The notes under the pieces were generated by a model. That model made no database searches. It was not told the origin of the DNA and was given only the letters and a program-made list of their open reading frames with translations. From positions 124,001 through 188,000 of the forward strand of contig JBEWZL010000235.1 in assembly GCA_045837725.1 (NCBI GenBank): a DNA stretch of 64,000 nucleotides, written 5' to 3'. Below are positions 1 to 64,000 of this stretch, piece after piece (position 1 is the stretch's first letter; every line of letters begins with the position of its first letter). The position numbers and the translations under genes are program-made. The DNA comes from Vermamoeba vermiformis (lineage: Eukaryota).

Positions 1-1017
1 GCGGTTGCATCAGCGGGCTTGTCGAGCTTGCATTGGTAGCATTGAATACGACGGGAGAAGTTATGACCACCGCATTTTGGACAGATCCAGTCAGTACGAG
101 GCGGATGGGGTGTAGATTCCGGACGAGGATTGCTGAAGGCAAACTCGAGGTCACCACGAATAGTGCGACCCTGTGAAATCACGTCAATGCGACCGTTAAG
201 CGTATTCAAAACTTGTTGTGCTAGCTCAACGCTTTGGAACGTAATGAAAGCAAAGCCGCGAGATTCACCCGTTGTCTTGTTTTTGATAACCCGAACAGAC
301 TCTACAGGGCAATAAACCTTAAATGTATCGGCTATCTAAAATAAAAACGAATTAATTACTTGCAGACCAGCAAATTCTTCCAAGCCAAAGCAAATAAATA
401 AATTATTTCATTAGCAACATTTCAATTTTAAAAATTCGTGCTAACGATTAAAATATACTCCACGATATGTATTATTGAATGCTTGTACTTACAATGTCCT
501 CAGTAACATAAGCATCCAAACCACGCAAGATCAAAACTTTTGAAGGTTCTGCAGCTTTGTAGTCACGGTCATCATGGCGCTGATCATCGTCTCTATCATA
601 GTAGGAACGATTATCCCTTCTATCATGTCTAGAATGGTTGTCGTATTCTCTGTGGCGAGTGTCGTCTCGAGCACGAGATCTGTCTTGATCTCGGTCTCTA
701 GAGTTCCAATCGCGCTCACGACTACGCCTTCGTTCATTATTTCTCTGGAGGGGATGAAAATATGAATATAGAACGATTGGGGACCGCTATTTCTGAAAAA
801 TTCAGGAGGGTTCCGTTAGATGGACCCTTGCTGCCTCCTCTGAATTTTTGTATTTTCACCAAATATAGGGAGTTACTTGACGTACTGTATAGTCCTCGTT
901 TCTATGTCGTTGTGAATTATGTGACGAGGAGTATCTGTCTCTTGAACGAGATCTTGACCGCGAGCGGGATCGTCGTCTACGGTCATAGTCTCGGCTATGC
1001 CTATCGTTGGTACTCAT
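1..1017 (-). CDS. RS-rich RRM + RanBP2-type zinc-finger RNA-binding protein (RBM5/RBM10-like); 3' part runs off the window
   Basis: ATG at 1017 (MSTNDRHSRDYDRRRRSRSRSRS). Downstream exon gives VRVIKNKTTGESRGFAFITF (RNP1) and DWICPKCGGHNFSRRIQCYQC (RanBP2 finger). Confidence 0.75.
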
Positions 1018-1188
1018 TATTGAAAGTGTTGTGGTGTGGTGCAACCATTGGAGCGTGCTAACAGCACAGAAACAAACCACACACAAGTCACAGTGACTGA
1101 AATTTTGCCGACCAATCATTTGCAAGCTAAAATTAACTCTCTCGGTTTTGGCGAACGGAATTGATTCAATTATTATTTCAACCCAAAA

Positions 1189-2520
1189 ATGTCAGACAAG
1201 CCGGCCTCTACTGCACTTCAATTCGAGAAGCACGTAAAGTACTTGCTTTACAATTACAAAATACTGCCTGAACCGTACGCCAGTCAAGACAGTTCAAGGC
1301 TAACACTCGTGTACTTTATCGTATCAACATTTGAAATCCTCGATAAACTCGATCTCATCGGAAATAAGCAAGAAGTAATCGATTGGATTTATGGCTTGCA
1401 AGTCCTTCCTGACAAGGATGAACCAGGTAACGGCCAAAAAAATCTTTAATAATTTTAATCTCAATTATTCTTGTCGTATTAATTTATTAAAATCGATTGG
1501 AAAGTTGAATTTCTAACTTGAATATTTTAATCATAGAGAAAAACTATCAAAATTGCGGATTCAGAGGAAGTCCGTTCTTAGGCTTGCCATTTGACTGTTC
1601 AGGCGTAAGTTCGATAATAAAATTCGTGTTTAATATATACTAACGATCAGGTGCTATCAGAAACCGTGCAGTTGTCATATTCACGATCAAGGCCATCTCG
1701 CCATGACTTACGTCGCTTTATTGCTGTTATTGATTTTGGGTGACGACCTCAGTAGAGTTAACAAGAAGGGAATTATCGAAAGCATGAAGCGACTGCAACA
1801 GCCTGATGGAAGGTACTTAAAGCCATATCCTAAATCAACCAACCTGCTCTGCCGCTAATATTACAGTACTAACTTTATTTTAGCTTCGCAGCAGCACCTG
1901 GTGGCAATGAAAGTGATGCGCGCTTCTTGTACTGCGCATGCGTTATTGCACACGTTCTCAATGACTGGAGCGGCATTGACAGAGAGAAGGCCGTGCAGTA
2001 CGTGCTCAACTCACAGAGCTACGACGGAGGTATCGCGCAAGGACCTCGTCAAGAGTCACACGGTGGCAGCACTTACTGCGCTATTGCAGCACTGCATTTG
2101 ATGGGCAGACTAGACGCATTGGGCGATGAACACGACAGCAAGTCTCGTTACGCTCGTTTGGTGCGATGGCTGTTTGATCGACAGAGCGGCGGATTCAACG
2201 GCCGTGCCAACAAGCCTCAAGACGCGTGTTATGCTTGGTGGGTCGGCGCGTCAATTCTGCTGCTCGGCAAGTACGACTTAGTGCAGACCGAGCCTGCCCG
2301 TGCATTCGTCTTGTCGTGCCAGCGCGGAATGGGAGGTGTCTCTAAGAGCCCTGACACCGCGTACCCTGATGTAATGCACACTTACTTGGGCCTCGCTGGT
2401 CTCACCTTTATGAACAACCCTGAAGACATGAAGCATTTGTTGCCGGTCGATCCAGCACTCAACTGCAGCGTGAGGACGGCACAACGCTTGAAAGAATTGC
2501 ATGTAAATAATACTCATTAA
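1189..2520 (+). CDS. PGGT1B: Geranylgeranyltransferase type-I beta subunit
   Basis: LPEPYASQDSSRLTLVYF, GFRGSPF, GHLAMTY, ESHGGSTYCA, GFNGRANKPQDACYAWW and PDVMHTYLGLAGL prenyltransferase motifs; GT-AG introns. Confidence 0.9.
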
Positions 2521-2850
2521 ATATTTGTGACTATTTAAATTGGATCTGTTGCTCCGGTCCTGGCACGCACTAGAGCGAAACTGTTAGTCTTCGGGCTGCT
2601 TGTTCGATATAAAATTAATACTAAAAATAATAAGATGGTCAAAGGTGGTCTATTGATACGTCGCTGTAGCGTTGTTTTTCGTAGGCAAAGTTCGCCACGA
2701 ATGCTTTCGTCACAACAAAAAACATGAAATTTTAAAACGCAAATTCCAACCTGCCTGTAAACAACAACAGAAAGGTGCATTATATTATTTATTTAAGCTC
2801 ATAATTAAGCCAGACTACTATTTATTTGGCCCTTCTGTATTATTGCAAAA

Positions 2851-4951
2851 ATGGCTGACACAAACAAGATCAACGTTGTCGTCAAGACTTCCAGTGGCGC
2901 TAAATACGACATTAGCACTCAAACAGACATTACTGTCGAAGAGTTCAAGAAATTGCTCGAGCAGCAATCCCAAATCCCTGCTGAGCAACAGAGACTGATT
3001 TACTCGGGTCATGTTCTTAGGAATGAGCAAAAACTTTCTGACTTCGGTAAGTAATTGACAATATTTTTTAAAACAATAATTTAGCGGTTATTCTTCATAT
3101 TCTTATTTTTTGAGGGAAGTTCTGGATTTGAAAATTTTCTTCGTGTTGCAGAATTCAATCTTTTCGTAGCTCATTGTTTTTCTTTATGTAGATATTAAGG
3201 ACGGACATACTATGCATTTGGTCCGCTCCGCTCGTACTGCCCCGTCACAACCTGGTCCATCTACTGCATCGCCTTCTTCCTCCACAAGTAAGTCTTTGCT
3301 AACGTTTTTAAATTGCTATATTTTACGAGAACAATGAATTTAAAAATGTACAATCCGAACAATTAGGCTACACATCGTCAGGTCTCGGGACTGGTTTTGA
3401 GGGGGTTGGTGGCTTAGGATCTGGTTTAAATGCAAATAGCAATAATATGAATCCATTTGCTATGTTAAATAATCCCGAAATGTTGCAAAATATAATGAAC
3501 AATCCAATGGTCAGTGCGCTGCTCTCAGATCCCAATATCGTTCGAGAAATGCTGCTGAGCAATCCTCGCATGCGTCAATTGGTAGACAGAAATCCAGAGC
3601 TCAATCATGTGCTCAACAATCCTGAAGTATTGAGACAAACAATAGACATGATGCGCAATCCCGAACTCATGCGCGAAATGACACGCAACACAGACAGACA
3701 GTTAGCCAACATTGAAACACATCCTGAAGGATTCAACTTGCTCAGTCGGCTATACCACGACCTTCAAGACCCGCTCTATGATTCATTTACACCGAGCGGT
3801 CAACAAGACGCCACTTCTAACACACCGCTCGTGGATGCGCAGCGAAACGAACGAAACACAAACCCACTCCCTAATCCTTGGAGCAGTGGCAGTCAAGGTA
3901 AAATCTTTGTTCCATCGATGCGCTGGAGAGCAGAACACTTAATAGATAAGCGCATGGATATCATGGTTCATAATTACGCTCGTTGATTTGTGGACCTCTG
4001 CTCCCCTCCCCTCGAAGCCGTCCCAATTGCTTTGTAGCTCGTGCTCTTTGATCACTACAAACAATTACATTTCTAGCTCGCACTCTTCACAGGAGGTTGC
4101 TAATGTTTTTTGTTTCAGGCACGCAGCCCACAGCCACCACTGGCACGAACACTGCACAGCAGCCCAATCCTTTCGGCAACTTGTTTGGCTCAATGAACAC
4201 TGGCCAAGCTCAACCTGGAGGTGCTCAGCCCAACCCCTTCGCTAACCTCATGGGCGGTATGCCCGGAGGTATGCCTCCTGGTATGGGTATGCCTGGCATG
4301 GGTGGTGGCATGCCGCCGATGGACTTCAACACGATTGCGCAAATGATGCAAAATCCTTTCGTGCAAAACATGATGCAGCAAATGATGTCCAACCCTGCTC
4401 TCTTGCAACAAGTACGTATTATAGTAGTTGTGGTTTTAATCATCGATACTCATACTATGTTCGTTTAGATGTTGGCCAACAACCCCTTCGCTCAACAAAT
4501 GATGAACAACAACCCGATGATGCGTGACATGATGAACAACCCTGAAGTCTTGCGCCAACTCACCGACCCTGCCACAATGCAGAACTTGGCACAAATGCAA
4601 CAAGCTCTTGGTCAACTTCAAGGACTCGGTCAAGGCGGATTTGGCGGTCTTGGTGGATTCGGTCAACAACCCACTCAACCTCAGACCTCGCAACCTCAAA
4701 CCGGCACTGCTCCTCAACAACCTGGTGCTAACCCTGCCGTCAACCCCTTCGCTCAAATGTTCGGTGGTATGGGCATGCCTCAAATGCCGCAACAACAAGC
4801 TCCTCAAGAGCCTCCTGAGGTCCGCTTTGCCGTGCAATTGCGTCAATTGAACGACATGGGCTTCACTAACTACGAAGCCAACATCGCTGCATTGCAAGCA
4901 ACCATGGGTAACGTTCAATTGGCTATTGAGCGATTGTTAGGCAATATGTAA
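2851..4951 (+). CDS. UBQLN: Ubiquilin/Dsk2 (UBL-STI1-UBA)
   Basis: N-terminal UBL (EQQRLIYSGHVL), NP-rich STI1 repeats, PLPNPW motif, C-terminal UBA (QLRQLNDMGF...ALQATMGNVQLAIERLL). Confidence 0.92.
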
Positions 4952-5136
4952 GGAGGATCCGCATCTGGCGTCGAATTTGTACAATTTAGCTATTGATATG
5001 GAATTGACTATTGCCGTTTAGTACTTTTTGACAGAGCGTGTACATACTAGAATAAAATACGTTTTAAAAACAAAATTTCAATTCTTTATTAGGTGATAAA
5101 GAAAGCTTGTCTGAGTGACATTATTAAGCAAAAATA

Positions 5137-6266
5137 TTACAATGCAAAGCGAGCACTTTGCTTTTGGAACTCTTCTTCAAAGTTCTTTACGGATGTGATG
5201 CTCGGGTGATTGGCATCCACTTGTTTGAGTTGCAGCAACGTTCTGTTAATAATATCTGCTCCTTTCTTTTGATGTGCGTACACGGCAACGAGATTGGCGA
5301 GTGTCTCAGCAGACTTGGGGTTCTAAGTAATAAGAATTGGCTTAGTATTGTAGCCACGTGATTGCGAAGGACTTACCTTCTCCAGAGCTTCAAGCAAAGA
5401 CTTCTCAGCATCGTCAAATCGCTTCAAATTGATCAAAGCCATGGCAAATCCGTTCAACAGAGGTACTGAAGGACCGTATTTATCGAGCAGTTCTTGGTAC
5501 GTGTACAACGCGTCATTGGATCTCTCACCGCCCTAAAAAAATATGAGTAACGTGATCAATAGAGCCAGTGTCACTGGAATATTAAGTATAACGTACCAAT
5601 AATATATTGAGCCATGCTGAGGCTAACAGGGTCGGGATGGCGTAGTCGTATTGGGATTGAATGTTTTTCAATTCTGCTTCGGCCAAATCGAAGCGGTTCA
5701 GGCGCAAATAAATTTCAAGAATAAGGACACGACTGAATTAATAAGAAGGTTATTATTATTGCGCTGATATTAAGCAGGAATAATTTTCAAAAATGAAAAA
5801 AAATCAGTAATAATTAGTTAACTTACGCTTCGAGTGTAGGCGAGTTAAATACTGTCTTAAAAGCCTTTTCTAATAATCCCATGCGATTATATAAGATTCC
5901 TCCAATAATTTGCAACCATTTGCCGTCATCTTCTTCAGGGTTGTATTCCTCGCCCAATAATGCTTCCAATTGAGGTGCAAAATTTTCATTAATTTGCACA
6001 ATATTTCCTCCATTTGATTTTTCCTTTGTATATTGAGCCAGCAAGCGAATAGCCTGAAGTGCTTTAGATTTATGATTTTCAGGGATCTCCTCGAGCACAA
6101 TTGGGTAATTAGCTTGCTCAATATAGCATCTGTACATATAAATATCGCGTTCTAATCGGTGTGCATCAGTCTGGATCTTAGATCTGGTTCCAGCATTGAT
6201 TCCTGCTTGATAATTTCCAAGCCAGAAGAACGTTCTTAGATCAAATAAAGGATCTGGCTGTGACAT
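5137..6266 (-). CDS. COPE: Coatomer subunit epsilon
   Basis: MSQPDPLFDLRTFFWLGNYQAGIN start, ERDIYMYRCYI, TPR-like LLNGFAMALINLKRFDDAEKSLLEALEK, HP motif near the C-terminus; stop at 5137. Confidence 0.88.
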
Positions 6267-6452
6267 TGTGTTGATTTGCCTATATAGATAATAAAAATAA
6301 TTACGTGACGTTTTTTTCGGACCTGACGTCGCAGGAAAAATTAAGCCTGGAAGCCGAAAAAAATTTAAGTCCAACTTAATAGCCAGATTTGAACTTAGCC
6401 AGCGAGTGAATGACGACAACAAAGCTGAAGTGTTCATAGCCGTTGTTTTATT

Positions 6453-8971
6453 ATGACGACTAACCCGAACAAAGCGGGGAAGAAGCGGCTTTCCACACAC
6501 AAGTCGGATTACGCATCTAAATTCCCTTTACATCAAGCAGTAAAAGAAGGCGATGAAAAAAAAGTACAGCTAATATTGAAGTGAGTACACAGCCATCGGG
6601 AGTTAATCTCAAATATTAAACTCAAAATTGTAATTTTATTTTTATTCTTGAGATCGTCCATCGATTGCAAGCAATTAGCTCAATCATATTATATTAATTT
6701 AGTAATATTCTAAATATTATAAAAGAAGTTACTCGATGTCACTTGTCGAATTCTAATCGGATCTCTTACTCCAGAAATTCAAACCAATACGGCCATGTGA
6801 CTATAAACAGCATTGATACGCATCTGCACACGGCACTGCACTTAGCATGTTATAGAGGACACTACGACATCGCTGCCTGGCTCTTTACTCAACCTGATCT
6901 CGTTCCTTTACAAGGAGACGCGCAGGTACACATTCGTATATATGAACACTAATTGACTTGTTAATACTAATACTATAATTAGGGTCGTACTGCCTTGCAT
7001 TTATGTTGCCGCCAAACAGATCCAAAAAAGGCAGAAGGAACATTAAAGTGTGCCAAGCTAATTATAGAAAAAGTCGCTGAATCACGTGACGCGACTGACA
7101 CGCACGGCAAAACACCGCTGTTTGCAGCAGTGGCGCACAGACGCGTTGATTTGATGAAATTGCTGCTCGAGCACGGTGCACAAGTGAATGCAGCGGACGA
7201 TGATTATTTAGAGACACCGCTGCACTGTTTGGTGTTGACGTGCCTCAACAGCTCACCGAGCAAGCCGCACAAAGCCATGGCCGCGCTCACACTCGACACT
7301 GAGACCTTGTCGCTCGATTCTGCAAAGCTGCTCTTGTCTCACGGAGCTGATTTGAGTGCGCGCAACGTCAACGGCGACACGCCACTTCATTGTCTCGTGA
7401 CGGCGATTGCACAGGGACCGATTGGCACTGAGCTGCGGCGACTGATTGAGGTGTTTTTGGATCACAGTGAAATAGACTTTTCAGTTCAAAACAATCAAGA
7501 ACAAACAGCACTTGACATTGCTAACAAATACAAAATTCAGTGGCTCGTGGATTTAATTGCAAAGAAACAAGAAGTTATCAACATCGAGCGGTTAACCAAA
7601 AAAGGAATAACCACGTGGTGCTGCGATGAACTGTGCGTGTGGCTAAAGCTCCACGGACTCGGCGATTACGTCGCGAAATTTCGTGCCAATCACATCACTG
7701 GTCAAATTTTGGTCAACATCTGCACCAGTGAGAACTCAGATGTGTTGCGAGATGAGCTGGGCGTGCAGTCATTGGGCCACAGAACCGAGCTCAAGAACAA
7801 AGTGCTGTACATGTACAACACGCAAATGGCACAAGAACAAGCTGAGGGAGGTGACGCCACGAACAGCGGCAATGCGAATGAAGAGCCATTTGACGAACAA
7901 GCACTTAATCAGCTGTTGATCGACATCAGCGAATTTGTAAGTGCTGATGTGACACGTGACATTTTTGATTAATTAACTGGGTGCAACAGGATTTTGGCGA
8001 GGTGATTGGCAAGGGCTACTTTGGTGAAGTGCGCAAGGGTCAGTGGAAGGGCGTGACAGTGGCCCTCAAGTACATTTATCGACAGCGACAAGAACAGCGC
8101 AAGTTGCTGCAAGAGGTCTATTTGTTGAGCAGACTGCGGCATCCAAACGTGATTCAACTGCTCGGGTGGAGTCAAGGCGTGGTCAATGCAAACGAGCCAC
8201 AAACATCACTCGTCATGGCACTCGAGTTCATGGAGTACGGCGCATTGCATCACGTGATCAAACACTCGTATAAGAGCCTCACATTGAATATGAAGTGGCG
8301 CATCATGACTGATATTATTCGTGGCATGACGTACTTACACGGCCGCGGTGTCATTCATCGTGATTTGAACACCAAGAATCTGCTCGTTGACAGCAACTGG
8401 ACGACCAAGATCAGCGATTTTGGCTTATCGAAGTTATTCAATGCTGACAGAGAGATGACAACGCACGTCGGATTCTTGGTAAATATGGCACCCGAAGTGT
8501 TTAAAGGCCAGCACTACACGCAACAGGCAGACGTGTTCAGCTTTGGCATGGTGTTGTATGAGCTGTACACTGGTCAAGAGCCACACAATGTCGCACAACT
8601 TGATCCACTCAAATTCGCACATCGTATTGCTCATGAGGGATACAGGCCGCCACTGGCAGGTACGTTACTAACATTAAACACTGCACGTTGATAGAGACTA
8701 ACATTTTATAGGTGTCACGTGCGAAGGCTGTCCTCAACACGTGCTAGAGTTAGTGGTCAAGTGCTGGGACACAGACCCTTCAAAACGACCTTCATTTGCA
8801 GCCATGTTGACGGCACTCATGTCAAGCAATGTGAATAAGAATCCACCACCGAGCCCTGTCGCTAGAGCAGCTGATTCCAAGAACTCAGTTCATGTTGACA
8901 GCTCACGGATGGAGTCACCAGATGTAGATAGTAACAATTATTATATGGAAAAAGAAGGCGATGAATTGTAA
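6453..8971 (+). CDS. Ankyrin-repeat + SAM + tyrosine-kinase-like protein kinase
   Basis: Ankyrin repeats (FPLHQAV, TALHLAC, GKTPLFAA, GDTPLH), SAM (WCCDELCVWL...LGVQSLGHR), kinase motifs GKGYFG, VALK, HRDLNTKN, DFG, APE, CWDTDPSKRPSF. Confidence 0.88.
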
Positions 8972-9156
8972 ATAAAAGTAAAGTTTACTACCCATTCCAG
9001 CTAAATATATTGCTTAATTGCGGAAATTTTCACCAGTCCGTTTACGTGAGCTTGACGTGAAATGCGAAAAGAAGCTTGAGGTTCTTTCAGAATAAGCCGG
9101 CAGGAGTCAGCAATTTCCAATTGCACCACAGGAAAAACTTTACTATTATTAGGGTG

Positions 9157-12100
9157 TCAATAATACAAGCTCGATGCGAATACAATGTCACGTTTAATGA
9201 GCTGTGAAGCTGCTTCCATCTTGCTGGCGAGAGCAGTGTCACCAACGATGCGCGCTGCATTTCTGAAGTCACGACAGGTCTCGTCGAGTCTAACAATCGT
9301 GCGCACAATGGTGCCTTCAGGAGCATCGGTCAGAGTGCAGATTGACGCAAAGGACTACAGCAAAGGAGTTGTTAGTATCAAATACAAGTGGTGTAGATGC
9401 GATTAGAACGTACCATATTCCTGGCCCAGTTGTACACAACTTCCATCAGACCAGTGTTCATGGCCTCTTGAATGTAGTCTTGAGGCGTCGTGCGAATGCC
9501 ACATTGAATTTGAACGTTAGCAATGCTAATGGCAATGTTGGTCATGTGTGACTTGGCCTAATATGATGGCATTAGCGTCGATCTATTATCGTTTAAATAT
9601 GCCACACTCACCTCATCCAGTCGCTCGGGAATCTCAATCTGGACCTCAGATTTCTCTTCAAATACAAGGCACGACAAGAGAGCTGCAATCTCAGCGGGCT
9701 CGAGAGGTGTCAACACGTTCTCAAAGATCATTTCAGTGGCCAAAAGCTCATCAACCGTGTTCATTTCACGAGCCACACGACCCTTGATCTGCACGATGTT
9801 GTCTTTGTTCAAATAGCCCAAAGTCTTCAGCACTTGCACGCGTTGTTTGAACTCGGGCATGAGAATCAAGCTGTCCTCCGAGAGCAAGTGTCGCATGTTG
9901 TCCACTTGTTGTTCGACACGTGACAACTTGTCCATTTTGTTGATCTGCTTGTTGAGACTCGGGCACGTGTGGCACTTGGACTTCTCTTTGCCAGTTTGAA
10001 TGTTCTTGATTTGATTGAAGATCTCAACGAACTCCAAGTCCTTAATCTTCATGTCCTTGATTGGATCGAGGCCTGGCGGTTGCGCTGGTGCAGACTCAAT
10101 TTGCACGTCCTCAATCTGCTTCACAGTCGCTTTGATCTCGTCCTTGTTGTCACGCAATAGCACTTGAGTGACATCGACCTTAATCTTGGCCTTGCAAATC
10201 AATGACACGTCGGTGAGGGGCAGTTCAAGGACGGTGTATTGCTCCTTCAAGATTGGGCTTGCCTTGCCAGTCAGAATGAAGACAGTGACCTTCTTCTCTT
10301 GGTTGGAGGAGGTCGAGAAGTTTGATGACATGCTCATACCACCCATGCCCGCGGTAGCAACTTTCAACACAGCACCAACTTTGTTATTGAGTTTGTGCTC
10401 TTTGGAAGTTACGAGGACAATGCGACCAGCAACTAGGTACTGTCCAGCGTACGTTGAAGTCAAGATGAACTTCTGCGCTTGTTCCATCAACAATTGTTCT
10501 TGCTTGTTCAAGCTGTAATAGTTTCGAATGTCGCACTTGGGCTGCGAGTCACAAGTCAAGTCTTCAATGTCCAACAACATCGTCTCAGCGCGCTTCAATT
10601 GGTCGCGGAACTGTTGTGCTAGCTTTTGTTTTTGAGACTCACTGAAAGAGCGCTTGATCATGTCTTCCACACCAAACTCGCCTGCAAATAATTAGAGCCT
10701 GTGCGTGAAGCACAAAAGAGTCCGTACCTTCCATCTTAAACAAGTTCAAGATCATGCTGTAAGTCAATCTGAACTGACTCTCCAACTTGGTAGCACGGCC
10801 AGTCAGCATCTTGGCGAGTGAAATGGGCTCGGGCACTTGATCCGTACATAAGATAATGACAGTGCCGACAGTGTCAATACCACGACGACCAGCACGACCA
10901 CTCATTTGAATGTATTCGCCCGGCAACAAGTCGCGGAAGTCTCGACCATCGTGCTTGCGAATAGAATTAAACACTACTGTGCGTGCGGGCATGTTAACAC
11001 CCATGGCGAATGTTTCGGTGGCAAACAGCACTTTGACCAGACCTTTGCTGAACAAAATTTCGACAATCTGATAACACGTTAGGGCGAGTTGAATCGCAGT
11101 GCTATTGTACACACCTCCTTAATGATGGGCAACAAACCTCCGTGGTGAATGCCAATGCCGCGGTCCAAGAGTTCTTTCATGCGCGTGACTTGAGGCAAGT
11201 GACGGTCACTGTCTTTCAGCCGCTGCATGGCATTGTCGATAAATCGCTTGATTTCACTCTTCTCGGCCTTTGTGTTCAGATCCAGCGAACCAAGTCCGTA
11301 CGACAGTTCTTCGCACTTCCTCTTTGAGAACGCAAAGCCGACGACAGGCAACAAGTTCTTCTTATTCAACACGTTGATAATTTTGTTCCACTCAGATTTT
11401 TGCTGCAAATAATGGTTAGGTTACCTCAACTAATGCAATAGAAACATACCAATCCTGCTTTCGAAGCGGGTCTGTTGCTGCCACCGGGAGCGCCTGGCTT
11501 GTTCTTCAATTTGGCCTTTTCTTTTTTTTGGGTGAATGAATTGGCAGCAGCTTGATATCCAGTGGTCAAGTAGTTCGACTTGTTGTCGACAATTTTGTAG
11601 AGTTCTTTGTTCGCGTACAAATAATGTTCGAGAGGCACTGGTCTCTTGTCCGTTTTGAGCACAAAAATCTTCTTTTTCTTCGTTCGACTACGCAATAATT
11701 AGGACGTGCTAGTTGGGTTTTGTTTGGCTTACCCGACCCAATCAGCGAATTCATAAGTGTTGGGTACTGTGGCAGATAAGAAGATCAAGCCTACGTGATC
11801 GGGCAACATAATAATGACTTCTTCCCACACGACACCACGCTAAATAAAATATTAGTACAAATAGAATCGCCGCTAATGGATTCCATACCTCTAAGTCGTT
11901 AATGTAGTGTACTTCGTCAAAAATGACCCACTCGACATCACGAATGAGATCAGCTCCCTTGTATAACATGGAACGCAAAATCTCAGTGGTGACAATCAAG
12001 CACGTGGCTTCAGGCTTCAATGAGACGTCACCAGTAATGAGACCAACGTCTTCGAATGTGTCCTTAAAGTCTCGGAACTTTTGATTACTCAGCGCTTTGA

Positions 12101-14004
12101 TCGGTGAGGTGTAAATGACACGTGTCATGTGCTTGAGACCCAAGGCAATGGCGTACTCAGCTACGACTGTTTTACCAGCCGAAGTGTGTGCTGCCACGAA
12201 CACGGACTCTCCTTTCTCGAGGTGATACACGGCCTCTTTCTGGAAGTCATCGAGCTCGAAAGGATACTGGATACATGTCAGAATAAATGTTGCTGTTCCA
12301 GATATCACGCACCTCCAGGGCCAATTCAGGTCTCATTTGTTCAAACTCTTCATTGATGTTTTCCATTCTGTTCATTACAGCCCATTCGACGCCGCGCGAA
12401 GTCTTCTTCGAGTCTGAGTTCTCGAGGGCATTTGACAGCCACCGTGTCTCGTCTTCGAGCAGCTCTGAAATTGACTTGGGTTTCGCTAGAAAAGTTCGTC
12501 GTTAATTAATAGACATTCGAATAGGTAGACATTTAAGTTTGCATACGTTGCTCTTTTTGGGCAGGTGATTCTTCTTTCTGCTCAGCGACTTCCTCGGCTG
12601 ATTGTGCTGGCTCTTCAAGCTCATCAACTTTCTCTTCTTGCAGCTTTTTCATGATTTGCTCCATTTGCTCTTTACGGCTCTGAAGCTGGGTTAACAAAAT
12701 TCTGTGGTTAAGATCGGCTGCCATATACCTGTAAATCCTGTTCTCGTTTATTCTTTTCCACTTGATAGAAGTGATCGTCTTGTAATTCACCAAACGAAGG
12801 CAACAAGTCCAGTCTATTCGAGCTCACTGTATAACGTTAGAACATCAATTATACAAGGTTCTAATGCACTTACGATTATCAGGAGCACTCAAAGCCTCAT
12901 CAGGTACTTCGCCGACAACGCTGGGCTCTTCGTTGGTCGTGTAGTCAAATCCGAATGAGAAGCCAGGAGGTTGTTTGTACAGCGCTGTATAAGTAGTTAG
13001 AATAGGACTGTTGTATCGTTAAGACAACGACTCACATTGAGTGTCGAGATCAGTTGATTCTTTCATATTAACTCCCTTCTTGGACCTAGTAGCCACGGAC
13101 ATTTCAGCCTCCTCGAGACCACCTGTAGACACGTGTCAATTCAAACTCAGCCTCTTTTTGCTTAATATTCATACCAGGCATAAATGGAGAGTTCTTAGAC
13201 GAGCCTCGAACGAAGTCTTGCATTGAACCAGGTTCGCGTAGCAATGACGTTGAGGACGAAGGATCATTGTCCGCATTTTCAGTGTCGAGCTGTGAATGTC
13301 AGTACGTGCCATAACTATGAAGATATTGAATACCTCTTGCACGCCACTAGGCTCGCCAGTAACGTAATCTAATGTCAATTCGATGCTCTTGAATGGCTTT
13401 GAAATATCCAAGTGAAATAAATCGAATAATTCAGTCTCAGGCTCCCAAACACGAGCTGATCTATCCAACTGCTCCTCCAGTGCCGCAAAATCTTTCGTTG
13501 GATTAATGTATTGCTTTTCTAGCTCTGCTTTTGCATCGAAGGGCTCTTGAATGTGAAACGGCAGCTTGACATCACGTTAGAAGGACAAAGTAGAAACGAT
13601 GATGGCTTTTAAATCGCGAATATTGCCAGTTCTTAAGTATACAGGGACTTACCGTTGAGAGCAGTATTTCTGGATGCTTTTGTAAGGCTGCATGTTTACC
13701 GTCTTTAAAATCAATAAATTCAAATTCTCCATATTGTCCAACTTCTAAAAGGTGGAATGGATGTGCCTCTTTCAGGGGTCCTTTCAGTGCTGAAGAAAAT
13801 AATTTATTTATTTTATTTTAATTTTGAAATATTGTGGATCAATCGCCTTCACTCGATGCCATTATCTTATGCAATTATTATTTTGTTATTTGATAAATAT
13901 TTGGCCATAAATTTTGTAGACTTACGATCTGGTTTGATCGTCTCTGGCTCCTTCTCTAATTTGTCTAAATTAGCGAAAAACTCGTCTAACTCCTTGCCGT
14001 CCAT
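9157..14004 (-). CDS. SKI2: Ski2 DExH-box RNA helicase (cytoplasmic exosome cofactor)
   Basis: [61 protein letters not shown]; ends [13 protein letters not shown]. Confidence 0.93.
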
Positions 14005-14150
14005 ATTGTTTCTCTATGGCGGTGCTATTTGAAATGGTGGAACTGCGCTAAATTTTTGGCAGCTCTTCGTGTCACCGAACAAACCGGCTTGGGTAATTAA
14101 ATAATTTATTAGGTTGGATATGACTCTACAAATGCATAAATAAGATACGT

Positions 14151-17100
14151 TTAACTCAAGAATTCCTTGTTAAACAGCAAAATCGTGTTGGGCACACTGA
14201 GCACGACCTGATCTAGATCCAACGAAGGAATGTTGTTGTCTTTTCGTTCCAACAGATCTTCAAGGTCCAAGTGCATCTTAGTGACGGACATGCCTGCAAG
14301 CTTGGCTTCGATTTCGAATTTACCAATTTCGGGCATAGAAATGTACAGCTTGGTCTTGCCTTGACTGTAAGAACACTTTGTTAGCGTCTATTCTGAAATA
14401 ACATTATGTTGTGTGATACGTACCTAGCCTCGGGCACGTCAGAATCGAGCACGATTTCTTTCTTGACCAATTCTTTGTAGGCGAATTTAATCGGCTTCTT
14501 TCTCTTTTCTTTGGCCTTCTTGGCAGCGTTGATACGACATCCAGCCAGATACTTCTCGAACTCGTTGATCTGATTGGACATGTAGTCTTGGTGCTTCTTC
14601 AAGTTCTTCAAAGTCGCTTGCAAACGCTCGATTTCCTTGCGCTGTTGTTCACGCTTAGAGGCTCTGTTCGAGACCTCCAAGGCAACGTCACGTAACAAAC
14701 TAGTGTAGCGATCCTTCTTCGTGATCTTGCCCTTCTCTTCGAGCTTCTCCATATTCTTGAGCACCTTAGTAATGTTCTTACCCAAGGTCTTGTTGTTTTG
14801 ATCCTTGGCGAACTTGGTAGCTTCTTTCAAAATGCTCATGAGGGTCTGAGGAGCAGAAGCACGGATGGGAATTGATTTGAAGATTTGAATGATCAGCTCC
14901 TTGGTTTCTTCGTACAAGTGAGCATCAGCCGACATTTCCTCTTGGATGGAGTCTTTGAATCTGTTCTCAAGGGTCAACTGAACATCGCGAGGATCGTTGC
15001 TAGCGGGCTTGGGAGCCTCGCCCAAATCCTTCAAAACGACGCGAAGAGGATCGTTGGCATCGGGAGCAACTTGGCTTTGATAAGCAATGCTAATTCGACG
15101 TTAAAAATTGACCAGTAATTGAAGGACAAAAACTTACAGCAACTCGTGAGTTTCGGCAATTTCGTGGTCGGAGATCAAAATCAAAGGCTTAGTCTTTTGC
15201 GTCAGCTCCATATACTTGTTAACAGCCAAGTAGTCCTCAGCATCAGAGATGGACGTCAAGTCGGTGATGTACTCAACAACTTGAGCTCTGTTGGCGGTAA
15301 TCCAAGGGTTAGCGACTTTCTCGTCCTCTTGGTTGAAGGTAGAGAAGTCGAAAAGCTTTTGAAGAACTTTTGCGACCTGTAGAAAACGTGTTAGATAACA
15401 TGTTGAGTAATCGTCAATAGATAGACTTACGGAAATCAAGTTCTTGCGCACGTTCATCGTCAAATCACCAGTGACAATTTCGAAACTTTCTGGCTGAGTG
15501 ATACACAAGTTGATAAATCGGTAGTACACGAAGTAGCCAATGACCTTGTGAATTTCTTCTTTAGGTGAGCGAGGGAAGGCTTCACCACACAATTGAGTTA
15601 ACTGTTTGCAAATCAAACGAAGACCGTAGGGCAAGCTAGTCAATGAACCAACAATGCGCTCAAGAGCTTGTTGGCACACGGAAATGAGTTGTTGAGTTCT
15701 CTTTTCAACGGTCTCTTTGACTTTGCGGTCCAATTCAGCGCCTTCAACCTTCTTGCTTGGGTCTGCCGACATGCTCAATTGTTGGCTGATCTGTTGTATG
15801 CATCGTTAGCACATCATACACTCGAGATTGTTGTCACATACTCTAGCAGGATTGAACTCAAATACGTAGTCTTGGGTCACAACGTCCTTCAACAAGCTGC
15901 CAAAAGTTGTCTTGAGGTACTCGACACCCTGCTTACGCTTGTTGTATGACAAAATCATCTTTGGAACGACGGACTCTGCTTGAATAATCTCCAACGGACC
16001 GGTCTTAATATTACGAACTTCGTTGGCAATAGCGTTCTTAAACAATTGCAACATCAAAAACTCTTCACGTGGTGAAAAAGCGTCACCATAGAGTGAGAGT
16101 AATAAAGCATCCAAGAATGAGCCTTCGACACCTCTGTTTTCGATCTTTTCACGAGGAATCAAGTAGACCCTGAATTGATCATGTGAGCTCGTGATATAAT
16201 CGAATAGGCACGTACAATTTAGCCAAGTACTTGGGCTCTGTTTGAAGAATATAGAACAAATTGGAGTAGTGCTCCATCTTTCTCTTGTCTGCTGTGAAAT
16301 CTTCTTTCTTGCCGTCCACTTGAAGACTGGTTGTGCGCTTCTTTTTGCTCAAATCACGATCGATTTCCTTTAGTGCACATCAATATCTGCGATTGTAGCA
16401 CTGATTTATTTCAAATTACCTGAATTGATGTTCTGTTACCGATAAGCAAAGCAATCTTTTTGTCCAATTTTGACAGATCCATTTCCAAAGCACGGTTACG
16501 GCGCACTTCACGGACAAGCTGCTTCTTTAATTCTTGAATATCTGTAACGCGCAAAAATTAATACTACCGTCAATTATCGGTTGAATTAAAGATTTAAGTT
16601 GGAAATTTATCGTTTATTATTAACCTTCGATAACGGTTTACGCGTCAATATTTAATGAAATAATATTTAAAATCCTCGAGCATGTATATTGCCAAATTTG
16701 CTCTCCTTATCAAAGATTTTTTTGGAGGTAAAATTCAGATTTAATTTTTAAAAACTAATAATTGTAATATCGAATTAACCGCTCGGTGTATTGATATATT
16801 ACCTGCAATAAAATCACTGTCTTCGCCGTCTTCATTATTAACCATCAAGAGGTGTTGGATTTCAGCAACCGTGAGATTTCCTGAAGCAATGCGCTGAACC
16901 TTCACCTTGTACTCTACTAACTCTCTCAAAAGCATTCTTGCCTCTAACAACATCAACAGGCATTTTCGCTCTTTGATCCAAACATCATCTGGAACTTGCA
17001 CGTCTTGTTGAAGGACCTCCGGCAGTAGGTTGGTCTTTGGTGACTTTGGTGTCTTTACAACTTCCTCTTCTGATGAAGAATCGTCGCTAATATCGGACGC

Positions 17101-17202
17101 TGAGCTTCGCTCGTTCTGTAGCCATTAGAACGAAACGTTAGTTAGCCACAAGTGGAAGAATTGAAGTATCTGAATTATGTGATTTGCACTTACGTCACTC
17201 AT
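14151..17202 (-). CDS. IQGAP-related RasGAP-domain protein (Dictyostelium GAPA/DGAP1-like)
   Basis: LDKKIALLIGNR, YSNLFYILQTEPKYL, LPYGLRLICK, IQGAP-type YYRFIN, C-terminal RGCT domain; no CH, WW or IQ region visible. Confidence 0.85.
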
Positions 17203-17490
17203 GTTGTTGCTGTTGTTATGCTGTTCAATGCAAATAGCGAAGTGCCGAATCAAAAAAAATGATTTTTTCTCGCCAAAAAAAGGGCATATCACCCACAGTG
17301 TCGATCCAGATCCGGAACTACCGGTGAAAAAGAATCTCAGGCAATCCTGCGTGTACTTGGGCATACAAGCCCTTTTGCAAGAGTGAGCGCAACCGCTAAA
17401 CTGAAAGCACGTGCGCAGTTGTGTTTTGTGGGCGCGCAAATTTTTCATTTATCGTTCTATCTTCGTTCAAACGACAACACATCAATCACA

Positions 17491-18809
17491 ATGAGCTTCT
17501 GGGGTGCTACCGTTACTTCTTCCAAGCCTTTCGAGGAATCCGTTCCTACCAACGCTAATCTCGTTGTCTCTCACGTCTCCTTGGCTGGTCCCACCGATGG
17601 TGTTACCACTCTCATGTGCACTGTTGAAGGTACTGAAGGTGACTTCGTCGTTGCTCACTTGTCTTGGGGTCGCAACGAGCAATCCTCAGTGGATTTGGTC
17701 TACCCCTTGGGCACCGACGTCAAGTTCACCGTCAAGGGCAAGGGTGAAGTCCACTTGCTTGGTATGTACGATCCCATCGAATCTATGGGCTACGATGACT
17801 CCGACGAAGAGGGCATGATGTTTGGATCTGAAGACTCCGATTTGGATGCTTCCGGCGAAGAAGACTCTGACGAAGCTTTGAGAATGCAATACGGTACTGG
17901 TCGTGGTCCTAAGATCATGGAGTTGCCCGAAGGCTTTGGTAAGTTTAGTCGTTTATTATTTCTGATCAGATTGCAAATCCACTTAAATTCGCTATCGACG
18001 TTTAAAAAATGTTGGACGTTACGATCGAACACCTTTCAACCGCGCCTATTTTTTTTTAAATTTTTACTGAATTTTTTTCTTCGATCCGATCAGACGACGA
18101 AGACGATGAAGACAGCGATGAAGACGAAGGTGAGGCCGTCCCTGTTCAACAACCTAAGAAGCAACAACAAGGTGGTCAACAAAAGCAAGGCGGTCAACAG
18201 AAGCAAGGTCAACAACAAGGTGGCCAACAAAAGCAAGGCGGCCAGCAACAAAAGCAAGGTCAACAACAAAAGCAAGGCGGCCAACAACAAGGCGGCCAAA
18301 AGCAAGGCGGTCAACAACAGGGTGGTCAACAACAAGGTCAAAAGAGAAAGATCCCCATCCAAGACGTTTCCAACCAACCCAACAAGAAGCAAAAGACAGG
18401 TCAGTCCCCCAACAACCAACAAAAGCGCAAATAAGCCACAAATAATCGCTAAATAATGACAGTGGGTTTTTAATTGCTTTCCCGCTCAAAGTTTTTGTAA
18501 TAACAACCAACGGCTCATTTTAGTAGTCGATTTATACTAAACTGTGTCTTATATGAATTTACTGCTTAATGAGAACTTTGGTTGTGCGAAATAAGAAATA
18601 AAAAAACTTAGATCCACCCCTCGCACAACAATTAATATTATTCTATTACGGCTCCAGCTGCAAAAGAGTTGACAGCCAACAATAACAAGAACGATGATAA
18701 AGACAAGAGCAACATAATTAAGCTCAAGTGCCAACCTTGCGATCAGATGTTCGCTTCCAAAGCTTCCCTTGACCAGCACAAGCGAGCTAAGCACCCCAAG
18801 CGAAAATAA
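17491..18809 (+). CDS. Nucleoplasmin-like (NPL) histone chaperone, HD2/HD-tuin-like: acidic tract, Q/G-rich region, optional C2H2-finger exon
   Basis: MSFWG start, FTVKGKGEVHLLG NPL end, D/E tract. Read-through form stops near 18434. Donor at 18400 joins acceptor at 18657 in frame to CQPCDQMFASKASLDQHKRAKH, stop 18809. Confidence 0.8.
18147..18340 (+). repeat. Coding low-complexity tandem repeat (QQKQGG / QQQGG units)
   Basis: Repeated CAACAA(AAG)CAAGG(C/T)GG(C/T) units within exon 2 of the NPL gene. Confidence 0.8.
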
Positions 18810-18931
18810 ATCTATCGCTAATTTGTGTACCTCATGTTTCGGTCGCCATCTCCGTTAAGTTCAGTTCCTTTTTGTTTTCAATTATTTCTCAGATCGCCAT
18901 ATTTTCGCCTGACACGATCGCACTGCCACAA

Positions 18932-21037
18932 ATGAGTGCCCCTAAAAAAGTAATTCGCTGTCATTACGAAGTGTTGGAAGTTGAACGTACGGCGACTTCC
19001 GACGAAATTCGTGCTAGTTATAAGCAGCTCGCTCGTAAATGGCATCCAGACAAGAACTTGGATGACCCTGCACTCGCTGCCGAACGATTCAAAGAAGTGC
19101 AACAAGCATATGAAGTATTATCAGATTCAAACGAGCGCTCTTGGTAAGCACAGTATCGAATTAATAATTATTCATTTATAATTTCGATCCGTTACGAAGA
19201 AAATGGTAACTAGCGTTAACTAAAAATTGTAAAAAAATTATTGGACTAATTATACGTCAAATTTGTAATAACTGCTGGAGCGATCTGACAAAGTTGATCA
19301 GGTACGATTCTCACCGTGAGGCAATCTTGCGTGGAGGTAAGTAATTTGCAAAACCATTAAAACAATAGTCTAACGCCATTTTAGTTGATCCGAACGAAGC
19401 CGAAGGAACTGTCGACTTGGTCAACGTTTACCCATACTTCACAGCCACTTGCTACTCAGGAGTCAGCGACGAGAAGCCAGTACGTTTGATAGTAAACATA
19501 TGCAGTAGAGGGTTAACATGGTTTAGGGCTTTTACGGAGTGTACAGAGAAGTGTTCGACGAAATCAATAAGAAAGAACAAGACATGGGCGAGTCTCCACA
19601 AGAGTGGCCTTCTTTCGGCAACAGTTCAACGCCGTGGGAGGAGGTGGCAAATTTCTACCGCCACTGGTCGAACTACGTAACCGCGCTGTCATTTGGTTGG
19701 TCTGAGAAGTACCACGTCACTGCTCAAATCAACAGACGTGTGCGTCGATTGATGGACAAGGAAAACAAGAAAGGACGCGAAGGTGCTAAGAAAGAGTACG
19801 TCGATGGTGTTAGAAAACTTGTTGCTTTTGTAAAGAAGAGAGATCCGCGAGTAATTGAGCACAACAAGATTGAAGAACAAAAACAAGCAGAGAAGATACA
19901 GAAACAGAAAGAGTTAAAGTTGAAACAACAACAAGAGCGAAGGGAGCACATTGAAAAGCTGCTAAAAGAACGAGAGGCCGAAGAGGAAGAGGAGCTCGAA
20001 GAAGAGGATTTTGATGACGACGAAGACGACTCACAGTTGAGTGGTGAAGAAAATGAGAGCCAAGAAAACAACACCAATGCCCAACAAGAGGAAGTACAAG
20101 ACGAAGACAATGCCGAGCCCGAAGAGGATGAGGAACTGGACGAGCTGTACTGCTACGCGTGCAAGAAGCGTTTCAAGTCCGATAAACAGTAAGTCTCCGG
20201 TATAATTAGTACCCGTAACTAATTGGCGTTAGAAAACTGAATCACGAGCAATCCAAGAAGCACAAAGAGACAGTGGCCAAGATGCGCAAAGAGGTCATGC
20301 TTGACGATGAAGAGCCGGCCACTAGCAGTGAAGTGTCCATTCCCGACACTCCTGCCAACAAGAACAACAAACAAAACAATAAGAATCAGAAGGGCAAAAA
20401 AGGCAATCAGGCACAACCTCAGCAAAAGCAAGAGCCCAAGCCAAAGCCTGCCCCAGTTGAAGAGAAGCCAAAGCCCGCTCCCAAGGTAGAGGCCCCACCT
20501 GTGACCAAAGCTGCAGACAAGAGTGAAAGCGAGGAGAGTGAAGAGGATGAAGACGGAAACGAAGACGATTATGTACTTCGCAGCATGATGCAACGCGTAC
20601 AAGTGTCCTCGAAGCAGAACAAGAAGAACAAAAAGCAACAACAGCAAGCACGTATGTTGCGGGAGATGGGCGCTGAGTTTGATAAAGTTAATGAAACTAT
20701 CGACTCGCGCGTAAAGAGCCAAGAAGACGATGAGAGCAGCGATGAAGACGACAAACCACAAGAGACCAACACGCCAGCTGTAGAAGAGAAGACCAACAAC
20801 ACTAGCAACGATACCGAGAATGCAGGAGGCAAGAAAAAGAAGAGGAGGAGAGCTGTTAAGGACAAAACAGGCAATGCTGCTCCAGCTACCAATAACAATA
20901 ATAAGACCGCAGTTGCTAAAAACAGCGAGAAGACAGATGAGGAATTCACTTGTAAAGTTTGTAACGAGCAGTTTTTGACACGCAATGCTTTGTTTACGCA
21001 CATTAAGAAAACGAAGCATGCTGCTCCTAAGGAGTAA
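18932..21037 (+). CDS. DNAJC21: DnaJ C21 / Jjj1 ribosome-biogenesis co-chaperone
   Basis: J domain with HPD, zuotin-homology region (FGNSSTPWEEVANFYRHW...LVAFVKKRDPRV), two C2H2 fingers (CYACKKRF...H; CKVCNEQFLTRNALFTHIKKTKH). Confidence 0.92.
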
Positions 21038-21211
21038 ACATAACGTTCCTACTGACTACTAGCTAAGCACAACCGTCCTACTTCTTGTGTTTCCAAAATT
21101 TTGGTCCCTTATTTTTGCGTGAGAACGAAGTAGATCCATTTTTTCCTTTTATTTTGTTGTCGAACACAGATCCAAACTTTCACGCAGAAACGATAACAAA
21201 GAAGATCAAGA

Positions 21212-24200
21212 ATGCCGAAGACTAAGAAGGGAAAGAATCGTCTTGATAAATATCCTTTTTGACCTGAAAACGTCAACGCGATCTGGATTGAATCAGATCA
21301 GGATCCATCAGCTCGCTTTTAAATTACTAAAATCAATTTATAATATTATTTTTTATTCAGTTAGTGATCCGCTGTAATTAACGGACAATTTTTTTTTGCG
21401 ATGCTGATGCGATTCATCCAGACCAAAATCATTTAACGTTATTTTATGCAATTTTATTATTCCTTAATATATTTTTACGTTCTATCATATGGCCAAAGAG
21501 TACGGCTACCGCTCTCGTGCCTCGTTCAAGTTGATTCAGCTCAACAAGAAATTCAACTTTTTGGCCAACGCAAAGGTGCTCATCGATCTTTGTGCTGCCC
21601 CTGGTAGTTGGTAAGTTGTGGTCATAATTATTCTTAAATCATCTGCAATCGCTACTTTCGATCGTGATCCACGAAGATCGTTACTGATTTTTTATCTTAG
21701 GCTCCAAGTTGCAGCGAAATATATGCCTGCCGAGCGCATCGTAGTTGGTGTTGATTTGGATCCTATTAAGCCCATTCCAAACGTATTTACACTCCAAGAA
21801 GACATTACCACGCCTAAATGCCGAACTGAGATTAAAAAGATCGTCAAAGAATGGCCTGCTGATGTGTAAGTATAATCACTAAATATGCAAACTATAGTCA
21901 TATTAATCCTCTGTTCAGTGTCTTGCACGACGGTGCTCCTAACGTTGGTAGTCAATGGAACAAGGACGCGTTCGGTCAAGCTGAACTCGTGCTCATGGCA
22001 CTCAAGCTGGCCACTGAATTTTTGCGCCCTAACGGCACATTTGTGACTAAAGTGTTCAGATCTGCGGAGTACAACAAGCTCTTGTGGGTCTTGAATCAAT
22101 TCTTCCAATCTGTCACCTCCACCAAGCCTGCCGCCTCTCGTGCTGCTTCAGCCGAAATTTTCGTCGTGTGCCGTGGATACTTGGCACCCAAGAAGATTGA
22201 TCCGCGCATGCTGGACTCACGCTATGTATTCAAAGAGGTCAAAGTTGAATCGAGCGAGCTTGAACAAGAAAAGAAGCTGTTCGCTAACGTAAGTCGATTC
22301 ACAAAAATATTAATAAGGTCTTTACTAATATGCTTGTTGTAGAAACAAAAACGTCACAGAACTGGTTACGAAGATGGTCGCATGTTGCTGTACAAAACTA
22401 TTTCAGCCCGTGAATTCGTCGAGACTGAAGAGCCTCTCAAAGTGCTGACTGAATTTAACAAAATTCACTTCGATGACGAGGAGTCTAAGGAGCTGACCAA
22501 GCGAAAACAAACTACACAAGAGTTGATTTCTTGCTTGGAAGACTTGAAGGTGCTCGGCAAGAAGGAGTTCAAGAAGATCTTGAAGTGGCGTGTCAAAATG
22601 CGCGAGTTGGAGCACTTGGACTCGTCGTCATCCTCTGAAGAAGAAGAGGAAGCCCCGCCCTTGACCGAAGAAGAAAAGGCCGAACAATTGAACCAAGAGA
22701 TCAGTGCCAAGCTTGCTGAACAAGAGAAGCTGAAGCGCAAGAAGGAGCGCAAGAAAAAGAGACTGCGCGAGAAGTTAAAGAAGAAGTTGGGCATGAGCTT
22801 GTTGCAAGACGCCACGCCCTACGAGAACGAAAACCCCACTGACACTGAAGCCTTGTTCAACTTGAAGCAAGTCAAGACCAATCAAGTGCTGCAGAACTTG
22901 ACCACCGAGACTGCAGCAATGGAGGTCGACGAAGAAGAGGAAGAGTTTGACGACAGCGAGTCAGACTTCGATTCGGATGAGGACGAAGAAGAACGATACA
23001 ACCGCGAGCTCGAGAGTGCTCTCGATGGCATGTACAAGCGATACTTGGAGGCCTCACGTAGCCGCAGAAAGCGCATGACTGAAGAGATGCGCAAGATGAA
23101 GGACGAGGACGAAGAAGACATGACTGGTCTGCTGGGTGAGGAACCTCTAGGACAATACGACCCCGAAGAAGATGAGGAGGCCAAGCAAGCCAATCCTTTG
23201 ATCGTGCGCGAGCCTCAAGAGAACAAGTCCAAGGTCTGGTTCAGCAACATTTTACACAACTTGAGCGGCATGAAGGGCAAGAAATTGAGCGATATTTTGG
23301 ACGATGAACGTGAAGAAGACGAAGAGGTTAAGCGAATGGCCCTCGAGTACAAACAAGAAAAAGAAGCTAAGAAGTCACGCGGAACAAAGCGCAAATTGGA
23401 CGAGGACGGTGAAGAGACCAATGGACACATGGAAAGCACTGTCGGTCCTGCAGCCAAGAAGTTGAAGACCGGTCAACAAACAGCTGTTGCCATCAAGCCT
23501 ACTCGCGTCACTAAGGTTACTAAGGGCGACTTCAGCGACATGCCCAGCTTAGAACCTGTTGGCACGCCATTTAAGGCTATCTCACGCAAAGCAGCCCTCA
23601 AGGAGCGCACGAAATCTACGCCCAAGACAGCTGAGACCACAGCTGACGATGACGTCAACACGCTCTCTGCTGCACAGCAGTTTGAAGAATACTACAAGCA
23701 ACAAATGGCCCGAGACACTGGCGTCACAGGCAAGAAAGGCAAAAAGAACGAAGTGACTTTCGAAGAAGTTCCCGCCGTTATGTCTGGCGAGGAGGACTCA
23801 AGCATGGAGGAGGATTCAATGGACTCTGCAGACTCAGACGACAAGGCTGAAGTCTTGGCTTTGGGCCACGCACTCAAGTTCGGTGGCACTCGTCGTCGTC
23901 AAGAGTTGATGGACGCTACTTACACTGGCCGAAATTTCAACTTTGGAGATTCAGCTCCTGCTTGGTTCGTTGAGGAAGATAATCTTCACAATCAACCCAA
24001 CATTCCCATCACTAAAGAAGAGGTGCAAATGTACAAAGACCAATTGAAGGGCATCAATGCTCGTACCATCAAGAAGGTTTTGGAAGCCCAAGCCAGAAAG
24101 AAGAAGAGAGAAAGCGCCAAGGTAGCCAAGGCCAAACAACAAGCACGCGTGATTATGCAATCAGAAGACATCAGCGACAAAGACAAGGCTAAACAGTTGC

Positions 24201-24442
24201 AGAAGTTGTTTGCTAAATCGGGCAAGGGCAAGACAAAAGTCAACAACGTCTATGTCGTGTCTAAGAAGAACGGTGCGGCTAGCTTGCCTAACCGCCGCAA
24301 GGGTTACCGTGTCAAAATCGTTGACCCGCGCATGAAGAAAGACAAGCGAGGTGAGGCTAATGCACAGCGCAAGAAGGGCTTCAAGGTCAAAGGTGCCACC
24401 AAAGAGCAAAAGAAAGCTGCCAAGAAGTACTCGCGACGATAA
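21212..24442 (+). CDS. SPB1: Spb1/FTSJ3 rRNA 2'-O-methyltransferase
   Basis: [74 protein letters not shown]-terminal [12 protein letters not shown]. Confidence 0.95.
21250..21478 (+). other. U12-type (minor) AT-AC intron in SPB1
   Basis: 5' site ATATCCTTT at 21250, branch TTCCTTAAT at 21460-21468, 3' AC at 21477-21478. Removal restores GAT AAG TTC TAT (D-K-F-Y). Confidence 0.92.
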
Positions 24443-24540
24443 AAAACACTCCTGTAAATTGAACAATAAAACAATCGAACGGATAAATAACGAAGTCGTG
24501 TTTGAACGCTGTTTTTTATGTACAATTTACATGAGTTGTG

Positions 24541-27301
24541 TTACCACTCGTGTATGGCCACACGCGCGATTGTAATGTAGCGCACGTAAGTCGTGACAGG
24601 TGACATGCCGTCTTCATCGGCCAGACCTCGCGCTGATTGATCGCCAATGACTTTGACGTACAAGGCTCGCAATGTCGATGCTCGATGTCCTTCAACCTGA
24701 AATAACATAATTATGTTAAAGGCTCGAAGTCGTAGGCGCTGGTCTTAATACTTACAGTCATCGAACAATGCAGCGGTGGTTTTTGCCACGGTTGTTTTGA
24801 CTGCACGTTCTTGCGCACGGAGACATTCAACTTGCAACTCGATTCACCTCGCATTTTGCCAATACTAAACAATATTAGCATCTGTTTGTCCATCAGACGG
24901 ATTACTTACCTCCAGTTGAGCAGATCTGCTCCTTCAACTTGCGCTGCTTTTCCACCTTCCGCTTTGAGCTCTTCAATTGTAACATTCTCGGGCAGCGGTA
25001 CTAAACAAAATCAGTTTAGCTTCACTATTAATACTAAGTCCGCTTACTGTCCAGGTGCACATCACGCGCTGTCATACTCGCGGCTACAGTGCACGTGATT
25101 TTGATTTTCAGTGCTAGTGTTGCTTGCTTTTCAAATGTTCTCACACGAATTTTGAACGGCAGTGTTGCTTGAGGACTGCGATACCTGGCACAACAGTGAG
25201 CATTGACATGTGCACAATACTTTAACAATAGCACCCACCTCATTAACTGGAAAAGTGTCTTGTCAGGCGGTGTGAAACATATCAGTCGTTCTTTTTGAAA
25301 CAGATTGATGTTGACACTGTTGTGAAATGTTACATCCGCGAGCTCAGCCAGTGTCCTGCTAATACTTAAGTCAGTACTCCTCCTATTCATAGCTCACGAT
25401 TGCTAGAGTCCTTACCCCTCATCATCGTGCTTGACATTTGAGTCGTTGTAACCAAACACGCAGATCGGCATGCCACTGATAAAACTGCGCATCTCCACCA
25501 CACCGTTCACGTAAAAACAGTCACGTGATTTGATCTGCACTGTCTTCGGCTCACCTGAGTTCTTCCGCGCACTCTTCTTGTGCTTCGTTCTTTTGTCTTC
25601 ATTGGAAATCGAGTCCGTGCCACTCGATGCGGCATCATTCCCCGAATTCACCATTGACGCGGAGAGTGTGTTGGTCGTGTTCACTGTGCCAGGGACTGCT
25701 GCGGCCCCTAACGGATCAGTCACGTGATTGGTGTTGTTCTCGTTCTGACCGCTCGCTTGCAATGTCATGCTGTTGCTGAAAGTGGTCTCGACTTCAGGCA
25801 CGACTGAACTGTCTTCGAGGCTGGTTGGTCCCTCTGATTGGATCACATCAATCACGTCGATAAATATCTCATTTTTCTTGTAATTTGGCAGATCTGTGTC
25901 AATCGACTTCTTTTTGTTGAAAAATGAGCCTGATTTTTTGAGCGGGGCTGGCACTGGCGTTGATGGCGTTGAGCTGACTGGCTTCCTATTTTGTGCGAGC
26001 CATAAATAGATTGCCACATTCTTCATGCGCGCACTGTCAATTGTTTCTTTCCAGACCCACTTGTCCAAGAAGTGCACGATGTAGCTGCATGACACGTGTC
26101 AATATGAGCCAATATTAGCAACAAAAGCGCTTACCAGTGCCGCGGACCATAGCTGCGAATCACAACTTGCTTCCAAATCTCACCAATGTCTGTGTAGTCA
26201 CGTCAGTTAAGTTGAATACAGCAGATCTGGGCACGAGCTTACCAGTCAGTTTTTTAAATTGTCTGCAGACCATTGCCGTGTGCGCGAGATCACTGACACT
26301 CAAGAAGGAGAGCACGACGTACAACACTTCGTTGGGCAGACGGGCAAGCAATTCTACGCCCTCAGCAGGAGGCGCAAACATCTCCGACGCTGAGCCCTTG
26401 CTGCTCGACTTGGTCTTGGTGCGTGACCCCTTAGGCGTGGAGGCAGGGCTCGAAGAGGCTCTTTTGAGGCCATTCCACCGCGGCAATTTGAGCGATGAGA
26501 ACGAGCCGCGCTGAAGAAGTGCGGGTGTGAGGAGTGTTGACACGGTATTATTGGACTTACCTTCTTGAGCACGAGGGGAGGTTGATTGTTGAGCTGCAGT
26601 TCTGAAGTACTAATAAGGCTATATTAGAACGCGTGTTATAGAGTCAAGTGAGACGAGTGCGGACTTACCCGGTCATGCAGAGGGCAGTGGGCTCTTTGAA
26701 CCAGAGCGGAGGCAGCAGTGGTCTGACGGGTCCCTGCAGCTTAATCTGATCACTGCTCGCACTCTGCGCGCTATTGTCGCCCTCGTCTTCGCTGTCATGC
26801 GCGTTGTTGTTGTTATTGGGCTGATCTCCGTTTTCATTAACGATGTGCGAGCTGTGAATTGACACTTCGGTGAGTATTGCGGTCACATGCATCTGATAAC
26901 TCCCTTATTGTCAGGCAATAATGTACTTACTTTCTCAGGTCTAGAGCTATCGGGGCTGTTATAAATAAATTCATTATTAATTTTTACAGATCAAGAAAGA
27001 ATATCAAGTCACAAAATTGAACAGTTTGTCCGCTTCCGAAAAATAAATAATTAAAAAAATGGATTCATTTATTTGATGTTAAATTGACTCTTATTGCTCG
27101 ACAGCGGGTCAATTTAAAATTTTTTTCAGATCTAAGAAGCTTCACGTGGTACTTTTATCAACTCGGTCATATTATTTATAATAGGTAAAACAACTTACGG
27201 TATAAATTAGTAACACTTGTCTCATTCAACCCAAATTCTTCCGATTCTTCACTGCCATAGATGTGGCCGTGAATGTCGTGTTCTGAAGAACTGTCCTCCA
27301 T
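24541..27301 (-). CDS. F-box + adaptin mu-homology-domain protein (5' exon structure uncertain)
   Basis: F-box LLARLPNEVLYVVLSFLSVSDLAHTAMVCRQF. Mu C-terminal motifs YKKNEIFIDVI, GVVEMRSFISGMP, DVTFHNSV, FTPPD...LMRY, YVRYIT. Confidence 0.78.
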
Positions 27302-27674
27302 GCGTGGTCAATTATATATGAGACACAGTTGCCTAATTTACAACAATAAAACTGCAGTTGTGTCGCCTCTCGTTATCGCATATTTATATGAAATTTCCGC
27401 ATGTTCCGCAGAGCTGGGATTCTGTACAGTTAAACTCATCAATTCGGCCATCTAATTATTATAATTAGATATCTTGAAACATCGAAAATGTAACCCTAAG
27501 AAAAGAAAAACAGTTTGGATCGATGGTAAATCCGATGCGTCCTCAAAAGTTGTTTGGCAAGTCTGATATGTCGATCTCTTTGCCATCATCGCTTCGCGCG
27601 TGGTGTTACATCTTAACGAAGAGTTAAACCGCCGTTATTGTCCTTCGCTGCTTTACTAGCCGTTACGCAAAAAA

Positions 27675-27696
27675 TTTCCCGCCAGAAAAATTCAAA
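27675..27696 (+). promoter_or_regulatory. E2F-type site plus CHR-like hexamer upstream of NDC80
   Basis: TTTCCCGC at 27675-27682 and TTCAAA (reverse of TTTGAA) at 27691-27696, 60-80 bp before the ATG. Confidence 0.5.
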
Positions 27697-27753
27697 TTTA
27701 GGTAACGAACAGTTCCGTTTATTTTTTGTTATTTATTATTACAACACACCACA

Positions 27754-29767
27754 ATGGCGACTGCTTCGCGCAATCCTTTGGCTGTTATGTCAGCCTCACA
27801 AATGAATGGTCGTCAATCCACTTCAGGCGCGGCACGCCGGATGTCGACCAAGCCCCCACCTCCACAAGCTGATCGACGCTTAACATTTGCTGCAAAGCCC
27901 AAAGAACAAAATAGAAATTCAATTGGACGCAGACAAACAATGGTCGCAAAGCCAAACACTGGCGCAGCTGTAGCTAATCGTCCTTCGATCGGCATGCGGT
28001 GAGTAATTTGTCTCGATAATTATGAGGACAGTATATTCATATATTATAAATTATTAGTCGTCAATCTACGGTATTTGGAGAGGTTGGCGGCAAGCCCGAT
28101 CCGAGAAACATCAAAGATAAAGCCACCATCCACCGCTACATTCAAGAATTGATTCGATACCTTACAACTAATGGCTTCGATCAATCTATTTCACCTAAAG
28201 TGCTCACAGCTCCATCGTCCAAGGATTTCTTCTACATCTTCAAGTTCTTGGTGAACCAGATCGATAATCATTTCGATTACAGCGCTAAGCCCGACGAAGA
28301 TGTGTGCATGATTTTCAAGTTGCTCAGGTATGTTTATTACGTCAATCGATTCCCTAGAATAGATTCGCTTACCGGCTCGTCTTTCAGATACCCCTTCGGC
28401 ATGTCCAAGAGATCACTGCTCTCTGTTGGTACTCCACACACTTGGCCCGCATTGCTCTCAGCTCTTGCTTGGTTCGTCGAGTTATTGAACGTAAGTCGTT
28501 TCTAGCGAAATGTTTTGTTCGTTCGGATCTAACTCTATTCTGCTAGTACAACCAAGTCGTATTGACCCTCGAAGAAGAAGAGCCCGATGACAAGTTGTTC
28601 TTCCGCTTCTGCTACCGCGCATACGAGCTGTTCTTGGCTGGTGCTAACGAGTTCCCTGTGCTCGAAGAAGAACTTGCCTCGAACTTCGCTGACAAGAACA
28701 AACAGTTGGCTGAAGAGACTGACATGTTGAAGAAACGCCATCAGGACAACTTGAACGAGATCGAGCGTCTCAAGACTGGTCCTCATCGCTTGAAGACTGT
28801 GCTCGAGAAGAAGATTATGTTCGAGCGCGACATTGAGAAGTTCAAGTCTCTGATTGGTCAGCTCGAAGTGCGTCAAGGCAGCTTGGACAAGAAGTTGCTC
28901 GACATCACCAAGGCCGTGAGCACTGCTGAACAAGAACTCGAAGCTGCTCAGCGTGAAAAAGTTCAACTCGAGCAAGCCCTGGCCCAACAGGAGCTGAACA
29001 AAGTTGATGCTGAAAAGATCAACAAGGAACGCTCACAGCTCGAGGAAGGTCTCAGAATGGTCCACGCTCAACAAGAAGAGCTCAAGAAGGCCATCTGGAG
29101 TAAGGAACTCGAGCTCTCTCGCGTCTACGAAGATGCCTCAACTAGCGTCAAGGAGTACAACAGCCGCGCCACTGACATTGGCCTCATTCCCTCCACTTCA
29201 AAACGCGCTCACGGCATCTCTTACGAGATCAAGTTTGAGCCTCACGATGGCGAACACATGCTCTCCAAGGACGTCAAGCGCGACATCAAGCCTCACTTCG
29301 AGTCGCTCTTGTCTACTTTGCGTGCCAAGCTTGAGACCCGTCAGTTCCAAGAGATGGATCTCCAAGACAAATTGACTACCTTGCAAGAGACCTATCAAGA
29401 CAAGTGCAACTCGAACAAGAGGCTTCAAACCGAGTTGAAGAATACAGAGTTGCTCTACAGCGGTCAACGCGAGAGTTTGGAGAGCCAGTCCCGCTTGAAG
29501 GAGTCTCAGATCAGCTCGCTCAAGGACGAGACACGCACCGTCAAGCAACAGGCGCAACACGAACTCGTTCAGAGCACAGCCCTGCTGGACACTACGCAAA
29601 AACAACTTGAAATCACTCGCCAACAAGTCCACCAAGAGCGCGAAGATATCAAGACGAACATTACAATGATGGTTGAAATGCTCGCCAATCACAAGCAACA
29701 CGTTGAAGATCGTCTCAAGGAGTTGCAACAGTTCTACACCGAGCAGTACAATGCTTTGCAAATGTAA
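27754..29767 (+). CDS. NDC80: Kinetochore protein Ndc80/Hec1
   Basis: Basic N-tail, DPRNIKDK, CH domain (LTAPSSKDFFYIFKFL, LRYPF, VGTPHTWPALLSALAW), long coiled coil. Confidence 0.92.
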
Positions 29768-29955
29768 CATAATACCTGATTGTAATGCGATGTTTTTGTA
29801 TAGAGAGGCCATTCTGGAGCTGTAAGGGCAACGGAATAAGGTCATTATTGTATAATAAATTAAATTATTTGATTTCTATGGAACCACATACCGCTATATT
29901 TAACTAAACTTTACTTTCGAATACATTTAAGTCGTCGAGTTCAAAAAGGAATATA

Positions 29956-32880
<2,925 letters not shown>

Positions 32881-32949
32881 TTATTTATGCAATATAAACG
32901 ATCTAGCAGTGCATTCGTTCGTGTTAAGAGGCAACTGAAAAGAACAAAA

Positions 32950-32981
32950 TTCAAATCGCCACTGCTCTTTTGCGCGCGAAA
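32950..32981. promoter_or_regulatory. E2F site and CHR-like hexamer in the MCM6 / F-box bidirectional promoter
   Basis: GCGCGAAA (reverse TTTCGCGC) at 32974-32981 and TTCAAA at 32950-32955. Confidence 0.5.
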
Positions 32982-33038
32982 ACGCGGGCAAACCTTTTTT
33001 GCCTTTCTGAAGCTTTCAAAGGTCATTAGTTAGCCAAG

Positions 33039-36000
33039 ATGAGTAACAATACTAAAAAAAGGAAGCGTGAAGAGCCTTTGAAGGTCCAACAAGTCATTAA
33101 AAAGGCGAAGTCTTTCGGATTTCAAACCCATTCACCGGCTGCTCCGTAAGTACTCGTTTCCCAGCATTATATTTACCTGATGTTAGCTAAATGAATTGAA
33201 GAAAGAAATCAGTTCGGCCTGCTGAAGATCCTTACATGGAGATGGTAATTTATTTAATTTCTCGATTTGCATTGACTTTTCTTTTAATTCAGAGCGGTGT
33301 ATTCATGCCCACTGAACTGATTGTTGAAATATTCAAAATTGTAGCGAAGAATGCCATCTCAGATTTGCTCAAAATGGTGTTAGTATCGAGATCTTGGTTT
33401 GGTTTTGTCAAGTTGACCATTCCTCGACTCAACTCCGTCAGTTTTCATAACTTCAAGCATTTCTATGATGAAAGGTACGACATTATGGCAATTTGATATC
33501 ACTAATACGTATCAGACTATTACGCTCGTTGCGGCAAATTGAGTACTTAGATCTGCGCGACTGTCCAGTGAGCAACACTGCTCTATGTGCTTTGAATATG
33601 AACTACTTGACACACTTGAATATGCACGGCGTAGCTCAAGCAGCGCTGTATTTAGCGCAGTCGATCGTGAACCGAGAAGTGGTAGCCTTGGAGTAAGTTC
33701 ATAATGACGTCATGATGTCATTGCCGCTAATCGCGCACAGAGCACTCGATGTGTCGTACAGTCCCAGCACCAAGGAGGCCCACATCAGACTGCTCACTGA
33801 AAACTCGAAATTGCAAGGCCTGACACGGCTCTCTATCGCCCCTTGTGCCGAGGCTTGTTCACTGCGCTATTTAACTCGCCTGCGCTCACTAGAGATTGGT
33901 CCAGCACGCTACATTAGTGCCCATGACCTCGCACCTTCATTGACACAGCTCACGATTAGCACGCGCAACATACTAGTGTTGACTCATTTGACGTTGCTGC
34001 AGTCCCTCACACTGCACGCTAACACACGTAAGTCATTTAAACAACAATTTATTTACAAAGAATCACGTGCTCATCTTACTGATCACGTGACTCGTGCTTG
34101 AGTTTCCATCGCGCCAAAGTCGCACGATGAATGCCGAATGTTCGTTCAATGTCGCATGTACGAGCTTCAGGGTGTTCAAGTTCATAGCGCTGTATGGTCG
34201 CAAACTAATGCAATGTTAGTATTACTAAATATGGTAATCAATCATGAGACATACTAGAGCAGCAGTCATCTTGGTATATTGATTCTTAGATGACACGCGC
34301 GGTATCCGTCGCATCTTGTGGTCACCTTCAGCGACTCGACGCTTTTTGAGTTGCGTCATAGTATTCATTATGCGACCAGTGCGCATCTTGGAGCAGAAGT
34401 TAACGGTGAACTTGTGTGCGTAATCTGACAGTAATGAGTCAGTGCTGTTTAAGGTTAGCTTCATGAAGGTGACATACCTGGATACCGCTGCTGATACACG
34501 TCAATCAGCTCTTTATAACTATACTCGTCGGACATGAGGTCATTATAAAACTCGCGACCTATTGTCTCGCGAAACTCAGCCCGCGACAATTTCTTGGTGA
34601 TGACGCCATCGCTGTCAATGGATGAGTCCAACTCTGACTCTTCGTCCATACTGGCTGTATCTCTGTTGTAATGATAAGAACTAGCTCAACGTGATCAAAC
34701 ATGCATACACATACATTTGACTTATCATGCTCTGGTCGGAGGTGGATGGAGTGATTTCATCCGTATTGAGCTGCCAATCAGGCCAAACAGACTAATAGAG
34801 ACACGCTTTAATATGGCCCTTAACTTTATTTATATGCGTAACTGCTTACGAATTCAACGAAGTAGTCGAGTGACTCGTTTGACATGCAAAACACTTGATT
34901 TTCCATATTTAGCAGCGTTGTTCATCAGAAGTGATGTTCACTGCACGTTCGTTGCTTCTCAAATGACGCAACAGGTGTTTGTTTTTAACTATTCTCGGCC
35001 GACCAAAAAGCTGTTCATTTCGTTCGTTTGAAATTCCAACAAAGACAAAAATCAGCGCGCACAAAATGAACAGAACAAGATAAATCTGACCAATCAGCGC
35101 ACTGCACGATTAGTTCTGACCAATCACAACACAAACACACTTTTTCGACCGAGCAACGCTAATACATTGCACTACAGAAGAAGCCGTGGATCTGACCTGC
35201 TTCCCTCGCCTTAGAGCAGTAACGCTAAGCGGTGAGGCACGTATTATGCCCAATTGGCCAGTCCACATCAAACAACTGCATTTGATTGAAGGCAACAAAA
35301 TGTAACAAACTGACTTAGGTCCCATGTTCAATTTTATTAATTTTATTATTAAGCTCGGATAAGACTCTTAAGTCCATTCTTGAGACCTGCGCAGACTTAC
35401 AATCGTTAAGTGTAAGACTTAGCGATACTGGTAACCCGTCATATTCCATTGTCAGTACGAAGTTGACAGAGCTTCACATCCATGAGCCAAGCAACGCACT
35501 TATGAACAAGGCGAGTCTTTGTTTTTGAATCATGAATTGTTCAATCAATGTGCTAATCAAACGAACAGATCTTTCTTTGTTGCACAGCGCTGCGTGTATT
35601 AAATTGTGCACATTGGTCCGGACAGCTCGATGCAAGACCGTGGCGTCGATCCCTCACCGCACTGCATCTCTGTCACGTGGGCAATAGAACTGCGCGCAGT
35701 CTGCTGTCACATTGCAACACAACATTGCAATCGATGGAGCTCAGTCACGTGACATTCACCGAGTCCGTGCATGTAGATCTTTATAAGTTTGACAGAAGTT
35801 TAACACGCGTCAAGTGTCAACACTCAACAGTACCACGTGTCTTTGATTGGCTGAAGAGATGCACGGCACTAGAACAGCTCGAGCTGACTGCTGTCAAACA
35901 CGTGACTGCAACGAATGACACGTGTCCAAAGCTGTCCTGGCCCCGCATGACCAGTCTCATCGCACAAAAGCTTTCAATCGGTGTGCGCGCACTCATTGCC

Positions 36001-36276
36001 GACACTCCACTGCTGCGTCACTTGGTGCTGCGTGACTGCAAGCTGTTGGATGACACGCACCTTGACGCCATGGCCGCGCAAGCTTGGATTGGACGCGTGT
36101 CACATCTGGTGCTGAGTCCCACGCTGTTCACTGAATCAGCTGTCAGCACACTGCTCACCAAAGCGCAAAGACTGCTGCAGTTTGAGTGCACACGCGCAGT
36201 GTTCAGCGACGAGTTCTGGGCCCTCGTTGCTCGTCGCACTCACCTCCGCATTACATTCATTGATCACCCGTGTTAG
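33039..36276 (+). CDS. F-box/LRR protein (one gene spanning a 1150-nt intron)
   Basis: F-box MPTELIVEIFK...LVSRSW, then LRRs. Phase-1 donor 34028 joins phase-1 acceptor 35177 (LTLHANT-Q-EAVDLTCFPRLRAVTL). GC-AG intron 35511-35568. Stop 36276. Confidence 0.72.
34076..34885 (-). CDS. Nested antisense gene, 198 aa, C-terminal helix-turn-helix (CENP-B/Pipsqueak/Brinker-like)
   Basis: Exons 34885-34850, 34791-34715, 34662-34478, 34424-34255, 34204-34076 join in frame through four GT-AG introns. Last exon encodes ARTCDIERTFGIHRATLARWK. Confidence 0.8.
35027..35126. promoter_or_regulatory. Intronic promoter candidate for the nested HTH gene: CHR-like TTTGAA plus twin CCAAT boxes
   Basis: TTTGAA at 35027-35032; identical TCTGACCAATCA at 35085-35096 and 35115-35126 (30-bp spacing). 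Confidence 0.55.
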
Positions 36277-36368
36277 TACGCTTGCCTTATTTGGAATAAA
36301 ATCACGTGCTTGAAAAACTCACCAAAATTTACACGAGTCGCTGGTAATTTACTAACCACATTACGAGA

Positions 36369-37465
36369 ATGCAAGCCACGCACGAGAAATTGCCGAATGG
36401 TATTCGTATTGCAGGGTGGACTATCACCTTGGAGAAGAAACCGATCTTGAACAGCGCAGAGTTTGACCAGTATGAAAATTAAAAATAATTAATAATAATT
36501 ACGATCATGTAACTAACAGCACTAATAATTAGATGGTCTGAAAAATTAGGCATTCCGAAGTTGCCCGACATGTTGTTCGGCAATAACAAATTTGAGCTGA
36601 AGCACGACGCTACCGGATTTGTTTATTCATTTAATGCCTATGATGCGCTGCAACAAATCGCAGATAAAGCAGATATTAACGTTTCATATGGCGATGAGTG
36701 GCTAAAGAAGTAAGACCCGATCTCAAACCAGCGTCGCTCAGCACGCGTAATAATACTAATATCAATGCTAGGAACTCAGAAGTGATGGAAGCACTCAAAG
36801 CAAAACAAGTGCAGCACTTTGATTGGACGTACACGACCAGATACAGCGGCACTATTGACACCCAACACTTGCTCGTGCCTGTCGATGTATGTGCAGCAAT
36901 TATATTAGATGTGTATTTAATTGTAGAATTGTAGCAAGAGAAATTTGGTGTGCCACATCCAACGCAAGACAAACTCGACTTGGCACGATTAAGGAGACAA
37001 GATCCAATCATTTTACTCGAAGAGCAAGTGCTATATGAAGACGAGCTAGCAGATAATGGATCATCGAAGGTGGAAGTCAAGATCGTACGTTATATTAACT
37101 ACTTGCCTGGATTCGAGCTCCAAAAAATTAACGTTTCACTAGCGCGTGATGCCAACCTTCTGGTTCGTATTAATGCGCTTCTATCTGCGCGTTGATCACG
37201 TAGTGTTTCGTATTCATGACGTACGCCTCTTCTTTGACTACAACAAGCCTGATTCGATCTTGCGCGAACAACAGTGGCGTGAAGTGCCCTATAAGAGCTT
37301 GGCAACGGTAAGTAACATAGCAACAATATGAATACATCTAATGATAACATTTAGCTGCTGGCCTCTGAGCCCAAGTCATTGTTGGACGGCAATATTGTCG
37401 CATCTATGATGCCGCTTGGCAAACAGCTCACTGAACGTATTCCTCTTGTGCCCAAGCAATCTTAA
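36369..37465 (+). CDS. TIPRL: TIP41/TIPRL PP2A regulator
   Basis: LPDMLFGNN, FNAYDAL, FDWTYTTRYSGT, LYEDELADNG, RVMPTFWFVLMRFYLRVDHV. Confidence 0.93.
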
Positions 37466-37757
37466 TGATATTATATACTGTATAGAGAATGACTAGGTGC
37501 TCAACCTGACTTGTAAATAAAATTTCGAATGGTTTGTAGCGGATGAGAATTCGCGGCTTGGTCAAACTGTTTCTTCTTCCACGTAGCAGCAACAGTAACT
37601 ATTCTTATTCATATAAACAAACCAGGAATTTCATAGCGGGAACGGCAATAGCTCCAGCGCGAAAGGTCTTTAGGGAAATATCGGCCACGTGCTGCGTGCG
37701 TTAAAAGGGGTGGCAAAAATAGTTTACTATTAATAACCTTTGAACTAAGCGACCACA

Positions 37758-39331
37758 ATGCTTAAATATAAATATGTGCCTCAGAGGGGGCTCGAGAATC
37801 TCAGCAAATATCACTACAGTGGCGTAGACAAATCCATTCTCGCGAAATACATTCTGCAGCCATTTTGGACTCGCGCAGTAAATTTATTGCCCACATGGAT
37901 GGCGTAAGTATAATGTGCTTCATATGATGCTCTTGATCATGTTATCGAGTGTTTTTTCTGCTGTAACGCCTTAATTTAATATTTATATCAAGATTACAAA
38001 TATAATTACTATCAATACAAATCAGTACTGTATTGTTATATGTTAATATCAAAAATGATTCACTCGATTTTAAATTGATTGGCAATATTTAGACCGAATC
38101 TGGTGACCTTACTCGGCTTCTTTGGAGTAATTATCGCTTACCTCGTACTAGTCATATATTACTCGCCTGATTTATATCAACCTGCTCCTGGTTGGGCCTA
38201 TCTGCTCGCTGCTGCTTCAATTTTCTTTTACCAAACAATGGATGCGCTCGACGGCAAGCAGGCTCGTCGTACTGGTATGTGGACTCAAAGATCATATAAG
38301 AGACAATGCTAACAACCACTAGGCACCTCATCTCCGCTCGGTGAACTCTTTGACCACGGATGCGATGCTTTGAACACTACAGTACGTGTGACTCACCCGC
38401 CCTATTGTCGTTATATATGCCTCTAATTCCTCGAAATTTCAGCTCGCCACACTGACAGCTGGAGTGCCTCTGCGCACAGGACCAGGCTGGCTGTCATACG
38501 CCTCGTTGCTCAGCTTGTTAGTGCCGTTCTACATGACGCAGTGGGAGGAGTACTACAGCGGCAGTCTCTATTTGGGACCTATTAACGTCACTGAGGGCCA
38601 GGTCATGTCGATGATCATTCACATCCTCGCCTACATCTACGGCCCAGACTTCTTCTTGACCGAGTTCAAGCTCTTCGGCTACACGCTGCAGTACAATCAA
38701 GTCGTGCTCGCTGTCATCGTGTTGACAGGTGTCACCACCACACTCAACAGGTACGTCCTGACCTCGCTGTGACACGTGTCAAACTGCGTCACTAACCACT
38801 CGCAGCGTGTTCTCAGTGCTCAAGATGATGAAGCGAGGCAAAGTCATGCTGCTGCTGTACAGTGCCGTGCGCAATGCCGTGCCCCTCATCTCGCTGATGA
38901 CACTTGCCGTGGTCTGGCCGCTCTACTCGCCACTCAACTTGCCGTATGAACACCCGCAACTGCTCTTCCTCACTGTGGGTCTGTTGCTCGCCAATCTCGT
39001 CGGTCGCATTGTGGTGGCACGTGTGTGTCAGTTGAATGTCGATGTGTTCTACTACATCATGGTGCCATTCGCTGTCGTCACTGCCCACTCTGTCTTCTTC
39101 AAGGGGTACGTGCAGACTCGTGCTTGACACGTGTCATTCATCGATGAACTAACCGCCATTTGCAGCTCGTTGTTCAACGAGTACTACTTCCTCGTTGGTT
39201 ACTGCGCATTCACATTCGTCGCGTACATGCACTTCGCACTGAACATCATCGACGAGATGTGCACGCACCTCAAGATCCGCTGCTTGCACATTCCTTATCC
39301 GAATCAAGCGACTAAAGCACGCAAAGACTAA
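37758..39331 (+). CDS. CEPT1: Choline/ethanolamine phosphotransferase
   Basis: YHYSGVDKSIL, PTWMAPNLVTL, CDP-alcohol motif [34 protein letters not shown]. Confidence 0.92.
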
Positions 39332-39394
39332 TGTGTTTTTAACTATACACAATAATACAAACGATTTATATAACACAGTTACTATAAGACATGT

Positions 39395-42031
39395 TTAATT
39401 CACAATTTCTGTTTTTCGCCTGCGCACTTTGAACTCAGGCTCCTCTTCCGCGTCACTGGCATATTCAAACGAGTCATCGCTGCTCGCAGAGTCACTGTTC
39501 ACTCGCTTGGCTTTGCCTTTGCGTTGTGGCTTGTCAGGCTCAGCTTTGATGGGCACTCGTTGCCGCACCACGACGTGGACCTCGTGCTTCACTTTGGCAG
39601 ACACTTGCTCGGGCGAGGACTTGACTTTGACTGGCACACTCTTCGGCACTTCCAATCGGCGCGGTATCTCGACTTTGCGACGTTTGTTTACGACCCATTG
39701 ATTGGCATCGAGCAGGTGTTGAATGTCATTCAGTGTGACACGTGACTTGTGGCCGCCACACAGATAGAGCTGATTGTCTTCAATCTTGAAGCTGAGATCT
39801 TGCAACATGTTGCTGAACTCGTCGTCTGCTTCATCGCGCAAATAGGCCTCGAACAGTGCATCGAACTGTTTGTTGTGTTGCAGCACGGCACTGAGCTGCG
39901 TTTGAGCCTCGCACAACAGTGTTTCACGAATGCTTCGTTTGCTGCGAATGAGAATGCCTTTTTTGGTCAGTTCCATCACGCGTTCTGCTTCACGAATGCC
40001 GCTCTCATAAGCACCAGCCACTAGTCACAACATTAATACGAGCACCTGTGCATATATATTCACTCCGCTTACCAGTGGCAGGGTGCTCTCGATTGGTGTG
40101 TTCACCAGCGAAGAAGATCAAGTCCTCGTGCGGCTCAGCGAGCACATCGTAGTCCTCGCCCGAGGCATCGACACTCACATAGGTGTACGAGCCGAAGATC
40201 CAGGGCTTGGTGGACCACCTATTCATGTGACACGTGTCAATCACTGAACTCTATCGTTGCATAGCACGTGACATTACCTAGTCAGCTTGTAGCCGGTGAT
40301 CTCAGAGACCGGGCCGTAGATCTTCGACAAGTGCGCGCAGAGTGAGAGCACTGCTGCCTCATCCGTGAGCTTCTCAGTCTCTTGTGCGGCACGACCAGCG
40401 ATGAATGCCATGAGCACCGGCACCTTCTTCATCTTGTAGAGATTGACGACAATGTAGAACAGGCCCTGCGAGGGTGACACGAGCATAATGTAGTCCTTGT
40501 CAATGTCCTTGGTCCAGAACACGGATTTGAACGAGATGAACATCTTGTTGAACACGCCAAAGCCGAGTCGTTTGATCGATTTGACTTTGCGCTCCGTCAA
40601 CGGCGGGTCAAAAGTGATCAAGCTAAGAGCGGTGAGTGTCGGACATAGTATTATATAAAGTAGACAGTAGAATAGCAGTACGTACTTGCGCTTGAGCACA
40701 CCGAGTGAAGACGTCACAATGACAGCGTCAAATGCAGGTTTGAGTGCCTGTGCCACACGCCGCTGTTCGTGCTCGGAGACCTCCGCGGTGAATTCATACG
40801 ACACGCGCACGCAATCAGTGTCCTCGTCTTCAATGCGCTCGAGCTTGGTGACTGCCACGTTGTAGTGCACGTGCGACACTGGTCGGAACTTGAAGAACTG
40901 ATTGTAGCCGTCAATCAGCATCACGTGATCACCGCCGAATTCGTGACTAAATATAGCAATGAGTACTATTGACCAAATAAGGTAATATGTCTCTTGACTC
41001 ACGGGTCATCTTGGTCCCAGTGGTGCAGTGACAGGTTGCTGACAGGGGCCGAGCACGGTGCTTCAATGTTGGCCACGTGCCACATGAACACTTGACGTCG
41101 GAGATCCTCCGAGATTGTGGTCTTATTGTTCCGCGCGCCATTCGAATTCGAGCGCGGTCTGTCCTGCACCACCGCACTGTAGAGCTGTCGCAGCACGGAC
41201 GAGGACTTGTGCGTCGAGTCCAAGTAGTACTTGATGCCCTGCTCGAGGGACCAGTTGGTGGTGTCGGGAATTTCCGAGAATGTTTTGAGCTTGACTTTCT
41301 TGTCGTCACTCGGCACCTCGCTGCTGGCACTCACCTCGCGCTCTTCAGCACGCACTTGACGCTTGAAGTGTCCACCACGCCGTCGCTTGCCGTGCTCACC
41401 ACTCGCGCGCTGCACGCCATTGCGCTCACGGATCCAATCGAGCATGTCCAGCATCTGATTGAACTCCTTGGTCACGCTCTTGTCCAGCACTGGATCCACT
41501 GCTGTCCCGTGCTCGTCGTACATGGAGTAGCCGTCAGGGTCCGGACTGTACGTCATGGACTCGTCGAACATGTCTGCCACGGGATTGCCGAGGGTGCCGT
41601 GGATGAAACTCGCGCCCTCGTCGATCACCGTGCCACAGAACGGCGTGGAGCGCACACGACCCCCTGTGTGACACGTGTCAATCACCGTCACGTGGCGTGT
41701 GGATGCAGTACGTACCATAACGTTCTTGCGCATCGACTACCACCACAGAATAGCCCTCTTCTTCGAGCGTGGAGGCAGCAGCACATCCACTCGCACCGTA
41801 GCCGATCACGAGCACGCGAGGTTTGACGTCTTTCTTGCACCGCTCATCGATTTGTTGCTTTACCTTCATGAGCTTGGCAATATTGTCTGTAGTATAATGA
41901 GTGATCATTAGCACCAGTCGCGCTAGATCGCGTTAACGAATGTCCTTCGTACCGAGCCCGTCAGCGGCGAGGACTTGCGATGATATTAGCCATCGCCCAT
42001 TATGAGATGACAATAGCTCTTTGTTGTCCAT
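39395..42031 (-). CDS. Flavin amine oxidase, LSD1/KDM1-like catalytic domain
   Basis: VLVIGYGASG...GGRVRS FAD fold, GASFIHG, LSLHHWDQDDPHEFGGDH, LGFGVFNK, GSYTY, FAGEHTNREHPATVAGAYESGIREA. Confidence 0.85.
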
Positions 42032-42415
42032 TTAACTAATGATTCAAATTGAAATTAGTCCAGGAAATTCATGAATGAAATTGTCAAATAATTAAAAAAT
42101 GCGATAATGTAATAACTTAAAATAGCGATTTTAATTGTTAATAAATTGCGAGAATATTATCCTAAAAATATATTAAGAATTTCCGGAAAGAACATCACAA
42201 GATCCAACGATCGCGAACTTCCAACTGACTTACGTATTTCTTAGGCGTTCTCCGACTGAGAATTGAATACTAAGAAATATATATTGAATTGCAGAGTGGC
42301 ATGCGGAGTGTTATTGTAAACGGCGCGATGATAAAATACGGCGACACGACAATTGCGATAGTTATTCGTGAGAAATACACAAACAACAGCCCTGTGGTCA
42401 ATATTATAACGCAAG

Positions 42416-43207
42416 ATGGACGATTTGCCGCAAGATATAAAAGAGACACTAGCGCAGTTCGATGACTCGATTGGCAAGCTTGAAACTGCCTTGGATCCGC
42501 TCTTCAAAACTAAATTGGCAGAGGTTTCCGAGAGATTAGAACCGCAAGATAATGCTAAATTAAATATCTTATATGCTTACGCAATCAATACATTATTCTA
42601 CAGTAAGTATTTTGGATCTCGATCGCATCTCAATATATTAATTTGTTTCGAAATAAATTACTAATATTTTAAATAGTGTTTTTGAAGACACAAGGCGTAT
42701 CTCCCAACGATCATCCAGTTAAAGCAGAGCTTGTAAGTCCAACAATGCTTTAGATCCGCACCGTTTAACCACAAACAGGACCGCGTACGCAATTACATTA
42801 AGAAATTGAAGGACTTGTCGAGCAAGAAAGAAGATGGTAATTGATCTAATCATTATGAATGAGGACTTGAATAACGGTCAATTCTGACAGGCCCCACGAT
42901 GAAAGTGGATGTGCAAGCCAGTGCGCGCATGATCAACCACGCGATTCAGTCACCGAGTAATGCTCTACACTATATCTAATTGATGCAATGACTCACCGCT
43001 GTTCTAGAGCCCACGAAAGAAGACACTCGTCCCAGCAGTGCGAGCAAGAAGCGCAAGTCCCCCGAGAAGGTGGAGAATGAGAGCGATGAGGCGCAGTCCC
43101 CCAACAAGAAGCGCAAATCTCCCGCGGCAGATCACAGCACTCCGCAGCGCACTGTGCTCGGTGGTCCGCAGAAGAGCACGCCTGGCTCGCACAAGAAGAA
43201 GAAATAG
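42416..43207 (+). CDS. C1D: C1D/Rrp47 nuclear exosome cofactor (Sas10/C1D family)
   Basis: AKLNILYAYAINTLFY-FLKTQGVSPNDHPVKAELDRVRNYIKKLK, MKVDVQASARMI, basic tail. Confidence 0.88.
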
Positions 43208-43305
43208 ACAGCTCAATCAGTGCACATCTTGTATATAGTCCAATCCAATTGTCGCATAACAGCTGTTTATATGAATCCAGTACGCGAAATAAAGCTACAT
43301 TAGTC

Positions 43306-44000
43306 TCACTGCTCGCGCATCAACAGCGCTGCATCCAACAACTGATTGTAGCCCAGCTTATCAACAACTACTTCAGGATAAAGATCGCGATTATGGTGCA
43401 GTACTACTGAGTCGCTTTGCACCAACAGCAGTCTTTCAGCGTGCAGCGCTCGATACACATCTTCAGTGCGATCGAGTCCTTCGTCTATGAACAGCACTTC
43501 CGAATATTAGGACAATTCTATTGGCTGTAATGGATTACCTCTGTCAACACTATTGGATATTCTAGGTGCTGCTCCTATATCACTGGCTATCGTTGTCGGC
43601 ATTTGTACCGGAATTGGATCGAGTTGTTTGGGCTCTTCTTTTATCTGCTCGACCGCTGACTCATCTGACTTGGTGGTTAGAGATTTATTCGATGCTCTTG
43701 ACGTCAGCAGCAAGTAATCTTTGGACATGTAGGCCTCAGATTTGTCCAAGCTAGGAGGATCTGGCGCTTCTCCCTCAGCTGCGTGAGTTGTAAAGTTCTG
43801 AAATACGGCCTCGTTGATACGCTTAGGGATATTTGTTCCGTAGTCTCCTTTTTTCTTCTCGAAATATTCATGTTGTCGCATTGCTTTGTCCCGCTTAGCA
43901 ATCTTGACTTTTTGACTGTGTAAGGCCAGTTAATTAGTGACATGAAGCCCTTGGCAACAAACTTGACCTACATCGAGCCTCCAGTCCAGCGACGACGCAT
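43306..44000 (-). CDS. Hypothetical protein with REDIC1/C12orf40-like N-terminal motif
   Basis: Hand-spliced N-terminus MRRRWTGGSIQKVKIAKRDKAMRQHEYFEKKK resembles the WxGG...QxxYF motif recalled from C12orf40/REDIC1. Confidence 0.5.
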
Positions 44001-44100
44001 CCTCAGTTGTTGTGTCTCGTTTGTGTACTGGCACAAAATGCGCGTTTCTTGCGCCAATCAAAATTCGCAGAAAATCAAACAGATCACCATGCCTGCTTAG

Positions 44101-47100
44101 ATGGCCAAATTTCAAGTGCTCTATACCAAGCATAAAATACAAACGCGTAAAACATGGCAGGATGGTTTCATTAAATTCAATGCGTTCAACAGAAAGGTAG
44201 ATCCCAATTTATTAATTACGCTACCATTGCTAGGCAATCGTGAGCAGCTCTCATAGATACCTGTTTATGTATTATTACGTGCATTTCAATATTTTTTCTG
44301 AATATTTAAAATATTAGGTGACGTTGACGTCCGAAGACGAAAATGAAGTTCTGGATTCGTTGTTTCTGAAGCAAACGTTTCAGCTGCGTGATGGATCAAT
44401 ATTTGAGACCGAAAAATTCCTCGTTGACGTGCAAGAGGTCGATGGATTCATGGCAGCACTGCACGGAGCACCAGTCAAAGCACCGCCAGCCCCCGTGCCC
44501 AAGGTGCCAGCAGTCATCAGCAACACCACGCACAGCAATGCACTGAAGCGAAAGGCGCCTACTGCACTGCCATCCACTGAGCCGAAGAAGCGACGTCTGG
44601 GCCTGAACAGAGCAGCAATGCGTGCCGGTACTAAGACAGGGAACTCTGCCGCAGAGTTCAAACAACCCGCGCTCAAGTCCCCCGAGAGCAGTGCCTCAGC
44701 TCTGTCTGACAGCGCGGACACAGTGGCAGCACGCGAGGAGTACTGCAGTGCCCCTGCAACACAAGAGCGCAACACTGAGCACTATGCACCGCTCAAAGTG
44801 GAGTTCTCATTGCAGCACTCATCTGCAGCTCTCGATGCCAGTGACATTGACGATGATGAGATGTGAGTCGATAGTATTAATACATGCGTTTACTGACTGA
44901 ATGCTCGCAGTGTACTGCAGCCAGAGGAGTTTGAGGCTAAAACACTCGACGTGCCCATGCAACACGAACAAGACCTCGCTTCATCGTACGTATTGGTTGT
45001 GTATATTATACCGTGTATATTATAATCTGACAACACTTACAGCGAGCCACGCAACGAGAACTCGTTTGATTTGTCCTTTTCACCCTCCAGTCCCGACATT
45101 GACTTTGGCTTCCTCATTGATCCACCCCCGTCGAACACCAACGCCATTGTTCTCACTGACACACCTGCACTCACAAACAGCTCCAATCAGCCGCATGCAG
45201 CACTCTCGAATAACAAAAGCAATAATAACGCGGTCAAAGCGAGCACTTCGCTGCTGCACAGACGAGTCGGACTCAAAGCGAGTGACAGTGCCATATCCAC
45301 ACCCAGAGCACTCGTGTCAGCCAGCACCCCTGTCAAACAAGCACCGCTCCACCAGTCCTCGCCACCACAACCCGAATTCAAGAGTCCCAAACAGTCGTTG
45401 TCCTTTGCCAAAGCCAATCGCTGGACGCACCAGAGCTTGTGCTTCCCAGACAAACAGACCTGCGAGGAGTTAGAGAAGAGCATGCCCAAGCCACGCCGCA
45501 GCATTGTGATCCCCAACACCTTCAATGACATTCGTCAGTACGTCACTGTGTTCACCGAGTCCATTCACGAGGTACGCACTGCTGAGTCCGTAGTGTGGTC
45601 TAATGTCTGTGCCAGGAGCTGAATCTGCAGCTGTTGGAGGTCGCGAAGAAATTTCACAAATGGTCTGCGTCGTTGATGGGCGGCAAGAGCTTCATGTCGC
45701 ACGATGTCGAGAAGAGATTTCGAGCCAAGGGCATCAAGTTGTACACCAACTGTGAACTCGCCAAAAGGTAACTCAGGGTGCTGTTGATGCGCGGTACTAA
45801 TGCGGTGCAGTGCCATCAATCCGTTCAGACACCAAAAGGACGCCAAGGACAAGGCACAGCTCTATCTGACACTCGACAAGAACAGTCGCGAGCACTACTC
45901 GCACTACGCCAAAGGTAACGCCGTGCACACACAATGTGTTGTCGCTAACTCACCGCGCAGATGACATTTGGATCCTCTCTTCCAACGCGACATTTGCACC
46001 GCGCAATGCTGACGACATTTTCTTCTTGGCGCGCAGTGTCTATCACGGCCCCACTTCGAATGGACTGCTGGAGGTACGTGCGAATGGTCCATTGTATTCA
46101 ATCTATTGTACTCAGTGCCACGTCAGATCAAACCCGTGGGTGACATGCCGGGCATTGGCAACAAACAGATTGTGCACGCACTGCACGGCCCCAACTTCTC
46201 GCTGGACATGGCCATGCTAGGTACAGGTACAGTGGCGTGTCTGACAATACTAACCACGCCACAGAGAATTTGCTGCTCTTGCCCGAGTCCAATCTGCCGC
46301 TCATCCCCTCGCTCTTGGGTCAATTTCAGCCCTCGCCACGACTGCGCGTCAATCTCCCGCAATCTCGCATCGCAGAACTCGCGCACCAGACCATCACTGA
46401 CCATCGTCTCAACGAGGACCAGCAGCGGTAAGTCATTCTCATGCGTGCACGGCAATACTGATCGTTGCAGTGTGATCATGAGTTGTGTGCAGTGGTTCGA
46501 GGGTGCACATGCGCAGCTCAAAGACGACGTAGTGCTCGTGCACGGCGTGTATGGCTCGGGCAAGAGTCACTTGCTCGTCGTGCTGATCATCTTCCTGTGC
46601 ACCATGCTCAAAGAGGCACACAACGAAGACATTCGCATCCTCGTCTCTGCAGCTACCAACACAGCGGTGGATCGCATTCTGTTGGGGCTGTTGGAGCTCG
46701 AATTCACTGAATTCATTCGAGTCGGCAGTCTCAAACGCATTGCCAAGCCCGTGCTGCCCTTCACACTGCACCGCGATCGTGGGGACAGCAAGGCCGACAA
46801 CGAGCGCAGTGACAAACTGGCGCTGAAAGAGCTGCAAGAGATGTTGGAGGGCAGTGGCCTGTCGAACAAAGAGCGCAGCTACATCAAACAAGCGATTGAA
46901 GGTACGTGTCAGCACTCGAGAGTGTGTCGCATCAGTGCTACTTTACTTACTCGAGGGGTGCAGATCTCAAGCACGGTCGCATCAAACAGCGCATTGAAAA
47001 GTTGAAAAAAGTGCGTGTGGTCGGTGTGACCTGCGCAGCTTCAGTGTTCCCCGTGCTGGAGGGCAACAAGTTTCAGATCGTCATCTTGGACGAGTCGAGT

Positions 47101-48653
47101 CAGATGTTAGAGGTGTGTAACGCAGTCTATTGTCCTGCCAGCACTGACACTCCAGCAGCCCCTCAGCATGTTGCCCATCGGCAAGTTTGGTTGCGAGAAG
47201 TTGATCTCGGTGGGTGATCCCATGCAACTGCCCCCCACTCTGACCTCCAATCAAATCACCACCAGCCTTGAGGACCACACGCTCGGCAAGACACTCTTCA
47301 CCCGTCTCGCGCACCTCGGTGTCACTCCGATCATGTTGCGCACTCAGTACCGCGTACGTCTTACAATGACACGTGTCAATTTGACACTTTACCTAACAAC
47401 TCCGCAGCTGCACCCTCAGTTGAGCAAGATCTCCAACAAACTCTTCTACAGCAATCAGTTGCGCGATGGTGTCACGAGTGCGGACCGTGCCCCGCTGGCC
47501 ACTGATGTCCCGACACTGCTGTTCTGCAACACGGCGAACGGTGGCAATGTAAGTGACACGTGTGTACTGTACTGCTCACCCGTCTGTTTAGGAAGTCATG
47601 CTGGGCGACAGCTATTTCAATCAGTACGAAGCACAGCTCGTGGTGGAGCTCATTCTCATGCTGCTCGAGCGCGGCTGTCGTGGCGAAGAGATCGGTGTGA
47701 TTGCATTGTACAAGCGGCAGGAGCAGAAGATCAGCGAGCTCTTGTTGCAGCGCAGTGGCCTTGTGACACCTGTCAATCAGCAGCCCTCACAAGACACCGA
47801 AGACGAGGCTGTCTCGCGTGAGAGTGCTCTGAAACAAGTGCAAATATCGACTGTGGATGCATTTCAGGGAGCGGAGAAAGGTAATGTCCAAATTAGGCAA
47901 GTCCGTTGACTGACCGTTGACTGCAGAGGTGATCATTGTCTCCACGGTCAGAACGAGCAAGCGAGGGTTCACTGACAGCCCGAACAGACTCAACGTGGCT
48001 TTGACACGCGCGCGCAGGTCAGTGTTTGACAGGTGTCACGTGACGCAACTAACTCCGAACAGACACTTACTGATTGTGGGTCGAGCCACCACCCTCACTG
48101 GCAGTCACTTGTGGCACGAAGTAATTGCGCAAGCACGTGGTAGGTCTATTTTTAGCATGTAATTGCATGTAAAAATTAATTGCCTAATATGGTAGCAACA
48201 CCACGCGGCTTTCAGCAAGCGCAGCAGTTGCTCGCGCACAAGAACTTCATGGCCCCGAACATCGCTGCAGTGCCTGACGAGCCAGTGAGTGACACGTGTC
48301 AAAACGAGAGCGAGAATGACACGCGTCAAACTGAAGCCGACGTTGACGAGGACAAAGACTACGAGGACATACGGAGTGAACTGCGCGGATCACGTGACTC
48401 GCCTGAACCTCTACCAGGGCCTGAACACGAAGGCTCGGAAGATATTTCCTTATTAGGCAATAACACTAACCTCGAAGAAGAGCTGCCGAATGACGAAGAG
48501 GTGCTTGATGACGGTCAAATCGTGTTCGCGCTCGATGACGAGGCCGCAGTGTCGCCCAGTCCTAGTCGCAGTGTCGCGCAGTCGAGTGAGTTCACGACAG
48601 ATGCAGCACTCGAAGAGTTCGACGACCACGATGAGTTTGATTTGGGCTTCTGA
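44101..48653 (+). CDS. ZGRF1: ZGRF1-like protein (DUF2439 + Upf1-like SF1 helicase)
   Basis: FQVLYTKHKIQTRKTWQDGF (DUF2439), LVHGVYGSGKS, SAATNTAVD, ILDESSQ, VGDPMQLPP, LRTQYRLHP, STVDAFQGAEK, NRLNVALTRAR. Confidence 0.88.
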
Positions 48654-48782
48654 GCTCACTCTACATAACAAGTGTTGTAAATATTGCGCGTTGTGTTCGC
48701 AAGGCAGTTGTATATCAGTGTTCAATTTATTCGATTTACAGTGGCTGGATGTAGATTAACTGGGTGTATATTGTTGAATGTC

Positions 48783-49032
48783 TTATTCGTCAGCCTTTTG
48801 GCGATCCAATCTTTCCTTCACATCAATCCACAATTTCTATATTAAACGAGCGTTAACGCACTTCAGACAAGGCAGATCGAGTTCGACTTACGCCCTTGTT
48901 GAGTTTGTGCCAAAGAGAGTCCATGAAGCTGCTGCTGGTACCTTCAATAACAACGGCAGTGGCAATAATAGCGCCAAACCAGAGAGAGTTTCTCTTGAAG
49001 AATGCGTTGTAAGCAGTGGCCTTGAAATCCAT
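48783..49032 (-). CDS. QCR9: Cytochrome bc1 complex subunit 9 (not in ORF track)
   Basis: Two exons give MDFKATAYNAFFKRNSLWFGAIIATAVVIEGTSSSFMDSLWHKLNKG/KLWIDVKERL..., matching the family NxGKLW motif. ATG directly follows an acceptor (intron 49262-49033). Confidence 0.88.
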
Positions 49033-49267
49033 CTAAAAAAATACAATATTTTAATATCCGAGTGTAGTTATTGTCCATTGCAGTATAATTATCTACAAGA
49101 TCTTATTTTGTAGTTAATTTAATTATTGCCGGCTAATATGGTGAATTATTATTATTATTTGTATTAATTATCAAATCCGAGCTGTTGTTGTCAGTGCATT
49201 ATTATTCGAATCATTATCTGCAGTTAATATGACGCGTACTAATAACAACTAATATAACGCACCTGTT

Positions 49268-49518
49268 TATGTTGATGAGTGCAGTTACGAATAAGAAATA
49301 ACCAACTTTCACGAACAAACTGCACCTCACCGCCGCTGTCAATCATGCCGCTAGAGATGTATAGAGGACACAAACATAAAGAACTCTTCAAATGTGTGGT
49401 GCATCTGCATAGCCGCGAATAGGGCTTGGGGTGTAATGTAGTTGCGGATTGGCGAGATCTACTTATTGTTCGTTCTCGCCGACTGTCTTGCGCTATCACG
49501 GCATACCCCCACGACTAT
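49268..49518 (-). ncRNA. Candidate structured RNA (three consecutive hairpins) or structured QCR9 5' leader
   Basis: Minus-strand stems AUAGUCGUG/CGCGGCUAU, GGCGAGA/UCUCGCC, AGAUG/CAUCU and GGUGAG(G)UGCAGUU/AACUGCACUCAUC; G-U pairs close only on the minus strand. Confidence 0.4.
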
Positions 49519-49633
49519 AATAAACAGAATAGCGCAGTCTCTGAGCGTGCCTCGAATAGTTCCGCGCGCCAAATAAATCAGTGCCGAGTCGCTGATTGTT
49601 AATCAAAATTTCAAGTACAGAAGAGCCCTACAA

Positions 49634-52069
49634 ATGAGTACAGGTACTTGCACCATCTCATAGCTCCATATTCATATACTGCCTATTCAAATGCGCGCGG
49701 TGGTGAATCAGCTGGTGTTGTTTGCAGTTCTTTCAATACGCACGTCAATCTGCTGCTACTTGCAGCCCCTTCAACTTGGCGCTTGAAAATTAAATTAAAT
49801 GCATTACAATAGCATTTAATACTGCATTACACCACCATTGCTGTTCATCGATACCGCTATTTAATTTGAAAATTAAATCCAGGTTTTGAAAATAATTTTG
49901 CGAAGCTAATTAGCTAGATTGCATTATACAATCATATTAACACTGCACTTAATTTCAATAGGAGCTAATGATTTACAAGTCGTCGGTGTGCTGATCGACG
50001 AGCTCAAGAACGAAGATACACAACACAGATTGGCTTCAGTGCGCAAGCTGAGTACCATCGCTCGCGCGCTTGGCCCCGAGAAGTGCGTCAAAGAGTTGTT
50101 GCCCTTCTTGCAAGGTAATATACTGCTGCCTCTATTTTTCGAGCTCCATCCGGAAACGGTTACTCGAGCGAATCTGAAATACAAATAGAAGAAGTTGCAA
50201 TAATAGCCATAACGACAATCGTTCATTTAACCGAGCAGAAGATCGTATTATTAATAACCCAGCATTGATTAAATTGCGCACAAACTTTGCGTAGATCTGC
50301 TCGCTGCTTCAACACGCAATACTTGTCAATTCGTTATTATACCAATCTTATACTGCGCATATGACTTGCTACGCGAATATTACGTGCCTTGTGTCCACAA
50401 AACACTGATCCGCTTGTTTTTTCAGATTGCGTGGACGACGAGGACGAAGTGTTGCTGGCCCTGGCGGAAGAACTGAAGCACTTCCCCGACTACATTGGCA
50501 CTGAACAGGCACATCTCTTGCTGCCCCTGCTCGAATCACTCGCTTCGGTGGAAGAGACAGTCGTGCGCGACAAGGCAGTCGAGGCCGCGGTGCAGATCAT
50601 CGCGCGCTTGAGTGAGACACAACTCGTCGAACACGTGGTGCCGCTGATCAAACGACTCGGTGCCGGTGATTGGTTCACGCCGCGCACTTCTGCCTGCGGT
50701 CTGTTCGCGCAGTGCTACGGTCAGCTGCAGCACGAGGCTGTGAAAAAAGAGCTGCGCGCGCTGTACAATCAACTCGTGCACGATGACACGCCCATGGTGC
50801 GCCGTGCTGCTGCCACCAACTTCAAGGTGAGACTAGGCCCGTGGTGTATATACAGCCTTGTGTACTAATAATACTACTGCGCAGAACTTTGTCGTCAAAG
50901 TGGAGCCCGAGCACGTGAAGCACGAACTGGCCCCCATGTTCAGCGTGCTGGCCAAGGACGATCAGGACAGTGTGCGCTTGTTGTGCATTGAGAACGCCGT
51001 GGCCCTCGCACAGCGCATTGGCATGGACGACAGCGTGCAGCTCGTGTTGCCGACCGTGCACAGCTTCATCGCCGACAAGTCCTGGCGCGTGCGCTACATG
51101 GTCGCCAAGCACTACGTCGAGCTGGCACACTGCTTTGGCGCGCAGGTGTTGAGCAACGAACTCGTGGGCGGCTTCATCAAGATGTTGAAGGACCCTGAAG
51201 CGGAAGTCAAGACCGCAGCGGCCTCCAAGCTGACTGGCTTCTGTGCCGTGCTGGATCTGGCCACGGTGACCAAGATGATCTTGCCCTGCATCAAAGACCT
51301 CGTGTCCGATGACAGTCAACACGTGCGTGCCTCACTCGCGAGTGACATTATGGGCCTGGCACCGCTGCTGGGCAAAGAGATGAGCAACGAGTACCTGTTG
51401 GACCTCTTCTTGCAGCTGCTCAAAGACGACAACAGCGAGGTGCGCTTGAACATCATCAGCAAGCTCGAGCCCGTCAGTCAAGTCATCGGCATGGACACGC
51501 TCTCGCAGCACCTCTTGCCCGCCATTGTCGAGCTCGCTGAGGACCGTCAGTGGCGCGTGCGACTCGCGATCATCAAATACATTCCACAGCTCGCGGCACA
51601 GCTCGGCGTCGAGTTCTTCAACGACAAACTGCGCTCGTTGTGCATCAATTGGCTCGCTGACCCCGTGTTCTCCATCCGCGAGGCCGCCACGACCAATCTG
51701 CGTCAGTTGACTGAAGTGTTCGGCGTGGAGTGGGCACGTGCTCAAATTATTCCGCACATTGTTGCCATGCACAATCACAGCAATTACTTGCACCGCATGA
51801 CCACGCTGTTCTCGATCGGAGGTCTGGCCGATGTGATTGGCCCTGAAGTCATCAACGAGCACCTCTTGCCTATTCTCATCAAGTTAGCGGCAGATCCAGT
51901 GCCCAACATTCGATTCAATGCCTGCAAGACCTTCAAGTCATTAATTCCGCTGCTCGACAGCACTGCAGTCCAATCACGTGTCAAGCCCGTGCTGCAGAAC
52001 CTCTTGGCCAACGATACTGATCGCGATGTGCGCTTCTTTGCCGAACAAGCACTGACTGGCTGCAATTAA
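49634..52069 (+). CDS. PPP2R1A: PP2A scaffold subunit A (HEAT repeats)
   Basis: 10-nt first coding exon ATGAGTACAG, then [63 protein letters not shown]. Confidence 0.96.
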
Positions 52070-52272
52070 TTGACACGGTGACAGGTGCCACCAGATCGTA
52101 AATAGCAGCAAATACTGGTGTCAACTGCCGCGCTGTGTGTTTTGTAATTGTTTTTTTAACCTTTTAAACTTCGAAATAAAATCAATTGTATTCTTGTATA
52201 TGACGGTATTATTACATCAAAACTGTACATGTTGTTGTTGTTAGTGCCGAGGACGAGGAGCAGATCTGTTCG

Positions 52273-55200
52273 CTACTCATCACCCTCCTCGACCTCTTCA
52301 TCGTCAGCAATGCCGAGCTTGGCTTTGAGATCGTTCTTCTCCATTTCAGCGCGGGCCAGACACACCAACAGCTCTTCTTGCTCGGCTGCCAGGGCCTCGT
52401 ACTGCTCTTTGCTCTCCGTGAGCTCTGCCGTCAATTCCTTCACGCGCTTGCTCAACACTTCCAAGTTGGAGTCACTCAGCGCGCTGTTGCTCTTCTCGCG
52501 CTCCAATTGACTCACGCGCGACTGCAGCACTTTGTTCTCCTCACGCACGCGCTTCAACTCTTCGTTCTCTTGGCGCAGTCGTCGCAGTTCGAGGAATTGA
52601 TCGTCATTCGCCCCTGTTGTCTTTTGCTATAAAAGGCAAGTCAGTTCCGAACACTCAACTGACACATGTCATTCACGCACCTCCAAGCTTTGCACACGTG
52701 CTTTGAGCTCCACAATCTCGCGCTCACGACGCTCCAACTCTTCTTTGAGCTTGCTGTCATTTGTCTGCATTTGGAACAAATAAGGTTAATATTGCCAAAT
52801 AAGGCAATCCGACATACGCCGAGTTGCGGAGATTTGATCTTGTACGCGTTGAGTTCTTGTCCTAATTGGGCCACGCGCTTCTCCGACTCTTCGTATCTCC
52901 TGCGCAGATCAACGAGCTGTTTGTCCTGCGCTAATAATAGCTCTTTGTACTGATCGATCTTCATTTGGTGCTGTTCTTGGCTCACACTCGCAGGGCCCGT
53001 GCTGGCACTCGCGCTCACTTGATTTGGTCGCAAGCGGCGCACAATTTTGTCTGTTCAGTGAACCGCATGTCAGAGAGGTGTGACAGGTGACACGTGTCAA
53101 ACTACGTACCGTACGTGCGATTGAACAGGAGCGTGAACTCAAAGTCGTACCAGTGCTGCACCGTGTCGTCCTCGTGCACCGCGTGGTGTTGTAGGGCACG
53201 CTGTTGTGCGCGCGTGAATTCATCGCTGCGGCGCACTTGATCCAAGCGATCGAGATAGCGATCGATCGTGATGCTGTTGGTGACGAGATCTTGGATCAGA
53301 CTGCGCTCAGCGGTCACGTGATCGAGCGGCAGACACAGACCACACACCAGGGCTGACAGACCAGCCACGTGCATGTTGGTCGAGGGCTGATTGATCACGT
53401 CCACCAACTGCCTTATTAGTCAGTCGTGGGAACACTGCGCTAAAAATAGAACTACGCACCGTAGAGATGTTCTCGCGTCCGTTCATGAACAGCGTCACTG
53501 CGGGGTCACAATCGTCCAACCACGTGGCTATCATGCGCAACAGGCCGAGTTGCACCTAAAAATAGAATGAGTCGCGTAACCTTCGCGCCATTCACTGAAC
53601 GTTACCGGCACAGCAGCACGTGTCTTGAAGGCCTTGATGAGCAGTTTGACAGTTTTTGACAGCAAATTGTCCGCTGCACGGTGTTCGCTGTCCTCGAGCG
53701 GAATTTTCAACAAGAGTTCTTTGACCAGGGCATTGTTCCGCAAAATAGCTGCAAAGATGACAGCAGAGAACCAGATTTTCAGTCCTTGCTCCTCGTGCGC
53801 GGCATCACCATCGAGCACGTGGATCAACATGCGTCCACAGGCCTCTTCATCGACCTCACTTGCCTTATCGGGCAATGGTGTCACGGTGGTGGCCAGTGCG
53901 CGCTGAGCCTCGCTGTTCTCGGTGAGATAGGCTGACAGCACACTCAGCGCGGCGTGTCGTTCAGCGAGCAGCGGGGCGTGGAAGATGATCAGCAGCAGCT
54001 TGATCACTGCGGGCTGCGCTTGTTTGTTCAGCACCTCGCTGTCGTAGCGCGTGGTCTCGAACACGTGACTGTTGTCCACGTGACCGCGCAACAGCAGTGC
54101 CAGGGCCCGCATGGCCATCAGTCGCACGCGCGGTGAATTGAGTCCGCCGAGTGCCAGCTTCATCACGTGATCGAGTATCTTGTTCTCGTTGAACGCGGTC
54201 TGAAAGCTGTACGTGTTGGTGCTGGTGCCGGACAGCAGTGCTATTAATAGCCGCAGTGCGTGGTAGAGGATCTCAGCCTTGTTCTCGGTCAGCAGCCACA
54301 TGTCACCTTTCTCGACCTCGTACAGCGGGGGCAAGCGTTCAATGCAGCCCATCTCGCGGAACAGATTCTGCAGTGACACGTGTCAAACAGCGGACAGCAC
54401 GAATGGGAATAAAGCACGCACCTGATTGGAGGGATTGTCGCTCAAGAGTGCCGTGAGCAGCACAATGCAGTCCACGACGACCACGCCGCCCTGATTCATC
54501 TGCTCCTCGCCCATAATGTCCAACAAGCGATCAAAGCCCCCCTCAAAAGCAACAATCTTCTGGATCTCTTGATTGCTGCGCGTCAGTTCGGTCAGCAGCA
54601 ACAGACCCTCTAGTGCCCGTGGTTAGTAACGACTAGTAACTGACACCATGCCACTCACCATTGCGTATGAGGTCTGAATTGGTGCGCAAGAGGTCCGTCA
54701 GGTGCGCAATGCCCATCGGTGTGTGCAGCACTGCCTGTTGCAGCTGCGACGCGTTGTTGGCGAGCAGAATGGCCAGCAGCTTGGCCGTCAAGTAGCGCAC
54801 ATTCTTGTCCGACTCCTCGAGCAGCGACAGCACGATGGGGATGTTCTGCGGGTCCTAGTGCGTGCATTATAACGTTATAGAGGGCGTGCATAGGAGTGGT
54901 GTAGCGGTGATGACGTCAGGTCTGCACCACTAATTTTAACTGCGCTACTTACCTCCACGAACTTCTCGACATTCTTGTACGCCACTGACTCAGGGGGTAC
55001 TTTGCGTTGTTCTTTGTCCTACGAATTTTTCGAATTATTTTTCAATTTTAATGCAGATGGTTGTGTTGATGTTTGCAATCACTTACCACAGTCATTATAT
55101 TCACGAAAATCTGTAATAATCCCTTAACCGAGTCATTGTCCTGTCGTTCCGTCTTGAGCGCATTAATCAACACGGAAATAGCAGATCCAATGTCCTGTAC

Positions 55201-55402
55201 ACGAGTCAGATCTGATTTGAGAGGAGCGATAGTAACAACACACCTTGCTAGTGTCCGCGTTATCAGATATGTTCTTCAAATCAGCAATAGCTTTCTTCTT
55301 GTCTTCGCGCGAGGCTGCATCTTGAATGCGCTGCACGAGTGTGGGGACAGAGACCTGCTGCTGTGTAGAGGCCTTGTCCATGAGGCCCTTCAACCAACTC
55401 AT
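52273..55402 (-). CDS. USO1: Uso1/p115 Golgi vesicle tether
   Basis: PMGIAHLTDLL...IRNEGLLLLTELT, IQKIVAFEGGFDRLLDI, VVDCIVLL...NPSNQNLFRE armadillo head; coiled coil ending EQEELLVCLA and an acidic tail. Confidence 0.92.
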
Positions 55403-55577
55403 GGCTTAGCTGTGTGATAGTGGTGAGGGCTGTGTTCGTGTCAGTGGACTATCAAACAGAAATGACTTGCGCGTCAGATGTGCACCACACGTTAGAGGAA
55501 GCGAACGCGGTCATAAACAGCACTTGATATATAACACTGGCATAGCAATTGTGATGTTAAGTGTACTGCAGTAACAG

Positions 55578-58393
55578 ATGGACTCACGAAGCGAGGTGAG
55601 GACTGAACGGCGTTTATTATTCAGCTGACATCGATTTAAAATTAAATTAATTCATGCTAAAATTCCAGTAAATATTATTAGTCATTTCTGCGCGTATTAA
55701 TGGCCTTCGAACTTCACTTCAGAGCACGAGCAACACCAATGCACCCTACGACAGCACTGGGCATAATAACAACAATAATGACCTTGTTGACAATGCAGTT
55801 CAGACCCACGCGCAGGATAAGCACGCAGCGAGTGAGTCACATCCCAATGTCGCGAGGTGAGTAGATCTGCCGCAACTGACTAGCGTGCTCACCTCTCTTG
55901 CAGCATACTCGAGGGCTGGTTGAATGAAGATGATGACGAGGAGTACGTGCCGAGTGACGATGAGGTGAGTGGCATTGCCTAATTAGGAAAGTGTGACTAA
56001 AATAGGCCCAGAAAAAAGAAGATGAGCCCGAAGAGGCAGTGACCCCCGCGGACGATGACTATTTAGGCATTGCACAGCGCACGCGAGCACGCCATTCACT
56101 GAACGACGTGGCACTGCAACAGCTCGAATCCGCACTGGTGCCGCCAGTACACGAGAGCGAGCTGCACGACGAGGCGTATGATTGGGAGGACCTGCTGCCG
56201 GACATCGAGGACGACACACCGCACAACACCACTGCTGACAGCGAGCACGTGACTGATGCGGACGAGTACAGTAAATTCTTGCAATTACTGCGCAACAATG
56301 CCGATCTGGAAGAAAATCTCGAGGGAGATCGCGAGTACAATTTTGAAGAGGACCTCAAGCGCCATCCCATCAACGAGCGCGAGGACCTGGTAGTGCCACA
56401 TGCCACCGTCATACCGCGTAAGTCTGCTCGTTGCCAGGTGACGATGATTGACAGGCGAGATAGAGCGCGAGATACACGATCTGATCCACCCCGAAGAAGA
56501 TCCGCTGCAGTACCGCAAGAAGAAGAAAGAGCGCGTGTTTGCTGCTGCATCTGTGCAACGCTTGAAGCCCATTCTTCCGCTGAACGACCAGGGCGTGCGG
56601 TTCATGAATCAGAGTCGACTGAGCTCGCCGTTCCTGTTCAGTGCCGCACAGCTGCAACAGCTCAAAGCGCAGATTGTGGAGCACCATCAGCTGCTGATTC
56701 AAGTCTTCTTGCTCACCAAGCGACTCACGGGACACGAGCACGTGACTGGCACGGCCTGGGACCTCTTGGTACGTACGGGTTGTTCCTAATATGGCAATAA
56801 CCTCCCCGCGCAGCAAGAGATGCACCAGTACCGCACGGTGATGATGTCGTACTGGACACTGCGCGACAAGACTGTCACTATGCCACCACACCTCGCCACA
56901 CCTCCGAGTGGCACTGCGCCACCACTGCTCACGGGAAATTCCGTGTTTGACGTGGGTATTCCGCTGAACGGTACGTCCCCGTTGTCTGCTCGCGGCACGT
57001 GATCTGAAATTTCGCAGAAATCATCACAGCCCTGCAAGCAGTGGTGTCACTGCCACGTCAGCTGACAGCGGAAGAATTCGATCAGTTCGTGCACCTCTTG
57101 CGGCCCTATTTTAATCCGCACTTGAAGATCGAACTCGATCAGACCGGTGAGTCTATTTTTAGCATCATTTGCACCACTTACATGTCACGTGCAGCCTCCA
57201 GTACGAGTCGGCTCAAATTCACCCCTGCTGAGGATCGGTACGTTGTCAGTTGCCTAATTAGGCAATGATGTCTAATCACGTGCGCAGATTGCTGCTGATT
57301 GGTCTAGAACGGTTCGGCACGCGCGATTGGGAAAGTATCCACAAGTATATTCTGCCCACCAAGGATGTGAAGCAGTTGGTGAATCGGTGAGTAGTTTCAG
57401 TGAAGGGCAACAGATCACGTGACTGACGACCAATCAGCTTCAAGAACAAGACCGCCAAGAGTGCCAAAGACAATCCCATCAAACAGTTCTACACCGCGCA
57501 GATGACACCGCTCTCCGAACACGAACTCGCCCTGCTCGAACAGGTAGCTGCACATGAACTCTGATCACGTGACTGACACTCGACCAGGGCGTGATGTTGC
57601 ACGGACACGACTTTGACACCATTTCGCGCTGTTTGTTGCCGCACCGTCACAGCCACATCTTGCACAAGTTGTGGAAACAGCTGCACAAGCACAAGTACGT
57701 ACTGCCTTATTTGGGCATGTCATTGCCTGATTTGGACATGTCCTGACCAGTGACAGGAGTGACACGCCACACGCGCACAAGCACAAGAGACCGCGCTTGA
57801 ACGAGAACTTTCTGACCAATGAGCTGCTCGATGACGAGCCTGAAGAGTCACGTGACTTTGTGACGATCACTGTCAATGGTGTCAGCACGCCCATCAATCG
57901 CACCACGGTCAAGCTGGCACACCTCGAGCAGGTGCTGGAGGAGCGGGAGCGCAGTGTGCCCCACGAGTCGCAGAACAGCGTGATTGGCCGCAAGCGACCG
58001 CGCTCCCCCTCGCTGGAGCTGCAGTACTCGCCGCCTCAGGACGCAGAGGAGCACGGACACGATGAGGAGTTTGAGATTGAAGAGCTGTTGAGCGACGATG
58101 ATGAGGAGTTTGAAGTGGAGGAGCTGGAGGACTCTGAAGACGCGGCGCAGCCACAGCACACAGTGAGCTTGGCGGACAATATGACGCTGATTGATGGCCA
58201 GATGATTGTGTGGACCAAGGACGAGGATCGCTGGATATTGAGTGCAGCCAGGGACGCAGGGCCCAAGACTGAGACGTGGAACTCTTTGGCGCAGTCGCAC
58301 ATGCCGCAACGCACGAGCAAACAGATTGCAGAACGCTACGCACAGCTCATGGAACTGCTGAGACAGAGAATTGGCGGGCAGAATAGCAAATAG
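55578..58393 (+). CDS. GON4L: GON4L/DUO3-like SANT/Myb transcriptional regulator
   Basis: IAQRTRARHSL, EYSKFL, QLKAQIVEHHQLLIQ, FTPAEDRLLLIGLERFG...LPTK...NPIK, C-terminal WTKDEDRWIL SANT. Confidence 0.75.
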
Positions 58394-58478
58394 AACATTG
58401 TAAATAGTGTAATTAGACAACCTGCGATTAAATGTACATATTAAGCATTTACTGCAACTAAAAACATCGGGCCCAATG

Positions 58479-58750
58479 GATGTCGGCTGGCGGACGGCCC
58501 ATAGGCAAAAATTGGACCATTACATGGAGAGCATTGCCACTTTCAGCCTCCAGCAGTTAGCTCAAAGCTGCTGATGCCAACAGTAGTACCTCTTGGGTCT
58601 GCTGGTAATGGCAGAGTGTGGTGTAAGTCGGTAAATTACTAACAGCGGACGCAGCAATCTTGGATGGACAAAAAAATTTTGGACTGGTGGACGTCCCGTC
58701 CGCAAAAATTGGACATCTGCCACGGACCTTGCGTCCGCCAACCATACATC
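58479..58750. mobile_element. MITE-like element (~270 bp) with imperfect terminal inverted repeats
   Basis: GATGTCGGCTGGCGGACG at 58479 versus CGTCCGCCAACCATACATC at 58732-58750; repeated GGAC/CGGACG motifs; internal ~130 bp shared with copies near 59123 and 59890. Confidence 0.55.
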
Positions 58751-59080
58751 ATATAGTATGAAGATTTTAACCAGATTTCTATATGCCATGTATATGATTA
58801 AGCATATCCCTTCATTATAACAAGGTTTGCCACCATACTGGACAAAGTTACAACATAAAAAAGTATAGATGATTCAAATTTTTTTTCATAGGCAGGTGAC
58901 AATGTATTGTAGCCAAAGTTCAGGGCTGCATAAAATACGTATAGTTGTTTTGTACCAAACATGTGCTGGTGGGTGGGTTCATACTTAATGCTGAAAATTG
59001 CTGCCACTACAAAATTTTTGATGATTACTTATATTTTCTTGTTAGATAGTGATAGGTCTAGGTGTTTCCAAAGTTTCAAT

Positions 59081-60053
59081 GGTATTGCAGCCAACAGAAC
59101 AATGTTCTAGTACTTAAGCTCTTTGCAGAACATTGCCATTTTCAGGGCGTTTAGCCCAAAGCCTCCTGACGCCAATAGTAGCTTCTTGGGTCCACTGATG
59201 CTAATGGCAGAGTTTGGTATAAGTTGGTCAATTACTAACATCAGCGGACGCAGCAACCCCGGACGGATGCAATGTCCACAGACGGACGAAAAATTTTTGC
59301 CGGACAGGACATCCGCCACTGGATGTATGCCAATTGGGATAAGGTTTTGTGGTGAAGAAGGAAGAATTCTAAATTCTGTGTCAAGTTGGATTCACCCTTT
59401 AGCTCTGCATTTGAGAAGTAGTTGTTAGAGCCATGTTTATTAAAAGTAAAAGTGTTAGCGCAATTATGAATCAGTTCTAAGCAGATTTTGGTTTGCCTGG
59501 CATTGCTCCCTGCGAGCCTGTTGAACTTGTTGCCGAATTCTATTAATTGGCTTTAAATTAAAAATCGGGTATGCTTGCTGGGATTTGAACCTGGGCTTCT
59601 GCATAGGCACACCCAAGTTTCCACTACCTGCCTCCAGATAGCTGTAATGTTCTGGATAGTCAACCAAGCCAACCAGCCATCTTCCATTGGCAGAAGAGAT
59701 TGATTCTTTTCAAAATATCTGGCTGTAGGAACGCCCAGAAGAGCTTGTCCAACGATGGTGAAGCAACTGGAGACAGCAATCCAGCTAGTTGACGAGGGTT
59801 CCCTGCATCTGAATCCAGGCACCCCATCCAGAGAGTCATCAACTTCAGAGATCTTGTAGAACTGAATGCGGAATCCGCTCCACTCCGTTGTTGATGTTAG
59901 TAATTGACCAACTTATACCAAACTTTGCCATTAGCACCAGCGGACCCAAAAAGCTCTACTGTGGCATCAGGAGGATTTGGGCAAATCGCCGGAGGCTGAA
60001 AATGGCAATGTTCTGCACAGAACCCAGAAAGTTGTTCTTTATGCTGCAATTCC
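59081..60053. repeat. Long imperfect inverted repeat pair (~165 bp arms) from the same repeat family
   Basis: 59081-59245 (ATTGCAG...GCAGAACATTGCCATTTTCAG...GTTTGGTATAAGTTGGTCAATTACTAACATC) matches the reverse complement of 59890-60053. Confidence 0.75.
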
Positions 60054-60530
60054 TCGTATAGAATTCTATGCCGGCAGTCTGGCTCAGACATCCCATTAAA
60101 TTGGTCAACGTAAAGTGCACGCCCACCATGGATAGACACCCTTGTGGAAGTAGAACAAATTGGAGGTCATCCAAATTTATATTTTCAATTTGGGATGTTG
60201 GTGGTGGCCTTTATCAGAATTGGCAGGTTTCAATTCTGCAGATCTGATGCAGGAATCCATCCCCATTCAAGCGCCGGTGTATGGGTGCATTGGTTGGTTC
60301 GGACTAGTGGTTCCGCTTTACAACACCGGGATGATGTTTGTTGTACGAGTATTGTAAAAACTGATGCTCTCAGCAAAGGCATGGAATCTTTAATTGGAAA
60401 TTCACCACCAGTGGTTGCAATTGTATTGTTCAAGAGTTATCCCGTGTCTTAAAGCACTGCTTATTCAATCTGGTGTTTTAAGGCTCAGCACCAGCATTCA
60501 ACTTCAAGTACAATTACAAGTAAGCTTTAT

Positions 60531-61415
60531 TTACATATTCTGAGGTTTGTTCTGATTGTTGTACAAGTTGCTCTGCGCAGCGATGTGTTGTAGCTGTTCA
60601 GCGCTCAGTGCACCCTTCGCTTGCTGGTTCTCTGCATCTAGTTGTTCGCAAGCAGCGAGGATTTCAGCATTCTTCGTCAACAAGGCGTAGAATCGCTCAC
60701 GCAGAGCCGTCAACTTGTTGCCAGCATTGCTTTGATCAGTCTTGCGCTGTTTGTTCAACTCTTCGCGCTCTTTGCGCAGCAGATCGAACTGTTTGTCGAG
60801 TCTGCAGCGCGTTAGCATGCTGACCAGTACATATACAACAACACTTACGCTTTCTTCTCGCTCTCGAGGTAGACGAGGTGATGACGCCACGCATTGGCAC
60901 CAAAGCTCTTCAACAGCTCCAAGTTCTCTAATCTGTTGACTTGGTGCTCGATCTGTGTCTGCGCATTGAGTACTGCACGGTGCCACGACTCGTAATCATT
61001 ATTTGTGGCTGGAGGCATCGAGTAGCGCAGCAGATCCATGTCTGGCATGCTGTAGTTACCACTCGCTTCCATTGTCTGCCACATCTGCGCGAGAGTGGGA
61101 CTGTATTTCTGTTTGAAAATTAATCTAAATTGCTTGACAATTATTTGGCAGTAAATACTACGAACGATCGCATACGAGCGATAACAGTCCACGTCAAATT
61201 AAATAAATAATAATAAATAAATAATAATTCAAACAAAATTCTCGTTGCTCGTTACATACACTGAATTCAACACTAGCGACAGGCTGTTCCTCTAAATAAT
61301 CTTTGGCTGCAAATGTCTTCATCTCCTGCTCCACCAGCTTCATTGCTTGCGCTCGATCTGCCTCGTCAAATGTATCATAGTACGGCAAGCAATCGATAGC
61401 TGTAATCTCGCTCAT
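60531..61415 (-). CDS. BCAS2: Pre-mRNA splicing factor SPF27/BCAS2
   Basis: IDCLPYYD, AMKLVEQEM, MDLLRY, NAQTQIEHQVNRLENLELLKSFGANAW, LNKQRKTDQ. Confidence 0.9.
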
Positions 61416-61530
61416 TATTGTCAGTCGTGCGTGGTGGTTGCTTGCAGTGCGAATAAGCAATGACTAGGCGCAGAATTGTTCGAGATTATTTATTCACAAA
61501 GTACACAGATCTGACTGCACTGTACAACGC

Positions 61531-62407
61531 TTATTTCTTGTCGATCTTTAATACTGAGAGGCCTTCAATAGTCGTCAGCTCTTTCAACAGTCGCGCCACT
61601 GCAAATCTCAGCTGATGGAACTTGTCGGTTGTCATTTCGAAGATGTGGTGTCGCAGATCAGTGGTTGTAATGCGCAGCAATATGGTGGGTGTCGTCTTGA
61701 CTGCACGACGCGTCCACGAGGTGATAATAGAGACATCGATGCGCCAATCTACGGACAAGATGCCCACGCGCACACCACTCGTGCTTGTACTCGCGGCTGG
61801 AGCGCGGATCAGCTGCGAATTGGTGCGCATTTGCACGAGAGCAGTGGTGAGCTCTTTGATATGTGTTTCTTGCAGTCCTAATGTGCCCAAGTCTTTTTTG
61901 AATGCATCTGGTGCCACGCGATCGTGCAGCGCTGTTTTGAGCAGTTTATATAGGCCCGCAAACAATAGGGGCAATTTGGCGGTGATTTTGCTGTTATTTG
62001 TCGCGCTATTATTCGCACTCGTAGTCTCTTCTACTGACTCTTTGAGCTTGGCCCAGTGTTGTTCTGTGATCTGATAGGCGCCAGTAAATAATAATATTCA
62101 TATTATTGTAGTCAATGCACAATTATTGTAATGGATGAGGTGCGCATTAAAATCAAATGGCGTGAATTAATTGATAAATATCTTTGTCAATAAAATTTGT
62201 AATTACCTCGGTGCCTTTAATATACTCCAATACAAATTTGAGCAGTTTGATAAAAGTCGCTTGATCAGTATTCGGCAATGAGAGTGCTAATTGTGTCACT
62301 TCGCTGGGGGCTTTGGTGCCGAAGAAAGTGGATTGCGTTGCTGCTACCGAATCTCGCGCAACAAAACTGCGACCGAGGGCTTGTCGTTTAGAAGGATTGA
62401 ACGTCAT
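61531..62407 (-). CDS. COMMD5: COMM domain-containing protein 5
   Basis: FFGTKAPSEV...TFIKLLKFV N-terminus, LFAGLYKLLKTAL, COMM domain VDWRIDVSI...KFHQLRFAVARLLKEL. Confidence 0.8.
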
Positions 62408-62657
62408 AGTTAATGTACTATCACGTGTGGTCCTCTCGATCCGTTTTGAAATTGAAATGTAAGCTGAAAAGTCAAATTATTTTTTATCAATTTTATTTGC
62501 TATGTACATGACAGCGGCAGTAGCTCTCGTCCGCTAAACTATCTACATCTTCAATATGAATCAAACGGACCTAGATGTCAGTGCCTGTTTTTGGTAGTAT
62601 GATGCAAGGGCAGCTGAATCACGTGATTCAATCTTTGCACTCATTCATTCGGAGATA

Positions 62658-63817
62658 TCAATCGAGATCACCCACACCACCAGTCACGTGCTCGTGCTCA
62701 TCCAAGTGATACTCCTCGCGCGCCTCGTCCCCAAACAGCTCGTGCTCGTCCTCCTCCTCATCGCGCGGTATCTTCACCTCCTCGTCCTCGCCGTACTGCA
62801 TCGCGTTGTCAATCTGTGACAGCAGTGCCACCACCGTGTCTTTGTCTTGCACATTCAGTGGCTGAAAGCCCACCATGTTGTACTGCTCCACCTGTCACGC
62901 AACGGTCAGTGCGATGCTCTGTTTGACACGTGTCACACTTACAATCTCGGCAATGGCCTGATTGAGTCGTGTCAACTTGACAGGCGTGTCGTGTGTCAAC
63001 TGCCGTGCCAGCATGCTCGGATCAGGGTCGCAGAATCTGTGCAGGGGTCAGTGCATGGAGCACGAGGAGGGCGCAGTACTCACTGTTCGAGATAGTCCTC
63101 GTTGAGCAGCAGCTTCTTGTCGACGAGATCGAGCTTGGACAGCACATTGAGGTGCGGCAGTTCCAAGTGCAGCATCGCAGAGAGACACAGCAGCAGCCCA
63201 CTGATGAACTTGGCGCTGTCGCTGATGAACTGGCTGTCGATCAGATACACCGCGCACATCTTGTAGCCCCAGCGACGCAGTTCATTGACTAATTTGGGCA
63301 TCACACCCACGTGACTGTAGAGCTCCAACTGGCCCGGACAGTCGATGAGCAGATAGTCGTCCTCGTACTCGCCCAGCTGGTCGCGCAGCCAGTCCATGTT
63401 CTCGCTCAGGTACTCCATGCAGTACACGAGGCCACCATTGGGTCCGTAGTGCAGCTCTTCCATCACATCGTCGATGCTGATCAGCTCGCGGATGTCAATG
63501 CTCGCTGGGTACTTGAACTGATCTGCCGCTGGATCGAGATTGACAACGTGCACGGTGCGCTTAATATTCTCGCAGTGTTGACGCATCACCTCGCAGTACG
63601 TGGACTGGTAAAAGAGAATATTAGTCGTGTCGGTGGAAGCAGATCTGCTTGGATCGTGATCGAAGCATGGAGAAATTATCCCTCTTTAGAATAAATGGTA
63701 CCAAAATTTTTAATATGATGAAAATGAATTGATATTAATTAAAAATAACAGCACTGAAAATGTTCTTACTTTTCCTGATCCAGCTGGACCCATGATGATT
63801 TGTGCGTATTTGCCCAT
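62658..63817 (-). CDS. GPN3: GPN-loop GTPase 3
   Basis: MGKYAQIIMGPAGSGK/STYC, VNLDPAA, YGPNGGL, DCPGQLELY, NVLSKLD, IDNAMQYGED. Confidence 0.93.
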
Positions 63818-64000
63818 GATAAATGATATAATTACGATGATACTCTATATTATACAATAATAGGGCTATATGTCTCACTGAGCTGTGGTCGTTCAATGCA
63901 GCTCAATCGTGCAATTAATCGAACAGATGCGCTGGTTAACACCACTGAAGCTGGAAATACAGAGAATAGCGTGACAGTTAGTATAGTTCATGGCGGATAG

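Follow-up and report, generated by a model that had tools for sequence, protein, structure and literature searches.

Results

The palindromic 12-mer TGACACGTGTCA occurs 13 times in the window, by which we mean the whole 64-kb stretch of Vermamoeba vermiformis DNA analysed here, and the coordinates given for all of these exact copies in a preliminary description were recovered without exception. Eleven copies lie in introns of about 50-60 nt, two in exons and none elsewhere. On the plus strand, the intronic copies belong to a CDP-alcohol phosphotransferase (CEPT1-like) gene, in introns 38751..38805 (motif 38770-38781) and 39106..39165 (motif 39125-39136), each at an offset of 20 nt from the donor, and to an Upf1-type (ZGRF1-like) helicase gene, in intron 47354..47407 (motif 47367-47378, offset 14; gene model). 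The remaining host genes are read from the minus strand. They are an F-box gene, with an intron taken from the exon/intron model only (26085..26134; motif 26090-26101, 5 nt from the 3’ splice site; the model gives 26085-26163, with 26134 an alternative donor); MCM6, with introns 30582..30632 (motif 30602-30613, offset 20; gene model and Pfam) and 31740..31787 (motif 31767-31778, offset 10; gene model); an amine-oxidase gene, with introns 40219..40277 (GTAATG donor; motif 40228-40239, 9 nt from the 3’ splice site) and 41664..41715 (motif 41669-41680, 5 nt from the 3’ splice site); USO1, with introns 53051..53109 (motif 53088-53099, offset 11; gene model) and 54368..54421 (motif 54374-54385, 6 nt from the 3’ splice site); and a GPN-loop GTPase gene, with intron 62892..62942 (motif 62924-62935, offset 8; gene model and Pfam). 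In the gene-model reading, the predicted start codons precede the copies by about 240 to about 2,900 nt, and there is no preference for the 5’ end.

Introns that carry the motif are spliced. Explicit RNA joints in contigs of runs X5 and X6 (38747>38803 and 39104>39165) excise those bearing the copies at 38770 and 39125, and RNA pieces that end at 41662, 54367 and 40020/40276 adjoin the introns of the copies at 41669, 54374 and 40228. In the last case 144 nt of transcript separate the pieces that stop at 40020 and 40276, and the boundaries of this intron, which the gene model missed, are accurate to about 2 nt. The remaining six motif introns come from the gene model alone. RNA joints or adjoining piece ends thus support five of the 11 introns named in the preliminary description. 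Near the first USO1 intron, reads of X23 have loose ends at 53110 that run into a diverged copy of the next exon.

The description had also called two copies coding. The copy at 12116..12127 (minus strand) certainly is, as it encodes part of HMTRVI in the helicase motif region of a Ski2/Mtr4-like gene (Pfam matches on neighbouring exons), while that at 48290..48301 (plus strand) is probably coding and lies in the open frame 48189-48653, which encodes an acidic tail. A near-copy, TGACACGCGTCA, follows the latter 15 nt downstream, at 48317. Among variants altered in the centre, TGACAGGTGTCA is found both in an exon (38723..38734, plus strand), 17 nt upstream of the 38751 donor and within the RNA piece 38443-38747, and at 48027..48038 (plus strand) in an intron-like 45-nt segment outside the gene model, with a GTCAGT donor followed by CTAAC and CAG. 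The centre variant TGACACCTGTCA lies at 47764..47775 (plus strand) in helicase coding sequence (LVTPVNQ), and TGACACATGTCA at 52660..52671 (minus strand) in USO1 intron 52627-52680. Variants altered in the arms are TGACACGTGTCT, on the minus strand at 13127..13138, located at the 3’ end of a 52-nt stretch that resembles an intron and belongs to a gene outside the model, and TGACACGTGACA at 7950..7961 (plus strand), in intron 7937-7989 of an ankyrin/SAM/kinase gene. All near-copies reported earlier were found and fall where they had been placed, with 13127 and 48027 intron-like, 52660 in a modelled intron and 47764 coding.

The number of copies far exceeds what composition predicts. Dinucleotide shuffles of the window give an expectation of 0.01, Markov models of order 1-5 give 0.010-0.31 when trained on the window including the copies and 0.009-0.056 with the copies masked, and the upper value, 0.31, comes from the 5th-order model. 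The refutation check proposed with the motif, that a 5th-order model might explain its frequency, was run and fails, because no order from 1 to 5 expects more than 0.31 copies. In introns, TGACACGTGTCA is the most frequent word among all 8- to 12-mers and outnumbers every single branch-site word. CpG depletion was not found (observed/expected 0.97-1.18).

The copies are also unevenly distributed. With compartments defined by a home-made exon/intron model trained on the window, on which the intron counts depend, introns comprise 95 segments (6,470 nt), exons 35,938 nt and the remainder 21,592 nt. This model recovered 10 of 15 RNA-supported joints, and the five that it missed (all at 41.9-42.9 kb) were entered by hand. 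Introns make up 10% of the window, and the probability that 11 of 13 copies would be intronic by chance is 7e-10. About one intron in nine carries the motif (11/95 intron segments), at a density of 1.7 per kb that is 49 times the density elsewhere in the window. No copy falls in the 21.6 kb outside introns and exons, against 37 expected at intron density, and exons contain two exact copies against 0.03 expected. The proposal of an intragenic signal concentrated in introns is therefore borne out, as is the absence from promoter gaps for exact copies; a near-copy at 35916 precedes a predicted start codon by about 20 nt. The suggestion that the motif sits in introns because it costs no coding capacity there cannot be the whole story, since the other 21.6 kb hold none of the 37 copies expected there. 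Further classical dimer-site palindromes are also enriched in introns, namely the CArG-like CC(A/T)6GG (6 copies versus 0.38 in shuffles) and CTA(A/T)4TAG (4 versus 0.26).

The motif recurs in other eukaryotes, with 8 additional, unseeded copies in 81.9 kb of other eukaryotic contigs. The comparison set contained 17 non-redundant contigs of other eukaryotes; the window-trained gene finder performed poorly on metagenome contigs, and a local intron-likeness score was used there. At the nucleotide level, none of the 33 metagenome loci showed similarity to the window. Among named homologues of the PP2A-A exon, the best reach no more than 55% identity and belong to several supergroups. Four loci (L006, L010, L026 and L030) were set aside as likely chance hits, having bacterial-type genes, long unbroken frames or a G+C content of 62-63%; they were left out of the variant and spacer counts, together with the unclassified L020 (57% G+C) and L025 (one copy, in a TCP-1 chaperonin gene).

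The variants and the spacing of the half-sites define which part of the word is constrained. Thirteen of the 21 one-mismatch variants in the window and the other contigs alter only the central CG (p 4e-6). Inverted TGACA..TGTCA pairs with a spacer of 2 number 51, of which 17 are in the window and 34 in the 17 other contigs, whereas spacers of 0, 1 and 3-7 together yield none in the window and one in the other contigs. At spacer 2, the 51 inverted pairs compare with 8 direct repeats, everted and direct arrangements being rare. The centres of the 51 sites are CG in 38, CC/GG in 9 and CA/TG in 4, with none in the other 7 classes, so that the CACGTG core is present in 38 and broken in 13. The constrained part is TGACA-N2-TGTCA, with the arms under more constraint than the centre, and both the variant spectrum and the spacer-2 geometry back the earlier reading of the motif as TGACA-NN-TGTCA. 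Additional half-sites, for example TTGACAC and CATGTCA(C), adjoin many copies, an arrangement that resembles homotypic site clusters.

Orthologues of the helicase gene allowed one intron, 47354-47407, to be followed across taxa at the level of read-through peptides. In four relatives, helicase open reading frames that share 61-82% identity with the query exit the exon at a common end (..MLRTQYR) and continue into the intron, with a GT-type codon next after the shared exon end in all four. Two variable codons follow, and three of the frames then continue with VTRVK, LTPVK and CDMCQ, where the window reads MTRVN. These peptides fit the motif with centres CG, CC and TG at an offset of 14-15, while the neighbouring residues differ; the chance probability of each such signature is 3e-7 to 2e-5 per position. 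The motif thus appears to have been kept in the orthologous intron while its surroundings diverged, again in the form of the TGACA-NN-TGTCA arms, with the core CACGTG broken in two of the three inferred copies. In the fourth relative the tail is VTFTS in all 8 cluster members, and the motif is not kept. A similar search of C-terminal frames for read-through of MCM6 intron 30582-30632 returned a strain protein, 99% identical, that keeps an identical read-through, and two relatives at 72-73% identity that begin after the intron.

Discussion

We propose, tentatively and with slightly less than even confidence, that the 12-mer is a selectively maintained, dyad-symmetric binding site on double-stranded DNA for a dimeric protein, confined to introns and used as a branch site in some of them. 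Dyad symmetry, fixed spacing and the lack of an RNA hairpin favour a reader at the DNA level; a reader of single-stranded RNA is disfavoured, because it would not require inverted halves. The putative factor would be sequence-specific and would recognize two inverted TGACA(C) half-sites with a spacer of exactly 2 bp. A TALE homeodomain protein would be a candidate, the geometry being that of TALE dimer sites, and a bZIP or bHLH protein on the ACGT/CACGTG core would be the alternative. As the sites are intronic, with very few in exons and none in the non-coding DNA that separates or flanks coding regions, such a factor probably acts on the transcribed gene body, through elongation, transcription-coupled chromatin or an intron-borne enhancer, and probably not at promoters. 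Because the sense word TTGACAC is also an acceptable branch-site word, the motif could take the branch-site position as well, and it probably serves as the branch site in about one third of its introns. We infer the binding of a protein, its family, the effect of binding and this use in splicing.

Several observations sit uneasily with a DNA-binding factor. One of the promoter type would be expected to have sites in intergenic DNA, where there are none, and restriction to introns, to the exclusion of untranslated and intergenic DNA, is a prediction of a role in RNA or splicing. The asymmetry of flanking bases on the sense strand is not predicted by a pure DNA dyad: of 34 intron copies read in the sense orientation, 26 have T at -1 but only 11 have A at +1, and discordant pairs number 20 versus 5 (p 0.004). 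The table of these 34 copies includes L025 and L030, and omitting both would not change the direction of the bias. Lastly, the 13 exact copies in the window compare with 8 that are one mismatch away, which is sharper than most collections of transcription-factor sites. A rule of exactly one T-flanked half per copy, which holds for 12 of the 13 copies in the window, broke down in the other contigs, where T..A flanks are common, and was dropped.

That the word acts in RNA, where the sense strand UUGACAC(GUG) would serve for branching, for auxiliary binding of U2/SF1 or as an intronic splicing enhancer and would be kept in introns because it works only there, is a possibility that we take seriously but consider rather unlikely. 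It would account for confinement to introns as opposed to other non-coding DNA. In 4 of the 11 window introns (copies 26090, 40228, 41669 and 54374) 3-9 nt separate the end of the motif from the 3’ splice site, as is also the case for the near-copy 13127 and for 3 of the 8 unseeded copies elsewhere, which puts the A of TTGAC at branch distance; a yUnAy word about 10-20 nt before the 3’ splice site is thus supplied in these five cases of the window. No CTRAY is present at the usual distance in 54368-54421, 41664-41715 and others; the TTGAC of the motif is the only branch-site-like word at that distance in the former and, judging from the sequence, the likeliest branch site of the latter. Every branch-position copy has T at -1 on the sense strand, in line with the overall flank bias, and the orthologous helicase intron conserves only its donor, motif and branch site. 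However, the other 7 of the 11 window introns have a canonical CTAAC or CTGAC downstream at a normal distance, with the motif 20-37 nt from the 3’ end, so that most copies lie upstream of a separate branch site. About 7 of the 20 discordant flank pairs are branch-position copies, and without them the bias (about 13 versus 5) is not significant; five intron copies have the T-flank on the antisense strand only. Spliceosomal branch sites are not palindromic, and a splicing word leaves the dyad symmetry unexplained, with 51 inverted arrangements against 8 direct ones at spacer 2. Nor does it account for exact and near copies in exons (12116, 38723 and 47764), where the exact ones are in excess of expectation. 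Pairing between RNAs, in which the word folds into a hairpin or two introns of one transcript pair to affect exon skipping, back-splicing or intron stability, is in our view very unlikely. The word is perfectly self-complementary, and MCM6, the CEPT1-like gene, the amine oxidase and USO1 have two exact copies each, but a hand estimate from intron numbers predicts 2-3 such pairs, which four do not clearly exceed, and no defensible regularity was found in same-gene pairing or in the spacing of copies. No shared hairpin was found either: 9 of the 11 motif introns fold no better than shuffles (z > 0), their pairings differ, and Rfam has no match in the window. A hairpin was rejected on these grounds, the lack of a common fold and of stability above shuffles. 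Moreover, the tolerated centres CC and TG break self-complementarity while the arms are kept, and flanks never lengthen the palindrome in the window.

The word might instead be the core or remnant of a mobile element that creates or invades introns (an introner or MITE-like element), or a fixed excision footprint, as the “transposon footprint” of the preliminary description would have it; this we regard as improbable. The word is repeated identically across unrelated genes, palindromes are typical of inverted-repeat elements, and the available part of PMC7789003 describes introners with inverted repeats in Amoebophrya, citing Micromonas and Aureococcus. These introner- or MITE-derived introns resemble the present case in having identical sequence with inverted symmetry in many introns of unrelated genes (PMC7789003, same part). 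Introns also turn over in the clade: the 43-nt intron 47113-47155 of our model is missing from the open reading frames of two relatives, which read unbroken through ..QMLEPLSM... Introners share sequence over the entire intron, though, whereas only 12-14 nt are shared here. Motif-anchored flanks (34 copies, 15 nt per side) are 0.287 identical in the same orientation and 0.278 when flipped, close to the 0.264 given by composition, and their information is limited to positions -1, +1 and +2; the earlier statement that the rest of each intron is not homologous agrees with this, and the footprint is not supported by it. Introners carry their repeats at the ends of the intron, and short direct repeats mark its borders, while here the arms are adjacent, and the word is internal, not terminal, because its offset from the donor ranges from 7 to 42 nt. 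Target-site duplications or border repeats were not evident in introns inspected by eye. Motif introns (48-60 nt) are as long as others, and therefore no insertion of 12-14 nt has occurred. The helicase intron is no recent gain, being present at the same residue in 4/4 relatives, and its position is shared with relatives at about 80% protein identity. The position of the motif is shared too, although the intron flanks have diverged, so this copy must be old, and a neutral 12-mer would not have survived. An origin by chance, or from the base, hexamer or codon composition alone, has next to no probability. CACGTG alone is frequent, with 76 copies in the window, but the Markov and shuffle expectations given above and the recurrence in independent contigs from other eukaryotes refute it.

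The preferred reading, a DNA site for a dimeric factor, has its nearest parallel in the dimer sites of TALE homeodomains (MEIS/PKNOX/TGIF), which likewise have two inverted TGACA halves, a 2-bp spacer and a 12-bp dyad, and in which, as here, the half-site arms matter more than the spacer bases. The HT-SELEX consensus listed for MEIS3 in the accessible portion of PMC5449588 matches letter for letter the CC/GG centre form, which makes up 9 of our 51 sites, and TGIF1 binding to TGACA is, from the portion at hand, the subject of PMC6158717. The preferred centre here is CG, which also makes a CACGTG box, and the sites described here are in introns of housekeeping genes, outside promoters and enhancers, with binding predicted from sequence. 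E-boxes and G-boxes (bHLH and bZIP; CACGTG/ACGT core) resemble the exact copies, which contain CACGTG with symmetric flanks, but in persisting variants, as in those inferred for relatives, it is the core that is broken and the arms that are kept. The other abundant E-box type of the window, (A/G)TCACGTGAC(TG), is not enriched in introns (0.47 per kb, against 0.42 in exons and 0.51 elsewhere), and the two behave as separate signals.

In plants, a motif that acts only downstream of the start site has been reported. Intron-mediated enhancement, in which introns carry expression signals, offers a likeness in its short signals within the transcribed region (PMC11850230, in part); those signals are degenerate, dispersed and best near the 5’ end, while the present motif is an exact dyad and occurs at any position along the gene. 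In the literature, the exact TGACACGTGTCA was found in two Ebola papers only, and the sub-words GACACGTGTC, TGACACGTG and CACGTGTCA gave nothing on introns among the matches listed, many titles being on nucleosome reconstitution. For palindromic motifs enriched in short introns, a search of main texts gave nothing closer than the introners of Amoebophrya, as far as the available part of PMC7789003 describes them.

A bolder version of our proposal, speculative and somewhat doubtful when taken whole, is that the motif represents a lineage-wide class of 12-bp dyads resident in about one in nine introns, under selection at orthologous introns, bound by a dimeric factor on the gene body and open to co-option as a branch site. 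Such a factor might, for example, pause or pace RNA polymerase II at tiny introns, organize gene-body chromatin or mark sites of recombination.

Short introns of microbial eukaryotes are usually held to carry splice signals only. If a DNA-binding dimer reads the motif, these introns would be protected sites of gene-body regulation in a compact genome, and a site geometry of the TALE type would be in use outside promoters; if the spliceosome reads it, the motif would be a new auxiliary splice signal. Either reading is directly testable, as the element is short, exact and abundant and the organism is in culture with RNA data. Should the lineage-wide version hold, the motif and the CArG-like and CTA(W)4TAG palindromes of neighbouring introns would form a second layer of protein-DNA signals within genes, carried mainly by the short introns of a unicellular eukaryote.

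Results

Gene content and intron model

The window is gene-dense and its introns are very short. Pfam matches on exon-sized open reading frames (ORFs) include Spb1, NDC80, MCM6, a Ski2/Mtr4-like helicase, flavin amine oxidase, PP2A subunit A, USO1 and a GPN-loop GTPase, among others. The PP2A subunit A exon has one relative at 93% identity, all others being at most 62% identical, and its best named proteins, from fungi, Amoebozoa and other groups, reach at most 55%. RNA contigs from two public runs, aligned to 38-58 kb of the window, provide GT..AG joints of 45-74 nt and two that extend to 198 and 311 nt, and the usual intron words are GTAAGT, GTACGT or GTGAGT at the donor, CTAAC, CTGAC or CTCAC at the branch site and YAG at the acceptor. 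The donor GTACGTAC, itself an 8-nt palindrome, is frequent, with four in introns (e.g. 40623-40685, 41664-41715, 56769-56813 and 57695-57756). Runs that bear the labels of several different organisms include RNA-type contigs with spliced transcripts 95-100% identical to 38001-58000, and small shares of the words sampled from this stretch are present in root metagenome RNA runs. RNA reads filed for the species named as the source of the window match it at only 95-99%.

Exons and introns were assigned by a home-made dynamic-programming model that combines codon log-odds from Pfam-supported frames with donor, branch and acceptor scores. It recovered 10 of 15 RNA-supported joints, all five misses falling at 41.9-42.9 kb, in two genes that the model lacks; these five, three more joints and the intron 40219-40277 were added by hand. 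The final version assigns 6,470 nt to 95 intron segments and 35,938 nt to exons, and leaves 21,592 nt as other sequence.

The 12-mer is over-represented and concentrated in introns

The 12-mer is a perfect palindrome with arms TGACA-N2-TGTCA and a CG centre (CACGTG core). All 13 exact copies reported in the preliminary description were found again at identical coordinates, and it is the commonest 12-mer of the window. Dinucleotide shuffles predict 0.01 copies, and a fifth-order Markov model trained on the window predicts 0.31 with the 13 copies included and 0.056 with them masked, so that hexamer makeup, which had been raised as a possible explanation, fails to account for them. Under our home-made model of the 64-kb window, 11 exact copies are intronic, two exonic and none lies in other sequence, which bears out the concentration in introns claimed earlier (chance 7e-10). 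Intron density is 1.70 copies per kb, 49 times that of the rest of the window; at this density 37 copies would be expected in the "other" class, which has 0. About 11-12% of introns carry the 12-mer, and its sub-words are the top 7- and 8-mers within introns, above every branch-site word.

Explicit RNA joints excise the introns of copies 38770 and 39125 (copies are named by start coordinate), and RNA contig pieces stop at 41662, 54367 and 40020/40276, beside the introns of copies 41669, 54374 and 40228; the remaining motif introns come from the home-made model only. Both exonic copies had been described as coding. This holds for copy 12116, which encodes part of HMTRVI in a helicase, while copy 48290, within an acidic open frame, is only probably coding; the two exact exon copies compare with 0.03 expected (p 5e-4). 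To the right of 25 kb, 11 of 67 modelled introns contain the exact motif, vs 0 of 28 on the left side (p ~0.03, an estimate). The left part has 42-46% G+C and is A+T-richer than the right part; two near-copies (one or two mismatches), at 7950 and 13127, do lie within 1-25000.

Variants preserve the arms and their spacing

Sites with at most two mismatches number 31 in the window vs 4.1 expected (13 exact, 8 one-off, 10 two-off). The near-copies listed earlier are all among the sequences present, at the locations claimed, and the near-copy TGACAGGTGTCA (reverse complement TGACACCTGTCA) occurs three times. Across the window and 17 non-redundant metagenome loci, inverted TGACA..TGTCA pairs occur 51 times at a 2-nt spacer and once at spacers of 0, 1 and 3-7 nt together, and everted and direct TGACA arrangements are rare. 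The centre of the 51 sites is CG in 38, CC/GG in 9 and CA/TG in 4, with the other seven classes at 0, so that one half is always TGACAC. Among the one-mismatch variants, 13 of 21 alter the central two bases alone (p 4e-6). Together with the fixed spacer, this variant spectrum implies that the arms and their spacing outweigh the CACGTG box.

The geometry is the same as that of TALE-homeodomain dimer sites, and the resemblance proposed in the preliminary description is strengthened by the 51 sites at spacer 2, with arms steadier than the centre. The CC/GG-centred form equals the consensus given for MEIS3 in PMC5449588. An ACGT-core bZIP or bHLH protein is a possible reader of the exact form, but is a poorer fit to the tolerated centre variants.

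Six exact or near copies (47367, 47554, 47764, 48027, 48290 and 48317) are packed into 1 kb near the 3' end of the helicase gene (47354-48328), which looks like a homotypic cluster. The 280 nt preceding a predicted start codon (35947) contain, at 35672-35927, five CACGTG boxes and the near-copy 35916; this region is likely a promoter or 5' leader. The E-box word CACGTGACTG has 11 copies (25518, 25717, 35742, 35899, 54062, 56246, 56739, 57416, 57566, 62681 and 63308), mostly exonic or outside gene models rather than intronic; 6 of the 8 inside modelled genes are on the gene's own strand, and the word codes for (E)HVT in several unrelated proteins.

A subclass of copies lies at a putative branch position

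Four of the window's 11 motif introns (copies 26090, 40228, 41669 and 54374) have the motif ending 3-9 nt upstream of the acceptor, a distance shared by near-copy 13127 and by three of eight unseeded copies elsewhere. In the acceptor-near cases counted, the A of TTGAC falls at about the usual branch-word distance of the organism; intron 54368-54421 has no other yUnAy word at branch distance, and every acceptor-near copy is preceded by a sense-strand T at -1. Among the 34 intron copies compared, 11 of which are the window's and 23 from other loci, 26 show T at -1, while at +1 there are 16 with C and 11 with A. Discordant flanks divide 20 vs 5 (p 0.004), or about 13 vs 5 without the branch-position copies. 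We infer that the sense form is compatible with a branch site and probably serves as one in the acceptor-near introns. Pairing with U2's conserved branch-binding region would presumably also be lengthened by the bases that follow the branch A.

The motif appears to be retained in an orthologous helicase intron

A query frame at 47156-47548, which spans intron 47354-47407 and parts of the helicase exons on both sides, retrieved four ORF-type proteins, 61-82% identical to it in the alignment. All four keep the exon to ..MLRTQYR, after which their reading frames continue across the exon end. Translation of the intron starts with V (GTN), then R or S, compatible with a donor of GTACGT or GTRAGT; two variable codons come next, and three of the four then have VTRVK, LTPVK and CDMCQ at the place of the window's MTRVN. 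By the genetic code, VTRVK fits the exact 12-mer, LTPVK a CC-centre variant and CDMCQ a TG-centre variant one base out of register. These signatures stand at offset 14-15, like the window copy, each has a chance of 3e-7 to 2e-5 per position, and the residues flanking them vary between taxa. An LTT read-through, which in the window matches the CTAAC branch word, is common to the window and one relative. The fourth relative, with VTFTS in 8 of 8 cluster members, has not kept the motif. At the peptide level, and for this one intron, the comparison suggests that the arms are under purifying selection and that the motif is old rather than recent.

The model also places a 43-nt intron of the helicase gene at 47113-47155 (+). 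It is absent from the ORFs P0145 and P0146, proteins of related taxa that are unbroken across the site (..SSQMLEPLSM..), a hint that the clade has gained or lost this intron, or that the model errs here.

The motif occurs in other organisms

Metagenome contigs were scanned with the pattern GTACGT, 1-31 nt, 12-mer, 0-30 nt, CTRAC, which has four matches in the window. The scan gave 33 loci, none with nucleotide resemblance to the window. Since 27 of them, from four samples, are 99.5-100% identical, they represent one organism; its contigs are eukaryotic, with gene fragments for coatomer gamma, COG2, a CLC channel, an RNB nuclease, an ABCD transporter and malic enzyme. Another eukaryotic contig (L031) encodes Kelch and LRR domains, a gene for a TCP-1 chaperonin is present on L025, and L020 is kept unclassified. 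The loci L006, L010, L026 and L030 look bacterial, and four is about the number of chance matches that had been estimated. The 17 non-redundant loci (81.9 kb) contain 25 exact copies, 8 of which were not the seed; 4 of these 8 have a clearly intron-like context (score at least 3) vs 5.8% of random 12-mers (p 7e-4), and the phenomenon is therefore wider than this assembly or species.

Other palindromes in introns

CC(A/T)6GG is found six times in introns vs 0.38 in shuffles, at 40947-41002 and 52765-52817 on the minus strand and at 55965-56011, 56769-56813, 57238-57287 and 57695-57756 on the plus strand, with flanks that often lengthen the dyad (e.g. TTGCCTAATTAGGCAA at 57249-57264); we take these words to resemble MADS-box (SRF/Mcm1-type) sites. 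Further CC(A/T)6GG words at 36285, 47888, 48183 and 48448 possibly lie within unmodelled introns. CTA(A/T)4TAG is found four times in introns (40947, 53440, 53556 and 57153) vs 0.26 in shuffles, and also at 48146. Its CTATTTTTAG form accounts for three of the intron words and occurs once more at 48146, two of the words adjoin the donor on its 3' side, with GCAT after them, and the intron words presumably resemble MEF2-type MADS sites. Besides the motif, there are 17 perfect 10-nt palindromes vs about 7 expected for all 10-nt palindromes.

Discussion

The transposon footprint suggested in the preliminary description does not agree with our data, and an origin from a mobile element is very improbable. 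When the 34 intron copies were oriented by transcription, anchored on the motif and compared over 15 nt on each side, flank identity was 28.7% in the same orientation and 27.8% flipped, near the 26.4% that composition predicts; the remainder of these introns is thus non-homologous, as had been claimed, and only positions -1, +1 and +2 are informative. The motif starts 7-42 nt after the donor, in introns of 48-60 nt that are as long as their neighbours, lack terminal repeats and show no obvious duplication at their borders. In this they differ from the introners of Amoebophrya, Micromonas and Aureococcus, for which PMC7789003 describes inverted repeats at intron ends and direct repeats at borders. 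A palindrome could also act through RNA-RNA pairing, which we consider scarcely credible here: folded as RNA, 9 of the 11 motif introns are no stabler than dinucleotide shuffles, the motif base-pairs differently in each, and Rfam has no match within the window.

We tentatively favor a selected candidate protein-DNA site acting on the gene body, although we would not put this at even odds. A dimeric protein would read the site in double-stranded DNA, a reading suggested by the dyad symmetry and fixed spacer, the tolerance of centre changes, the additional half-sites nearby, the lack of an RNA fold, the occurrence of copies in both flank orientations and the excess in exons as well. That the motif is primarily a splice element acting at the RNA level seems rather unlikely, even though it is wholly absent from non-intronic non-coding DNA, has a sense-strand flank bias and includes a subclass of copies at the branch position. 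The two readings are compatible with each other. A motif within a 50-nt intron is itself subject to splice-signal constraints. The remaining probability falls to something outside the readings considered. CpG depletion was not seen in the window.

In the full-text literature searched, neither the 12-mer nor a comparable intron-wide dyad was found described. The motif is akin to known intragenic and intronic cis-elements and to TALE-type dyad sites, with a real chance that it is further removed from known systems. The other intron palindromes found here support the idea that introns of this genome may carry protein-DNA signals.
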